DNA of 64,000 nt from an uncultured Acidobacteriota bacterium (GTDB taxonomy: Bacteria > Acidobacteriota > UBA6911): assembly GCA_963827655.1 (NCBI GenBank), contig CAWHCF010000001.1, positions 1 through 64,000 on the forward strand. The letters are read 5' to 3'. The position numbers and the translations under genes are program-made. Under the pieces are notes generated by a model. The model did no database searches and was not told where the DNA came from. It worked only from the letters and a program-made list of their open reading frames with translations. The stretch's first letter is position 1. Every line of letters begins with the position of its first letter. Below are positions 1 through 64,000 of the stretch, piece after piece.

Positions 1-324
1 CTTGACGTCAACCACCTGGTTGGCCTGGACCCTCACGTTTTCGCGGATGACCCTCTTGAAGCCGGACAGCTCCGCCCCCACCGCGTAGGTCCCGATGGCA
101 AGGTTGGGGAAGCTGAAGGTCCCAACCGAAGTCGACTGCTGGACGCGGGTCTCACGCGTATCGACGTTTGTCACCGTGACGGTGGCGCCCGGTATGACGG
201 CGCCGGTTTGATCTTTGACTTCTCCGTTGATAGTCCCCTGGATCCCTTGCGCCAAAGCTGCTTGGGAACCAAGGACCATCGCCAGAACCAGAGAAGCCAG
301 TTTCAGCAAGTAACGACTTGTCAT
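1..324 (-). CDS. TonB-dependent receptor-like protein, N-terminal part (signal peptide + carboxypeptidase regulatory-like domain); runs off the window start
   Basis: Manual translation MTSRYLLKLASLVLAMVLGSQAALAQGIQGTINGEVKDQTGAVIPGATVTVTN...GTFSFPNLAIGTYAVGAELSGFK; GGAGG RBS upstream; not in ORF track. Confidence 0.85.
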   Translation of the reverse strand, partial: MTSRYLLKLASLVLAMVLGSQAALAQGIQGTINGEVKDQTGAVIPGATVTVTNVDTRETRVQQSTSVGTFSFPNLAIGTYAVGAELSGFKRVIRENVRVQANQVVDVK

Positions 325-807
325 TGCGATAAAACCTCCATGAAAAAAAGAGCGACCGAACCTATGCGAATGAGTACGAAGGTTCGACAACCTCACACAA
401 TTCCCCACTCGGGGAGAAGGGCATTGACTAGCAAGATGTGCTCCAAAACCCGGTCCAGGATCGCGGTAACCCGAGCTAATCTCTATCACCCGAAGAAGAC
501 CGCACGCCAACATTCGAGCAATTACTTGAGATGCCCATAATTAAAGCTAGCTCGCAGCCGTCCTTAAGACGCAAGAACCGCGGACACGGTTTGCCCACTT
601 AAGGAAAAAATAACTTGCCGGCGTCTTGCCATTTTCTTATCCGGGATCGCCATGATTCAATTTTCAGAATCATAATCCAAGATTCAGGATGCCCTGTGAA
701 TTGTGCTTCCGGTCGAGTCCTGGGATGCTTCGCGCGTCGATCGAAGTAAGTTACTAAGACACTGATACTTATCCCACGATGCGACGCCGATTCGACAGGA
801 TTGGGCT

Positions 808-825
808 TTGGCATGGACCTTGCGT
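808..825 (+). promoter_or_regulatory. putative sigma-54 (-24/-12) promoter
   Basis: TTGGCATGGACCTTGCGT has GG-N10-GC spacing and matches TGGCAC-N5-TTGC; ~155 bp upstream of the TonB receptor gene. Confidence 0.55.
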
Positions 826-979
826 ATCAGGCATTGAAGCACGGCGATATTTTCTTTATTTCTCGCCGGAACGGCATTTGTAAGGCTTTTAGAAGTCTTC
901 ATTGAATGGGTGAACACCTCAAGAACGCGTGCAGCAGACTCTTTGTCAAGCAGGGCACGACTATCTACACAACGGAGAA

Positions 980-3900
980 ATGACAGAAATGCTCAAAAGA
1001 CAATCTCGCCAGAAATGGCTACCCCCAAGCTTTCTTCTGTGCGTCCTGATTGTATCCACCGGACTTTCCGCGTTCGGCCAGGGGACATCGGGCGCCATCA
1101 CGGGAATCGTGAAGGATTCCAGTGGCGCGGTGGTTCCGGGCGTGACCGTAGCGGTCCGAAACCTGGAGACGAATGCCACGCGCTCAACGATTTCTGAGGA
1201 AAACGGCAGGTACGACATTCAGGGCCTGCAATCAGGCCCCTATGAACTGACGGCGGAGGTCACCGGTTTCACCAAGTATGTCCGGTCGCCGATCAATCTG
1301 CTTCTCAACCAGGTCGCCGTCGTGAACCCCGAGTTGCGTCCAAGCGCCGTCGCGGAAACGGTCACGATAACGGCAGACGCTCCCCTGCTGAATGCAAGCA
1401 CACCTGAGGTCGGTGTGCGTTTTGACGAAAAACGGCTTACTGAATTGCCTAATCTGCCCCGCCAGGATGGCGGGGGCGGCGGTTTTCGAGACGTGTTCTC
1501 CTTCGCGCTCTCCGCGCCGGGAGTCAGCCAGCTCAACAGCGGGAATTCTGTTTTTGCCAGCGGCACGAATTTTTCTTCGAACGGCATGCGCCCGCGGGGC
1601 AACAACTTCATGGTTGATGGCCAGGACACCAATGACCCGAGCGTGACGGGCCGGCATCCAGGTGATGAACAACCCCGACATCGTCAAAGAGTTTCGCCTC
1701 GTGACCAACCAGTTCCTGGCCGAGCACGGCAGGGCGGCCGGCTCGATCGTCAACGTCACTACCAAAAGCGGAACCAACGACCTTCACGGTTCACTATTCT
1801 GGTTCAACAACAACAACGCGCTGAACTCGCTGAGCAACCTCGACAAGAGCGCGGGATTCACAGAAGCTCCTTTCCGGATCGAGAACCAGTTCGGCGGCAC
1901 CGCGGGCGGGCCGATCTGGAAGGACCACATGTTCTTCTTCGGCTCGCTCCAGCGCTGGACCGACCGGCAACTTGGGTCGGGCACCACGATTCGCGGCATT
2001 CCGACCGAGGCTGGCCGGCAGACGCTGCAGCAGGTAGCCGGTGGCCGTCCTCAGGTGCAGGCGCTGCTGAGGTTCCTGCCGGCGGCGACGAGTCCGATCG
2101 GCACCTCGCTTCCTGTGACCGTGGGCGGTCAAACCGTGCAGGTTGCACAGGGGTCGCTCACCAATTCGACCGGGATCTTATTCAATAACTGGCAATGGTC
2201 CGGCCGCATCGATCAGAATTTCGGCAACGCACTCACTGGGCGGACGTTATATTTTCAACGACAGCCTTCAATGACGGTAGCGGGCCAGGCGACCCCTCCA
2301 GGACTTACGACGCGACAACCTTCACGCCAGCAGGCGATGTCGCTCTTCTTGACCAGTACCCTGACCCCAAGGGTCCTCAACGAGGTGCGGGTTTCCTGGC
2401 AGCGATTGGGGAACTACGACCAATGCGCGGATGAGTCCTCGGAAGAGATTCCTTCGATCGAGATCCCTGAACTCGGACTTGACAGGTTTCAATGCTGCCG
2501 CCAGCCGGACGGCAATCGGCCTGGCGGTTAACCTGCCTCAGTTCCGGTACAACAACACTTACCAGCTTCAGGACACGGCCTCCTGGGTCAGCGGCAATCA
2601 TTCGGTCAAATTCGGCATCGACTTCCGGCGCAACCAGGTCAAGAGCTTTTTCTTCCCGACCATCCGCGGCCTGCGCTTTCCTATCCGACACTGCAGAACT
2701 TCGTCGATGACGTCCCCCAGGTAGCCGACATCAACAAGCCGCTCCCGGGCGGCGAAGAGATCCAGTACTACGACTGGTACGACTGGTATTACTTCGTCCA
2801 GGACACCTGGCGCCTGAGCTCGAGCTTCGTCCTCAACCTTGGATTGCGTTATGAACGTCCAGGGAACGCAATTGCCAGTCTGTACGAGGTAAACGATAAC
2901 ATCGTCCAGGTGAACGGCGGCGAACCCGGTCTTCCGGCTTGACGCCTCGCCCTAAGGACGACAACAACAATTTCCAGCCGCGTTTCGGCTTTAGCTGGAA
3001 TCCCCACACTGACCCGGGCGGATGGCTGGGTTGGCTGACCGGCGGCGACAAGTTCGTGTTCCGTGGCGGTTACGCCAGGACCAACGACTACCAGTTCATC
3101 AATCTTGCTCTGAATGTGGCCAGCTCGTTTCCCTTTGTGGCGGCCATCAGCATGCCCGGGTTGCCGAACGCGTTCACAATCTTGCCGGGCTTAGAACCTA
3201 GCCTGACAGCCGGCGGCAGCGGCAACGCTCACCCGCACCGTAGTATCCGAAGATTTTCGCGCTCCGGTGGCGGAGCAGTTTACCATTGAGATTCAGCGCC
3301 AGATGGCTCTCAACACGGTATTCCGGGTCGCGTACATTGGCACCAAGGGGTCGAGTCTGTTTCAAACGCTGGACGGCAACCCGCGCATCAATTGCCCGGG
3401 TGGAACGGCAGCGAATCCTTGCCCCCGCGTCGATCCGAGCCGCGGCGTGATCCGTCTGCGCGCCAACTCGGCTGCTTCCCTCTACCACTCGATGCAGGTC
3501 AGCGCGGACCGGCGTTTTGCCGCCGGTTTCAGCGGTGGCGCCCACTATACCTGGAGCAGTTATATTGACGATGCGTCGGATACCTTCAATCCATCGGCGC
3601 GCGGCGAGGTGGCGATATCGCAGGATTTCCTCAACCGCCGCGGCGATCGCGGCCGTTCCGCCTACGACCGGCCGCATCGTTTTGCGTCCAACTTCGTCTA
3701 TGAGCTTCCCTTCCACCGCGAACAGGCCGGCGTCGCCGGACATCTTCTGGGCGGCTGGCAGGTCAGTTCGTTCTTGACCTTTCAGAGCGGCTCACCTTTT
3801 TCAGCTCTCAATGGTTCGGATCCGGCGGTGTACTCGCCGGCATTTCCGGATTGGTGGGAGACGCGATCAGACCGAATCTCAACACTACGCTCGATGTCTC

Positions 3901-4220
3901 GCGGATGTCGGTCGAGGAGCTGAGTGCTGGCCGGCGGACAGTCCCTCTTCCAGTTAATTTCTGCAGGCCAGCGAATCGGTAATCTGGGGCGCAACACGCT
4001 GCGCAGCGATGGAGTCGGCAATATCGATCTGAGTATCGGCAAGCAGACGCGGATCGCGGAATCGCATCAGCTGATCTTCCGCTTCGACATGTTCAACATG
4101 ACCAATACGCGGAATTTCGGTATTCCGGAAGCGCGTGCCAACAACGTCGGCTTCGCAGACCAGTGGACCACCGACGGCGGCAACCGCAGAATGTTCTTCT
4201 CGCTGCGTTACACCTTCTAG
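980..4220 (+). CDS. TonB-dependent receptor (carboxypeptidase regulatory domain + plug + Oar-like beta-barrel), broken by multiple frameshifts
   Basis: ORF pieces 929-2188, 1662-2531, 2431-2724, 2939-3289, 3267-3923, 3924-4220 give GIVKDSSGAVVPGVTV, NNFMVDGQD, VNVTTKSGTNDLHGS, NNFQPRFGFSW and C-terminal LRYTF (terminal Phe). Confidence 0.9.
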
Positions 4221-4234
4221 CACATCCTTCGGAT

Positions 4235-4280
4235 CTTCGCGTCTTGGCGGTCGAGTCACTCTCACCGCCAAGACGCGAAG
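4235..4280. repeat. 17-bp inverted repeat hairpin of the dispersed repeat family; may also act as a terminator
   Basis: CTTCGCGTCTTGGCGGT (4235-4251) and ACCGCCAAGACGCGAAG (4264-4280) are perfect reverse complements. Confidence 0.9.
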
Positions 4281-4293
4281 CCGCCTCAAAACT

Positions 4294-4346
4294 TCACACC
4301 TCCAGTCCCACCGATCGCATCAGCTCCAGCGCATTGCTCTTGCGTA
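4294..4346 (-). repeat. orphan duplicate of the last 53 bp of the mutS-like gene
   Basis: Matches 4990-5042 with 2 mismatches; encodes RKSNALELMRSVGLEV-stop. Confidence 0.95.
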
Positions 4347-4417
4347 TGTCGGCCCTCAAGCCCGAAGACGTCGCGATAATCCGTGGAGTTCGAAAACCTT
4401 GAGATCCCCAGTTATTT

Positions 4418-4427
4418 TGTATATACA
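4418..4427. promoter_or_regulatory. palindromic operator candidate for BrnTA autoregulation
   Basis: TGTATATACA palindrome 6 nt before the brnT ATG. Confidence 0.45.
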
Positions 4428-4433
4428 TAATCG

Positions 4434-4720
4434 ATGTTCGATTGGGATCCCCGAAAGGCGAGAGCGAATCAGATCAAACACGGGGTTCCATTTGAAGAAG
4501 CGGCCACGGCCTTTCTTGACCCTGATGGATTGGATGGCGAAGATCTGGAGCATTCAGCGAGCGAGCGTCGCCGGTTGCGCCTGGCTAAAAGCAGTTTGGG
4601 AGAGTACTGGTTATCGCTTATACCCAAAGGAGACGTGACAATGAAGAAATCACACGGATTATCAGCGCGAGGCGAGCGAACCGGAAAGAAAGGAAGGCCT
4701 ACGAGGTCAAAGAAGATTGA
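4434..4720 (+). CDS. brnT: BrnT-family toxin (1-nt frameshift at the G-run ~4598-4600)
   Basis: FDWDPRKARANQIKHGVPFEEA; the shifted frame continues RVLVIAYTQR...TRIISARRANRKERKAYEVKED-stop (TGA 4718-4720). Confidence 0.85.
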
Positions 4721-4934
4721 CTTTTCCGACATTCCGGAGCTTTCGGAAAACCAACTTTCTCGGATGCGCCGAATAGGAAGGCCAACGCTCGGGGATGAAC
4801 CAAGAAGGCTCATCGCAATCCGGGTGGACGCGAAGGTATTGGAGTGGTTGCGAAAAACAGCTGAGGAAATGGGCGTTCCTTACCAGTCGCTCGTGAACCA
4901 GATTTTGGCCGAGGAAATGAGAAAAGCAAGCTAG
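4641..4934 (+). CDS. brnA: BrnA-family antitoxin
   Basis: MKKSH...IDFSDIPELS...IAIRVDAKVLEWLR...PYQSLVNQIL; AGGAG RBS upstream; overlaps the toxin end. Confidence 0.85.
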   Translation: MKKSHGLSARGERTGKKGRPTRSKKIDFSDIPELSENQLSRMRRIGRPTLGDEPRRLIAIRVDAKVLEWLRKTAEEMGVPYQSLVNQILAEEMRKAS

Positions 4935-4989
4935 CTGGTCACTTCCTCGGTTGCGGCAGGTCATCGTACCGCCAAGACGCGAAACCGTC

Positions 4990-6762
4990 TCACACCTCTA
5001 ATCCCACCGATCGCATCAGCTCCAGCGCATTGCTCTTGCGTACGATCCCGGGACGCATCACGTAGTCGAATACGATCTTTCCATCTTCGATGTGGTCCTG
5101 GAAATGGACGTTCGCGGCGCGTGGCCCCAGAGCCTCGGCAATTTCCGCCAGGGCCAGGTCGTGCGTCGTGAAAAGCCCCACCGCGCCGCGATCCACGAGG
5201 CCCCGAACGACGGCTTCGGCTCCAATGCGGCGGTCATGTGAATTGGTGCCGTGAAGCAGCTCGTCAAGCAGGAAGAGCAGGGGAAATGCCCCCTTCGTCA
5301 TGTCCACCAGCTGGCGCAGGCGAGTAATTTCGGCGTAAAACCTGGAACTTCCGGCCTGCAGGGAATCCACGATCCGGATGGAGGCGCCGACCGAAAGAGG
5401 CGAGAGCCGAAGCCCGGCCGCGCGCACGGGCGCTCCCGCGAAGGCGAGCACGGCATTCGTGCCCACCGTCCGGAGCAGGGTGCTCTTACCGGACATGTTG
5501 GAACCACTGACCAGAAGCACTCGCAGTTCGCCGCCCAGCCGGACGTCGTTGCGCACGCACAGGTCTACGGGAAGCAGAGGATGGCCCAGCCCCTCACCCT
5601 CGAAGCAAATTCCCTGCTCCACAAGCTCAGGAAAGGGATCGGCCGGGTGCTCGTATCCATATCCTGACAGGGCGCAGAGAGCCTCGAATTCCCCCACGGC
5701 CGCAAGCCACCGTCCCACGGCCGGCCCGGAAATCCTGCGCCAGTTCTCGATCGCAATTGCGAACTGGGTAGACCAGAGGAGCAGAAAGGCAATGGGCGCA
5801 AATAACTGGTTGCGCTGGGCGTCAAGCAGATCTACCAGACGCCGGAGCCGTGCGATTTGACGCGACGGGGGCGAGCCCGCCGTGTCAAGCTCCGCGCGAA
5901 GACTGAGCAGCCTTGGACTGGCAAAAGGCTCGCGCTCGAGCCGCGCCAGAACCTGAGAGAGGAGCGCCAGGTCGCGTCCAGGCCGCTCCACGGCGCTGAC
6001 CACTTGCATAGTCGGGATCCGCAAGCGCAGCCAGAACGCCGCTTCGAGAAGAAGCGTTATCTGGAACCAGACGGAAGTGAATCCCAGAACGAGCCACAGA
6101 AAAAGAGCGAGCACGGTGAGGAAAGCGAGCGGAGTTGCGACGATGCGGGTCCAGCCCGGGAATACAACCGCGGGCGCCGTGCCCCAGGCGGCAAGCGCGT
6201 CCGGCTCGAGTCCGGAGCGCAAGTCGTCTCCGAGCAGCGCAAGCTCCTCGCGCAGGTCGATCCTGGGAGTCAGTTCGGCGACGGCGCTCTGACGGGCGCG
6301 AGCCTCCGCCGCGCCGGCCGGCAATCGCAGCCAGCGCGCGAGCGCGTCTTCACCGGCCCGCGTCCGCGCCGTGCAGATCAGCTCGAACAGCGACCCATGG
6401 CCGAAAAGATCCAGGTCCCGGGCGTAAGGGTGTTGATCATCGATGTAGCATTCGCCCTTTTCTCCGGTTCCCGCCCACCGGTTCTCGAGCCTGGCAATCC
6501 CTCGATCGTAAAAAGTAGCTGCGCGATCGAGACGGCGGCGCGCCTGGAGCACGCGCTCGTGAATGACAACCAGAACGAAAAAAACTATCGCCGGCAGCGC
6601 CAGCCACCAGGGCGAGAGCGCGGCGCGCACAAAGGAAAGCCAGGCCAGCGTCCCAGCCGCAACGAAGAGAGCTAGTCGCCAGTTACCGATCGTCTTGTGA
6701 ATGCGATCGAGTCGGGCCGAGGCTGAACGTCGCGCCTCGAGACGGCGGGCATACTCGTGGAT
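4990..6762 (-). CDS. membrane-anchored MutS-related ATPase (MutS domain V-type)
   Basis: GSNMSGKST, S-RFYAEI, LLDELLHGTNSHDR, TTHDL; the frame stays open upstream of 6630 (EYARRLEARR...WRLALFV) but has no clean start codon. Confidence 0.85.
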   Translation of the reverse strand: MHEYARRLEARRSASARLDRIHKTIGNWRLALFVAAGTLAWLSFVRAALSPWWLALPAIVFFVLVVIHERVLQARRRLDRAATFYDRGIARLENRWAGTGEKGECYIDDQHPYARDLDLFGHGSLFELICTARTRAGEDALARWLRLPAGAAEARARQSAVAELTPRIDLREELALLGDDLRSGLEPDALAAWGTAPAVVFPGWTRIVATPLAFLTVLALFLWLVLGFTSVWFQITLLLEAAFWLRLRIPTMQVVSAVERPGRDLALLSQVLARLEREPFASPRLLSLRAELDTAGSPPSRQIARLRRLVDLLDAQRNQLFAPIAFLLLWSTQFAIAIENWRRISGPAVGRWLAAVGEFEALCALSGYGYEHPADPFPELVEQGICFEGEGLGHPLLPVDLCVRNDVRLGGELRVLLVSGSNMSGKSTLLRTVGTNAVLAFAGAPVRAAGLRLSPLSVGASIRIVDSLQAGSSRFYAEITRLRQLVDMTKGAFPLLFLLDELLHGTNSHDRRIGAEAVVRGLVDRGAVGLFTTHDLALAEIAEALGPRAANVHFQDHIEDGKIVFDYVMRPGIVRKSNALELMRSVGLEV

Positions 6763-6764
6763 GG

Positions 6765-6856
6765 GAAATTCGGGGACAGGCTCCTAATTGCGTTGTTAAA
6801 CACCAGTCTTTTGGTCGCTCCCTAACCGCGCAATTAGGAGCCTGTCCCCGAATTTC
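6765..6856. repeat. 92-bp MITE/REP-like element with perfect 28-bp inverted arms
   Basis: GAAATTCGGGGACAGGCTCCTAATTGCG (6765-6792) / CGCAATTAGGAGCCTGTCCCCGAATTTC (6829-6856). Confidence 0.9.
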
Positions 6857-8110
6857 TATCCCTGGACGTCGTAGCAGGCGAGCACACCCTGGTTGCGGAT
6901 GTAAAGCTTGCCCTCGCACACAACCGGGTGCGCCCAGCTGGGCCGACCTTGATCCTCGATCGTGAAGCGGCCCTTCTCCTTGTACCCCTCGGGCGTGGCT
7001 TCCGCGAGTCCCACGACGTTGTTCTCACTGAACAAGTAGAGGTGTCCGTCGGCAAACGTGAGCGACCCCTTGCCCACGCTCCGATCTTTCCACATTGCTT
7101 TGCCGGTCTCGAATTCCATGCAGGTGAGGATGGCGTTGGAAAAGCCGTAGAGGTGGCCGCCAACCAGCACAACCCCGCCGTGATGATTTTGCATTTCCTT
7201 GCTGAAATAGATCTCCTGGGCCTTGACCTCGCCTCCTTCGGTCTTCAATCCGAGGAGCGCGCAACCCGTCCCATAGGCGCTGGTGTAAAAGACCTTGTTC
7301 TGATGAAAAATCGGCGTCGTAATATTGGCCGTGCGGTTGGCGACCGAGGGATAGCTCCACATCAGCTTGCCATCGGAGGCGCGGACTCCCACCCCGGCCA
7401 GAGAGGTTAACCCGATGATGGTTCGGACCCCGCCCACGTCAACCGCGATGCACGATGAATATCCCGCCGGATCACCCAAATCGCCGCTGGTCCAGATCGT
7501 CTTGCCGGTCATCTTGTCCAGCGCTACGATCCCGGCGCGCTCGCCCGGGCCCACCTTCTCCGCCCGGTGTCACAATCAGCCGGTTTCCGTCGATAAGCGG
7601 CGATTCGCTGATCAGCCAGCGGGGATTGCGCCCCTTGAAATCCACCAGGATGTTGCGGCTCCAGATCACGGAACCGTCTTCTGCTTTCAGACAGGCCAGG
7701 TCGCCGTTCTCCGTCAGAACATAAACGCGATTGGCTTCCAGCGTTGGCGTGCCCCGCGGTCCGCTCCCGCGATCGTGGTTCAGAGTTGGACCCAGAGCCT
7801 TAGTCCAGACGATCTTTCCGTTTGAACGGTTCAGACAGAAGACGACGCTTTCATTATTCAGCGTCCCCTGCACGAAGATCCGGTCCCCTTTGATGGAGAC
7901 CGTACCGTAGCCCGCTCCCAGACCGGAGATCGACCAGAGTCTGGGCGGCCCGTCCGGGGGCCACTGCTTGAGCAACCCCGTCTCTTTCGAGAGATTGGTT
8001 CGATCGGGTCCCTGCCACTGCGGCCAGTCGGGTTCGGCCGCCAAAGCACCCAGAACGCAGCACAACGCAAGAATCGAGAGCATGAAACCCAATGAACGCG
8101 GATGAGTCAT
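6856..8110 (-). CDS. PQQ-binding-like beta-propeller protein (BamB-like), frameshift ~7555
   Basis: Signal peptide, [15 protein letters not shown] and GKLMW repeats, [14 protein letters not shown]. Confidence 0.85.
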
Positions 8111-11027
8111 GAGAGGCTCCTTGGCGTCTTCGTGTCTTCGCGGTTAGAATGGCGAACACTCAATAACTGGCGCAGCACATAGGGAAGGATACCGCCATGC
8201 CGGTAGTAGTCGGCCTCGATCGGCGTATCAATCCGTATCTTCAACGGTACTTCTTCAATTTTGCCGTTCTGGCGGCGAACGACCAGCGTGATATCCTGGC
8301 GCGGCTTCACTCTATGCTCCAGGCCGGCGATATCGAACGTCTCGGTGCCGTCCAGTCGCAGGGTCTGCGCGCTTGTCCCCTCGTAGAACTGACAAGGTAT
8401 GACGCCCATCCCGACCAGATTGCTCCGGTGAATGCGCTCGAAGCTCCGGGCCACGACCGCCCCGACACCCAGGAGACGCGTGCCTTTGGCTGCCCAATCG
8501 CGCGAACTTCCGGTCCCGTACTCCTGGCCGGCGAAGACCACCAGAGGGACCCCCTCTTGCTGGTACCGCATCGCGGCGTCATACAGGCTCATGCGTTCGC
8601 CATCAGGCTGGTGCACCGTCACGCCGCCCTCGACCCCGGGAACCATTAGATTCTTGATCCGGACGTTGGCAAATGTCCCTCGCACCATTACTTGATGGTT
8701 GCCGCGGCGTGCCCCGTAGCTGTTGAATTCGTGTGCCGGAACACCCTGGTTCAAGGAGGTACACTCCTGCCGGAGAAGTCGGTTTAATCGCGCCGGCCGG
8801 GCTGATGTGATCGGTCGTGACCGAATCACCGAAAATTGCCAGCGCGCGGGCCTTCTGTATGCTTCCGGTCGGACCGGGCTCCATGCTGAACCCTTCGAAG
8901 TACGGCGGCTCCTGGATGTACGTGGAATTCGGATCCCAGTCGTACACGGAACCAATGCTGGTCGGAATCTGGTTCCACACGGGATTCTGCTCGGCAAAGG
9001 TTCCGTACAGCCTTCGATAAGTCTCGGGATCGAAGGCCGACTTCAGCAACTCGCGCACTTCCCCAAGGTCTGGCCAGATATCCTTCAAGTACACGCCGGC
9101 GCCGTCTTCCCCGCGGCCGATCGGCTCTCGGGCCATATCGATATCGATCCGGCCCGCGAGCGCGAAGGCTACCACCAGCGGCGGGCTCATCAAGAAGTTC
9201 GCCTTCACCGACTGATGCACCCGAGCCTCAAAGTTCCGATTGCCGCTCAGGACGCTGGCCGCGATCAGGTCGTGCCTGGTGACCACCTCCTCGATCACCG
9301 GATCGAGAGGGCCGGAGTTGCCGATGCAGGTCGTGCAGCCGTAGCCGACCAGGTTGAATCCGATCTGATTGAGATAAGTCTGAAGCCCGGTCCTTTCAAG
9401 ATAATCGGTGACCACGCGCGAGCCGGGGGCCAGCGAGGCTTTGACGGTCGGGGGAAGCGACAGGCCTTTCTCTACCGCCTTCTTGGCCAGCAGTCCCGCT
9501 GCCAGCATTACACTCGGGTTCGAGGTGTTGGTGCACGAAGTGATCGCCGCAATCACGACGTCGCCGTGGCCGAGATCGACATTCGCCCTGGGAAACTCGT
9601 CGTCTCGAATCTCCTGAATCAAGTCGGCTGTAGGGCGGTTATTTATCATTTCGGTCTCGGTCCAGATACTGGTGTTCACGGGCGCTCACGCCCCCCGCTC
9701 CCGCCGGCACGGCTTCGGCTTCCTGTCTCCCTCCCCCGGCAAGCGGGCGGGGCGCCGCACTCCTGCGAACCCCGATAGTGGCGGGATAGGTCTTGTCAAT
9801 ATCGTCCCTGGTCTTGCTATAGCCGCTTTCACTGACCGGCTTCTGGAGTATTTCGCGGAAGCGCTCCTTGAGAACCGAAAGCGCTATGCGATCCTGCGGG
9901 CGTTTCGGACCGGACACGCTCGGTTCGACTTCATGCAGGTCAAGCTCCACCAGAGTGCTGTACGCGCATTCATTCTTGCGCGGGATGCCAAACATTCCTT
10001 GAGCCGTGAAATAAGCGCGCACCAGTTCGACCTGCTCCTCGGTTCGCCCGGTCGCTTTGAGATAAGCGCAGGTTTCCTGGTCGACCGGGAAGAGCCCCAT
10101 GGTCGCGCCATACTCCGGTGACATGTTCGCGATGGTGGCTCGATCGGGCACCGACAGGGTGGCGGCTCCCTCGCCGTGAAACTCGACAAATTTACCCACC
10201 ACATTTGCCTGGCGCAGCATCTGGGTTACATGCAGAACAAGATCCGTGGCGCTGACTCCGTCGCGAAGCTTTCCGCTCATATGGACACCCACGACGTCGG
10301 GCGTGAGAAAATAGACCGGTTGTCCGAGCATGCCCGCCTCGGCTTCAATCCCGCCGACGCCCCACCCCACGATCCCGAGACCATTGATCATGGTCGTGTG
10401 CGAGTCGGTGCCGACCAGCGTGTCCGGATAACAAAGCCCATCTTTCTCGAGCACCCCTTTTGCCAGATATTCCAGATTCACCTGGTGGCAAATACCGATT
10501 CCGGGCGGCACGACACTGAAATGGTTGAAGGCCTGCATTCCCCATTTCAGGAATTGATAGCGCGCGAGATTGCGTTTGAACTCCATCTCCATGTTCAGCT
10601 TGAACGCGTCGCTTGTGCTTGAAAAATCGACCTGGACCGAATGGTCGATCACCAGGTCCACAGGCACCAGCGGCTCAATCATCTTCGGATCGCGGCCCAG
10701 CCGGCCCACCGCGGAACGCATCGCGGCGAGATCGACGAGCAATGGCACCCCGGTGAAGTCCTGCAGGAGGATGCGCGCCACCACGAACGGAATCTCATGA
10801 GTTCTTTCGGCATTCGCGCTCCATCCGGCCAGAGTCCGAACGTCGTCCTCGGTTATTCGCTTGCCGTCGTAATTGCGCAGAACCGATTCCAGGACTATGC
10901 GGATGCTGACGGGGAGCCTGGAAATCGATCCTACCCCTTCTTTCTCCAGTTGAGGCAGCGAATGAAACTGCCGGGGGCCTTTCGAGGTTTCGAAGCTCTG
11001 GAGAGAGTGGAACAGATTATGTGTCAT
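8107..11027 (-). CDS. acnA: aconitate hydratase AcnA (frameshifts ~9680 and ~8750-8830)
   Basis: [64 protein letters not shown]. Confidence 0.95.
8120..8145. repeat. dispersed repeat family copy inside the acnA 3' end
   Basis: CTTGGCGTCTTCGTGTCTTCGCGGTT. Confidence 0.8.
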
Positions 11028-11083
11028 AAGAGTCTTTCACGATTGGATGTTACCCAACTACTTGTTTCTTCGGCAAGGTCTAG

Positions 11084-11134
11084 CGTTTCTTTCGTGTCTT
11101 GGTCGGTAGTTGTTCCTTGACCACGAAGACACGG
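11084..11134. repeat. dispersed repeat family copy (palindromic)
   Basis: TTTCGTGTCTTGGTCGGTAG...ACCACGAAGACACG. Confidence 0.75.
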
Positions 11135-11135
11135 A

Positions 11136-11900
11136 CTAAGGCTTCCTGCTGGCCGTCCAGGTCCCTTCCGCGAATTCGGCCAGTTTTACCGTTCCCTTCA
11201 TGCTGTCTTTTCCCTCCACCTTGCCTGTGTATGTAACTTCGAGTTGCTGACCCTGCGCGTCGACCTTGAAGGAGAACCGAATATCGCTCCCTTCGAGGGT
11301 GCCTTTGAGGTCAGCCTTCCCCAATTGACCCTCATAGGTCCCGCTCAAGTTTTTGCCATCCTGTTTGAACATCATGGTCGGAGTACCCGAACCTGCCGCG
11401 GTCTCCACGCTGAAGTTCCAGGCGCCGCTGATGTCGAGAGCGCCGGCGGCGGACGCGGCGCTCGTCGCCTGAGGCTGCGAGGAACTGCTTCCGGTCGCAG
11501 TCTCCTGGTGGCGCACCGCGTTCCAGGCCCCTTGCGCGAGACCGCCAAAATCGGCCGTACCCGTCATAGAGTCTTTTGCGACCGTGCCTTTGTAGGCGAT
11601 AAGCATGTCGGCCCCTTGAAACTGGATGGTCAGGGTGAAGGTGAGATCATTCCCCGTGAGCGCGAAGTTATCGACCGGCCGCTCGCCGCGCTGGGACTTG
11701 ACCACTCCAGACAGCTTCTCTCCATCCTTCTTCACTATGAACAGGAATGTGTTCTTGCCCTGAGGCGATTCGAGCGTGAAATCCCAGGTCCCTGCGATGT
11801 CAGGGTTGCCCTGGGCCCGAGCCGAGGGCGACCCCATCGGGCAGAATGCGACGATAAGCGCTAGAACGATGTTCAAATCGAACCATTTCTTGAAATTCAT
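11136..11900 (-). CDS. secreted protein with two repeated small beta-barrel domains
   Basis: Signal peptide; DIAGTWDF...GTADFG.AQGAWNA repeated as DISGAWNF...GTVKL..AEGTWTA; GGAGG RBS. Confidence 0.75.
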   Translation of the reverse strand: MNFKKWFDLNIVLALIVAFCPMGSPSARAQGNPDIAGTWDFTLESPQGKNTFLFIVKKDGEKLSGVVKSQRGERPVDNFALTGNDLTFTLTIQFQGADMLIAYKGTVAKDSMTGTADFGGLAQGAWNAVRHQETATGSSSSQPQATSAASAAGALDISGAWNFSVETAAGSGTPTMMFKQDGKNLSGTYEGQLGKADLKGTLEGSDIRFSFKVDAQGQQLEVTYTGKVEGKDSMKGTVKLAEFAEGTWTASRKP

Positions 11901-12045
11901 GACAAGACCTCCGTATTGGTAATCGCCGCTAATAGCTCCGATCACAGTTTAGATCATAATCTGGACGATTCTGCCTGGAACTTTCGTCTACAATGTTCAT
12001 ACACGGCAACCGAACAGGCCAACAATCTGCGCAAGGAGGATTTAC

Positions 12046-12538
12046 ATGAGAATGTTTGGCAAGAGTCTCTCCGAGTATATCGAGTTTCAGAAGGTGATCC
12101 TGGGGTTGATTATAGTCGTGGGAGTGGTCCGGCTCGCGCTCTCGCTCGCCGGCGTTTCGGTCGGTATAGCCAAGTGGTTCAGTATCACTGGCGCACTCCT
12201 GATCGGAATCGTGTATTACGGAATCCGGGTGCCCACACGAGGTTTTGGAGGCTACAAGCATCTGTTGCCACTCTCGGTAATCCAGAACCTGCTGGCCCAA
12301 GTCATCGTCGATCGCTGCCATCGCGCTGGCTATCTTCACCGGGACCGACAACATTTACAGCATACCGGAATACAGCGGTGGAAGCGACGGCAAGAACTGG
12401 ACGCATGCTGGGGCGCATCTTGTCATCGGTGGCATCGCGCTGTCGCTGTTTGGGTGGCTCATCAGCGCCGTCATAATGTTCGTCACGAAGCGGGTGGCGC
12501 CCGGGACCAAGGGCCGCGCCGCCGTCGCCGGCGCGTGA
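12046..12538 (+). CDS. hypothetical membrane protein (frameshift ~12310)
   Basis: Hydrophobic segments in 12046-12310 continue in another frame to TGA 12536-12538; GGAGG RBS. Confidence 0.7.
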
Positions 12539-12601
12539 TGCTCGGTTCGCGACGAGGGCCGAAGAAATGCGGGCCACTCGATGTTACCTTGAAAGGTTAT
12601 C

Positions 12602-14488
12602 GTGAACGGTAAATCGGCCCAGGAGGCGAAGAAAAAACCCCGACTTACCCTGACGAACATTGCGCGCGATCTGCGTGAGCTCGTCTGGCCCCGGCGAGGT
12701 CTGCTGTCGCTCGGACTTCTCCTGATACTCATCAATCGGATCGCAGGGCTGGTTCTTCCCGGCTCGACGAAATATCTGATTGACGAGGTGGTTCAGAAGC
12801 GCAATCTCGATCTGCTCAACCTGATCGCGCTGGCTGTAGGCGCCGCCATCGTGGTCCAGTCGGTGACCTCGTTTGCACTGACGCAGTTACTCAGCAAAAC
12901 GGCGCAGCGGCTGATCGCCGATCTGCGCATCAAGGTTCAACAGCACATGGGCCGGCTTCCGGTGCGCTACTATGACGTCAACAAGACCGGAGCCCTGGTC
13001 TCGCGGATCATGTCGGATGTCGAAGGCGTGCGGAACCTGGTGGGAACGGGGCTGGTGGAGCTGATCGGGGGCTTCCTCACCGCCGCCGTAGCCCTGGTCC
13101 TCCTGCTCAAGATAAACGCCACCCTGACTCTCTGGGCGCTGGGATTCTTGATCACCTTCGGGATACTGGTGGCGATGGCCTTTACCAGGATGCATCCGAT
13201 TTTCCGCGAACGAGGCGCCATCCATGCCGAGGTCTCAGGGCGATTGGCCGAATCGCTGGGAGGCGTCCGCATCGTCAAGGGATTTCACGCTGAGTCCCGG
13301 GAGGCTTCGACATTCGCCGCGGGTGCCCTTCGCCTGTTCGAAAACATCAAGAAAACCCTCACCGCAAACTCATGGTTGCAGATGACGGGGACACTCCTGA
13401 TGGGGACCGTCAGCATCACCGTGATGGTCGTCGGAGCTCGCCTGATTGTTTCCGGAACCATGACGATCGGCGACTTCATCGCCTTCACCCTGTATCTCGG
13501 TCTGCTGGTCGCGCCGGTCTTCCAGATAGTTGGGATCGGGAGCCAACTGACCGAAGCCTTTGCAGGGCTGGATCGAATGCACGAGGTTCTGGCCGAACAA
13601 CCCGAAGATATCGATCCCCAACGCATACACCGCCTTGATAAGATCGACGGGCACGTGCTCTTTGACGATGTGGCTTTTGCTTACGAACCAGGCCATCCGG
13701 TATTGAAGGGGGTCAGCCTGGAGGCAACGCCCGGCACCGTCACCGCGCTCGTCGGTTCTTCCGGGTCGGGAAAGAGCACACTCATAAGTCTGGTCGCCGC
13801 CTTTGCCAAGCCGACGAGCGGGACGATTTTTGTCGACGGCCTGGATCTGGCGACGGTACGGCTCGACGCTTATCGATCACAGTTGGGAATTGTGCTTCAG
13901 GAAAGTTTCCTGTTCGACGGCACGATTCGCGACAACATTCTCTTTGGACGGCCAGGGGCGCCCGAAGAACAGGTCCTCCGGGCTGCGGGGATTGCCCGAG
14001 TCGACGAATTCGCTCTGGCGATGGAAAAGGGTTATGACACGATCATCGGCGAGCGAGGAGTTAAACTTTCCGGCGGCCAGCGCCAGCGCGTCGCGATTGC
14101 ACGGGCGATCCTCGCCGATCCGCGCATCCTGATTCTCGACGAGGCCACTTCCAGCCTGGATACGGAAAGCGAAGCTCTGATCCAGCAGGGTCTCTCGGCT
14201 CTCATGAAGGGGCGAACCACGTTTGCGATTGCGCACCGCTTGAGTACGATACGCAACGCGGACCAGATCCTGGTACTGGAGGAAGGAAGTATTATCGAGC
14301 GGGGCACACACGAGCAACTCATGGCCAGCGAGGGGCGCTACTTCGATTTGTACACTCGCCAGGCCGGCATAGAAGCCAACCGCTTCATCAACCCGGGCGA
14401 AACCGAGCCCGAGCCTGCAGTAAAGATCGCGCCCGCTCCTCAAGCCGAGATCGATCCACTGCGTATTCTTCGCACCAAGCCCGGCTAA
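12602..14488 (+). CDS. ABC exporter, fused permease/ATPase (MsbA/MdlA-like)
   Basis: TM region, GSSGSGKST, LSGGQRQR, ILILDEATS, IAHRLST. Confidence 0.95.
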   Translation: MNGKSAQEAKKKPRLTLTNIARDLRELVWPRRGLLSLGLLLILINRIAGLVLPGSTKYLIDEVVQKRNLDLLNLIALAVGAAIVVQSVTSFALTQLLSKTAQRLIADLRIKVQQHMGRLPVRYYDVNKTGALVSRIMSDVEGVRNLVGTGLVELIGGFLTAAVALVLLLKINATLTLWALGFLITFGILVAMAFTRMHPIFRERGAIHAEVSGRLAESLGGVRIVKGFHAESREASTFAAGALRLFENIKKTLTANSWLQMTGTLLMGTVSITVMVVGARLIVSGTMTIGDFIAFTLYLGLLVAPVFQIVGIGSQLTEAFAGLDRMHEVLAEQPEDIDPQRIHRLDKIDGHVLFDDVAFAYEPGHPVLKGVSLEATPGTVTALVGSSGSGKSTLISLVAAFAKPTSGTIFVDGLDLATVRLDAYRSQLGIVLQESFLFDGTIRDNILFGRPGAPEEQVLRAAGIARVDEFALAMEKGYDTIIGERGVKLSGGQRQRVAIARAILADPRILILDEATSSLDTESEALIQQGLSALMKGRTTFAIAHRLSTIRNADQILVLEEGSIIERGTHEQLMASEGRYFDLYTRQAGIEANRFINPGETEPEPAVKIAPAPQAEIDPLRILRTKPG

Positions 14489-14493
14489 AAAAC

Positions 14494-14597
14494 CCACCAC
14501 TAAGACGCGAAGTTAGCAATTTCTTCTTTTTCCACAAGATTCTTGGTGCTTCTTCGCGTCTTTGCGTCTTAGAGGTATTTGTTCCTCAGCGCTAACC
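14494..14597. repeat. dispersed repeat family copy; left flank of the DUF433/DUF5615 cassette
   Basis: CCACCACTAAGACGCGAAG...GATTCTTGGTGCTTCTTCGCGTCTTTGCGTCTTAGAGGTATTTGTTCCTCAGCGCTAACC. Confidence 0.85.
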
Positions 14598-14635
14598 CTT
14601 GGCCAGACGAAATGCTTGTAGTATCTTTCAATCCT

Positions 14636-14869
14636 ATGAACTTCATCGACATCCCATCAAGTCTCCGGGACCACTTCGAGCAGACTCCGGAAGTGCTCGG
14701 AGGAAAGCTTCGTATTCACGGCTGTCGAGTTTCCGTCGAACAGGTTCTCGAACTGCTGGAAGCCGGTGTAGCGCCTTCCGACATTGTTCGATCCTTCCCC
14801 TCCCTCGATCTTCCTGCCGTGAGTGCCGTGGAGCGTCTAGCAGCTCATTGCGCCCTCACGATGCTATAA
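14636..14869 (+). CDS. DUF433-family antitoxin (VapB45-like)
   Basis: TPEVLGGKLRIHGCRVSVEQVLELLEAG...FPSL. Confidence 0.85.
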   Translation: MNFIDIPSSLRDHFEQTPEVLGGKLRIHGCRVSVEQVLELLEAGVAPSDIVRSFPSLDLPAVSAVERLAAHCALTML

Positions 14870-14877
14870 GAATGTGA

Positions 14878-15190
14878 ATGCGTTATTCTGTTGGACGAGA
14901 ACGTACCCGTTGACGTTCTACCAGTGTTACGCGAAGCGGGTCATGAAGCTGAGTCCGTCAATTTTATTGGTTGGAAGGGCCTTGAGAACGGAGTTCTGAT
15001 CACTCAGGCCCAACAGAAGTTTGACTTGCTGCTGACTCGCGATCAGGACTTCGATGAAGAATATCTGACTCGATGCGTTTATGTTCGTTTCGGGATCATT
15101 TTACTAGCAATTTCCCAACAGCCAGGACCTAGTTACGCAGCCGTTTTCACAAGACTCTGGCCCGGCCGAGGCGAGCTCGCTTGTCGGTAG
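14878..15190 (+). CDS. DUF5615 / PIN-like toxin (VapC45-like); frameshift near the start, end uncertain
   Basis: MR(I)LLDENVP, GWKGLENGVLI, FDLLLTRDQDF; directly after the DUF433 gene. Confidence 0.8.
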
Positions 15191-15284
15191 AGTCACCCGG
15201 CTGGGTGGCTGAACTAATATTTCGCATCGGGAGAGCATCTAGTTCTGACGGGCTGCAGAATGCGAACTTATTTCTGCGCGAACC

Positions 15285-15366
15285 CTAAGACGCGAAGTTA
15301 GCAATTTCTTCTTTTTTTTTCGACAAGATTCTTAGTTCTTCGTGTCTCTTCGTGCCTTAGTGGTAC
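15285..15366. repeat. dispersed repeat family copy; right flank of the TA cassette
   Basis: CTAAGACGCGAAGTTAGCAATTTCTTCTTTTT is identical to 14500-14531, followed by ACAAGATTCTT and CTTCGTGTCTCTTCGTGCCTTAGTGGTA. Confidence 0.9.
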
Positions 15367-16580
15367 GACTTAACAGGACGCCCGGCGCCCGCCTTGATCC
15401 GGCTGATATTCTCCGGACTCATAAACTCCGGGAGCGGAAACGAGCCCGTAATGGCTGAATAGAACTGGTTCGTCGCTTCCTGGTTGCCGTACAGTGCTCC
15501 AAAGAGCTCCTGCATGGGTGGGGGCGCCGGCTCCAATGTCGCCAACTGACAAGTAAAATCATACAGTGGTTTGACTCGCTGGTCGCGGCTCGCCTGATAC
15601 TCCGCCAGCGCCTCATCGAGCAACCGTCGCTCCGAGAAGCCGGCATCCAAAGCCTCCGTTAAATTTTCTGCGTCGATGAACGCGTCGCTGATCCCTTGCG
15701 CCGTGATCGGATCCTTATCGTACCCGGCGTCGCCGGCGAGCGCCCAGCCGGGGCCATAAGGCTTGCGGAAGTAATTGGCGACACCCGCCGTTCCAAACCA
15801 TTTCTCCTCACGTTTTGCGTTTTGCAGCCTGTCCGCGATGCTTGGTATGGACTCGAGCACCTTCCGGACGTTCCCTTCGATGTCCGCGCGTATCTCGTTG
15901 AATCTGCTGCTCGGCCAAACAGACGCGATGAGCGTGAGACCGTCGTGTGTCGCGAAACAACCAGCGGCCTGATAGTCGCGGACATATTGCTCGATGTCTT
16001 CGGCTCCGAACCCGCTGTAGTAACTGTAGTAGTAAATGGCGATGGGTGGAATCGTGTCGTATTCCGGAGCTGAGACAGCTTTCGCCACAAAAGAATGCAC
16101 TCCGTCGGCGCCGATGACGATTCTAGCCCGTTCCTCCACACTCGCACCATTCCGGCTGCATCCCTTGATCCCGACCACACGATCCCCGGCCCAGACCAGG
16201 TCCCCGACAGTGAACTCTTCCCGCAGTTCGGCTCCACACTCGACAGCGGCATCGACCAGTAGCTTGTCCAGCACCGTACGGCGTGGGCAAAACCCACCGC
16301 GCCCGTTGTTCGTGTCGGTCACGCCGCCCATGAGGGCGAACGGGCCAACATCAAAGGTCATATTCAGCGCGATTGGCGGGCAGCCGGTCGCGGCGAGTCT
16401 ATCAAACAATCCCCAGCGGTCCATGATTTCGGCGCCGTGTGGCCAGATGATGTGCGTGGAAATAGTGTCGCTCGGAAAGCTGGCCTTATCCACCAGCAAC
16501 ACTCGGTAGCCCCTCCGGGCAAGGAGCATCGCTGTCGGAGAGCCGGCGCAGCGTGCGCCGACGATGATCGCGTCGTACAT
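15357..16580 (-). CDS. NAD(P)/FAD-dependent oxidoreductase (geranylgeranyl reductase/flavin monooxygenase-like)
   Basis: YDAIIVGARCAGS, VIGADG, GWALAGDAGYDKDPITAQGISDA. Confidence 0.9.
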   Translation of the reverse strand: MYDAIIVGARCAGSPTAMLLARRGYRVLLVDKASFPSDTISTHIIWPHGAEIMDRWGLFDRLAATGCPPIALNMTFDVGPFALMGGVTDTNNGRGGFCPRRTVLDKLLVDAAVECGAELREEFTVGDLVWAGDRVVGIKGCSRNGASVEERARIVIGADGVHSFVAKAVSAPEYDTIPPIAIYYYSYYSGFGAEDIEQYVRDYQAAGCFATHDGLTLIASVWPSSRFNEIRADIEGNVRKVLESIPSIADRLQNAKREEKWFGTAGVANYFRKPYGPGWALAGDAGYDKDPITAQGISDAFIDAENLTEALDAGFSERRLLDEALAEYQASRDQRVKPLYDFTCQLATLEPAPPPMQELFGALYGNQEATNQFYSAITGSFPLPEFMSPENISRIKAGAGRPVKSYH

Positions 16581-16609
16581 AGTCTTCCCCCCTCAGCTAA
16601 GATCGTTCG

Positions 16610-16692
16610 CATTTCTTTGTGTCTTTGAGTCTCAGTGGTTGGTTTTGTCGTGCCGCCCTAGCCACGAAGACCCAAAGAAAGACCAAGAATTT
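16610..16692. repeat. dispersed repeat family copy (palindromic)
   Basis: TTTCTTTGTGTCTTTGAGTCTCAGTGGTT...CCACGAAGACCCAAAGAAAGACCAAGAAT. Confidence 0.8.
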
Positions 16693-16694
16693 TG

Positions 16695-18020
16695 TCAGAT
16701 CTTGGGCGGTTTGCCAATGCAGAGGAGATGCGTGTCGGTGCGGAAGTACCAGCGCCCGTCGACCAGGGCCGGCGAGGCCAGCGTTCGAGCATTCAGACGA
16801 TTAACGTGCAGGAGTTTGTACTCCGGACCCGCCTGAAGCACAAAAGTTTCACCCGCGTCGTTGGTGAAGAAAATCTTTCCGTCGACTGCGACGGGCGAAG
16901 CCGAAAAGCCTTCCCGCTGCGCCTCACCCAGGCGCCCCTGCCACAGCAGGTTGCCGGTTCTGGCTTCGTAGCACGTGGCAATACTTACCATGTCGTTAAC
17001 GACGTAAAGGTAATCGCCGTAGAGCAGCGGGGAGGGTATGAAAGGGGAGCCCTTGTGAGCGCTCCAGGCCACGCGCGTGGCTGTAACATCCCCGGATCCG
17101 CCCGGCCTGATCGCAAGGGTAGGACCGGCACGCCCGGAGGAGCAGTAGATCAAGCCATGTCCCACAGCGGGTGTGGGGGTGACTTCAAATAAGTTGCCGT
17201 CGCAACGCCAGAGCTCGCCGCCGGTTTGCGGATCATAGGCATAGACCCGCTTCTGGCTCGAGACGATAATCTCGTCGCGTTCGCCGGCGCGGATGGCCAC
17301 TGGCGAGCCCCATCCGACCTGCTCCTCGCGTCCCTTCCACCACAGGGTTTCTCCGGTGCGTTTATCAAAGGCGGCAACGAACGAAAAGGCGGGGCGCCGC
17401 TGATCCTGGTAGATGACGACTCGATCTTGATAAAGGAGCGGCGAGCAAGCGGTTCCGTGATAGGCATTGAGTTCGCCCAGGCTGCGGTGCCAGACCTGCT
17501 TCCCCTGGAAATCCACGCACAACAAGCCGTGATTGCCGAGGTAGGCGTAGATGCGCTCGCCGTCCGTACTGGGGGTGCTCGAGGCAAAGCCATTCTTGCG
17601 ATTGGCGCGCTCCGGTACTGCATCCGGAGCAAATGTCTCCCAGAGCAGCTTCCCATCCGATCGCCGCAAGCAAAGAATCGAACGGCGGCTTCCCCCTTCA
17701 TATGCGGTCGTCAGAAAAATGCGATCCTGCCAGATTACTGGCGACGAGTTCCCCTGGCCCGGCGTTTCTATTTTCCAAAGAACGTTTTCCTGATCCGACC
17801 AGAGATCAGGATAGCCCGCATCTTCCACCACGCCCTGGCCTGAAGGACCGCGCCAGCGTGGCCAGTACTTCGCCGCCTCTCCTGAAGGCACCAGCATTGC
17901 AACCGAAGATACGCCATCGCGGTCCAAAGAGCCGGCTCCGCGTGGCTGAACCGTCAGGACAACTCCATACAGGATGGACAAGCAAATTGTGATGTGGCGA
18001 ATGGCGCGATGAGGCTTCAT
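16695..18020 (-). CDS. PQQ-binding-like beta-propeller protein
   Basis: WPRWRGPSGQG, GNSSPVIW, GKLLW and GELW repeats, ASPALVDG. Confidence 0.9.
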   Translation of the reverse strand: MKPHRAIRHITICLSILYGVVLTVQPRGAGSLDRDGVSSVAMLVPSGEAAKYWPRWRGPSGQGVVEDAGYPDLWSDQENVLWKIETPGQGNSSPVIWQDRIFLTTAYEGGSRRSILCLRRSDGKLLWETFAPDAVPERANRKNGFASSTPSTDGERIYAYLGNHGLLCVDFQGKQVWHRSLGELNAYHGTACSPLLYQDRVVIYQDQRRPAFSFVAAFDKRTGETLWWKGREEQVGWGSPVAIRAGERDEIIVSSQKRVYAYDPQTGGELWRCDGNLFEVTPTPAVGHGLIYCSSGRAGPTLAIRPGGSGDVTATRVAWSAHKGSPFIPSPLLYGDYLYVVNDMVSIATCYEARTGNLLWQGRLGEAQREGFSASPVAVDGKIFFTNDAGETFVLQAGPEYKLLHVNRLNARTLASPALVDGRWYFRTDTHLLCIGKPPKI

Positions 18021-18246
18021 GGAACTCCCACTTGCTTCGAGACGGATGATATCAGATTTCAGCGCTTCTTCGTGCCATCATTGGATCTGGCTTCAGATGG
18101 CGGAGCCTCTGCGACTGGCAAATTTTCCCGGGCCGGTTGTCGCCCACTGTGAAGACGCAAAGACCCGAAAAAGCGCGAGCGGTGTTCTTCGAGGTGAGAG
18201 AGCAGTTTGGAGCGGGTCCTTCGATGTTATCCAGTATAATGCATCC

Positions 18247-19689
18247 ATGATTTCGAGAATCTCGCTGAAGAATTTCAAATTGCAGGCACTCGTCGGTCTG
18301 GTTCTGCTGCTGGCAATCGGAGCGATAACCTCTGCCAATCCTTCGCAATCTGACCCGAATAGCCGTTCTCGCGAGGAGCTGATCAAGAATGCCCTCGCGT
18401 CCGTAGGTCGGGTGCAGGGTGAGATCGCCAAGCTGCGCGCCCTTCCTTTCCTGGGCAATATCGCCGCCGAGTACCAGACCCAGGAGGAATTCAGGAAATT
18501 CGTTCAGTCGGAGATTCGCGTCGACTTGCCGCGCGAAAAGGGAGACGCGCTTGGCAGAGCCGCTCACCACATCGGTCTACTCAAAGAAAGAATTGATCTG
18601 GTCTCCACGCTGGAAGATGCCCAGGTTAGCCAGGCTGGCGCCTATTACGATCCTCAAACCAAAAAGTTTTACATCGTGATGGTTCCGAAGTCGCCGATGC
18701 TTCTCGACACCATAAGCGCGCACGAACTCACCCATGCGCTGCAGGACCAGCACTTCGACCTCACTGCATACATAGGCGGGCGCGGGAACACACAGGGCCT
18801 CTCGGAGGATGAGCTCCAGGCCCGCCGGTTTATCGTCGAGGGTGAAGCTACCCTGACGATGATGGCCTATCAGACCCAAGTCTCAACCAAATTCAATATC
18901 CTCGATCCAAACGTCGCGACGCAGACTCGGATGGCGCTCGCCCAGGCGGCAGGATTCAAGATTTCCCAGCTCACCGAGATGCAGAAGCAGCAATCCAACG
19001 TGTTCTCCGATATCGGGGACGACATAAAGAAGGCGATGGAAGCAATCGACAAGATACCTCCGTACATTCTTATCCCGCTGTTCGAAGCCTATTTCAAGGG
19101 GGCCGTGCCTGTCTTCGAGACCTACGCCAAAGGGGGCTGGCCGGCTGTGACTGAACTCTACAAGACCCCTCCCGAGTCGACCGAGCAGGTGCTTCACCCG
19201 GTCGAGAAACTGGTCGGCGCCCGTGACTACCCGGTCGGCCTGACTCTACCCTCTCCGGGCAAGGCTCTGGATGGATGGAAGGAGATCTACTCCGATATGA
19301 TCGGCGAGCTTATCTGGCGCGTCTACTTTTCTCTCTGGAACCAGGCCAATCCCGATGCCGTCGCTTCGGGATGGGACGGCGACAGGTATGCCGTTTATGC
19401 GTCCGGCGATAAGACACTGGCCTTGATCTCGACGATTTGGGACACGCCGGAAGATGCGACTCGATTCGCCAATGCGTATGTAGCCACTCTGGGAGTCCGG
19501 TTTCCCGGCGCGTCACCGGTCGCGGGCGAGGGATGGAAAGGCGTGAGCCGGCCCGAGGGTACGGTTGTGGTTCTCGAGCAGCAGCAGAATCGCGTGAACA
19601 TCGTCGATGGTTGCGCGAAGGACCTCGCGCCTTCCCTGCTGTCGGAACTGCACAAGACCAGGTTACGGCGGCACCCTCAGGACAAGTAA
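18247..19689 (+). CDS. secreted zinc-metallopeptidase-like protein (HExxH)
   Basis: Signal peptide; GAYYDP, AHELTHALQDQHFDL, VEGEAT, PPESTEQVLHP, GWDGDRY. Confidence 0.8.
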   Translation: MISRISLKNFKLQALVGLVLLLAIGAITSANPSQSDPNSRSREELIKNALASVGRVQGEIAKLRALPFLGNIAAEYQTQEEFRKFVQSEIRVDLPREKGDALGRAAHHIGLLKERIDLVSTLEDAQVSQAGAYYDPQTKKFYIVMVPKSPMLLDTISAHELTHALQDQHFDLTAYIGGRGNTQGLSEDELQARRFIVEGEATLTMMAYQTQVSTKFNILDPNVATQTRMALAQAAGFKISQLTEMQKQQSNVFSDIGDDIKKAMEAIDKIPPYILIPLFEAYFKGAVPVFETYAKGGWPAVTELYKTPPESTEQVLHPVEKLVGARDYPVGLTLPSPGKALDGWKEIYSDMIGELIWRVYFSLWNQANPDAVASGWDGDRYAVYASGDKTLALISTIWDTPEDATRFANAYVATLGVRFPGASPVAGEGWKGVSRPEGTVVVLEQQQNRVNIVDGCAKDLAPSLLSELHKTRLRRHPQDK

Positions 19690-19694
19690 TTCAT

Positions 19695-19774
19695 ATTGAC
19701 GATTTACGATTGACGATTACATTTAACTGTTAACTCCATCCTGTTTTTCAATCGTCAATCGTCAAATCGTCAAT
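19695..19774. repeat. heptamer-unit inverted repeat (TTGACGA)n...(TCGTCAA)n between convergent genes; probable bidirectional terminator
   Basis: ATTGACGATTTACGATTGACGATT (19695-19718) vs AATCGTCAATCGTCAAATCGTCAAT (19750-19774). Confidence 0.85.
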
Positions 19775-19775
19775 T

Positions 19776-20414
19776 CTAATTGAGGCGGTCGATCTCGAGT
19801 TCCACGCGCCGACGGTTCTTCACAAGAAGACTGGTCACCTCCTCGAAGATCACCTTCCAGCCCGAGATGGAGGGCCACAGGCGCCCGGCGGTCTTTCGGT
19901 AGCGGTAGTAAAGTTCGCCGTAGGCCGGTATGAGCTCGAAGCGCTCCTCGAAAAAAGTATAAGCGACCCAGAAACCCAACCAGATCGGCAAACACCAGAG
20001 GAAGGGCCTCGAGAGTGTAGCCAGTCCTGCTCCCGCCGCAACCAGGCAAAGCGCGAGAGCCTGGGGATGGCGGACAAATCTATAGATTCCTTCGGTGTGG
20101 AGCGAGAGTGTGTAGCGCGCGCGCGATCGGAGCCGGCCGACGCTGGCGGCGGAGTAGAAGTAGAGAAATCCGCCCAGGCCCGCCACGACTAATCCCGCGA
20201 TGCGCAGCGGAGGAATATCGTAATGAGGGCCGGCCAGGCTGAGAAGAGCCCACCCAACACCGGTCAGTGTCATGCCGATAGCACCCAGTATCCAGCCTCC
20301 AAGCCAGACTGCTCCGGCGCCATTGTGTCTCAGCCGGTAGTTCGCCACCGTGTAAAGAGTCATGACTGCGGCTCCGCCGACGGCGCATCCGAAGCCCATC
20401 CATGCCAGATTCAT
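19776..20414 (-). CDS. isoprenylcysteine carboxyl methyltransferase / PEMT family membrane protein
   Basis: LHTEGIYRFVRHPQ, FEERFEL...YGELYYRYRK. Confidence 0.85.
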   Translation of the reverse strand: MNLAWMGFGCAVGGAAVMTLYTVANYRLRHNGAGAVWLGGWILGAIGMTLTGVGWALLSLAGPHYDIPPLRIAGLVVAGLGGFLYFYSAASVGRLRSRARYTLSLHTEGIYRFVRHPQALALCLVAAGAGLATLSRPFLWCLPIWLGFWVAYTFFEERFELIPAYGELYYRYRKTAGRLWPSISGWKVIFEEVTSLLVKNRRRVELEIDRLN

Positions 20415-20480
20415 GGTTCTCCTACACCGTTGTTTAGTTTCTGCCGCAAAACCCCAAACGTATGATTCGAAATTCGAATG

Positions 20481-23400
20481 TCAGCCTCGCCTTGAGAGCT
20501 CGAACTCGGGCTCGGGCAGCTCAGCAACCGGCTCCAACGAGCGACGGCGAAAACCTCTCCTGAAAAACTGGTGCATCGATTCCATGTAGATGTAAAAGAC
20601 CGGAGTGATGTAAAGCGTGATAAGCTGCGAAAAGACCAGTCCACCTACCACGGCGAGGCCCAGAGGGCGGCGTGCCTCTGCACCGGCTCCGAAACCGAGC
20701 GCAATCGGCAGCGTGCCCATCAGCGCCGCCATGGTGGTCATCATGATGGGACGGAACCGCACCAGGCAACCTTCGTAGATGGCATCCGCGGGACGCTTTC
20801 CTTCTTTTCTCTGCGCTTCGAGAGCGAAGTCAATCATCATGATGGCATTCTTCTTGACGATTCCCACCAGCATGATCACTCCCACGAAGGCGTACAGATT
20901 CAGATCTTTGTGAAAGAGCATCAAGGTCAGGAGGGCCCCGAATCCCGCCGATGGAAGACCGGATAGAATCGTCAGCGGATGAATGAAGCTCTCGTAAAGA
21001 ATGCCGAGGACGATATAAATTACCAGGATGGCCATGACCAGCAGGATGGCTAATCCCTGAACCGATGATTCGAATGCCTGCGCCGCACCCTGAAAACTGC
21101 TGCTGATCGTCGTAGGAAGAGTATCGGCAGCCACCCGGTTTACTGCCTCGACCCCCTGGCCCAATGAGACGCCCTGCCTCAAATTGAACGATACCGTAAC
21201 GGCCGGGAGCTGGCCCAGATGATTGATCGTGAGGGGGCCCACGCTTCGGCTCAAATTCGCGACCGCATTCAGCGGAACCAGGTTTCCATTGGACGAGCGC
21301 ACATAAAGGAGCGACATCGCCTCGGGGGTGGATTGATACTTAGGATCCAGTTCCATGATAACCCGGTACTGGTTGTTGGGGGCATAGATGGTCGAGATCT
21401 GCCGCGCTCCGTAGGCGGTATACAGGGCCTCCTCGACCTGGCTGGCGGTCACTCCCAGAACCGAGGCGCGGTCTCGATTTATGTCAACGTTCACCTGCGG
21501 GCTCTTGAGTTGAAGGTCGCTGGTGACATCCTGAAATTCAGGCAACTCGGCCAGCCGTGCCTCCATAATAGGAGCGAACCGGTAGAGCTCCTGAGTATCC
21601 GGGCTCTGCAGCGTAAACTGGTATAGGCTCTTGGTAAGCTGGCCCCCGATCCGAATAGGCGGAGGATTCTGCAAGAAAACCTGAATTCCCGGCACCTGCG
21701 CCAGCTTCGGTCGTAATCCCTCGATGGTCTCGTCGGCGCTTAGCCGCTCCGAGCGAGGCTTCAGCTTGACGAATACCCTGCCGGTGTTACTGGCCACACT
21801 GAACATCGACCCGCCGATGCTGGAACTGACTCCCTCGATATTGGGATCCTCGCGAAGGATGGCTGCTACCTCTCGCTGATGCCTGACCATCTCCTCGAAG
21901 GAGACTCCCTGAGCTGCCTCGGTCATTCCGAAAATGCTGCCGGTGTCCTCGCTCGGCAGGAAGCCCTTGGGAATCCGCTGAAACATGTAAACCGTCGCCA
22001 CGAGAATCACAATCGAAAAGGCCATGGTGGCGAGCCTGTGCCTTAATACAAATTTCAGGCTCCAGTCATAGGTCCGGAGCATCCCGTCGAAGAAGCGCTC
22101 GGAAGCAGCGTAGAAGCGCCCGTGCCGGGCGGTCGCGGGCAGACGCAGGAAACGGCTGCACATCATGGGGGTCAGGCTCAGGGAAACAAAACCGGAAACC
22201 AGAATGGCCATTCCTATTGTTACCGCGAACTCATGCAGCAACCGGCCTACGATTCCCCCCATGAAGAGAACCGGAAGAAACACGGCGGCGAGTGAGAGCG
22301 TCATTGAAACTATGGTGAAACTAATCTCCTTGGAACCTTTCAGCGCCGCCTCGAGAACGCCTTCCCCTTTCTCAATATGCCTGACGATGTTTTCCAGCAT
22401 CACGATGGCATCGTCTACTACGAAGCCGACTGACAGGGTAAGGGCCATCAACGAAAGGTTGTCCAGCGAGTAGTCCAGCAGGTACATGACCGAGAAGGTT
22501 CCGATAATCGACATCGGAACCGCCAGACTGGGAATAACGGTCGCCGACAGGTTGCGCAGAAAGAGGAAGATCACAAGCACCACGAGGAAGACCGTCAGCA
22601 ACAGCGTAAACTTCACATCGCCCACCGACTCACGGATGGACTCGGAACGGTCAAACCTGATTCTCACCTCGACCGAGGCGGGAAGTTGATCCTGAATCGC
22701 CGGAAGAAGCTTGCGGATTGAATCGACGACTGCAACCGTGTTGACCCCCGGCTGCCGGAAGACGGCCATCGAGATGGAACGAACATTGTTGTTCCAGCTG
22801 GCCGATTTGTCGTTCTCCACCGAATCGATGACATTGCCGAGTTGATGCAGGCGCACGGGCGAGCCGTTCCGGTACGCGACGATGAGCGGACGGTACGCGT
22901 CAGCATCCATCAATTGCCCGTTAGACTCCACCGTGAAAGCCTGGTGCTTTCCATACAACACGCCGGTGGGCAAATTGACGTTCCCGCGCTGGACCGCGCC
23001 CGCTACTTCGTCAATCCCGATCGCGTGCGAGGCCAGAGATCTGGGATCAAGCTGGATGCGCACGGCATACTTCTGCGGTCCGAACACCTGAACCTGGGCC
23101 ACGCCGCTGAGCATGGAAATCCGCTGGCCCACAAAGGTCTGCGCGTACTCGTCGACTTCCGAGAGCCGCAGCGTCGGCGAGCTTATGTACATGAAGATAA
23201 TCGGCTGATCCGCAGGATTAACTTTTTGATATGAAGGAGGACTGGGCATATCGCGCGGCAGCTGGGACGCCGTCTTGGCGATCATAGCTTGCACGTCTTG
23301 AGCCGCGCCATCGATGTCACGGCTCAAGTTGAACTGGAGCGTGATCTGGGAGCTGCCAAGCGCGTTGGTGGAAGTCATCGAGTCCAGGCCTGCTATAGTC

Positions 23401-23615
23401 GAGAACTGACGTTCCAGCGGCGTTGCCACCGAAGACGCCATCGTCTCCGGGCTCGCACCCGGCAGGCTGGCCGACACCGAGATCGTGGGAAAGTCGACGT
23501 TCGGAAGATCGCTGACCGGCAAAGCCCGATAGCCGAGAATGCCGAAAAGCAAAATCGCCAGCATGACCAGCGTGGTCATGACCGGCCGGCGGATGAAGAT
23601 CTCCGCAATATTCAT
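20481..23615 (-). CDS. RND efflux permease (MdtB/MdtC-like, AcrB family)
   Basis: FIRRPVMTTL, GFVVDDAIVMLENI, GIVKKNAIMMIDFA, RFRPIMMTT; 1044 aa. Confidence 0.95.
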   Translation of the reverse strand: MNIAEIFIRRPVMTTLVMLAILLFGILGYRALPVSDLPNVDFPTISVSASLPGASPETMASSVATPLERQFSTIAGLDSMTSTNALGSSQITLQFNLSRDIDGAAQDVQAMIAKTASQLPRDMPSPPSYQKVNPADQPIIFMYISSPTLRLSEVDEYAQTFVGQRISMLSGVAQVQVFGPQKYAVRIQLDPRSLASHAIGIDEVAGAVQRGNVNLPTGVLYGKHQAFTVESNGQLMDADAYRPLIVAYRNGSPVRLHQLGNVIDSVENDKSASWNNNVRSISMAVFRQPGVNTVAVVDSIRKLLPAIQDQLPASVEVRIRFDRSESIRESVGDVKFTLLLTVFLVVLVIFLFLRNLSATVIPSLAVPMSIIGTFSVMYLLDYSLDNLSLMALTLSVGFVVDDAIVMLENIVRHIEKGEGVLEAALKGSKEISFTIVSMTLSLAAVFLPVLFMGGIVGRLLHEFAVTIGMAILVSGFVSLSLTPMMCSRFLRLPATARHGRFYAASERFFDGMLRTYDWSLKFVLRHRLATMAFSIVILVATVYMFQRIPKGFLPSEDTGSIFGMTEAAQGVSFEEMVRHQREVAAILREDPNIEGVSSSIGGSMFSVASNTGRVFVKLKPRSERLSADETIEGLRPKLAQVPGIQVFLQNPPPIRIGGQLTKSLYQFTLQSPDTQELYRFAPIMEARLAELPEFQDVTSDLQLKSPQVNVDINRDRASVLGVTASQVEEALYTAYGARQISTIYAPNNQYRVIMELDPKYQSTPEAMSLLYVRSSNGNLVPLNAVANLSRSVGPLTINHLGQLPAVTVSFNLRQGVSLGQGVEAVNRVAADTLPTTISSSFQGAAQAFESSVQGLAILLVMAILVIYIVLGILYESFIHPLTILSGLPSAGFGALLTLMLFHKDLNLYAFVGVIMLVGIVKKNAIMMIDFALEAQRKEGKRPADAIYEGCLVRFRPIMMTTMAALMGTLPIALGFGAGAEARRPLGLAVVGGLVFSQLITLYITPVFYIYMESMHQFFRRGFRRRSLEPVAELPEPEFELSRRG

Positions 23616-24895
23616 GGGCGCGCCCCCTGCGTGACTTCAAGGGAACTCTTGATTTCCACAATCGAGCCGGGCACAAGCCGCAAGTGTCCGTCGGTGACCA
23701 CCCGTTCACCCGATCGAACCCCTTTCGCGATAACCGCCTCACCGCCTACCGTTCTTCCGACTACTACCGGGCGGGATTCTACCGAGAGGTCCGGCTTAAC
23801 CACAAAGACATAGGGTCCCGACTGGCCGGACTGCACCGCCTGCGAGGGCACGACCACGGCGCCGCGCTCTCTGGTGAGGGTCATGACTACATTGACGAAT
23901 TGTCCCGGCCAAAGCCGTCTCTCTTTATTGGCGAAGGTAGCCTTGAGCCGGATGGTTCCTGTGTTGCTGTCAACCGCATTGTCGACGAATGTAAGATCTC
24001 CGTGAACTGCACCTTGCTCGTCATTGGTTGGGTTGGCGTCGACCCTCAGGTTGCCGGCTGCCATATACTTCTTGATGTCGGGCAACGTCTGCTCCGGAAC
24101 CGCAAAGCCGACGTACAAGGGGGAAATCTGGTTGATGGTTACGAGCGGCGTCTCGTTCGCCCTGACCACATTGCCCTGGTGAACCATCAGGCTGCCTGTG
24201 CGACCGCTGATCGGCGATTTGATCGAAGAATAGTCGAGCTGAAGCCTGACGTTTTCAATGGCCGCCCGATCCGCATGGACAGCCTGCTCGCTGTTTTCGA
24301 TCGCGGCTCGATCCGCGTTCACCACAGCCTCGAGAGCATCCAGGTTCGCCCGCGCTCGATCGTACTCTTCCCTGGCCACAATTCCCTGCTCTACCAGGCG
24401 CTCGAAGCGTTGCGCCTCGACGCCGGCCAGCTTCGCCTGGGCCGAATCCCGCGCCAGATTGGCTTGCGCCTGTTTCCCCTGGGCGACGTTCCTCTGCAGG
24501 TTGGCCTCCACACGCTTGAGTTCCCATTCGAACGAACGCGGATCCACGAGAAAGAGCCGATCACCCGATTTTACTTCGTCCCCTTCCTTGAAATGGACCT
24601 CCTTCAGCTCGCCGGTGACTTGAGACTTTACCGCCACGGTCGAAAAAGCCTCCACAGTTCCGATCACCCGAACTTCGACCGGAACATCCTTGGTGGTTGA
24701 GCTGGCGACAGTCACAGGCACGCCGGATCGTGGTGAGGCCGGCGTTTTGTCATTCGAACAGCTTTGCACGAAGAGTGCGACCGCGACAAGGCCGGTCCAC
24801 ACCTGTCCGGATGTCAATCTTCTGGAAAGAAATAGAAGCAATTTTCCGCCAGCGCGAACGAACAAGAAGGCACGTCCTGAAAGAATCTCGAGCAT
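23612..24895 (-). CDS. RND periplasmic adaptor (MdtA-like); start uncertain
   Basis: VAVKSQVTG, IKSPISGRTG, DNAVDSNTGTIRLKA, LWPGQFV; ATGA overlap with the permease. Confidence 0.92.
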   Translation of the reverse strand: MLEILSGRAFLFVRAGGKLLLFLSRRLTSGQVWTGLVAVALFVQSCSNDKTPASPRSGVPVTVASSTTKDVPVEVRVIGTVEAFSTVAVKSQVTGELKEVHFKEGDEVKSGDRLFLVDPRSFEWELKRVEANLQRNVAQGKQAQANLARDSAQAKLAGVEAQRFERLVEQGIVAREEYDRARANLDALEAVVNADRAAIENSEQAVHADRAAIENVRLQLDYSSIKSPISGRTGSLMVHQGNVVRANETPLVTINQISPLYVGFAVPEQTLPDIKKYMAAGNLRVDANPTNDEQGAVHGDLTFVDNAVDSNTGTIRLKATFANKERRLWPGQFVNVVMTLTRERGAVVVPSQAVQSGQSGPYVFVVKPDLSVESRPVVVGRTVGGEAVIAKGVRSGERVVTDGHLRLVPGSIVEIKSSLEVTQGARP

Positions 24896-24954
24896 ACACG
24901 GCTCTCTGGGAGCCTTATCAAAATAGAAGGTTTGGGATGGAATATCAATCGCTA

Positions 24955-25020
24955 TCCTTAGGCGCCTGGCGTCTCTGTGGTTGATTTCGGTTCCGCAGCA
25001 CTAACCACGACGACACCCAG
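24955..25020. repeat. dispersed repeat family copy
   Basis: GGCGTCTCTGTGGTT...TTCCGCAGCACTAACCACGACGACAC. Confidence 0.7.
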
Positions 25021-25482
25021 TCATGAAGAATCCTTAGAGCTGCCGGAAACTGGTTTCGGTGGCAGAGAAAAGTAATGCCGATAGCGATCGGGCAGTCGTG
25101 ACGGCTTATGGTTGAGATCAACCACGATGTGAGCGGTCTCCCCGGTGGCCAGGAGTTTGGCGCCGACCTTCTCGCGGACTTCATAAGCAAAGCGGATGAT
25201 CTTGTCGGTAGCTGAAACCACAGCCGTTCGGATGACCAGGTCATCATCGAACCGCGCCGGCGCCTTGTAACGGCAGCAGGCTTCGGCGACCATCAGCATG
25301 CACCCGTCCTGGGACTCCATGTCGCGGTAATTGAAGCCTTGTTCGCGGCACCATGCGACTCGTCCGACTTCGAACCAGACCAGGTAGTTCGCGTAATAGA
25401 CGACTCCCATCCGGTCGGTTTCGGCATAACGGACGTTGACCACCGTATCGACGAACTTCGCGTCCTCAGGCATGTCTCGCAT
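25021..25482 (-). CDS. acyl-CoA thioesterase (YbgC/FadM, 4HBT family)
   Basis: VRYAETDRMGVVYYANYLVWFEVGR, YKAPARFDD. Confidence 0.92.
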   Translation of the reverse strand: MRDMPEDAKFVDTVVNVRYAETDRMGVVYYANYLVWFEVGRVAWCREQGFNYRDMESQDGCMLMVAEACCRYKAPARFDDDLVIRTAVVSATDKIIRFAYEVREKVGAKLLATGETAHIVVDLNHKPSRLPDRYRHYFSLPPKPVSGSSKDSS

Positions 25483-25516
25483 AGCAGAACTTTAGCGGTA
25501 ATCAAGGCAAGCAAGC

Positions 25517-25804
25517 TTACTTGAATTCCCGCGCCAGCGCAGCCACCTCCTCGTAGATTCTGCTACGGTGCCCAACGGCCAGAACTCGAATGATCCGGCG
25601 AGGTCGATCAATCGAGTAGACGAGACGGTACCGTTTTACTCGGTATTTCCAGAAGCCTTCGAGTGGAGCCAAGAGAGGAGTGCCTTTATAGGGGTTTTCG
25701 CCAAGGACCTTGAGGGCAGACTTGATGCTACGTTTAAGATCTGGAGGGAAATGACGAATGATCTGCCCCACATGGGGTGGGATATCCGCCTGATAGGCGA
25801 TCAT
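25517..25804 (-). CDS. RelE/ParE-family toxin
   Basis: NPYKGTPL...LEGFWKYRVKRYRLVYSID...VLAVGHRSRIY. Confidence 0.9.
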   Translation of the reverse strand: MIAYQADIPPHVGQIIRHFPPDLKRSIKSALKVLGENPYKGTPLLAPLEGFWKYRVKRYRLVYSIDRPRRIIRVLAVGHRSRIYEEVAALAREFK

Positions 25805-26097
25805 CGACGACGAGTCTTCTTCACAGGAAGAAGTCGTTCGCCAAACACATCCTCAAGAGACAACCCCCGTTTTCCTTTCGCGTAGAATGCCTCGCTCCGG
25901 CGAATCTGCCGCATTAGGAGAGGATCACTAAGAACATCAATGGTTTCCTTCAGGCGTTCATACTCGGCGTGACTGAGGAGTATTGCCGCCGGCCTCCCAT
26001 TGCGGGTTACTACGACCTCCTCTTCGCGCTCCTCTACCCCGGTCACCAGTTCGGTTAGCCGAGTTTTAACCTCTGAAATTGGCAGCGTGATAGCCAT
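25801..26097 (-). CDS. Phd/YefM-family antitoxin
   Basis: ISEVKTRLTELV...VVVTRNGRPAAILLS..EYERLKETIDVLSDP; ATGA overlap with the toxin. Confidence 0.92.
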   Translation of the reverse strand: MAITLPISEVKTRLTELVTGVEEREEEVVVTRNGRPAAILLSHAEYERLKETIDVLSDPLLMRQIRRSEAFYAKGKRGLSLEDVFGERLLPVKKTRRR

Positions 26098-26117
26098 AGT
26101 GAACGGGCTCGATTGTA

Positions 26118-26169
26118 GACCAGAATTCTGGTCGACCTACACTTTATTCACCGACCCGAGGAGTGTCAA
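26118..26169 (-). promoter_or_regulatory. sigma-70 promoter plus palindromic operator of the phd-relE operon
   Basis: Minus strand TTGACA-N17-TAAAGT (26169-26141); perfect 16-bp palindrome GACCAGAATTCTGGTC at 26118-26133. Confidence 0.7.
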
Positions 26170-26194
26170 GGTCCGCGTCCTCGCGTTTTCGGCG

Positions 26195-26261
26195 TTCCTG
26201 GTGTTTCTTCGTGTCTTCGTGTCTTGGTGGTATTTGTTTCGCAGCGAACCACGACACGAAG
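26195..26261. repeat. dispersed repeat family copy
   Basis: CTGGTGTTTCTTCGTGTCTTCGTGTCTTGGTGGTATTTGTTTCGCAGCGAACCACGACACGAAG. Confidence 0.9.
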
Positions 26262-26321
26262 GCCGAAGTAATTGTCGCCTTCCGGCCCATGAGCTAAAAT
26301 CGCCCTCGCGGAGGACCGGAA

Positions 26322-27209
26322 GTGACGCTCACAGTCTTGGTCACGTTCTCGTGGTTGATAGGAGCTGTCTTCGCTCAAGGATCTCGACCCGATGTGAAGG
26401 ACCCGAAGTTGATTGCGGAAGGGGACGCGGTCTTTGCCAAGAGCTGCTCGATCCCCTACTGCCACGGCAAGGAAGGGACTGCCGGTCGTGCGCCCGCGCT
26501 GAATAACCGGAAATGGGACGTCGCGCAGCTCCACCAGGTCATCCTGAAGGGAATCCCCAACTCCTCGATGCCGAACTGGGACGATAAGCTCTCCGAGCGC
26601 GAGATCTGGGCCGCTGTCGCTTACGTGCTTTCGATATCCGCTGACGCTTCTCCTGACAAGAACGCGCCGCCGCCGCCCGCCGCTCAGTCCGGAAGGACGG
26701 CCAAACCCGCGGTCTCAGCCGGCGCGTTGCCGGAGAGCCTGGTTGGACTCCCTTCGCGGGGGGAAGAGCTCTTCTTCGCGCCCGGCGAAAAGGGGTGTGC
26801 CGGATGCCACACGATCGATGGCAAGGGAGTCGCGGTCGGTCCAGACCTTACGGGCTATTCACGAAAAAGCGCGGTGGAGTTATACCGGGACATTGTTTTT
26901 CCCGGCGCCCACGTGGACCCGGCCCAGCAGTTGTTGCGCATCACGATGAAAGACGGAGAAAAAATCGCGGGCCTGAAAAAAGAAGAGACGGCGGCGGCCA
27001 TCCGCGTGTTCGATCTTGGCGGCTCTCCCCCCGTGCTTCGGCGTCTGGCTAAAGATCAGATCCAGCAGATCGAGATTCAGGCGCAGTCCGCCATGCCTTC
27101 CCGCTACGGGGAGATCTTTACATTGCGTCAACTACTGGACCTGGTCTCGTTCCTGAAATCCTCAGGCGCCCCATCGCCCGCGAGGGTTACTTTTCTGGAC
27201 TTGCAGTAG
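26322..27209 (+). CDS. di-heme c-type cytochrome with a putative heme-binding C-terminal domain
   Basis: CSIPYCH (CX4CH) and CAGCH; GIPNSSMP, VGPDLT, SAMP...LDLVSFL. Confidence 0.8.
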   Translation: MTLTVLVTFSWLIGAVFAQGSRPDVKDPKLIAEGDAVFAKSCSIPYCHGKEGTAGRAPALNNRKWDVAQLHQVILKGIPNSSMPNWDDKLSEREIWAAVAYVLSISADASPDKNAPPPPAAQSGRTAKPAVSAGALPESLVGLPSRGEELFFAPGEKGCAGCHTIDGKGVAVGPDLTGYSRKSAVELYRDIVFPGAHVDPAQQLLRITMKDGEKIAGLKKEETAAAIRVFDLGGSPPVLRRLAKDQIQQIEIQAQSAMPSRYGEIFTLRQLLDLVSFLKSSGAPSPARVTFLDLQ

Positions 27210-27279
27210 CGGCGCGGTTTGCGCTGCCTCCATGAGGGTCAGGTTGATTCCGGCAACGCATAACACGTGAGGTAGATCC

Positions 27280-28209
27280 ATGAAGAGAATGGCTCGGTCG
27301 CTTCGACAAATAACCTGTCTTGCCGGCGCCTCGCTGGCGCTATCGATACCAGTGGTTCACGCCCAGGGCGATAGCAAATCACAACCAACGTTCAAGAACT
27401 CAGCCTACGGCCCGCATGAACGAAATGTATTGGACTTCTGGCGGGCAGAGTCGACCACCCCGACCCCTCTGGTGGTGTATATCCACGGCGGCGGCTTCCG
27501 GGCAGGGAGCAAGGAAAGCATCAACCAACGCACATTGCGAGAACTGCTCGATGCGGGCATTTCTGTGGCCGCCATCAACTATCGGTTTATCTCAAACGCG
27601 CCCTTGCCGGCGGCGCACTATGACGGCCGCCGGGCTTTGCAGTTCTTACGCTCGAAGGCGGACGAGTGGAATCTCGACAAGGCGCGCGTGGGTGCGTTCG
27701 GCGGATCCGCCGGGGCTCAGATCTGCATGTATCTGGCTTTCCACGACGAGATGGCCGACAAGAACAGCCCGGACCCCATCGAGCGTCAATCGACCCGGTT
27801 GAGTTGCGTCGCGACCAACGGCGGCCAGACCACAATGGATGTTGATTGGTGGCTCAAGCACATCCCGGATTACAAACCCCACCGGAACTTCACCGAAGCA
27901 CTTGGCGTGTCAACGAAGGAGGATTATCTCAAGAGGGTAGCCGAAGTCTCGGCGTTGTCGTTGATCACAAAGGACGATCCGGCGATTTTCATGAGCTATG
28001 CGATGGCGCCGGGCGATCCCGTCCCGGCTGATTCCCGAAGGGCAGAGGGGTGGAAGGTGCATCATGTCGTGTTCGGCTTGAAGTTGAAGGAAAAGATGGA
28101 CGGACTGGGAGTTGAAGCCCATCTCCAGTACCCCGGCGCTCGAACGGCCTATCGAGCGATTTCGGATTTCTTTGTCCAGAAGCTTGCGGCGAACAAAGGA
28201 CCGAAGTAG
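27280..28209 (+). CDS. alpha/beta hydrolase (BD-FAE/HSL-like esterase)
   Basis: IHGGGF, AINYR, GGSAG, terminal His motif. Confidence 0.9.
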   Translation: MKRMARSLRQITCLAGASLALSIPVVHAQGDSKSQPTFKNSAYGPHERNVLDFWRAESTTPTPLVVYIHGGGFRAGSKESINQRTLRELLDAGISVAAINYRFISNAPLPAAHYDGRRALQFLRSKADEWNLDKARVGAFGGSAGAQICMYLAFHDEMADKNSPDPIERQSTRLSCVATNGGQTTMDVDWWLKHIPDYKPHRNFTEALGVSTKEDYLKRVAEVSALSLITKDDPAIFMSYAMAPGDPVPADSRRAEGWKVHHVVFGLKLKEKMDGLGVEAHLQYPGARTAYRAISDFFVQKLAANKGPK

Positions 28210-28227
28210 GGCCGGCTTGGCTTAAAC

Positions 28228-28273
28228 AGAATACCTCTAAGGACTCAAAGACACGAAGAAACACCAAGAATCT
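28228..28273. repeat. dispersed repeat family copy (reverse orientation) between convergent genes
   Basis: AATACCTCTAAGGACTCAAAGACACGAAGAAACACCAAGAATC. Confidence 0.85.
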
Positions 28274-28277
28274 TTTG

Positions 28278-29582
28278 TCACTGCCGGATGCAGTAGAGCG
28301 CGTCCTGGCTGCGAAGATAGAGACTTCCGCCGGCGATGGCGGGTGTGGCAATGAACATCTGGTCAGCAAGCGTATTGGTGGCGAGGACTTCGTATTTCTC
28401 GCCCATTTTCACCACTACCACATCGTCATCTTCAGTCGCCAGGTAGAGCCTGCCGTTGGCGCCCACCGGCGAGGCCTTGAAGTTGTAAGCCTTGGGCAGT
28501 CGCTGCTGGAGGTAATAGGCCTCGCCGGTGAGGGCGTTCAAGCAGCTCAGCATGCCGCTGTCGGTGACAAAGTAGAGCTTGTTCTCGTGGAGCACGGGAG
28601 AGGAAGAATAAGGATTGCCTCGGTTGTTGGTCCAGGCGATGGCGTCCGTGCTGGTAAGGTCGCCCTCGCGGCCGAGTCGAATGGCGAGCAGATTCGGTTG
28701 GCGGTGACCGCTCATGACATAAACCATGCCGTTGGCGGTAACCGGTGCCGGAATTACATTGCTGCCGAGGCCGGCGGCTTCCCAAATGAGCTTGCCGGTA
28801 GCGGGATCATAGGAGCGCACTTTGGTCGAGGCGCTGACCACCACCTGCCTGGCTCCGTTGTGCGTAACCACCAGGGGCGCAGACCAGGAGCTGACTTCGT
28901 CGCGGGTAGCGCGCCAGATCTCCTTCCCCGTGTGCTTGTCGAGCGCCAGCATGTAAGAGCCTTCTTCCTGGTCGAACTTCAGAAACAAGGTGTCGCCGTC
29001 GAGTACTGTGGCTGAGCCTTCGCCGAATTGAAGCCGCATGCGCATGGGTGGGAACTGTTTCTCCCAGATAAGCTTCCCATTCAGGTCGTATTTGTACAGG
29101 CCGCGCGAACCGAAAAAAGCATAGAGATGCTTGCCGTCAGTAACGGGGCTGTTGGACGCAAAGCTCCCGTAGCGGCGGTGATAGCCCTCGTGCGGCGTGG
29201 CGACCTTGGCGACATGCTCCCACAGGATCTTACCGGTCTGGCGATTGAGACAGAGCACGACGAACTTGTGCTCAATCCCGGCGCCCACTCCGCCGCCGGC
29301 GCCACGCTCCGATGATTGCGGCGCTGACGGCGCCGCTGCTGCTGCGCCCTGTGCGGGCACCGCGGTCGTAAGAAAGATCTTGTCACCCCAGATGACGGGT
29401 GAAGAAAAGCCACGGCCTGGGTCCGGCATGCGCCACGCGATATTCTTGGTGTCGCTCCACTCGAGGGGGACATCGCCACGGGCCATCCCGTCGTTATTGG
29501 GCCCGCGCCAGCGGGGCCAGTCGTCGTCAGCCGCGAACAGGGCGCAAGGAAGCAGCAGAAGCGCGAAGCGTATGGTATTCAC
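28278..29582 (-). CDS. PQQ-binding-like beta-propeller protein
   Basis: GGAGG RBS + GTG 29582; DWPRWRGP, SSPVIWGD, GKLIW repeats. Confidence 0.9.
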   Translation of the reverse strand: MNTIRFALLLLPCALFAADDDWPRWRGPNNDGMARGDVPLEWSDTKNIAWRMPDPGRGFSSPVIWGDKIFLTTAVPAQGAAAAAPSAPQSSERGAGGGVGAGIEHKFVVLCLNRQTGKILWEHVAKVATPHEGYHRRYGSFASNSPVTDGKHLYAFFGSRGLYKYDLNGKLIWEKQFPPMRMRLQFGEGSATVLDGDTLFLKFDQEEGSYMLALDKHTGKEIWRATRDEVSSWSAPLVVTHNGARQVVVSASTKVRSYDPATGKLIWEAAGLGSNVIPAPVTANGMVYVMSGHRQPNLLAIRLGREGDLTSTDAIAWTNNRGNPYSSSPVLHENKLYFVTDSGMLSCLNALTGEAYYLQQRLPKAYNFKASPVGANGRLYLATEDDDVVVVKMGEKYEVLATNTLADQMFIATPAIAGGSLYLRSQDALYCIRQ

Positions 29583-29928
29583 TATTGGAATTACCTCCTG
29601 ATACGGGCGCGCCAGCGCGCGCACTTCATGATGATCGACCGCCGGCAAGAACAGCGCACACTGTTTCAAGCTAAATAATACGTCTGTGACCAGGCCATGT
29701 GTCGGTCACTGCCGAGAGCATTTTGTGCACGAATCAGTCGCAGTCGGGCCGACAATTGCGGATCGAACCGACCCAATGCGCTGTGACATCTCGAACCGCA
29801 GTCGTTAAGATTGCCGCGCGTGGCGTCATCATCTACAATCGCCACGTTTTCTCCGAGCGGATTATATACTATGACCATCAACGCGTACTTGCGTCTTTGC
29901 AGTCAATGCGACCAACAAGAGATTCGCC

Positions 29929-31026
29929 GTGGAAACGCTGCGACCCCGGCAGATCGCCGTTATGGCAGGGACGCTCGCCTGCTTCCTCGGTCTGGCGGGT
30001 TGCGGGCGCGTGGATCAGGCGGATCAAATGGACAAACCCTCAAGCCTCAGGTCGTGACCGAGCGGGTCCGAAATGACTCCGATGACCCCGCCATCTGGTT
30101 GCATCCCGACGATCCATCAAAATCTCTGATAATCGGAACCGACAAACACGAAGACGGAGCCCTCTACGTTTTCGGGTTGGATGGACGCATTATTACCGAA
30201 CAAGACCGTCTCGGGATTGAAGCGCCCCAACAATGTTGACGTGGAGTATGGACTCATGCTCAAAGGCGCGGCAACGGACATCGCGGTCGCGACGGAAAGG
30301 TACACAGGCAAGATCAGGGCCTACAGCCTTCCCGGCATGCTCGAAATCGACAATGGCGGTATTCCGGTGTTCGAAGGAGAGGCCCAGCGAGATCCAATGG
30401 GAATCGCACTCTACAAGCGACCGGCCGATGCAGCTATTTTCGCAATCGTCGGTCGAAAGAGCGGTCCCACAAGAGGAGGGTACCTCTGGCAATACCGGTT
30501 GGAAGATGACGGCTCGGGCAAAGTCAAGGCGACCAAGGTACGCGAATTCGGCACCTGGAGCGGTCGCAAAGAAATCGAAGCGATCGCAGTCGACGATCCG
30601 TTGGGGTATGTCTACTATTCGGATGAAGGATTCGGTATAAGAAAATACTCTGCCGATCCGGACGCTCCGGATGCCAACGTCGAGCTTGCTGTATTCGGGA
30701 CCACCGGCTTTGCGGAAGATCAAGAGGGCATTTGCGTCTATCAAGTGACCGATACTACTGGATATATACTCGTCTCCGACCAGTCGGCGAATCGATTTCA
30801 CATTTTCACTCGCGAAGGGGAGCCGGGGCGGCCGCACAGCCATCGACTGTTGAAGACAATCCGTGTGGCAGCCAACCAGTGCGATGGCTCGGAGGTTGCG
30901 AGCGTTCCTTTGACAGAGAAATTCCCAGCCGGCCTTCTCGTCGCGATGTCGGATGATGGAACCTTTCATTTTTATTCCTGGAAAGACATAGCTGACGGGA
31001 CGCTCGTCGTCTCGAGAAAAGAGTAG
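29929..31026 (+). CDS. beta-propeller (3-)phytase, probable lipoprotein; frameshifts ~30035 and ~30190
   Basis: DSDDPAIWLHP, IIGTDK, NNVDV, KEIEAIAVDD, DQEGI; an alternate-frame N-terminus ends in a lipobox LAGC. Confidence 0.85.
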
Positions 31027-31060
31027 TGTTTTCTTCGTGTCTTCGCGTCTTAGCGGTATT
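31027..31060. repeat. dispersed repeat copy, left arm around the cupin gene
   Basis: TGTTTTCTTCGTGTCTTCGCGTCTTAGCGGTATT. Confidence 0.85.
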
Positions 31061-31069
31061 GGTTCCGCC

Positions 31070-31352
31070 ATGGTATCGGTAAATCGCAAAAGGGTTGAGT
31101 CAGGATTGGACGGCGCGGGGATTCTCCTGCGATCTTTGGATAGATCCACCGGGGCGAGAGTGGATCGATTTTGTGCACGACACCGACGAGCTGGTCATGC
31201 TGCTCGAGGGCGAAGAAGAATTCGAGATGAACGGAAAGAAGTATCGACTGTCTCCGGGCGAAGAGCTTCTGATTCCCGCCGGAACTTACCATACTGCGCG
31301 CAACGTCGGAGCCGTCACCTCGAGATGGCTCTACGGATATAAGCGTAGTTAG
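31070..31352 (+). CDS. small cupin-domain protein (possible frameshift near the start)
   Basis: DPPGREWIDFVHDTDELVMLLEG...PGEELLIPAGTYHTARN. Confidence 0.85.
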
Positions 31353-31405
31353 CGCTGCGAACTAATACCACTAGGACCCAAAGACACGAAGAAACACCAA
31401 GAATC
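31348..31405. repeat. dispersed repeat copy, inverted right arm around the cupin gene
   Basis: GTTAGCGCTGCGAACTAATACCACTAGGACCCAAAGACACGAAGAAACACCAAGAATC. Confidence 0.9.
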
Positions 31406-31411
31406 AGCCTG

Positions 31412-32857
31412 TCAATGCTTCCCCCACTTCGTCTCGTGCTGAGCCTGGCGACGGAAGAGCGCGGGATTATAGAATTTCTGGTAGTACTCCAGCTCCAGAT
31501 GTGAAAACTGCAGCCAGATTCCCGGTGTGTGGAATGCATTCACGTGCGCCGGGAAGCGTCCGTACGTGTCATAGATGTAAGTGCAGATTTCCTTCGTGTA
31601 CTCGACGGCTTCTTTGGAATAGTGCTCGGCATTTCTAAGAAACTCCACCGCGTGCTTCTTTGCTCGATAGGACTGTTTGAATACGTCCACATCGCCGTAG
31701 GTTCCCTGGGCGTCATACTTCTCGGCCAGAACCTGGTCCACCGCGTCGGCCATCGACCGCACGTAGGGCGGACACAGCGCCTGGAGAACGCCGTCGATTC
31801 CGACCGGGTTGGGCTGCGTGGATGGGACCGGAGGCCACTCATGCCACTTCTTGCCGGGGGGTTGCTGCCGGAAACCAAGTCCGAACCATTCCTTCGAGGG
31901 GTCCCGCTGCAAGATATAGGGCGGAGCCACCGAGGCGTGAATCCATCCACCGAGACCCATGGCCTGCCCCACCAGCATTAGATTCTGCAGGAGGAAGAAG
32001 GCCTCGTAGTCAACCCGCATCGTGCCGCCCAGCCCAAGCGGCAGATTGATATCCGGATTCACGAACCCGCCTCGAGCCCGCTCGATGCCACCCACAGGCT
32101 GATAGGGTATTTCCTTATCGACAAAGCCCAGGTGCACGGCCGCCCACGCCGCCGCCTCGACCAGATCCCTGGGCTTGAACTTCTGCCAGTCATCGATAAA
32201 CAGCGGCCGCTCGCCATCGGGTTCCGAGAGCAGGATCAGCAGAATGTTGATGTACGCGCGTGTGCAATCCACCACGGGAAAGAAGATGGTCGTGCCTGGC
32301 CGATTGGATATCTGTTTGTTCCAGCCAATGTAGTAAGGAAAGCGCCGGGGGAATTCGAGCCGCTGGTCGGAAATCCTGTGCTTTACCGCTTCGGCTACGG
32401 TCAGCCAATCTGCCTCCGACCACTCCTTCCATTTCGGCGGCAGCTCTTTCAGGATGGACAGCGCCTGATGCCCCTTCAGGCGGTTGATCAACCAGATTCC
32501 GGAGTCGTTGATCAGAAAAAAGGACGTGGCCTGCGCGTTATCCGGGCTGCTGGCCGAACGTCCGATCACATTCACGAAAGGAGTTCCCAGCTCCTTGCTT
32601 CCGTCCGGTGTCTTCAACGGTCCGTCATGCATGGTCGCGCCGGTCAAGCCTGTCGATACTACGAGAACCGCTTCCTCGAGCGCAGTCAGCGGGGCCGGGG
32701 GGTTCTCGCTCGTGTGGCTCAGCCCGGCCGCGGTCACAGAAGTGCCTCGGCTGATTCGCCGCGTGCGTCTCTCCGCAATCGCCGACATGAGCGGATATCG
32801 GAACAGCGATGCCAGTCCCGGATGCCGGGCGCCTGTATTATTCTCTCCATTACTCAT
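31412..32857 (-). CDS. hypothetical protein with a nitroreductase-like fold
   Basis: AIAERRTRR, GRSASSPDNAQ, LQNLMLVGQAMGLGGW resemble nitroreductase motifs; GAGG RBS. Confidence 0.6.
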   Translation of the reverse strand: MSNGENNTGARHPGLASLFRYPLMSAIAERRTRRISRGTSVTAAGLSHTSENPPAPLTALEEAVLVVSTGLTGATMHDGPLKTPDGSKELGTPFVNVIGRSASSPDNAQATSFFLINDSGIWLINRLKGHQALSILKELPPKWKEWSEADWLTVAEAVKHRISDQRLEFPRRFPYYIGWNKQISNRPGTTIFFPVVDCTRAYINILLILLSEPDGERPLFIDDWQKFKPRDLVEAAAWAAVHLGFVDKEIPYQPVGGIERARGGFVNPDINLPLGLGGTMRVDYEAFFLLQNLMLVGQAMGLGGWIHASVAPPYILQRDPSKEWFGLGFRQQPPGKKWHEWPPVPSTQPNPVGIDGVLQALCPPYVRSMADAVDQVLAEKYDAQGTYGDVDVFKQSYRAKKHAVEFLRNAEHYSKEAVEYTKEICTYIYDTYGRFPAHVNAFHTPGIWLQFSHLELEYYQKFYNPALFRRQAQHETKWGKH

Positions 32858-32870
32858 GAATGACCTCAAA

Positions 32871-32920
32871 GATCCTTGGTGTTTCTTCGTGTCAAAGACC
32901 TGGTGGTACTGCTTCGCACC
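32871..32920. repeat. dispersed repeat family copy
   Basis: GATCCTTGGTGTTTCTTCGTGTC...CTGGTGGTACTGCTTCGCAC. Confidence 0.8.
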
Positions 32921-32924
32921 AGGT

Positions 32925-35900
32925 TCAGTTATGTTGATCCAATTCTGCCATCACTTCGGGGTAGACGTCGCGCGACGCATTCTTCCCGATGAAGCAGTCC
33001 ATGTGGGCATAGTTGGGAAACACAATCCGCGTGTAAAAACGCGGGCCGTTTTTCTCGCACAACAACTTGAAGGTCCGTTCCGTTCCCTCCGGCAGGAAGA
33101 GTCCATTCTCCGCCCCGTGGATAAAACTTATCGGTATGGCCAGCCGGCCGATATTGGGCAGGTATACGTCGTTGCCCTTCTTATCCACAATCTTTCCCTC
33201 TCGGATCATCCGGGCTATGTGGTTGAAGGTCGTCAGATTGGCAACGCCGAACATCTCGTGCATGGCCTTGTGAGTCGCATCATTCAGCTGGTCGTGCTTG
33301 TACACCTCGCCATAGATCAGCTGGATGCGCCGGCAGACGGGACTGGTACACCTTTGGGCCTTGGGATTGAGCTTCAAGACCGCGTCCGCCAGCTTGTCCT
33401 TCCAGTTCCTGGCATCGAAACTGGTCGTCATCGTCTCCACGCCGAGAATCGTCAGAAATGATCCCAGGTCCAGCCCCGCCTTGATCCGGTTCAAAGGAGG
33501 AGAAACCGGAAAGAACGCGAGCTGCGAGCAAACCGCCGAGCGAACTCCCTGAAGTCCGGCCATCATGGCCATCAGGAAGGACATCGAACCGATGCAGTGC
33601 ACCATGGCCTGGACGCTTTCCGCCCCGGTCACTTCACGCACGCGCGCTACCGCCGCCGGGTAATCTTTGGTGGCGATGTCGTCAACCGCAAATTGAGTCA
33701 ACGACGAAGCCAGTTCAGGACTGGCCCGGTAATCGAACAACCAGACGTCGTATCCATTGGCAAACAGGTACTCGGGAAAATTGACGTCCACCGTGTCGAT
33801 GGTATAGGCGAGCGTGGAGGTTCCAAAGCCTGGCGAGAGAATAACCGGCCCCTTCTTTCCGCCCTGGTAGCGCGTCAGCCGAAGCAGCACTCCGTCGCTG
33901 GTTTTAAAAAAGTGCAGCTCCGGCGCGCTCAGTCGCAACGGACGCTTCTTCCGCACGGGAGCATCGACGCTGAATTCATTGGTCCGGGCGAAGACCCCCC
34001 CGTAGACATCGAACAACGCGCCGGCAAAGAAAAAACCAAACCGGAGCATCCCTTCCAGGCGCTCCTTCATATCTTTCGCGTTCGTGACCTCCATGGTTGT
34101 CATCTGGCGCATGAAGTCGTCCGGCCTGATTTTCAGAATTCCCTTGCCGAGAACCGGGCTGTCTTTGGTTTCCCCCTCGTGGACCGTGATAAAGAGCGTG
34201 GTCGTGTCGTCCCAGGTATCGAGTCCGCCGTCGCTCTTGACGTTCTTGAAACCATAGAAGAAGTAAGTCTTCCCTTCCTCGGAAGTCATCTTCATGGAGT
34301 ACCGCATCTGCCGCGTATTGATCTGATCGGGATCGGCCGCCAGCAGGCTGAAGTGCCCGTCGCTGACCGTCAGCGGCCGCGGAGAGAGAGCAGGGGCGTA
34401 CGCCGTCCCGACCATCCGAGCCTTGTGCTGAGGATCAGTGAGCATGAGTTCCAGATCGTTGGAAGTCACAGTCAGGGTAAATTCGAATGGAGAGTTGTCT
34501 TTCTTTCCCTGGTCTCTCCCCTTCTGGAAATCGTCCTTGACCCGGGTGGAAAAATGACCTCTCATTGTTTCAGTGAATCGCAATCCTGTCCGCAAGGAAG
34601 GGGCCGGGACTGGCCGGCTGCGACGGAAGCTGGTAGTTGATCTGCCAGCCGCGATCCTGAGCCAGGAGCGCGACGCAACGCTCGGCGACAGCGGATATGG
34701 TGAGCAACGGGTTGACACCAAGTGGGCGCGGAATCACCGACCCGTCTGCCACGTACAGGTTGTCGTAAACCTCCGTGCCCTGATTTTTTGAGAATACCTG
34801 CCCCTTGTGATTTACCACGCCCCGCCCCGCATCCGCCGCCATGACGCAGCCACCCAATGGGTGCACCGTGGTCAGACTGTGCTTGGTATGTTCACTCCAG
34901 AGCGGATTCTTGAGATAGATACCACCGAGCGGGCGAGTGCTTTGCTCCAGCCGTTGGCTCACCGTCGTGAAGATGGACTGCTGGCCAACCCCGGGCCATT
35001 CGATTCGCAAACGGTCATCTTTCAAAACCATGCGTCCGGCGCCGTCGTCGTGGGTCATCACGAGATAGGTTTGGGTATTTCGTACCGCGCCGAAATACGG
35101 ACCGCAGGCCAGACTCTCCAGTTCCTGCTTTCTCTCACGCACGAAATCAGGGGCATTGATATCCGTGTCAGAGCCGTGAACGGGAACCGTAGCGGCGAAT
35201 GTTGCGGGAAGAAACGACGACACACCGCCGGGGGTTGAGCCCTCCTCGATCACCATTCCGTCCTCGAGACGAGGCTGATTGCGCAGATCGATTATTCCGG
35301 TGATACAGGGTCCGACGGGTTCCCTGCCCTCCACGGGCCTCGAGCCGAAGCCCACGCCATTGATGGTCTCGTTGCTGTTGTAGCTGAAGGCCAGCACGTC
35401 TCCATTGCCGGTAAAGTTGTGCCCGACGCGATCGGAGACCGGCAAGCCGGCGGCTTTCGATCGAAGCAGGATTTCCGTGGAGCCCAGGGTTCCCGCCGCC
35501 AGGACCACCAGGTCGGCGCTCAGGAAGAGAGTGGGGGAATCCCACTTCTCGCGCCCTGAATCGAGCAGCTGATAGTGGATCAGCCAGCGGCCATCCTTTC
35601 GCTCGAGGCGGCGGACTCCGACCTGAGTGTATATCTCGGCGCCATGATTGCGCGCGTCCGGCAGGTAATTCATGATCACGGTGTTCTTGGCCCCGTGATT
35701 GCAGCCGGTAACGCAGTCTCCACAAAGCGTACATGCGTGTTGCTGCACTCCGACATGGTTGACCCCATCCTTGAAGGTCACGTTGACGGGAGGGCGGTAG
35801 AAAGTGCCGTTCAAGAACAAAGCCGATTTTTCCAGGGCTTGTAACTTGGGCAAAGGAGGTTGATCGGCCGGATAGGGCGTTGGTTTAAGCATCTCTTCGG

Positions 35901-36318
35901 CGCGTCGATACCCTTGATCGAGCCCGGTGGCCAGATCATTGCGGATTTCCTGCGGCCAGCGTGCATCTTCGAAGACGCGCGGTTCGGCGCGCAAGGACAC
36001 GTTTGCGTTAAGCAGCGACGTGCCCCCCAGCCCGCAACCGACAAAAACATTGATATTGTCGTTGACGTGAAAGTCGTAAAGTCCGGTGCGCAAGCCGATG
36101 TGTTTATCGGGCAGGTCTGCCTGAAATTCGCGCAACACTTCGGGTTCGGTATCCGGGTATTCTCCGGGCTGAAACTCTTTTCCGCGTTCGAGCACGCAAA
36201 CCAGCTGGCCGCTTCGTGCCAGCCGGGACGCAGCGATGCCTCCGCCGTAACCCGAACCGATCACGACGACAGGGTAGTGACTCTTGAGGTTCTCAATGGG
36301 TGATGAGAGACGAGCCAT
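32925..36318 (-). CDS. GMC oxidoreductase (cholesterol oxidase-like) fused to an alpha/beta hydrolase; frameshift ~34580-34610
   Basis: VIGSGYGG, GCGLGGTSLLNANV, CTLCGDCVTGC, TVHPLGGC, GVNPLLTI; then FTETMRG, YDVWLFDYR, HCIGS, YAHMD. Confidence 0.85.
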
Positions 36319-36410
36319 CGGCGGCCTCCTCTGAGGATGAATGAAACCCGCGGCGGGGGATGGGATCCGCAGTCCAAGAATCGATTGGGCCCTTGAGGGT
36401 ACGACCTTTT

Positions 36411-36431
36411 CATTTGCAGTTCAAATAAAAT
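36411..36431 (+). repeat. 21-bp direct repeat, copy 1
   Basis: CATTTGCAGTTCAAATAAAAT identical to 38949-38969. Confidence 0.9.
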
Positions 36432-37041
36432 TGGTTGCCGTTTTTGCGTCGCATTTCCCAAAGTGAAACATCCACAAGGCTCCAGGCCAAGCACGTTGCG
36501 CGAGCATGCCTGATGAATTTCGGCGGAAAACGAAGCGTGACTAGAAGCGGGGATATCAGTCGATCAGGCGATCGTCTCAGAGGTCGAGGAATGCCAACAG
36601 AATAAAGAGATGGAAGTAGGCTACGCACCGAGTGCCATCCTGTCAGAGAGGACAAGTGACTACGTATCAGGGCCGGCGCAAACGTTGCGCGCAGCGGCCA
36701 AATTATTTGCTCGACTATCGAGACGCCGTTTTAAGCGGCAGCGACATGTGAGGATCCCTCCTATACGGCAGCTGCGCGCCCTCCTCGTCTACGACGTCCG
36801 TGCTCACCGTCGGCATCTGCGCTATGGCCGTGGCGTCTGATCTCGCTGGGTACAGCACGGAGCGTATCCTGGCGCTCGCGGTTCAATGCAGCCGCGCGCA
36901 TCGCGCAGTCCCAAATCTCCGCGCACGCCGCCAGCAGCCGGCGGAAACCTGTGGCGATTTATCCATCGGCTGCATTAAACAGTGATGGTGGCGGGGAGTT
37001 ACTGGTTCATTCAGTCGGTCTTTTCAGCGTGAGGTGAATTG

Positions 37042-38007
37042 ATGAAAACACTTTATGATCCGATAGAGCCGTACCAGCAAGGAATGCTGAAGGTGTCTGA
37101 AATCCATGACATTTATTACGAGCAGTGCGGGAATCCTGATGGCCAGCCCGTTGTCTTTCTCCACGGTGGCCCTGGCGGCGGAATAATCGCGGACTATCGC
37201 CGCTTCTTCGACCCGGAGGCTTATCGAATTGTGTTGTTCGATCAGCGAGGGGCAGGCAAAAGCACTCCGCATGCTTCTCTGGAAGAAAACACAACCTGGC
37301 ATCTGGCTTCGGACATTGAGCGTTTGCGCCAGCATCTGGGCATTGAAAAGTGGATGGTCTTTGGCGGTTCGTGGGGCAGCACCCTCGCCCTGGCTTACGC
37401 ACAGACCTACCCTGCTTGTGTTGGCTCGCTCGTGCTGCGCGGCATATTCCTGTGTCGCCCGAAGGAGATTGACTGGTTTTATCAGGAAGGCGCGAGCGCA
37501 ATCTTCCCGGACGTGTGGGAGCAATACCAGAGCGTCATCCCTGAATCCGAGCGCGGCAATATGCTTGAAGCCTACTATCGCCGGCTGACGAGCGACGATG
37601 AGTCAGTTCGGCTGGAAGCTGCGCGAGCGTGGAGCATATGGGAAGGCAGCACATCGAAGCTGATCCCCGATCAGAAGCTGATTGATGATTTCAGCGAGCC
37701 GCACAAGGCGCTTTCGCTGGCGCGCATCGAAGCGCATTACTTCATAAACAATACGTTTTTCGAGACGGACAATTATCTGCTCGAAAATGTCGGCAAGATT
37801 CGCCACATCCCTGCCGTGATTGTTCAAGGCAGATACGACGTGGTCTGTCCGATGATGAGCGCCTGGGCGCTACATCGAGCGTGGCCTGAAGCAGAGTTTA
37901 TCGTCGTGGGCGATGCGGGCCATTCAGTCAGCGAGCCGGGCATTACCAGCGCGCTGGTCGATGCGACTGATCGCTTTAGAACTCAGGCGGAAGGTCAACC
38001 TGAATGA
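37042..38007 (+). CDS. pip: proline iminopeptidase
   Basis: FLHGGPGGG, FDQRGAGKS, NTTWHL, FGGSWGSTL, LVLRGIF, QGRYDVVCP, AGHS. Confidence 0.95.
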   Translation: MKTLYDPIEPYQQGMLKVSEIHDIYYEQCGNPDGQPVVFLHGGPGGGIIADYRRFFDPEAYRIVLFDQRGAGKSTPHASLEENTTWHLASDIERLRQHLGIEKWMVFGGSWGSTLALAYAQTYPACVGSLVLRGIFLCRPKEIDWFYQEGASAIFPDVWEQYQSVIPESERGNMLEAYYRRLTSDDESVRLEAARAWSIWEGSTSKLIPDQKLIDDFSEPHKALSLARIEAHYFINNTFFETDNYLLENVGKIRHIPAVIVQGRYDVVCPMMSAWALHRAWPEAEFIVVGDAGHSVSEPGITSALVDATDRFRTQAEGQPE

Positions 38008-38241
38008 ACACGGTGCCGTCAGACGTAATTCGTGACTCTCGGTGGATCAGGGGGTTGCCGCCATTACCAGAGCGGGAGGACCCGCCGGCATTGTCCGGAA
38101 CGACAACCCGATGCATGAGATCCGCAGCCGCAAATCTTTTCAATCCGGCACGCCGGAATGGGATGCCGCCCGCGCATCCGGTACGATCAGATTGCGATCG
38201 GTCGCGACGTGGAAATCCCGGTGAAACGGAATCACGTGCTT

Positions 38242-38684
38242 CTAGGGTTTGGGCGGCGTCAGGCGGGTCGTGTGGCGCGCTACCATTCGCCATTGCCCTC
38301 CGTCCTTGGCCCACACCTGGAGCATGATCAGAGGAGTCTCGGTGGACTGGCCGTCGACCACGTTGTGGGCCACAAGTTCTGTCCGAACGTAGGCCGCTCT
38401 GCCGTAAACTCGCACGATCTGGTTAGGTCCGTGGCGGAAGTCCGGCCTGCTCTTGACGAGCGCAGCGATGCATTCCTTCTTGTTCTCGCTCTTGCCGGAC
38501 GAGTGGCTGTAAACAGGTCTTCTGAGAGGAGTTCCCCGAGCTTCGCGGCGTCTCCCGCTTTGGCCGCCTGGTTGAATGCCGCAACGGCGGCCGCTACGGC
38601 CTTCTCCTCGGCCGGGTTATGGTCCGAGGCCCACGCCGGAGATGCAAGTAGCAAGCTGAGTGAGACGAGCAGTAGGTTTTTCAT
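38242..38684 (-). CDS. secreted NTF2-like / DUF4440 protein (frameshift ~38510)
   Basis: Signal peptide; LLSEDL then shifted frame YSHSSGK...VRVYG...LQVWAKDGGQWRMVARH, stop at 38242. Confidence 0.8.
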
Positions 38685-38948
38685 ATGCTCGATACAATAA
38701 CACTACCGTAAGGCCCGCCGCAACGATCACGCCACTCCTCCCGCTTCCGCCCGGGGTTGCGCCGCGAACCTGGTGAACCCCATGTTTCGCTGGTAGAAAG
38801 AAACAGTCCGCCCGAGGCTCACGCGAATCAGTCTGTTTCTTCCCGGAGCTTCACACATGTCACAAGGTCCGGCACTGGTAACGGCGGCGGCAAGTGGATG
38901 AGGGACAAGACACCAGGAAACTTTTTCATCGCCAACCTTGCTCGCGCA

Positions 38949-38969
38949 CATTTGCAGTTCAAATAAAAT
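38949..38969 (+). repeat. 21-bp direct repeat, copy 2
   Basis: CATTTGCAGTTCAAATAAAAT. Confidence 0.9.
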
Positions 38970-39042
38970 GGCTTGGTCGTATTATCACCTAAAGCGTAAA
39001 GACGACGAAGAAACTACGGGACGTCCAAGAAAGGAATCCACC

Positions 39043-40512
39043 ATGATCAAACCGTCGTTCATCCAGAGGATCAAGCGATGCCTGGCGGTGACAACCCTCC
39101 TGGGCTCGGCCGCTCTCGCATCCGGTTTAAAGACTGCCGTTGCCCAGGCGCAAGCCGGCCAGTTCCGCGCCGGAGCGGCGACCAGCAACATCACCCCGTT
39201 TCTGGGCGCGCCCATCGTGGGCGGCTGGGATTCGCCGCCTGCCACCCAGATTCACGACGAGCTGCACGCGCGCTGCCTGGTGCTCGACGACGGCCGAACC
39301 CGCGTGGCTATCGTGGTCTGCGACAGCGTCGGGATCGCGCGCCAGGTCTTCGACCAGGCGAAGCGGCTGGTGCACGAGCAAACGGGACTGCCGCCGGAGA
39401 ACATGCTCATGGCGGCCACCCACACACACTCCGGCCCCAGCGCCCGCGGCGCCAATGCATTCGCCTTCGACGCCCCGCTTGACGAATACCAGCGCTTCCT
39501 TGCGCAGCGCATCGCCGACGGGGTGCGCCGCGCCCTGCGCAACCTCGAGCCGGCGCGGGTCGGCTGGGGCGCCGGCCGCCTGGCCGACCAGGTTTTCAAC
39601 CGCCGCTGGAAGATGAAACCCGGCACTCCGCTGCCCAACCCGTTCGGCGGCCAGGACCGCGTGCTGATGAATCCCGGGATCGCCAACCCGAACCTTCTCG
39701 AACCCGCCGGCCCGACGGATCCCGAAATCCGATTCATCTCGATTCAATCGGCGAGCGGGCGCCCTATCGCTCTGCTTGCCAACTACTCCCTGCACTACGT
39801 CGGGGGAACAGGCGGCGCCCAGATCTCCGCCGACTACTTCGCGATGTTCGCCGACCGCATTCAGCAACTCCTTGGCGCCGACCGGCTCGAGCCGCCGTTT
39901 GTCGGCATCATGTCGAACGGCACCAGCGGCGACGTCAACAACATCAACGTACGCGGGCCGCGCGAGAGTCTTCCCCCTTACCAAAAAATGCGCCAGGTCG
40001 CCAACCTCGCCGCCGACGAAGTATTCAAGGCTTACCAGGGGGTCAAACATAACGATTCCGCGCAGCTCGGCGTTCGCCAGCGCGAGATTCAGCTCCAGGT
40101 GCGGAAACCGTCGCCCGAACAGATCGCGCGGGCGCGGGAAATTCTGGCGCGTCCCGCCGAGGCCAAACCGGCGCATGTGCGCGAAGTCGAGTACGCGCGC
40201 CGGACTCTTTCCCTGAGCGAATGGCCGTCGCAGGTGCCGGTAGTTCTTCAGGCTCTGCGCGTGGGCGAGGTCGGAATTGCGGCGATTCCGTTCGAAGTGT
40301 TCGCCGAGACCGGACTGGAGCTCAAGCAGAAAAGCCCGCTCAAACCAGCGTTTACGATCGAGCTGGCCAATGGCTGGTACGGGTACCTGCCGACCCCGGA
40401 ACAACACGAGCTCGGCGGTTACGAGACCTGGCTGGGAACCAACCGGGTCGAGGTCGAGGCGTCGCGCAAGATCGTCGCTGCGCTGCTCGAGCTGTTTGCC
40501 CAATTGAAATAA
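39043..40512 (+). CDS. neutral/alkaline ceramidase-like amidohydrolase
   Basis: HDELHARCLVL, ATHTHSGP, FNRR, ANYSLH, GTSGDVN, PFEVF, GYLP, GGYE. Confidence 0.85.
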   Translation: MIKPSFIQRIKRCLAVTTLLGSAALASGLKTAVAQAQAGQFRAGAATSNITPFLGAPIVGGWDSPPATQIHDELHARCLVLDDGRTRVAIVVCDSVGIARQVFDQAKRLVHEQTGLPPENMLMAATHTHSGPSARGANAFAFDAPLDEYQRFLAQRIADGVRRALRNLEPARVGWGAGRLADQVFNRRWKMKPGTPLPNPFGGQDRVLMNPGIANPNLLEPAGPTDPEIRFISIQSASGRPIALLANYSLHYVGGTGGAQISADYFAMFADRIQQLLGADRLEPPFVGIMSNGTSGDVNNINVRGPRESLPPYQKMRQVANLAADEVFKAYQGVKHNDSAQLGVRQREIQLQVRKPSPEQIARAREILARPAEAKPAHVREVEYARRTLSLSEWPSQVPVVLQALRVGEVGIAAIPFEVFAETGLELKQKSPLKPAFTIELANGWYGYLPTPEQHELGGYETWLGTNRVEVEASRKIVAALLELFAQLK

Positions 40513-40600
40513 GAGACTCGGCTTTACCGCGAGGACGCAAAGGCGCTAAGATGCGTGCTTGGTCCTTGGAGCCTTCTTGTCTTCCCGGTCAGAGCGGCCA

Positions 40601-41401
40601 ATGATTGGTATCCGCATACTTCTTCTAATGATAGCCTTGTCTTTCCTTGCCCTGCCCGCTCACACCCGCAAACGCGAAACGGGATTCCTGAACCGCACAG
40701 TCACGTCCGTCAAGCAGGAATACCGCTATCAGGTTTACGTGCCCTGGAACTGGGTGAAGAGCAAAAAGTGGCCGGTAATTCTGTTTCTGCACGGGGCCGG
40801 AGAACGAGGTGATGACGGCTTGATCCAGACCCAGGTCGGCATCGGCGCCGCGATCAGACGTTTTCCTGATCGATTTCCTTCCGTTGTGGTTATGCCGCAG
40901 TGCCGAAGGAATAGCTGGTGGACTCACCCGGAGATGGAAGCAATGGCTTTGAAGGCCCTGGATGAAACGATCAAAGAGTTCAATGGAGATCCTGAGCGGC
41001 TCTACCTCACCGGACTTTCGATGGGTGGTTATGGGACGTGGAGCATCGGTTCAAAGTTTCCGGCCAAGTTCGCCGCTCTGGCGCCAATTTGCGGCGGCGT
41101 GCGTCCTCCTTCCAGGTTGCCGCCGCAAACGGCAAGTCAGTTTTCAGATCCAGGCGCGGATGCCTACAAGATTGTGGCTCACAAGATAGGCAAAACACCC
41201 GTCTGGATCTTTCACGGAGGCGCCGATCAGGTGGTACCCGTGGCCGAATCTCGCCTCATGAGTGAAGCTTTGAAGGAAGCGGGCGGCAACGTCAAATACA
41301 GCGAGTATGAAGGCGTAGGGCACAATTCGTGGGACAGGACATATGCAGAGCCCGACTTCATGCCCTGGCTCATGTCCCACCGTCGAATGTCTTCACATTA
41401 A
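40601..41401 (+). CDS. secreted phospholipase/carboxylesterase-type alpha/beta hydrolase
   Basis: LFLHGAGERG, YLTGLSMGGYG, WIFHGGAD, GHNSW. Confidence 0.9.
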   Translation: MIGIRILLLMIALSFLALPAHTRKRETGFLNRTVTSVKQEYRYQVYVPWNWVKSKKWPVILFLHGAGERGDDGLIQTQVGIGAAIRRFPDRFPSVVVMPQCRRNSWWTHPEMEAMALKALDETIKEFNGDPERLYLTGLSMGGYGTWSIGSKFPAKFAALAPICGGVRPPSRLPPQTASQFSDPGADAYKIVAHKIGKTPVWIFHGGADQVVPVAESRLMSEALKEAGGNVKYSEYEGVGHNSWDRTYAEPDFMPWLMSHRRMSSH

Positions 41402-41504
41402 CTTATTCCAGGTATCTCACCGCGAAGACACCGGGCGGCAAAGCAGCCGTAATTTCCATACCTTTCCTCACGTCTTCGAGTTGAGCGATCTGGCAGGGAA
41501 CCCT

Positions 41505-44500
41505 ATGAAAGAAATCGTTCTGAACCGTGATGACATTCCTCTCTGGACCGGGGGTGACGGAAAACTCAGCGTATTTGTACCCGGGCTCGACCTCAAGAAG
41601 CCTCTGTCTCCGGCTACCAACGAGGTCGCCAGCCTGGACTTTTCACTGCAAGGGACCAATCCCATCCTGATCGGCACGCCCGGGGGAGTAAAGCTCGCAA
41701 TTCGCGCGGGGACCAGCGCACGTCTGACCCCGATATGGCCCAACAGCCAAGGAGATCTGAAGCAGTTGCTGCGTGAGCACGGCCTCGAGGATTTTCTTGC
41801 TGCAAACACGGATCAATTGATTCTCGCGCTCCGTCTCGGATCCAACGCTTCGGCCGCCGTGTCAGGGGCCTTTTCTTACTCGGTGCTGAGCGCCAAAGCC
41901 ACGGTTGAGGCCGGCGGCGACGTCGGCTATTCATATTTCCGCGCCCTCTCTGCTTCGACCCCTGCCCTGCAGCTCATCACCGGTTTTTTCCGCGACCTGC
42001 GACTCCCCTCGCATATCTCCCAGCCGTTACCGGCGGGCGAGGTTATCGTTTTCCAATACGGAGGGTATCTCAAGTTCGGCGCTGATCTTTCCGTCGGGTA
42101 CGAGATGAAAGGCACGCCGAAGTTCGATCTCGGCGATCTCCAGCTGTCTGAGCACTTCCAGTTGAGTGTCATTGGAAGACTGGGTCTGAACGCCAGTCTC
42201 GCCGGCCATTTTGCCGTGCAGGCCCGGCCGGCAGCCGATCCGGGGTGGATTCGGGTGATCGTACAGCGGAAACACCAGCAGGAACTCAAAATCGCTGCCG
42301 ACCTGGCGGTCGGGGCGGACAGCAAACTTGAAGGGCTTCCGGAATCGAGCCGTGAATTCCTGAGCGCCGCGCTGGGGGTTCATGCAAAGAATTGGTTTAA
42401 TCTTCTGGACCAGGTGCGCGACTACGCGAATTTCGACTCGATGAAACAAAAGCTGGACGGACTCGCGCTCGACTTCCTGAAGGAGTATCTGGAAAGAGTC
42501 TTCGGCGCGCTTCCCGACGATTTCAATGTCGTGCTGCAAAAAGTCAACTCGGTGGTACTGCAATACCAGAACCTGGAAAACTCTGCCATCACGCTCTTCG
42601 ACCGATACTACGCCAAACTGGACGTGCTGGTGGCAAAGTTGTCCGAGCTCGAGCAGCTTCCCTCCTGGGACAAGCTCCGAGGCCAAGTCGACCGCGAGTC
42701 GTGGGACGTGCTGCGCCAGCTGACCGATGGCAACCCCCTGGGCTGGATCACGGGCAAGGTGAAGCTCCCCGGTTCGGATCAACCGGTCGCCCAGCCTCGA
42801 TAAGCTGAAAGAGAGGGCGAGGAAGGCGCTCGCCTTGATCCAGGACAAGGCGCACGCCGAGATTCGCGAAGTGATCGGCCTCGCGAAGGAGAGTTTTCCG
42901 CTCGATCGCTTTTTCCGGCTTCTGGCGACTGTTGATACCGCCGACGAGCTGAAAGCGCTGGCTAACGACAAACTGGGGCACTTCATCCAGCGGCTGATCG
43001 GGCAGAGCATCGAAGAACTCCGTTCGACCGAGCAACTGAAGAATGCCATTCGCCGGATTCAGGAAGCGCTCAAAGCGGAAGAGACTTTCCGGGATAAGCT
43101 CTATGCCAAATTCAGGGAAGCCGCAGAGCAGTCGTGGCGTCTCAAGCTTTATTCAGAATACAGTCGCGCCGAGGAAAGCGACGCGCTGATTGATGTAGCG
43201 ATCAATCTCAAGCTGCCTGAAGGGCAGGACCTCATGGCCTCGGCGGGCCGGGGCGATTTTCAGGACTTGCTGGCAAGCTACCGGCCGGAACTGGTCCGGA
43301 TCAACGAAGGAATTCTCACCCACAGAACCACGAACGAGAGCGCATTTAAAGTCAACATCCTGGGCTGGCATTACGGCTTCAACTATTCCGGCTTCGACCG
43401 CGTCATCGTCGATGCGGAGCAGCGCATCAAGCCGGAAACCAACGGCGTCCTCACGGTCTACAGCAACGTCGCGCTCACCAAGGAAAAGGAGCGGAGACGG
43501 AATGGCGAACGAATGTTCACCAGTTTCCTGCTGCAGTTTCTGGGGGAGTCTCGCGGCATCCTTCAGGCCGATCCCAAGCGCAGCCAGTACTTGATCGATA
43601 TCATCACCGGGATGGCGGCGAGTTATCAACTCCGTTTCACCGATGACAAGACCGAGCCGGATGAACTGAGGAATTATCTCAGCTTCGCGAAGGACTTCGG
43701 CCTCGACAAAGTTGGGGGAACCTTCGAGGAGCTTCAACCGCTGCTTTCGATGGACGACCAGCGAAAGCATTACGGCCCCATCTCGGCGGAATACGAGGTT
43801 CGGTACACGCAAGCCGGACTGGAAAAGCTCTTTCAGGGAGACTTCGATGAGGCCTTTGTGCGAAGCGTCATGCGCAAAATGGTTCTCGCGAATTACTTCA
43901 AAGATTCAGGCCTGCAAGATATCGGCTGGTGCTATTCGGAAGCTGTCTTTCGGAAGAGAGAGGAGATCAATCGAAGCGCAGGGCAGCTCTTTTCAAATCT
44001 CCCGCGGCTTCAGGTGGAGAATCTGCTGTCTCCCATTCCCGGAATAGAGGCTCCATCAAAGGTAAGCCTGACCTCGAACGCGCAGGTCAGGGTTCTTGAC
44101 ACCCTGTTCAATATCGAAGACCGCCTGATCAAAGGAATGCGCAGCTTGCACGCATTGATTCAAGGCGGACAGCCGATAGCCCTGGATCGTTTCAGAAAGG
44201 CGCTCGAGGAGATCGGCGACGCGCTTACGGTTTTCGACAACTTCGACGAAGGGATCAACACGGTCTTCGCGCTCCTGGATCGGTTGATTGATCGGGCGAC
44301 GCCCGCAGGCCAGGTGCGCGCATCCTCGCTGAAACTGGTATCCAGATTCCAGGACCGGGAAGTGACCAAAATGTTTATCCTGCAGCCAGGCGTCGAGACC
44401 GGCGTTCCCGTTGCGGAGGCGCCGGACTCCCCGAGCCCACAGCGCCCCGTTGCCACGCGTCGTGTTTCGGCCTCACCGGCCAAGGCGCGAAGACGCAAAG

Positions 44501-44508
44501 GAGGATAG
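41505..44508 (+). CDS. large (~1000 aa) hypothetical protein; frameshift ~42790
   Basis: ORFs 41343-42803 and 42835-44508 join via ...SLDKLKERARKALALIQDK; gene-like codon use; no recognisable motif. Confidence 0.75.
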
Positions 44509-44512
44509 ACCC

Positions 44513-46198
44513 ATGTCGCGTGTACGAACTTTTTTGGTCATCGCATTACTGGCCGTATGCACCGGCGGCAGCGCCCAGCAATCTCAGCTGGGTCGAGTCG
44601 AATTTCAGGTAACCGGCTCGGAAAAATCCCGAGAGCACTTCCTGCGCGGACTGGCTGCGCTTCATTCCTTCTGGTACGAGGAGGCGCTCGAGGCTTTTCG
44701 CGAGTCGACCAGGGTTGCTCCAGATTTTTCGATGGGCTACTGGGGCGAGGCCATGGCGCATAACCATCCGCTCTGGGGCGAGCAGGACACCGAAGACGCG
44801 AGAAAGGTCCTGCAAAAACTCAACGTCGCGCCCAAGCTCACGCCGAGGGAGCGCGCCTACCTGAATGCCGTCAGAATCCTCTACGGCGAGGGAGACAAGC
44901 ATGCGCGCGATCTGGCTTATTCGGCGGCGATGGAGAAGATTTATCGCGACTATCCGGATGACCTGGACGCGGCCTGCTTTTACGCGCTCTCGCTCCTGGG
45001 AACCGTCCGGCCTGAAGACAAGGGCTTTCGCCGGCAGGCTCAGGCGGGGGCGATTGCACTCGCCGTTTTTGAGAAGAACCCGAACCATCCGGGAGCGGCC
45101 CACTACATCATCCATGCGTTCGACGATCCCGATCACGCCATTCTGGCCTTGCCTGCTGCGCGCCGCTACGCCGAGATTGCCCCCGAAGCCCATCACGCGC
45201 GGCATATGCCGGCGCACATCTTTCTGCAGCTCGGAATGTGGCCGGAAGCGGCCGCTTCGAACGAATCCGCGTGGGAGGCTTCCGATGCCTGGGTCAAACG
45301 CAAGAATCTGTCTCTGGTCAATCGCGATTATCACAGCCTTTACTGGCTGCTCTACGTCTACCTGCAGCAGGGGCGTTATGGCAAGGCGGAGCAGTTGCTC
45401 GAGTTGATGAAGAAGGTAATGACCGAATCCAAGGATGACAAGCGGCCAGGCTACTTCGCCAGCAACTACGCTATGATGGCAGCGGCTTTCATGGTTGAGA
45501 CCGAACGGTGGGACCTCGCCGCTAAACTCTTCGGCGCGGCGCGGGCGGACGAACAGCCGGCCGGCGAGCATTCCGGGCATGCGGCCCACTCCGATGCGGG
45601 TGCCCAAGGGAGGACCGCCGCGCGCTCGAATACCAGCCAGGTGGTTCCGGTCTTCATGCGTGGGCTGGCGGCTGCAAAAAAGGGATCTGACGAAAGCGAA
45701 AAAAACCTTGCCGCGTTACGCGCTTTGCAAAAGGCGGAAAAGAGCAGTTATCGGGCAAAGTCGGAGGAGATCCGGGAACTGGAAATAGCGGCTGTAGCCG
45801 CATCATCGAAAGGCCAGCACTCTAAAGCGATTGAATTGATGAAGGAGGCTCGCAAACTCGAAGACGACCTGGCCCCGCCTTCGGGCCCGCCGGCTCTGAT
45901 CAAACCTGCACACGAATTGTTCGGCGAGATACTGCTCGGCGCCGGCAAAGCCCGTGAGGCTGCCGAGCAATTTGCCGCCGCCCTGCTCCGGCAACCCAAC
46001 CGGGCGCGCTCGCTTATCGGCGCGGCGCGCGCTGCCGCTCAAAGCGGCGACTCGAAAGCCGCTTCTGAGTTTTACGGAAAATTCCTCAAGCAGTGGGAGC
46101 AGGCCGACCGGGATTTGCCGGAACTGACGGAAGCCAGGGACTATCTCAGCCGCCGCCCCGCGGTACCTTCAGGTATCTCTGGCGTCTTCGCGTCTTAG
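44513..46198 (+). CDS. secreted tetratricopeptide-repeat protein
   Basis: GLAALHSFWYEEA, MGYWGEAM, HPGAAHYIIHAFD, HARHMPAHIF; AGGAGG RBS. Confidence 0.85.
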   Translation: MSRVRTFLVIALLAVCTGGSAQQSQLGRVEFQVTGSEKSREHFLRGLAALHSFWYEEALEAFRESTRVAPDFSMGYWGEAMAHNHPLWGEQDTEDARKVLQKLNVAPKLTPRERAYLNAVRILYGEGDKHARDLAYSAAMEKIYRDYPDDLDAACFYALSLLGTVRPEDKGFRRQAQAGAIALAVFEKNPNHPGAAHYIIHAFDDPDHAILALPAARRYAEIAPEAHHARHMPAHIFLQLGMWPEAAASNESAWEASDAWVKRKNLSLVNRDYHSLYWLLYVYLQQGRYGKAEQLLELMKKVMTESKDDKRPGYFASNYAMMAAAFMVETERWDLAAKLFGAARADEQPAGEHSGHAAHSDAGAQGRTAARSNTSQVVPVFMRGLAAAKKGSDESEKNLAALRALQKAEKSSYRAKSEEIRELEIAAVAASSKGQHSKAIELMKEARKLEDDLAPPSGPPALIKPAHELFGEILLGAGKAREAAEQFAAALLRQPNRARSLIGAARAAAQSGDSKAASEFYGKFLKQWEQADRDLPELTEARDYLSRRPAVPSGISGVFAS

Positions 46199-46203
46199 AG
46201 GTT
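46177..46203. repeat. dispersed repeat copy supplying the TPR gene stop codon
   Basis: CTGGCGTCTTCGCGTCTTAGAGGTT. Confidence 0.8.
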
Positions 46204-46224
46204 GGATTTGTTACGATCCGACTG

Positions 46225-46344
46225 TTACTCCATGAAGGCACCGAGTAGCCAATAAAGCAAGAAGAAGATCAAGACAGTGCTGATACAGCCCCCACCCAGC
46301 TTCCACGCCCCCAATCCCGCCAATCCACCTCGCAGTAAACCCAT
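46225..46344 (-). CDS. small (39 aa) Gly-rich membrane protein
   Basis: MGLLRGGLAGLGAWKLGGGCISTVLIFFLLYWLLGAFME; purine-rich RBS (AGGA/GAGG); below the ORF-track cutoff. Confidence 0.7.
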   Translation of the reverse strand: MGLLRGGLAGLGAWKLGGGCISTVLIFFLLYWLLGAFME

Positions 46345-46421
46345 GACCCTCTACCGTTCCTTTCCCAAGTTTCTCAACTCACATCTACTCTCCGGGCTGA
46401 AATTCAGCGCGGGATCGAATT

Positions 46422-46439
46422 TGCAAGAGCCGTTCCCAA
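46422..46439 (-). promoter_or_regulatory. possible sigma-54 promoter for the small membrane protein gene
   Basis: Minus strand TTGGGAACGGCTCTTGCA, GG-N10-GC spacing. Confidence 0.4.
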
Positions 46440-46563
46440 GGTTCTAAATGCGCTAAGTGCAATCTCACAAAACTCTTTCAGGAACCACGCCTCGCCGGAC
46501 ATTCAATGAAAACGATCGAGAGCGAGGAAAAATTGCCGATATCGCCCTCAAGGTGAGGGCTTC

Positions 46564-48087
46564 TTATTTAGTCTCCATGGTCAGGAGCGACGCCATTGTG
46601 ACGATACCCTTCCAGAGATGCCCCAGCCGAAGGTTTTCGTTTTCGCTATGCTGGTTGTTGTCAAAGTTGACCATCGGGACGCTGATGGCAGGAAACCCGA
46701 GAACCCGGATGAACTGGCTTATAGGAATTGTGCCCCCGCTGGTCCGGATGCGGACCGGCTCTGTTCCCCACGTCCTCTCGAGCGCCTTGGTTATGGCCTG
46801 CGATATCGGCAGATTCATTTCGGTGCGGTAAGCCTCGGTGGGCTTGCGCCGGCTGATGCGCATGATTTTTGAATGCTTCAACCGAATCTGATCATCGGGT
46901 TCGCTCTCCACGATGTGATAGCCCTGCTTGCGGATGTGGGCGACCACCTTTTCGATTATTTGCTCGCTGGGAGTTTCCTTTACCAGGCGGATGTCAATCG
47001 CAGCGGTCGCGTCAGAGGGTATGATCGTGCGCGCCTCTTCTCCCACATACGCGCTGCGCAGGCCACGAATATTGAGGCTCGGATACTGAAGCGCTTCCTG
47101 AAGATTCTTGCCCACCGCGTCAGGTTGGGCGATGCCAAAGAATCTTTTCAATTCTTCGAGGTCGTCCGGGACACCTTCCTGAATCCGTATTTCTTCGGGT
47201 TTGAGCTTGGGGATCCCGTCATAGAAACCGGGGACGACCACGCGTCCCGCATCATCTTTCATGGAAGCAAGGAGCTGAGCCAGCCTCATCGCGGGATTCG
47301 GCACCCAGTTTCCATAATGCCCGCTGTGCAAGGGAAACTTGGGGCCATAAACCGTCAACTCGAGTACGGCGCTTCCGCGCGCGCCGAAGTTCAAGGTCGG
47401 CCGCCCGCTCGGATGCATCGGTCCATCGAGGATCAACATGACATCTGCCTGAAAGCGCTCGCGGTAGCGCTCGATGGCACCGGTCAAGCTTGGAGAGCCC
47501 GCCTCTTCCTCGCCGTCAAGAACGACGCGAATGTTGCTGGACGGCTCGCGCCCGCCGGACTTCAACGCATCCAGAGCGGCGCACAGAGCCACAATCGGCG
47601 ATTTGTCGTCGGACGCGGAACGGGCATAGATGCGCCATTCCGGTTGGAATCGGCTGAGGCTGGAATCAATGGGCATCTCCTTGCCCCCATCCTCGAGGCG
47701 GGCGCTCCGGAGCACAGGAACAAAAGGGCTGGACTGTTTCCATCGAGGGGGATCGACCGGCTGGCCGTCATAGTGGATGTAAAACAGGATCGTTCGAGCG
47801 GACCCCGCGATCTTTTTCTCACCATAGACGAGAGGATTGCCTGCGGTTTCCAGAATCTCGGCAACCAGACCCCGACGCTCGAGCATGCCCCGCAGATGCT
47901 CCGCGTTGCGCCTTATGTTCGGACGATCGGCGGCGACATTTGGAATTGAAAGCAACTGCACCAGTTCAGAGAAAATCCGGCCCTGATGCTGCGACACGTA
48001 AGCCTCGATGGCCTCGCGCTCTCCTGCGGGCGCCGGCTGGCCCAGTAACGCCAGTCCTAAAGAAATTCCCAAGACAGTCTTGTTCAC
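46564..48087 (-). CDS. M20/M25/M40 family metallopeptidase
   Basis: HYDGQP, YARSASDDK, DGEEEAGS, LHSGHYGNW, NNQHSENEN; AAGGAGG + GTG. Confidence 0.92.
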   Translation of the reverse strand: MNKTVLGISLGLALLGQPAPAGEREAIEAYVSQHQGRIFSELVQLLSIPNVAADRPNIRRNAEHLRGMLERRGLVAEILETAGNPLVYGEKKIAGSARTILFYIHYDGQPVDPPRWKQSSPFVPVLRSARLEDGGKEMPIDSSLSRFQPEWRIYARSASDDKSPIVALCAALDALKSGGREPSSNIRVVLDGEEEAGSPSLTGAIERYRERFQADVMLILDGPMHPSGRPTLNFGARGSAVLELTVYGPKFPLHSGHYGNWVPNPAMRLAQLLASMKDDAGRVVVPGFYDGIPKLKPEEIRIQEGVPDDLEELKRFFGIAQPDAVGKNLQEALQYPSLNIRGLRSAYVGEEARTIIPSDATAAIDIRLVKETPSEQIIEKVVAHIRKQGYHIVESEPDDQIRLKHSKIMRISRRKPTEAYRTEMNLPISQAITKALERTWGTEPVRIRTSGGTIPISQFIRVLGFPAISVPMVNFDNNQHSENENLRLGHLWKGIVTMASLLTMETK

Positions 48088-48350
48088 CCTGACGTCCCTC
48101 CTTTTCGTGTTTTTGAGGTTAAACAAACGCTACCGCCAAGGGCCAGAGAATTATTTTTGAGCAGCAGCAACTCTTTTTTCGCGAAGAATCCGTATAATTG
48201 CTGTTGTCGACTTGCGATTCACGGGCGGGGCTATTCACTGGCCGGCCGGGCCTTCGGCCCTGATTAGCGAGAAGAACTTTCTAGACGCATACCGGCTACT
48301 GAATCGCAGCTTGTCGATGTCAATGGTTGTTTCCGCCGAGGTCCCGACCG

Positions 48351-49599
48351 ATGAGCCGAGCCTGCTGGGCAATGATGGCCGCATTAATCGTCGCAGCCGG
48401 GACTGCTTCCGATAAGATGGGGACGGTCACGTTCACAAGAGACGTGGCTCCGATTCTGCAGAAAAGCTGCATCAGTTGCCATCGGCCCGGAGAGATTGGG
48501 CCCATGCCGCTCACTTCTTACTCCGAGGCGCGCCCCTGGGCCAAGGCCATTCGTGAAGCCGTCGCCGGCAGGAAGATGCCCCCCTGGCACGCGGCCGCAG
48601 ACTCACGCCCGTGCGAGAACGATCCGCGTTTGTCGCAGCGCGAGATCGACACAGTTCTCGCCTGGGTTGATGGCGGGGCGAAAGAAGGAGATCCCGGAGA
48701 CATGCCCCCCATCCCAGCCTTCGTCGAAGGGTGGAGTATCGGAAAGCCCGACGTGGTCTTTTCCATGCGGGAGGAGTTCACCATCCCCGCTGAAGGGGTA
48801 ATCCCATTCACGTACTTCGCCGTACCGACGAATTTCAAGCAAGATACCTGGGTCCAGGCCGCAGAAGTTCGGCCGGGAAATCGCGCCGTAGTGCATCATG
48901 CCGTAATTCTGGTTCGCGAACCTCGTTCCAATACTGAAGGCACTGATCCGAATCAGAACCTTGAACGGCGCCTCGAGCGGATGCTTGTCGGAACCGCTCC
49001 GGGGATGCCCGCGGCGGTTTTCAAGCCGGGCCAGGGGAAGCTTATCAGGCCCGGAAGTATTTTGATCTTCCAGGTGCACTATACGCCGAATGGCTCGATT
49101 CAGAAGGATCGCACCTCAGTGGGCCTGATCCTGGCGAAAAGCTCCGGTGGAACAAGTCGTGGTGAGCTACGCGATCGGCAACGATCGATTCCGGATTCCG
49201 GCGGGCGACCCGAATTACGAGGTTCGCTCCTCGTTCACGTTCCCGGAAGACGCGCGGGTCCTGAGCGCAATGCCTCACATGCACATGCGCGGCAAAGATT
49301 TCAGCTACACCGCAGTCTATCCCGACGGGCAGCGCGAGCTGCTCCTGAATGTACCCCGGTGGGACTTCAACTGGCAGCAGGTCTATCGTTTCAAAGAGCC
49401 GGTCTTCATGCCGAAGGGGAGCCGGATCGATTGCCTGGCGCACTTCGATAACTCTCCCGGGAACAAGTCCAATCCTGATCCTGCCAAGGACGTTCCCTGG
49501 GGAGATCAGGTCTGGGAAGAGATGATGATCGGCTGGATGGATTTCGTCTTCGAAAAAACGCGCGGCGCGCCGAGCTCTGGCGATGAGCAGTTAAAGTAG
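48351..49599 (+). CDS. cytochrome-c-motif plus copper type II monooxygenase-like protein; frameshift ~49140
   Basis: [53 protein letters not shown]. Confidence 0.8.
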
Positions 49600-49723
49600 C
49601 GTCTTCGCGTCTTAGCGATCTGGCATCTCGCAGCCTGACCTGAAGCGGTGTAGAATCTCTCCCCGCGCCCATATGACGGTTTGAAGAGACAACTTTCGTA
49701 ACCGAAGGATCCTTGCCAAGCCT

Positions 49724-50776
49724 ATGAAGATCCCAAGAGTAGTTGCACTGAGCACTCTGATCGCCACAATCGTCTGCCAGGGGTTCCCGACCGGAGACCA
49801 ACAAGCCGAAAAAAGCGAAGGCAGCGTGGTGCGAGCCGATGCGGCGCTCGATAAGCTCGTCCCGCCCACTGCCAAGATCGAGAAGATCGCGAATGGATTC
49901 GATTTCACCGAAGGCCCCGTTTACATGCCCGAGGGCTACCTTCTGTTCAGCGATATTCCCCGCAATACGATCTACAAGTGGATGCCGGACGGCAAGGTCT
50001 CGGAGTTTCGCAAGCCGAGCGGCTTCAATGGAACGGACGCTCCAGCCGGAGCCTTCATTGGATCCAACGGACTGACCCTCGACCGGGAGGGCCGCCTGAT
50101 CATTTGCCAGCACGGCAATGGCAGGGTCATCCGCCTGGAAAAGAACGGCGCTGAAACTGTCCTGGCGGACAAGTATGAGGGGAAGCGGCTCAACAGTCCG
50201 AACGATGCGGTTTACAAATCCGATGGATCGCTTTACTTCACCGATCCTCCGTACGGGTTTCCGAAACAGGATGACGATCCGAAGAAGGAACTGAAATTCA
50301 ACGGCATTTATCGGCTGGCCGGCGGGAAGTTACAACTGCTTGTGAAGGATCTGAGCCGGCCCAATGGCCTCGCGTTTTCGCCGGATGAAAAATATCTCTA
50401 CGTCGCCAACTCCGACCCGGCACGCAAACTCTGGATGCGTTACGAGGTCAAGTCCGACGGAACGCTGGGGGCCGGTACCGTGTTCTACGACGTTACGCGC
50501 GAAACCGCCGATGGACTTCCAGACGGGCTAAAAGTGGACAAGCAGGGGAACCTGTACTGTACGGGACCTGGAGGCGTCTGGATCTTTTCTCCGCAAGGAA
50601 AATACTTGGGGAAGATTCAGGCTCCTGAGATACCGGCCAACTGTGCCTGGGGGAAGCATACACAGGGAAGCAGTTCTGCGGCGCTGGGCCCGCGGGAAGA
50701 GGCAAAGACGCTCTACCTCACCGCGCGAAAAGGGGTATATCGAATACAGCTGGCGGTCGCCGGCATCCGGCCTTGA
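49724..50776 (+). CDS. SMP-30/gluconolactonase family protein
   Basis: FTEGP, FSDIP, GSNGL, RLNSPND, YFTDPPYG, PNGLAFSPD, PDGLKVD. Confidence 0.95.
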   Translation: MKIPRVVALSTLIATIVCQGFPTGDQQAEKSEGSVVRADAALDKLVPPTAKIEKIANGFDFTEGPVYMPEGYLLFSDIPRNTIYKWMPDGKVSEFRKPSGFNGTDAPAGAFIGSNGLTLDREGRLIICQHGNGRVIRLEKNGAETVLADKYEGKRLNSPNDAVYKSDGSLYFTDPPYGFPKQDDDPKKELKFNGIYRLAGGKLQLLVKDLSRPNGLAFSPDEKYLYVANSDPARKLWMRYEVKSDGTLGAGTVFYDVTRETADGLPDGLKVDKQGNLYCTGPGGVWIFSPQGKYLGKIQAPEIPANCAWGKHTQGSSSAALGPREEAKTLYLTARKGVYRIQLAVAGIRP

Positions 50777-50860
50777 ATCTTGGCCACCTTCGCGTGTCGC
50801 AGAGATGAATCCAGAACGCGAAGAAACGTGGACGTTGTCCTGGAAAGGAGAATCACCCTG

Positions 50861-51250
50861 ATGAATCGCAGAAAGCATCTGAAGCTTCTGGTCGCAGCGC
50901 CTGCCATTCTATCGAGCACCGCAGCCGCAGCGCCGTCACCGATCCAGCTTCATCTCGATCTCGAAGTCGATCCTGCCAAAGAAAGTGAAATGGTGTCAAA
51001 TTTTCGCAAGACCTTCCGTCCGGCGATCAGCAAGCAGCCGGGATTTGTGGACGTCAAGCTGCTCAAGCTGCAGAGTGCGCTCGTAGGAAAGGCTCCGGCC
51101 AACTCCACTTATCGACTGTTGATCAGTTTCGAGACGGAGGAGCTACGGAAGAAGTGGGTCGCAACCGACACGCATCAGCAGGTGTGGCCCACGATCGAGA
51201 AAACCCTGAAAGGTGCAAAGCATATCGTGCTGCTGTACGACGTCGTTTGA
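50861..51250 (+). CDS. ABM-like (dimeric alpha/beta barrel) protein with Tat-like signal
   Basis: MNRRKHLK signal; ISKQPGFVDVKLL, FETEELRKKWV...HQ; AGGAG RBS. Confidence 0.7.
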   Translation: MNRRKHLKLLVAAPAILSSTAAAAPSPIQLHLDLEVDPAKESEMVSNFRKTFRPAISKQPGFVDVKLLKLQSALVGKAPANSTYRLLISFETEELRKKWVATDTHQQVWPTIEKTLKGAKHIVLLYDVV

Positions 51251-51264
51251 CGTTTGCGGTTCCG

Positions 51265-52008
51265 TTACCTGGCTTTAAACAACCAATTCAAGGCATTCCG
51301 GATCAGCCGCTGCATCATGGGGTGGCCCAGCGCATCCGGCGTGTGTCCGGGAGCCAGATAACAGAAGCGCCCCTGCCCGAGTTCTCTCCACCAGCCGGCC
51401 GGCGCTTCCAGATTGTCCCTCGCGATCGAGCGCAGGAGGAGGTGTTCACGGTCGAGGTAGTATTTCACCGTGTGCTGTTCGTCGAAAACTTCAAAGTCCT
51501 CGACGCCGGCGGTAACCGGATGCGTCCTGTTTTCAACCCGCACCGTGAAGACATAGGGTTTCGGGTGACCGCCGTAATCTCCCCCGAAGAGTTTGTAGTA
51601 GAGACCTCCGGGTGGATAGATACCCTGGGAGTTATGCAAGGCAAGGAAGCCTCCGCCGCCGTGCACGAAATCCCAGATCGCCTGCTGCTGGGAGTCGGTC
51701 ATCCATTTCACCGGAGGCTTGTCATATCCGTTGGGCCAGTTCATGCCGTCTCGAAGGATGACCAGGAGCTGATACTCTTTCAGCGCTTCGGCCGACAGGG
51801 CCTCGACGTTTTCGATAAACGTAATCGGAATATTCTCGCGCAAGAACGCCGGAGCCAGGTGGTCGCGAATATAGGTGGGGCTGTGATACCGGTCGCCGAT
51901 CAAAGCCAGGGCGCGCGGGCGCCTGGCCGACTGGTAGACGCCGGGCGTGTTCTGCGCCTGGGCCAGCGCCGCCAGCGCAATCATCAGTGCAAACCAGCTG
52001 CGGATCAT
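51265..52008 (-). CDS. ThuA-like (trehalose utilisation) domain protein
   Basis: GDRYH, FVHGGGGFLALH, HPVTAGV, DEQH, GRFCYLAPGH. Confidence 0.85.
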   Translation of the reverse strand: MIRSWFALMIALAALAQAQNTPGVYQSARRPRALALIGDRYHSPTYIRDHLAPAFLRENIPITFIENVEALSAEALKEYQLLVILRDGMNWPNGYDKPPVKWMTDSQQQAIWDFVHGGGGFLALHNSQGIYPPGGLYYKLFGGDYGGHPKPYVFTVRVENRTHPVTAGVEDFEVFDEQHTVKYYLDREHLLLRSIARDNLEAPAGWWRELGQGRFCYLAPGHTPDALGHPMMQRLIRNALNWLFKAR

Positions 52009-52125
52009 TGCGATTACTCTACTACACGATAGCCAGGACCTTCCAGAACAAGCTGCGACATAATAGCCCGTTAAATAGTTCGGTTTTGAGCGGAAGTTGG
52101 CGCGTTCGCTGTTTCCGCAGCATTC

Positions 52126-52213
52126 AACCGCGAAGACGCGAAGACCCGACGGCCGTGAGGCTGCAACCCAAAAGAAAAAGCACCGCAGAGACGCAAAGGC
52201 CGCAGAGGCACGC
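52126..52213 (+). repeat. composite repeat; left boundary of the surface-protein island
   Basis: AACCGCGAAGACGCGAAG...GCCGTGAGGC...CAAAAGAAAAAGCACCGCAGAGACGC; direct match to 58102-58191. Confidence 0.85.
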
Positions 52214-52632
52214 TCAATTGGCGTCGGTGAATCACTCCACATTTTAGAACGCATCACAAATCTTTCAGGAAGGGATTCAATAACATTAGGTCGCATTTTT
52301 TGCTTGACAGAGTTTTCTGGTTGTGTTTAAGCTCGGCTCAGCAAAATAGCGAGACTCCTAACGCTGCTACATATGCTTCCCCCATCCGCCCGCCCCTTCG
52401 GGCGTTGAGCAGCTCGAGAGAATCGAGTTTTTGAAGGCTTCTTCCAACTCGCGCAAAGAGATTTCATGTAAGTGGGTCTTCCTGTAGACGGACGACTGTA
52501 GACGGACGACGGCCGGGACGATTTGATTTGCATTTCGTCTTCGCTATCGGGGTACTGGTGTGGTGCAATCGTGAAAGCAGCCGAACACACCAAGACCCAG
52601 TTTGAGATGATCAATCGTGGAGGTGAGCAAAA

Positions 52633-53371
52633 GTGACCAAGTTCAGGATTACGCTTGCGCTCGCGTTTCTCTTCGTTCTGGCATCGACTGCCGCGGCTGG
52701 CACTCTGACGGCGAGCACCGGCACGGTTACCCCTGGCGGCCCTGTTACGGTGACCTGGAGTGACGTTACTGGTCCAACAATTTTGGACTGGATGGGACGG
52801 TACGTCCAGGGAGCCCCCGACGGGGCATACGATGACTATGTATTCACCAGCACTTGCACGCACGATCGGGGCATCACTCCTACTGTCGTCGGGCTCGTGT
52901 ACCTTCGCGATGCCAACCACGCCCGGCACATATGAATTTCGGCTGTATGCGACCAACGGCAGCACTTTGCTGGCGAGGTCCGGTCCAGTCCAAGTGTCCA
53001 CTGCCTCCGCTCCTCCCCCAGGTCCTTCCCAAAGTGTCGGCGGCGCCAGGATCGTCACCTACACCACGAGTACTACGCTCACGGCGGACGATGTCAGTCG
53101 CTCCATTATCAACAACGGTGGGGCTAGCGCTCCCATCACACTGAACCTGCCCGCCTCCGATGTTGGCAATGTGGTTACGGTCTACATAATTGCTGGCCAG
53201 CCGATCACGATCAACCCGAGCGGAACGGAACGAATCCAGATCCTAACGAACGCGAACGGCGACGCGATCCAGAGCGACACCTTGCGCGGAACCATGATTA
53301 CCCTCGTTTGCCATGTACGTGGCTCATGGGAACCCATGGGCCAGATAGGAACATGGTTTGATGTCAATTAA
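52633..53371 (+). CDS. secreted protein: Ig-like domain plus C-terminal beta domain; frameshift ~52880
   Basis: GGAGG + GTG; signal peptide; VTVTW...DWMGRY...GTYEFRLY, then ITLNLPAS...ITINPSG...GTWFDVN. Confidence 0.75.
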
Positions 53372-53639
53372 AAAAGTTCTACTTCTCCCTTGCCTGCTTA
53401 TAACAAATCTGTCTGTGGCATGGTCGACGACTTTCTTGGTCCGTCCTGGAGGCATGGGTTCGATTTGCACACAGTACGTAGCGGATGTCGGTCAGACACT
53501 TATGCCGGCCGGGACGCAGTACGGCACCCTTCCTGGAATGACGCAGCCCGCGCCGTTCCCTCGGTATTACCTGACTAACAATCCGGACCGCGGCTGGCTT
53601 CCGTGGCCGGCGTTCTGTATGGGGGCGATACTTCCTTGA
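53361..53639 (+). CDS. small secreted protein made of the N- and C-terminal caps of the downstream beta-helix protein
   Basis: Signal peptide + TTFLVRPGGMGSICTQY joined to DVGQT..AGTQYGTLPGMT..PDRGWLPWP; overlaps both neighbours. Confidence 0.65.
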   Translation: MSIKKVLLLPCLLITNLSVAWSTTFLVRPGGMGSICTQYVADVGQTLMPAGTQYGTLPGMTQPAPFPRYYLTNNPDRGWLPWPAFCMGAILP

Positions 53640-55560
53640 ATAAACGCACGTTTGACAACTTGATTCTCACCCTCGGTTTGATCCTGATCGTTCTGGTGGG
53701 CGAGTCGCGCGCAGCTACTTACTTCGTCCGAAGTGGAGGAACCGGCATAAATTGCACGCAGTATCAGACGGTCGGCACGGCGAGTGGAACAATCCAAGCG
53801 GCTATAAATTGCACATCAACCGGAGGCGACGTCGTAGATATAGGCCCGGGCGTGTTCCACGAACGCGTAACCTTCCCGGCCAGCGGCAGCGTCGGCAACC
53901 CGATCATCGTGCGTGGCGCGCTGGATCCGGCAGGAGGTTTACTGACAACTGTCGACGGCACAAGCGCTATAACCGGCACATGGCAGCTGGCGAACGATAC
54001 GCAAAACGTCGACGCCTGCGGTGGATCTTTTTGCCGGCACGGCTACACTTTCCGGCTCGGGGACATACCGTATCAACACACCTTCCAGTGAACCTTGGCA
54101 TATCCAGGAGGGAACCGGAAAAAAGCTACTACGCATTTCCAACCAATGGATGAACGGCACCAGGGACTACAACAACTATTGCCGCTCAGGATTTGAGTTT
54201 TTGAACAAGCCGTCCAATTTTATCGATGACGTTGATTGGGGCGTTAGCTATTGGGACGGGATAGAGGCACTTTGGGGTTACAGTTCAGCAACTGGTTACA
54301 CTTATGTTCGGTATAGAGACGGGACAAACCCAGGCACGAAGAACCTGCGATGGGCACCGGGTGGGGAGTATGATTTTGAAAGTAGTTCCGTAGTCGAAAT
54401 CAACGCAAGGTCGAATATCACGATCTCGAACCTGATCATACAGGGTGCGCTGAACGGTGTTCTGATACGGGGTGGCGGCAACCAAGGGGAGGGAACTACC
54501 GCCGACAACAACACCGTGCAAGGCTGCACAATTCGCAATTTCGAATATGGTGTGCTGGTCTACGGACGAACAGACAATACCAAAGTTCTTTCTTGCGACC
54601 TGCGTTCCGGCCTGCTCGGCATGTCAGGTTTTCAACCGGTTGCTTGGCAACCGGTTTCGACGATCTCGACGGATCCCGTCTATCCATATAATCGGAGTGT
54701 GAGCTGGCACATGTATGCCATGATGAAGTTCATGAACGATAAGTCTTACAGTATCAGGCATCCGGGCGTTGCGATCCACCCCGGCATTATGAACAGGGTC
54801 TTTCCTGTTGAGCCGACAAACATTGAAATTGCCTACAATGAGATGACCGAGCTCAACTACGGCGTGGACATGCTCGGAGGAGATGGGATCGACATTCACC
54901 ACAACACGGCGCACAACAACGTGGACATCGGCTTTCAGCGGTCTCCGAGCTCCACCGGCGGCACGCAATATAAAGATCCACGACAACGATGTGTGGGAGC
55001 AGAAATATACTCTCTTCAGGTGGCATTCTGCCAATCAATCTGCCGGCGACAACTACATTTACCGGAATCGAGTTTCTGCTCTTGACAGAGTCGGTGTGCA
55101 CTGTTTCCTCCCCAGCCAGATTGGTTCCGGACCTCAGGTTTCAGAGCTGAACATATGGTTTTATCACAATTCTTTCTCGGGAGGTGCTACCGTCTGGGAG
55201 CTTGACAAAATCATAAGCATGCCTGGGTTTCGCGCTGTTAATAACGTGATTTCTCACTCCGGCAACACAGCCATTGATTCCGGTTGGCTCACGATGGGTG
55301 TATTCGATTACAACATCATGAGCGCGAACCTTGGAGTCGGCGGTCCTTGGTATGGCGGCAATAATATAACAGGGATGCCGGCCATCTGGTCAACGAGTCA
55401 GATCGAGAAAAACTTTGTCCTGCCGGCCAGTCATGCTGCGCGAAATTCCGGAGTGGATGTGGGACAGGTATTCACCGCAGCTGGCACACAATATCCTGCC
55501 CTACCGGGCATGACACCAACGCCGCAACCTGATCGTGGCTGGCTAAAGTGGCCCCCATAG
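53636..55560 (+). CDS. secreted right-handed parallel beta-helix protein (pectin-lyase-like); frameshifts ~54030-54090 and ~54960
   Basis: ATYFVRSGG, TIQAAIN, IGPGVFHERV, SGSVGNPIIVRG, NITISNLII, NNTVQGCTIRN, IDIHHN, YIYRN, FYHNSF. Confidence 0.8.
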
Positions 55561-55833
55561 AATTAGCGGTGTAGGTACGGCTTTTTGAAGGGAAATGATG
55601 AATACGCAACTCGCGTTTTCTTTGCATCTTTGCATGTTCGAGGTTAATGCTGTTAATGCGACTTTACGATTAAGTCAGGGAGATTGCCGGCTGAGCGAGG
55701 AAGCCCTGCGTTCCTGAACTCTCGCCGGCCGTGAAGTGGGAACGGTTTCATCGGCGATATCCGTCAAATTCCGATTGACGGGCAGTTGGCCATTTTAACC
55801 ATAATTCGCAGCCCAGGGTACTTGGGAGTGTGT

Positions 55834-58239
55834 ATGACGGAATTAAGGAAATATACGGGGAAAGCTTCCGGGTGGTTTGTCTATCTATTTCTGGCCGTAG
55901 GTTCTCACAACATCATCGCCGGGTGGTTGCATGCACAGCCGGTGTCTTTCGTCACCGCCAGGAGGTTCAGTGCCGGCTCGGGTCCCGTATCAGTTGGCGT
56001 GGGCGACTTCAATCAGGATGGAAATCGGGACCTGGCAGTGGCCAACAGCGGTTCCAACAATGTCTCGGTGCTTCTGGGCAATGGCAATGGAACGTTCCAG
56101 CCGGCGGTCAATTTCCCGGTCGGCGGATCCCCGAATTCCGTCGTCGTGAGTTACTTCAATGGCGACTCGATTCAAGATCTCGCCGTGGCGAGCTCCGTGA
56201 GTTCGACGTCTACGAGTGTTTCAGTGCTCCTGGGCAATGGCAATGGAACGTTTCGGCCGGCGATGAGCTTTCCTGCCGGCGGATTAGGCCTTCCCATGAC
56301 CTACGGTGATTTCAATAATGACACCTTTCAGGATGTGGTCATCGGCTCGATCTCACCGTTCATGAATGGCGTAGTGCTCCTCGGAAACGGAAACGGCACA
56401 CTTCGGCCACCCCTGAACGCTCCCATTGGGGGCAGTTCTCTGGTCGCGGGCTACTTCAATAACGATGGAATTCTGGACATTGCAGACGTCGCCTCAATAT
56501 CTAACAGGATCCGGGTGCACGTCGGTAACGGAGACGGAACGTTCCGGTCACCCCTGTTTTCTCCTGGCGTCCAAGCTCCTCGAACACTAGAGTTGGGCCA
56601 CTTTAATCGCGATGTCATCGCGGATCTGGTCGTGGCCGACGTTGACTCGGGCGATGTGGGCATACTTCTGGGCAATGGAGATGGAACATTTCGACCTGGC
56701 GGATTTTCTGGCCTTCTCTTGCCTGGTCCCTTCGCTGTAGACGACTTCAATGGTGATACCATCGATGATCTGGCCCACAGTTCTGGCGGGGGGGTTGGTG
56801 TAGCGCTAGGCCGAGGAGACGGATCGTTCCGTCGGCCATTCATAAGCACTGCTGCCTCTGGTTCTTTCTTCGCAGTGGGTGAGTTCAATAGCGATGGGCA
56901 CAAGGATCTCGTGACGACCGACGGCGACGGAGTGACGATCTTGCTCGGTTGGGGCGATGGGACGTTCCGGGGGTCTTGGAACTATGACCTCGGGACGGAA
57001 TTGAGACCTCTTAGCGCTTTTTTAAGGCCGATGGTCACGCGCGGTGATTTCAATCGCGATGGCATTCAAGATCTCGCGATTGCGATCCCTGGTATTCCCG
57101 GTAGAATCTCGGTATTTCTGGGCAACGGAGATGGATCACTTCGCTGGTTATACGACTTTGGGGCTGGCGGCGCCGACTCTCTCGAAGTGGGTGACTTCAA
57201 CGGCGATGGGATTCAGGATCTTGTGATCTCCGACGCGCTATTCCTGGGTAATGGGAATGGCACATTCCAGCCAGCAATAAACTTCCCCGGTGTCGATGCT
57301 CCTTCTGGCATCGCAGTGGGCTTCCTGAATGGAGACGGGTTTCTGGACCTTGCAGTGGTGAGCCGTTCTGCCAGCAGTATTACGGTGCTGCTCGGTAATG
57401 GGAATGGGACATTCCGGCCGCCATTGTCGTTTAATACTGGGGCTCCTGTGCGTTTTCCTGAAAAAAGATCTGTCGCCCTGGGCGATCTTAACCGCGATGG
57501 CAGTCTAGACCTGGTGGTCACCAACTCCTCTGCCGGCAGTATCACGGTGCTGGTCGGGAATGGAGATGGCACGTTCCGGGCGCCATTACTCTTTGATACC
57601 GGCAGAGAACCTGTTGCCGTTGCCGTTGGGGATTTCAATAGGGATCAATTCCTGGATGTCGCCGTGGCCAGTCCCGCTATTGGCATCCTGGTGCTCCTGG
57701 GCAATGGGAATGGAACCTTACGCATCCCGTCAAACCTTGGTAGGAGTGCTGACGCCATCACACGGGGCGATTTCAATAGCGATGGGATTGACGATCTGGC
57801 GGTGACCGGCTCTTCCTTACCCGGCACCCTGGTGCTCCTCGGCAATGGGGATGGAACGTTCCAGCCGGCGGTGATTTTTGAGACGGCTAACGGCTCTTCA
57901 CTCCTCGTTGGCGATTTCAGCGGGGACGGCCGTCCAGACCTTGCGATCGTCGGCAATCTGGACGCTTTCTTCTTCCGTATCAATACGCTCTCGGTGCTGA
58001 TCAATAACACTCCTGATCCGCGCCTGACACTGGAGCCCCTGGAATCTGACCGCGCACAAGCTCGCGTTCCGCTGTCTTGGTCAATTTTGTTCCGGAGAAT
58101 TAACCGCGAAGACGCGAAGCGCAGCCGTGAGGCCGCGAATCAAAAGAAAAAAAGCACCGCAGAGACGCCGAGGGCGCAGAGAAACGCAGAGTCTTTCACT
58201 CTTTCTCTTGGCGAGCTTTTCTGTCATGAACTGCCCTAA
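55834..58239 (+). CDS. FG-GAP/VCBS repeat beta-propeller protein; true stop probably ~58016
   Basis: ~13 repeats of GDFNxDGxxDLAV...VLLGNGNGTF; after INNTP the ORF reads into repeat DNA. Confidence 0.9.
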   Translation: MTELRKYTGKASGWFVYLFLAVGSHNIIAGWLHAQPVSFVTARRFSAGSGPVSVGVGDFNQDGNRDLAVANSGSNNVSVLLGNGNGTFQPAVNFPVGGSPNSVVVSYFNGDSIQDLAVASSVSSTSTSVSVLLGNGNGTFRPAMSFPAGGLGLPMTYGDFNNDTFQDVVIGSISPFMNGVVLLGNGNGTLRPPLNAPIGGSSLVAGYFNNDGILDIADVASISNRIRVHVGNGDGTFRSPLFSPGVQAPRTLELGHFNRDVIADLVVADVDSGDVGILLGNGDGTFRPGGFSGLLLPGPFAVDDFNGDTIDDLAHSSGGGVGVALGRGDGSFRRPFISTAASGSFFAVGEFNSDGHKDLVTTDGDGVTILLGWGDGTFRGSWNYDLGTELRPLSAFLRPMVTRGDFNRDGIQDLAIAIPGIPGRISVFLGNGDGSLRWLYDFGAGGADSLEVGDFNGDGIQDLVISDALFLGNGNGTFQPAINFPGVDAPSGIAVGFLNGDGFLDLAVVSRSASSITVLLGNGNGTFRPPLSFNTGAPVRFPEKRSVALGDLNRDGSLDLVVTNSSAGSITVLVGNGDGTFRAPLLFDTGREPVAVAVGDFNRDQFLDVAVASPAIGILVLLGNGNGTLRIPSNLGRSADAITRGDFNSDGIDDLAVTGSSLPGTLVLLGNGDGTFQPAVIFETANGSSLLVGDFSGDGRPDLAIVGNLDAFFFRINTLSVLINNTPDPRLTLEPLESDRAQARVPLSWSILFRRINREDAKRSREAANQKKKSTAETPRAQRNAESFTLSLGELFCHELP
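58102..58191 (+). repeat. composite repeat; right boundary of the island
   Basis: AACCGCGAAGACGCGAAG...GCCGTGAGGC...CAAAAGAAAAAAAGCACCGCAGAGACGC...CGCAGAG. Confidence 0.85.
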
Positions 58240-58417
58240 AAAACATTGCGTCGCATAGGAGCTCGACCAAAGGACCGAGACAACGCCAATCCTTCGCGGT
58301 CGGCGAAAGAGAATCGACCAACGCTGGCGCCGTGGAACGAATCGGCGCCGCTAAATAAAGACGCTGCCTAGAGCCGCTCCGAGTAATCGCTCTTTCCGAA
58401 GTAGAGTCCCAAGCCAT

Positions 58418-58537
58418 TCCCTTGCCGTAGGCTTGTTGAGCGGCGACGGCCGTCCAGACATCGCGGTCGCTGGTTCTCGCCAGTTTGTGGGTAATCGTTT
58501 CCACAAGCTCTCGGTGCTGGTCAACAACACTCCATAG
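58418..58537 (+). pseudogene. orphan 3' end of a paralogous FG-GAP gene (39 codons + stop)
   Basis: SLAVGLLSGDGRPDIAVAGSRQFVGNRFHKLSVLVNNTP-stop aligns without gaps to 57898-58017. Confidence 0.85.
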
Positions 58538-58582
58538 CGTTTCTTCGTGTCTCTTCTGTTTTGTTTTTGCATCTTGCATGAT

Positions 58583-60870
58583 TCATGTGAGAGCTTTCTC
58601 GCCGGCGGCTGGATTGGATGTCTCAAAAATGACCTTCTTGAATCGCTGGTACAGGAATGAAACTGCAAGGAGCAGGCACCCCAGACTGATGAACGAAAGG
58701 ACTCGGTACAGCGTTCGCAGAGTCCATATGTCGACCGAGAAGACTTTGACGATCGCCACGAAAAAGAGCGCAATACCGAACAGCCGGATCGGACGATAGC
58801 GATAAAAAATTCCGGCTGCAACCGCTGCAATGGAATACACACTCCAGAGCAGCGACAAGCTCAGTTGCCGGCTGTTCCTCACCTGTGCGGCCAGCGAACC
58901 AAACTGGGACGCACTCACCTCTTCCCGCCCGGCGGCAGAGCAAGGTGGCGCAATCGGTCTTCATGGTACGCCCACGACTCCTGGGTGATGAGAAAAACAG
59001 TGACCCCATTCGCCAGCAGAATCAGCCCGGTGTGCACTGGTCGCTCCCAGCGTTCCGTGCTCGAAAAGGTTTCGGCGGTAAAACATCGCCATCAAGTAGA
59101 CGGCCGCGATGGCGGCCAGGAAAGAGAATACGCGGCGGTTAAAGACAAGCGTATATCGCGAGAGGGGCTCGAAAGCGTCCCAGGCAAAGAGCCTGAACAA
59201 GCAGAGGACCAGGACGGCAAATGCAGCCTGCCGGATCCGGACCGACGCAATCCGGAAACCGATCCAGATCAGCACAACCGATTCCGCAGCCCAGCTCAGC
59301 GTGATCCAGTTCTGCTCGAGCTCGATCGGAATCGAGAGCGTGACCAATGTGACCGAAACCCCGATAAAGGCAAGCGCCGCCGTACTCCTCTCGCGGTCGC
59401 GGCTCAGAAGCGGGCGGCGTAAAGGTAGACCAGAGCGAGCGCCAGGGCAAAGGAACCCATCCAGGCGTGGTACTCCGACCAGCGGAGTACGCGGTAGCTG
59501 GCGCCGTAGTAGCCGAGTCCCGTGCCCAGGACGACCAGGATCTCCAGTAAATCGGCCGGGAAGACCGACCAGAGTCTCCCGAGAATACTCTGCAGTAGAA
59601 ACGCCAGGAATACTCCAGTGAGCAGGGCGAAAACGAGCAGCCGATCCGGCTCGCGAAAGTCAACCGCGATCCAGAAAGCGATCCCGAGAGCATTCAGGAC
59701 GAAGACACCCGGGGCGATTCGATTCGTTCGAACGCGCAGGCTGGCGCTCAAGGCCACTGCGTCAAAGATCAGCAAAAACCACCAGTAGTATTCCGGATCA
59801 TGGCCTAGAACCGCCTGCGTAGAGATGAAAAAGAGCACCACCGCTGTGGCTTCCAGCAACCCAGGGCTTTTTGCCTTTTCCAACCGGCGTCGCAGGGCTT
59901 CGCAAAGACAAACATAAAGGACAACAAAGAGGACCAGGAAGATCTCGGTCGTCCACAGCGCGTCACGAGTGTAGAAGCGATTACCCCAGTGCCAGAACAA
60001 CCCGACCGTGCCAATGAAGCTCAGCACATTGAGAAAGGGCCAGCTACGCCACAGTGCCAGCAGCCCCATTCCGCCGTCGAGAATCAAGAGGTAACCGAGC
60101 AGTCCTATCTGGTTGTTGGTGTCGGTGCTCAGCCAGTAGGGCGTCAGGATGCCCCCCAGGACTCCAAGAACGGCAAGTGTCTTGCTGGAGTAGCGAGCCG
60201 ACAACAGGCTGGCCGCCGCGGTGACAAGCGCCATCAAGAAGAGCGCCGACGCCTGGGGAAGCAAGGAGTAGAAATTGAAAGACGCATAGAGCGACAGGTA
60301 GAGAATCGAGATGCCGCCGCCCGCGACCGCCTGGCCGTAGAGTTTGTATCCCTTCTTCTGAAAGCGCTCACCGGCATACAGGAACGCCAGACCGGAGAAC
60401 GATCCGATAAGCACACGCCCGCCATCGCCAATCCAGCGATTGTCGAAAGCCAGCTTGAGAAAGTAGAGGCAGCCCAGGACGATGGCGAATATGCCGATCA
60501 TCAAGAGCCAGTTGCCGCCGACCAGCGCCTCGAGCTCCGGAGAACCGCGCGGCCGTGGCGGCGGGGTGCATGTTGCGGGAGAAGGCGTGTCACCAGCCAT
60601 CGGCGGCATGGAAGGGGGATGAAATGGCGCCTCACTCTCACTGCGCAGGCCAGCCGGAATCGATGCCTCGGGAGTCTCAACCGCCGCTGATTGAGGGGGT
60701 GACGTCTCGACTTCTCGTTGCCGGCGTTCGACGAGAGAGCGCAGGTTTTCTATTTCGGACCGCAGCCAGGAGACCTGGGCTTCGAGGTTGGCAAACTTTC
60801 TGCTGTACCACAGAATCAGCAGCGCAAGGGCGATTCCCACAAAACCCAGAAAGGCGAACTCAAGCATCAC
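58583..60870 (-). CDS. DUF2339-like multipass membrane protein; several frameshifts (58900-59420)
   Basis: LEALVGGNWL, LKLAFDNRWIG, AGGGISILYLSLYA, WITLSWAAE, KVFSVDIW, YRVLSFISLG. Confidence 0.85.
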
Positions 60871-60894
60871 GAAGCCGCTTCCCTTTCGAAAAGT

Positions 60895-60972
60895 GTTGGC
60901 GTTTCTTCGTGTCTCTGTGTCCTGGTGGTGTTAGTTACGCAGCGACAACCACGAAGACACGAAGACACAAAG
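60895..60972. repeat. dispersed repeat family copy (most complete palindromic form)
   Basis: GGCGTTTCTTCGTGTCTCTGTGTCCTGGTGGTGTTAGTTACGCAGCGACAACCACGAAGACACGAAGACACAAAG. Confidence 0.9.
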
Positions 60973-60980
60973 ATCGATCT

Positions 60981-62369
60981 CTACGGTTGCCGCACAAACT
61001 GGGCATTGCGAGCGTCCAGCGCCCGGAAGAGCGCGTCGCGGACCTTGTCGTACTGAGCAGGAATTTCAATTGGCGGGTTGGCAAAGCGGGATTCTACGTC
61101 CGGGATCTCCGAGGCGTGATACTGGGTCTTGAAGCCGGTGAATTTCAGGCCGTGGGCCGTCGAGATTACCACGACCCGCGACCCGCGCGGCACTTCGCCA
61201 TGACGGATCAGTTTCTTGAGCGCCGCCAGAGCCACGCCAGTATGCGGGCAGTTGTAAAGGCCCGTGAGATCCCCCTCGGCAGCCGCTTCGGCCAGTTCAT
61301 CCTCGGACGCCTGTTCAACCGATCCGTTGAATTGCTTCAGCACGCGAATCGCTTTTTTGATGCTGACCGGGTTGCCGATCTGGATGGCGCTCGCCATCGT
61401 TGGCTTGGCAGAAACGCCTTCGATGGAGCTGAATCCCCGGAGATAGCTGCGATAGAGCGGATTGGCATTCTCGGCCTGGGCACAGACAATACGCGGCAAC
61501 CGATCAATCAAACCAACGGCCTGCATGATGAGAAAACCCTGCCCCAGAGCGCTGACATTCCCCAGGTTGCCGCCCGGAATGACAATCAAGTCGGGCACTC
61601 CCCAGTCGAACTGCTGGCACAGCTCGAAGCTGATGGTTTTTTGCCCCTCGACCCGCAGCGAGTTCATCGAGTTCGCCAGGTAGATATTGTGCTTGCTGGT
61701 GATCTCCCGGACGATCTTCATGCAACCGTCGAAATCGGTGTCGATTGCCAGCGTGATCGCTCCATGGGCCAGAGGCTGCACGAGTTGAGCGTGGGAGACC
61801 TTGTTTTTGGGCAGGAAGACAATTGCCGGGATCCCCGCGGCAGCGCAATATGCGGCCAGCGCCGCCGAAGTATCTCCCGTGGAAGCGCAGGCGACGGCCG
61901 GAATATCCTTCCCCTCATGCCGCATCTGCTTCACCATGCTCACGAGCACGGTCATGCCCAGATCCTTGAACGATCCAGTGTGGCTATTACCGCATTGCTT
62001 GATCCAAAGGTCCTCGACCCCCCAGCGGTACCCGAGCTGTTCGGCCCAGAAAAGATTGCTTCCACCCTCGCAAGTGGACACGATGTTTTCATCCAGGATG
62101 TCCGGGCAGACAAATTCTTTCTTGCCCCAGACTCCCGACCCGTAAGGCCAGAAGGTGGTCATGAACCGGCTGTCGAATATGTTCTTCCACTCTTCTGGAG
62201 AAGTCATTCTCAGGGGCACTGGATCGTGTATGACTTCCAGCAAGTCATTGCACTTCGGACACTGGTAAATGATCTCGTTGAGGGCGTATTCACCGGGGCA
62301 GCCGCTGATGCACCGAAAGATCGCTCGATATCGCGCCCCAGGGTTGGGGTATTTCAGTGGTATAGGCAT
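60981..62369 (-). CDS. thrC: threonine synthase
   Basis: [10 protein letters not shown] (PLP lysine), [39 protein letters not shown]. Confidence 0.95.
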
Positions 62370-62567
62370 ACAGGATCTGAATCAGTATCGATCGAGCATG
62401 ATTCTACCCTATTTTGTTTCTTTGTAGCCTGGTGTCTCTTCGTGTCTCAGCTAATCAGCGGTCAGCCGTCAGTTCCCGCATCAGCGCCGCAACAGCTTCA
62501 CAGGTGCTTGCCTGCAGGGTGGGTGGCGGGGTAACCTTGCTCTCATCCCGAACGGAAAGTAACGCTA

Positions 62568-64000
62568 ATGCAGACCTTGCCCGAGCTGATTCGCTGGCGC
62601 GCGCGTGTGACTCCCGAAATACCTGCTGTCTGGTTCGAGGGAAGGCAGATCACGTATCGCGAGCTTGACCGGCGCTCCAGCCAGGCAGCCAATGCGCTGA
62701 TCGAGCGCGGAGTGCGTCCGGGAGATCGCGTCTGTGTCCTGGACCAGAATCACGCCGGGTTCATCGAGCTCATGTTTGGTCTGGCCAAGGCCGGCGCGGT
62801 TTACGTTCCGGTGAATTGGCGCCTCGCGCCACCGGAAGTCCGTTACGTGGTCAATGATTCCGAGGCAAAACTCCTCTTCGTGGGCGGCAGCTTCTGCCAG
62901 ATCATCGAAGAGATTGAGGACCAACTCACGACGGTTCGGAAAATCGTTTCTTTTTCAGGTGGCAGTGATGCCTGGGAATCCTACACCGCGATGCTGGACG
63001 GGGCTTCGGAAGCGGACCCCCGGGTTCAGATCGTCGATTCGGAAACCACGTGGCAGCTTTACACCAGCGGGACCACCGGGAGACCGAAGGGAGCGGAATT
63101 AACCACGTCAAACCTGTTTTCTGTTTTCGGCTTTGCCCCCGCGCTCTTCGGAGGAATGCGCGAAGGGGAGCGGACGCTGGTCGTCATGCCGCTCTACCAT
63201 ATCGGCGGATCCGGCTATGCCCTGATGGCGCTCATCGCCGGGAACACGCTGGTGATGATGCGCGAATTCAACCCGGCCAAAGCCCTCGACATCATTCAGG
63301 AACAGAAGGTGAATCACTCATTCCTGGTGCCGGCCGCCCTCCTGTTCATGCTTCAGGCTGAAAACTCCGCCCGGACCAACTCCTCCAGCCTCCGGGCCAT
63401 CGTCTACGGGGCCTCTCCCATTCCCGAGGACCTGCTGCGACGCGCCATGGATCATTTCCGATGCGAATTCTTTCAGGTTTACGGTCTCACAGAAACGACG
63501 GGAGGGGTGACGCGCCTGCGCTTCGAGGATCATCATCTCAACGGACCGCTGGCCCGGCGTCTCAAGTCCTGCGGCCAGCCGCTCTTCGGCGTGGAAGTCC
63601 GGGTAGTGGATTCCGAGGGACAGGATGTGGCGCCCGGAGTCATGGGAGAGATTGTTGTGCGAGGTCCCGTGGTAATGAAGGGCTACTGGCACGACCCCGA
63701 GGCCACCGCCAGAGCCATCCGGGACGGCTGGTTGTACACGGGCGATGCCGGTTACCTGGATGAAGATGGCTACATCTATATTCAGGATCGGGTAAAGGAC
63801 ATGATTGTCTCGGGCGGCGAAAACATCTATCCCGCCGAAGTGGAGAGCTGCCTTTTCGGACATCCGGCGGTGGCCGACGTGGCGGTCATTGGAATACCGG
63901 ATGAACGGTGGGGTGAAGCCGTGAAAGCCGTGGTCGTGTTAAAGCCCGATACGGCGGTCGGCGCCGAAGAGTTGATTGAATTCTGCAAAGGGAAGATTGC
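62568..64000 (+). CDS. long-chain fatty acid--CoA ligase (AMP-binding), truncated by the window end
   Basis: Manual translation: YTSGTTGRPKG, YGLTE, GWLYTGDAG, DRVKDMIVSGGENIYPAEVE. Confidence 0.92.
   Translation, partial: MQTLPELIRWRARVTPEIPAVWFEGRQITYRELDRRSSQAANALIERGVRPGDRVCVLDQNHAGFIELMFGLAKAGAVYVPVNWRLAPPEVRYVVNDSEAKLLFVGGSFCQIIEEIEDQLTTVRKIVSFSGGSDAWESYTAMLDGASEADPRVQIVDSETTWQLYTSGTTGRPKGAELTTSNLFSVFGFAPALFGGMREGERTLVVMPLYHIGGSGYALMALIAGNTLVMMREFNPAKALDIIQEQKVNHSFLVPAALLFMLQAENSARTNSSSLRAIVYGASPIPEDLLRRAMDHFRCEFFQVYGLTETTGGVTRLRFEDHHLNGPLARRLKSCGQPLFGVEVRVVDSEGQDVAPGVMGEIVVRGPVVMKGYWHDPEATARAIRDGWLYTGDAGYLDEDGYIYIQDRVKDMIVSGGENIYPAEVESCLFGHPAVADVAVIGIPDERWGEAVKAVVVLKPDTAVGAEELIEFCKGKI

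Follow-up and report, generated by a model that had tools for sequence, protein, structure and literature searches.

Are the palindromic repeats scattered through this stretch of DNA the sites through which small gene cassettes enter at the 3′-ends of genes, or do they simply share short intergenic gaps with such cassettes? The window, by which we mean the whole stretch analysed, covers 64,000 nt of the genome of an uncultured Acidobacteriota bacterium. A sequence-only reading of it had seen four cargo segments bracketed by one repeat family (a BrnTA pair, a DUF433/DUF5615 pair, a cupin gene and an island of ∼6 kb) and had proposed an integron-like mode of gene capture with no local integrase. 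The gene identities given there were borne out by Pfam (BrnT_toxin and BrnA_antitoxin, DUF433, DUF5615/PIN_10, Cupin_2, MutS_V and FG-GAP). Several adjacent small genes match type II toxin-antitoxin (TA) families, namely BrnT/BrnA, ParE/Phd, and DUF433 with DUF5615/PIN_10; we refer to them as putative TA pairs.

The BrnTA cassette lies between an outer-membrane barrel gene (OMP) and a mutS-like gene, where we saw the following features.

4227-4280, unstranded: hairpin doublet of two arms around a 12-nt loop, lying between the outer-membrane barrel gene (stop at 4220) and an orphan gene end
4255-4346, unstranded: direct-repeat copy 1, which takes in part of the loop together with an arm, a spacer and the final 53 nt of a mutS-like gene, here an orphan end (4294-4346)
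4347-4959, plus strand: BrnT/BrnA toxin-antitoxin cassette (Pfam BrnT_toxin, 5.6e-11; BrnA_antitoxin, 3e-9)
4960-5042, unstranded: direct-repeat copy 2, made of an arm and the mutS-like gene's own 3′-end
4990-6630, minus strand: mutS-like gene (Pfam MutS_V, MutS_III), the target with the duplicated end

The two direct-repeat copies are identical in 78 of 92 aligned columns. Within them the 53-nt 3′-end of the mutS-like gene (4294-4346 and 4990-5042, 96% identical) occurs in the genome in these two copies only; the orphan end noticed in the sequence-only reading is thus real at this gene. The hairpin at 4227-4280 has a predicted RNA fold of -40 kcal/mol (z = -8.1).

Comparison with close strains found the cassette present in some and absent in others. 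Metagenome contig L022 carries the window's order (OMP end, hairpin, orphan end, BrnTA, arm, mutS-like gene), and its identity to the window is highest in the mutS-like part (98.3%), lower in the cassette (92.9%) and the orphan end (86.8%), and lowest in the OMP gene (75.4%). Metagenome contig L011 represents the empty site: mutS-like stop, the same hairpin and OMP stop follow one another with no cassette between them, and its mutS-like gene is 97.6% identical to that of the window over 1734 nt. L011 holds a single copy of the duplicated stretch, to which (positions 1954-2023) both flanks of the cassette in L022 map at 95%. With one filled and one empty allele in hand, we conclude that the BrnTA insertion is real and strain-variable. 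Between the window and L022 the gene-side copies are 91% alike, as are the orphan copies, while gene-side and orphan copies are only 84-86% alike; the duplication therefore predates the split of the two strains. Among the five copies of the duplicated stretch, the donor-derived and the recipient-derived copy do not separate clearly. A contig from a further run, X3, joins position 4338 to 5095.

Mis-joined repeats in a metagenome-assembled genome could produce both duplications and orphan ends, and some features of the assembly point that way. BrnT is frameshifted (its Pfam match spans two frames, and the block of the alignment with L022 that starts at 4537 contains a 1-nt gap), and indel differences from other strains' contigs fall exactly at gene splits (3925 and 7539/7545). 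However, the independent contig L022 has the same order, a contig from run X2 spanning 4558-5059 crosses the right BrnTA junction, and the duplicated copies differ from each other at 14 of 92 columns, which rules out a read path that was collapsed or duplicated. For the BrnTA site the artefact is largely refuted, and as a general account of the duplications and orphan ends it is very improbable.

The second cassette, some 10 kb further on, is similarly flanked by a direct duplication.

14496-14577, unstranded: direct-repeat copy 1, a whole arm-spacer-arm element after the stop of an ABC transporter gene (14488)
14578-15281, plus strand: putative toxin-antitoxin cassette of DUF433 (14579-14869) and DUF5615/PIN-like (14891-15190) genes (Pfam)
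15282-15365, unstranded: direct-repeat copy 2, overlapping the stop and last two codons of a FAD-binding gene
15357-16580, minus strand: FAD-binding monooxygenase-like gene (Pfam FAD_binding_3) between two repeat elements
16599-16691, unstranded: repeat-family hairpin doublet lying upstream of the FAD-binding gene

Here 72 of 88 columns are identical between the copies, the first of which folds with -26 kcal/mol (z = -3.6); the spacer within the element is unique in the genome to its two copies. Pfam scores were 5e-13 for DUF433, 6.3e-9 for DUF5615 and 0.0032 for PIN_10. Among the matches listed, no independent contig crosses either junction of this cassette. The adjoining FAD-binding gene, on the other hand, is missing from contigs of two soil runs, X1 and X2, in which 15248 is joined to 16695 with 119 other letters in between. 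A further structural difference between strains has its ends at the palindrome at 6766-6865; within 15 kb there are thus two differences besides BrnTA that end at palindromes, which speaks for some role of the palindromes.

The two remaining segments of the sequence-only reading look different.

31026-31397, plus strand: Cupin_2 gene (31095-31352; Pfam) between two inverted arms
52113-52213, unstranded: left copy of a four-copy repeat subfamily, flanking the ∼6-kb segment
53484-53609, plus strand: fragment resembling the C-terminus of a beta-helix gene (tblastn against the genome)
55786-58239, plus strand: FG-GAP repeat gene (Pfam FG-GAP_3, 2.1e-79), whose open frame continues into the repeat
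58090-58187, unstranded: right copy of the four-copy repeat subfamily
58417-58536, plus strand: orphan FG-GAP-like 3′-end, ending in a stop that is followed by an arm

Inverted arms (31026-31065 and 31359-31397, complementary at 34 of 40 positions) stand on either side of the cupin gene and abut the stops of convergent neighbours; there is no local duplication, the placement is not distinguishable from chance, and the case is weak. The island is a weak case as well. Its flanking copies are identical in 84 of 103 columns, but two further copies of the subfamily exist (C10:190880 and C34:71655), so that this is not a private duplication; moreover, 58102-58409 is ∼70% like C10:190860-191125. The orphan FG-GAP end is a weaker case than claimed: 58436-58533 matches the end of the neighbouring gene at just 73% (74 of 101). 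As for the island gene thought to be reduced to its two termini, a C-terminus-like fragment does exist (53484-53609 against 55456-55554, 57% identical over 42 aa), whereas a search for the N-terminal piece found none; the neighbouring beta-helix gene is itself split across three frames (53579-55560). Thus, of the claim of four bracketed segments, the direct duplications at the BrnTA and DUF433/DUF5615 cassettes stand.

How much weight should the repeats themselves be given? They form a lineage-restricted, REP/MITE-like family of palindromic intergenic elements, and a very abundant one. The arm is ∼40 nt long and built from 8-nt units of the type AAGACRCG; we counted 1440 arms in the 8.2-Mb genome, with 219 L-R pairs <60 nt apart forming hairpin doublets and ∼920 arms standing single, and exact matches to an 11-nt core number 899 over 8.18 Mb. 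Doublets have stable predicted RNA folds of about -25 to -40 kcal/mol. By crude, ORF-based gene calls (6098 genes covering 80% of the genome), 1081 of 1569 repeat loci are intergenic. Depending on the class, an arm lies at a median of 24-145 nt from the adjoining gene boundary; arms come closest to stop codons, the median being 24-71 nt at gene 3′-ends. Their orientation relative to genes has no strong bias. The family has no match in Rfam, and a limited search of the literature found no earlier description. Among related genomes the double-unit pattern is patchy, being present in seven of 41 (63, 113, 23 and 6 copies, and three singletons).

Because arms are so common, any gene has a chance of a few per cent of having one on each side. 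Arms occupy 947 of 6045 intergenic gaps (15.7%); an arm on each side was counted for 174 of 5992 genes, where chance would give 147. With 20 arms the window is at the 93rd percentile of 64-kb windows (mean 11.8), and all stretches between neighbouring repeat loci in it count as 'bracketed', including the mutS-like and PQQ-like genes, an aconitase-family gene, the FAD-binding gene, and a cytochrome c with an esterase; under strict gap calling two of the window's predicted genes have an arm on either side. Arm pairs at gene scale are neither in excess nor more similar to each other than pairs in other orientations (score 45 was reached by 3 of 27 LR, 3 of 27 RL, 1 of 17 LL and 1 of 13 RR pairs). 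With a repeat in about every sixth gap, bracketing by repeats says little.

Duplications taken genome-wide led to a similar view. Arms are present at both copies in just four of 86 unique local-duplication rows, and only five of 79 TA loci are bracketed by arms, although this share is above that of small genes (44 of 2984). Taken with the near-chance bracketing of genes, these counts speak against the proposal that the repeat family guides the events. Flanking duplications as such were also commoner at TA loci (3 of 73) than at controls (7 of 391), but these two enrichments are weak: two of the counted loci had prompted the idea, and one of the control matches is itself a TA locus, C7:88432-89244. 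The latter is the third duplication-flanked TA cassette of this genome. In all three the duplication is 70-92 nt long and contains a palindrome, and in two it is the entire arm-spacer-arm element; the copies enclose 613 nt (BrnTA), 704 nt (DUF433) and 672 nt (C7). The junctions differ, lying 53 nt before the gene's stop, inside the gene, at BrnTA, and at the edges of the element in the other two. Flanking duplications without arms occur too: one of 45 nt surrounds a cassette on contig C45 that reads like an ECF sigma/anti-sigma pair (named from its printed translation, without Pfam), and in another genome, G033, the TA loci L040 and L034 have flanking duplications of ∼134 nt, one of which includes an orphan gene 3′-end. 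The window itself holds one more TA pair, with no flanking duplication (best flank alignment score 30).

25517-26097, minus strand: ParE-like toxin and Phd/YefM antitoxin pair (Pfam)
26195-26262: hairpin doublet near this pair

We think that two overlapping things are seen here, common palindromes and strain-variable TA inserts, the latter resembling minimal mobile elements and needing no dedicated enzyme or site; we put the probability of this reading at roughly 0.6. A few small accessory cassettes, mostly TA pairs, would have been inserted in short gaps downstream of genes, where palindromes merely happen to lie, fragile palindromes then adjoining the insertions. The incoming DNA would have consisted of the cassette and a copy of the local target, i.e. 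the last bases of the gene and/or the palindrome. Its joining could have involved homologous recombination, illegitimate recombination helped by homology, or a template switch at the hairpin. Such events would leave a direct duplication of 70-90 nt, with an orphan 3′-end in addition in the case of the mutS-like gene; thereafter the cassette may spread or be lost in the population when the flanking genes, or the two duplicated copies, recombine. The part of the sequence-only reading that has small cassettes entering beside gene 3′-ends and duplicating the target, the gene end included, is supported, at BrnTA by the filled and empty alleles and further by the contigs of two runs that lack the FAD-binding gene.

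One could speculate instead that TA cassettes insert at folded palindromes in a structure-directed way, by staggered cleavage at the hairpin base or by template switching in replication; we regard this as unlikely. A structure-directed cut would neatly explain why two cassettes have the entire element duplicated. Such a process would copy the whole 70-90-nt palindrome, sometimes with the neighbouring gene end, to both sides of the insert. If this bolder reading were true, abundant palindromes would be landing pads at which accessory genes settle without an integrase, and soil bacteria would have a new way of gaining genes. A trans-acting enzyme (a distant recombinase, or one that is IS110-like or RAYT-like) might recognise the folded palindrome, insert and excise cassettes and duplicate the element. 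The palindrome-containing duplications at three TA cassettes, the precise boundaries of empty and filled alleles, the absence of the FAD-binding gene in X1 and X2 and the weak TA enrichment are all in its favour. Yet cassettes do not form arrays, 74 of 79 TA loci are unbracketed, junction positions are unlike among the three cases, the flanking copies derive from each other rather than from independent sites, gene-scale arm pairs show neither excess nor extra similarity, and duplication-flanked cassettes without the repeat exist (C45, L040, L034). In addition, profile scans of the window for Phage_integrase (PF00589) and Y1 transposase (PF01797) gave no match, as the sequence-only reading had it, and the sole PF01797 match of the genome (C35:41745-42074) has no flanking arms, the nearest being ∼2.1 kb off. 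We consider capture by such an enzyme improbable.

Site-specific integrative elements classically leave a duplicated gene 3′-end next to the insert. The cassettes could accordingly be seen as CIME-like relics of elements whose integrase targeted gene 3′-ends, the duplications being old attL and attR and the addictive TA pair being what survives deletion. The orphan mutS-like end would fit that pattern, PF00589 has 20 matches elsewhere in the genome (none on contig C1), and the duplication arose before the two strains split. What makes this origin unlikely is that three independent relics would have to be trimmed to two TA genes each (613, 704 and 672 nt), that Pfam searches of the cassette ORFs found no integrase fragments between the copies, and that BrnTA cassette DNA was found in none of 50 further genomes from the family, whether by itself or inside a larger element. 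Among the PF00589 and PF01797 matches we found no recombinase linked to the repeat sites.

On the preferred reading, with inserts and palindromes overlapping by circumstance, the value of the locus is modest: a repeat family absent from Rfam, in an uncultured soil lineage, and at BrnTA a clean filled/empty example of TA entry downstream of a gene with an orphan end left behind. Annotators, too, should take note that an orphan end or a split gene in this DNA need not be an error of assembly.

Among known systems, the repeats resemble REP/REPIN elements and bacterial MITEs: short palindromic units in hundreds to >1000 copies, intergenic and near gene ends, single or as inverted doublets with stable hairpins, and patchily present among relatives. 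They differ from classic REPs in their longer arms (∼40 nt) of tandem 8-nt units, and from REP/REPIN-RAYT systems in that no cognate RAYT gene flanked by these repeats was found. The part of a review that deals with REP/MITE elements describes them as hot spots of insertion and local plasticity, and REPs as insertion sites (PMC3184786).

With integron cassettes and CALINs the inserts share a small size, frequent TA content and an imperfect palindrome of ∼60-100 nt beside them, so that the inserted cassette ends up with a palindrome on either side. In contrast to these, there are no arrays here (cassettes are single, ∼10 kb apart, with ordinary genes between), no integron integrase lies nearby, the two palindromes are copies of each other, and their family occupies ∼950 ordinary gaps. 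Inspection by eye found no GTTRRRY-type core within ∼15 nt of the four cassette junctions. With no arrays, no linked PF00589 or PF01797 recombinase and no such core seen by eye, the proposal of an integron-like system is not supported.

The minimal mobile element concept (Saunders and Snyder 2002, in the passage of PMC3787668 that describes it) is closer: a gap between given genes in which whole-gene content differs among close relatives, without mobility genes, and is exchanged through recombination in the flanks. The gap that separates the mutS-like gene from the OMP gene is of this kind, as it holds the cassette in the window and in L022 but not in L011; however, the 92-nt duplication and the orphan gene end are not required by the concept, and at the OMP flank the window shares only 75% identity with the two contigs. 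Another similar case is ccdO157 in the folA-apaH gap of E. coli (Mine et al. 2009, as covered in the relevant part of the review PMC3184786). In that account one intergenic gap is polymorphic for the ccd toxin-antitoxin and REP; the chromosomal TA pair is present, decayed or absent, and many strains have a REP there.

The BrnTA insertion in the window is real and varies between strains. This toxin–antitoxin (TA) cassette is listed here with two other cassettes flanked by copied sequence, an 'arm' being the unit of the palindromic intergenic repeat family found at these sites:

4347-4959, BrnTA cassette, between direct copies at 4255-4346 and 4960-5042 (78 of 92 aligned columns identical)
14578-15281, DUF433/DUF5615 pair, between copies at 14496-14577 and 15282-15365 (72 of 88 columns identical)
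C7:88432-89244, Phd-like antitoxin and RelE/ParE-like toxin, between two ~70-nt arm-spacer-arm copies (the one further case from a genome-wide scan for local direct duplications)

At the BrnTA site the final 53 nt of the mutS-like gene are present twice, as an orphan end at 4294-4346 and within the gene at 4990-5042 (96% alike), with no third copy elsewhere in the genome. A metagenome contig with the filled site (L022) is colinear with the window from 5287 to 3738; its mutS-like gene is followed by arm, BrnA, BrnT, orphan end, hairpin and end of the outer-membrane barrel (OMP) gene, as in the window. Identity to the window is highest in the mutS-like part (98.3%) and lower in the cassette (92.9%), the orphan (86.8%) and the OMP gene (75.4%). 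In another metagenome contig (L011), whose mutS-like gene is 97.6% identical to the window over 1734 nt, this gene is followed by a single hairpin and the OMP gene, and the cassette is absent. The two flanks of L022 each align to L011 at 95%, both over L011 1954-2023; therefore, the filled allele consists of the empty allele, the cassette and an extra copy of the target, whose length is ∼70 nt from this mapping and 92 nt when the window is aligned with itself. The sequence-only reading had looked to strains with and without a cassette at such a boundary, and both states were found here among metagenome contigs: filled in the window and L022, empty in L011. The right junction is also crossed by a contig of metagenome run X2 (4558-5059); with L022 and L011, this contig excludes an assembly artefact for the BrnTA cassette, and for that cassette only. 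In run X3, a contig with the same depth as the flanking contigs links 4338 to 5095; we counted this joint as weak support, because its shorter side has only 27 letters.

The 64-kb window lies at the start of contig C1, in a genome of 8.18 Mb (53 contigs, 58% G+C). Its closest species-level genomes belong to other genera, with identity in the mutS-like gene of only 66-71%, and a search of 50 other genomes of the family did not find DNA of the BrnTA cassette. In the relatives that match both genes (G003 and G009) the OMP and mutS-like genes are on separate contigs, and therefore the empty site is unreadable there. Parts of the window were found in soil, rhizosphere and sediment metagenomes (20 runs from 18 studies), which were compared as Logan contigs rather than as raw reads.

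Comparison of the five copies of the BrnTA target, the single one of L011 included, bears on the age of the duplication. The gene-side copies of the window and L022 are 91% alike, and so are their orphan copies; gene-side and orphan copies are 84-86% alike. As like copies are closer across strains than unlike copies, the duplication is older than the split of the two filled strains. At three sites around the stop codon L011 agrees with both orphan copies and both gene-side copies differ; overall similarity to L011 is alike throughout (76-82%). The OMP gene (929-4220) is 75% identical to its counterparts in L011 and L022 beside a mutS-like gene at 98%, which places a recombination boundary at the hairpin. 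The loop of the L011 hairpin (2025-2035) fits the reverse complement of the filled-allele loops (window 4252-4263) better than their direct strand, with alignment scores of 6, 3 and 2 versus 3, -1 and 0 for strings of 9-12 nt; this is only a hint that the loop may have been flipped between empty and filled alleles.

Each copy beside the DUF433/DUF5615 pair is a whole arm-spacer-arm element whose spacer is unique to these two, and the right one extends over the stop codon of the convergent FAD-binding gene and the two codons before it. Among the contigs listed, none crosses a DUF433 junction, and no joint listed links a cassette end to a cassette start; neither result weighs for or against an insertion or a circle. 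Joints that go back along the window (e.g. 14576 to 14495, with 21 letters between) were rejected as traces of circles, since they come from further hairpin members of the family. On C7, a DUF433 gene directly adjoins the Phd/RelE-like cassette, making a small TA cluster (C7:87704-89244).

The repeat itself is abundant. Counted over both strands, the genome has 899 copies of its core, AAGACRCGAAG, and with flanking context 1440 arms were counted. Alignment of all copies gives an arm of ∼40 nt, built from tandem 8-nt units, with an A-rich strand that reads roughly ACAAATACCACTAAGACACGAAGACACGAAGAAACACCAAGAATC. Inverted arm pairs <60 nt apart, hairpin doublets, number 219 against 26 pairs in the opposite arrangement; ∼920 arms are solitary. 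The doublets fold stably (that at 4221-4285 with -40 kcal/mol, z -8.1), and a search of the window at Rfam gathering thresholds gave no match. With one mismatch permitted there are 1569 repeat loci, 1081 of them outside gene calls; these calls, made from ORFs, are crude, with 6098 genes over 80% of the genome. The orientation of arms is not strongly biased with respect to neighbouring genes; the median distance to the gene boundary is 24-145 nt over classes, and 24-71 nt if that boundary is a 3′-end.

Of 41 related genomes, 7 contain a double-unit pattern of the repeat. This genome has 63 matches, two other genera of the family have 113 and 6, one genome of another family has 23, and three further genomes have one each; the reversed control gave 1 match over all genomes compared. 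An exact 31-nt pattern matched eight GTDB contigs, titled as Pseudomonadota, Betaproteobacteria, Alcaligenaceae or 'uncultured bacterium' MAGs. Arms also lie downstream of the mutS-like gene at orthologous metagenome loci with 68% protein identity. The repeat is a REP/MITE-like family expanded in some lineages; a literature search on repetitive extragenic palindromic sequences of Acidobacteria did not return it. The genome has a single Y1 transposase gene (IS200-like, RAYT-like), at C35:41712-42383, which is intact with a 234-aa frame; as this one candidate has no flanking arms, a RAYT was rejected as mobiliser.

The sequence-only reading took the bracketing of four cargo segments by repeats as a sign of capture. 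An arm is present in 947 of 6045 inter-gene gaps (15.7%), and 174 of 5992 genes have arm-bearing gaps on both sides, with 147 expected if gaps were independent; the window is arm-rich, its 20 arms being at the 93rd percentile among 64-kb windows. All stretches between adjacent repeat loci count as bracketed, ordinary genes included, as repeat positions and Pfam matches show for these stretches of the window:

mutS-like and PQQ-like genes
aconitase-family gene
FAD-binding gene
cytochrome c and esterase genes

Bracketing alone is therefore almost uninformative. The cupin gene does have an inverted arm on each side, each adjoining the stop of a convergent neighbour, but as a case for a cassette it is weak. 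A gene carried in a hairpin loop, with the cupin gene as example, was rejected as a general pattern, since L-R pairs 120-1000 nt apart were no more complementary than other pairings. The proposed island of ∼6 kb is indeed flanked by repeat copies, but these are two of the four copies of a subfamily, and this case too is weak. Genes in the segment are decayed: a beta-helix gene is split over three frames (53579-55560), and a 42-aa fragment resembles its C-terminus. The FG-GAP frame continues into the repeat, and a separate FG-GAP-like 3′-end 180 nt beyond is only 73% similar. About 300 nt following the right flank resemble C10:190860-191125. The region is messy and probably old, and it gives no evidence of mechanism. 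The ∼300-nt element (window 58102-58409 and C10:190860-191125) starts with an arm, followed by units of type CGCAGAGA; its head has four copies in the genome, and the element appears to be a variant subfamily of the repeat.

The sequence-only reading had proposed a genome-wide count of duplicated gene ends beside repeats. Among 86 rows of unique local direct duplications touching an intergenic stretch, arms were present at both copies in four. Of 84 local pairs containing arms, six were reciprocal best matches in the genome and most were ordinary family members. Arms within 500 nt on both sides were found at 5 of 79 TA loci (DUF433, ParE, Phd, PIN and BrnT matches genome-wide) versus 44 of 2984 small predicted genes, and a flanking duplication of score at least 60 at 3 of 73 testable TA loci versus 7 of 391 control small genes; these TA ratios look raised, but they include the two cases from which the idea came, and the C7 TA locus is itself among the control hits. 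Duplications of the same kind occur where arms are missing. On C45 a 45-nt duplication flanks a segment of ∼1.9 kb (C45:110058-112049) that, by translation, encodes three putative products: an ECF sigma factor, an anti-sigma-like protein and a membrane protein with a zinc ribbon. Genome G033 (36 locus rows), from another family, has two TA loci with ∼134-nt direct duplications and no repeat:

C212:9872-13012 (L040, same locus as L070), the adjacent gene carries one copy as its 3′-end, and the other is an orphan
C96:5754-8981 (L034), the flanking duplication contains a perfect 26-nt palindrome

Thus, in these bacteria small-cassette insertion has repeatedly left long target duplications and orphan gene ends, palindrome or not; by the genome-wide tests, the repeat guides such insertions not at all or at most weakly. 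A 270-nt duplication on C36 (14225-14488 and 25463-25734, 11 kb apart) includes a gene 3′-end and directly adjoins a further BrnT homologue (C36:14420-14659); this could be a larger island with duplicated ends.

Strain differences were seen at other palindromes. Contigs of runs X1 and X2 link 15248 to 16695 with 119 other letters between, and therefore those strains have the DUF5615 end and lack the FAD-binding gene. That monooxygenase-like gene (15357-16580) lies between two repeat elements, and the joint reaches the stop of the next gene. A distinct palindrome between the mutS-like and PQQ-like genes (6765-6856) has 34-nt arms that are 94% complementary and a loop of 24 nt; in contigs of three runs (X20, X2 and X3), 68 other letters stand in its place. 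Palindromes are thus frequent ends of strain differences in this species.

Single-base frame splits occur in the OMP barrel (3923-3925), the PQQ-like propeller (7539-7545), BrnT (near 4597) and the beta-helix gene (53579-55560). Other strains' contigs differ from the window by 1-nt indels precisely at positions 3925 and 7539/7545, and BrnT is one base longer in L022 (alignment block from 4537). Either the assembly has indel errors at these places or the genes are true pseudogenes.

The sequence features were, then, largely as the sequence-only reading described them, but the genome-wide tests did not support its repeat-guided, integron-like system. Insertion of TA genes would have left long target duplications beside fragile palindromes; that a structure-directed process placed them there is possible at low odds. 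Literature searches on toxin–antitoxin genes and direct repeats found no published account of TA cassettes flanked by duplicated palindromes. Our best reading is an abundant REP/MITE-like family together with a few TA insertions resembling minimal mobile elements, and the ends of strain differences at palindromes agree, on this point, with an account of REPs as sites of plasticity (PMC3184786).
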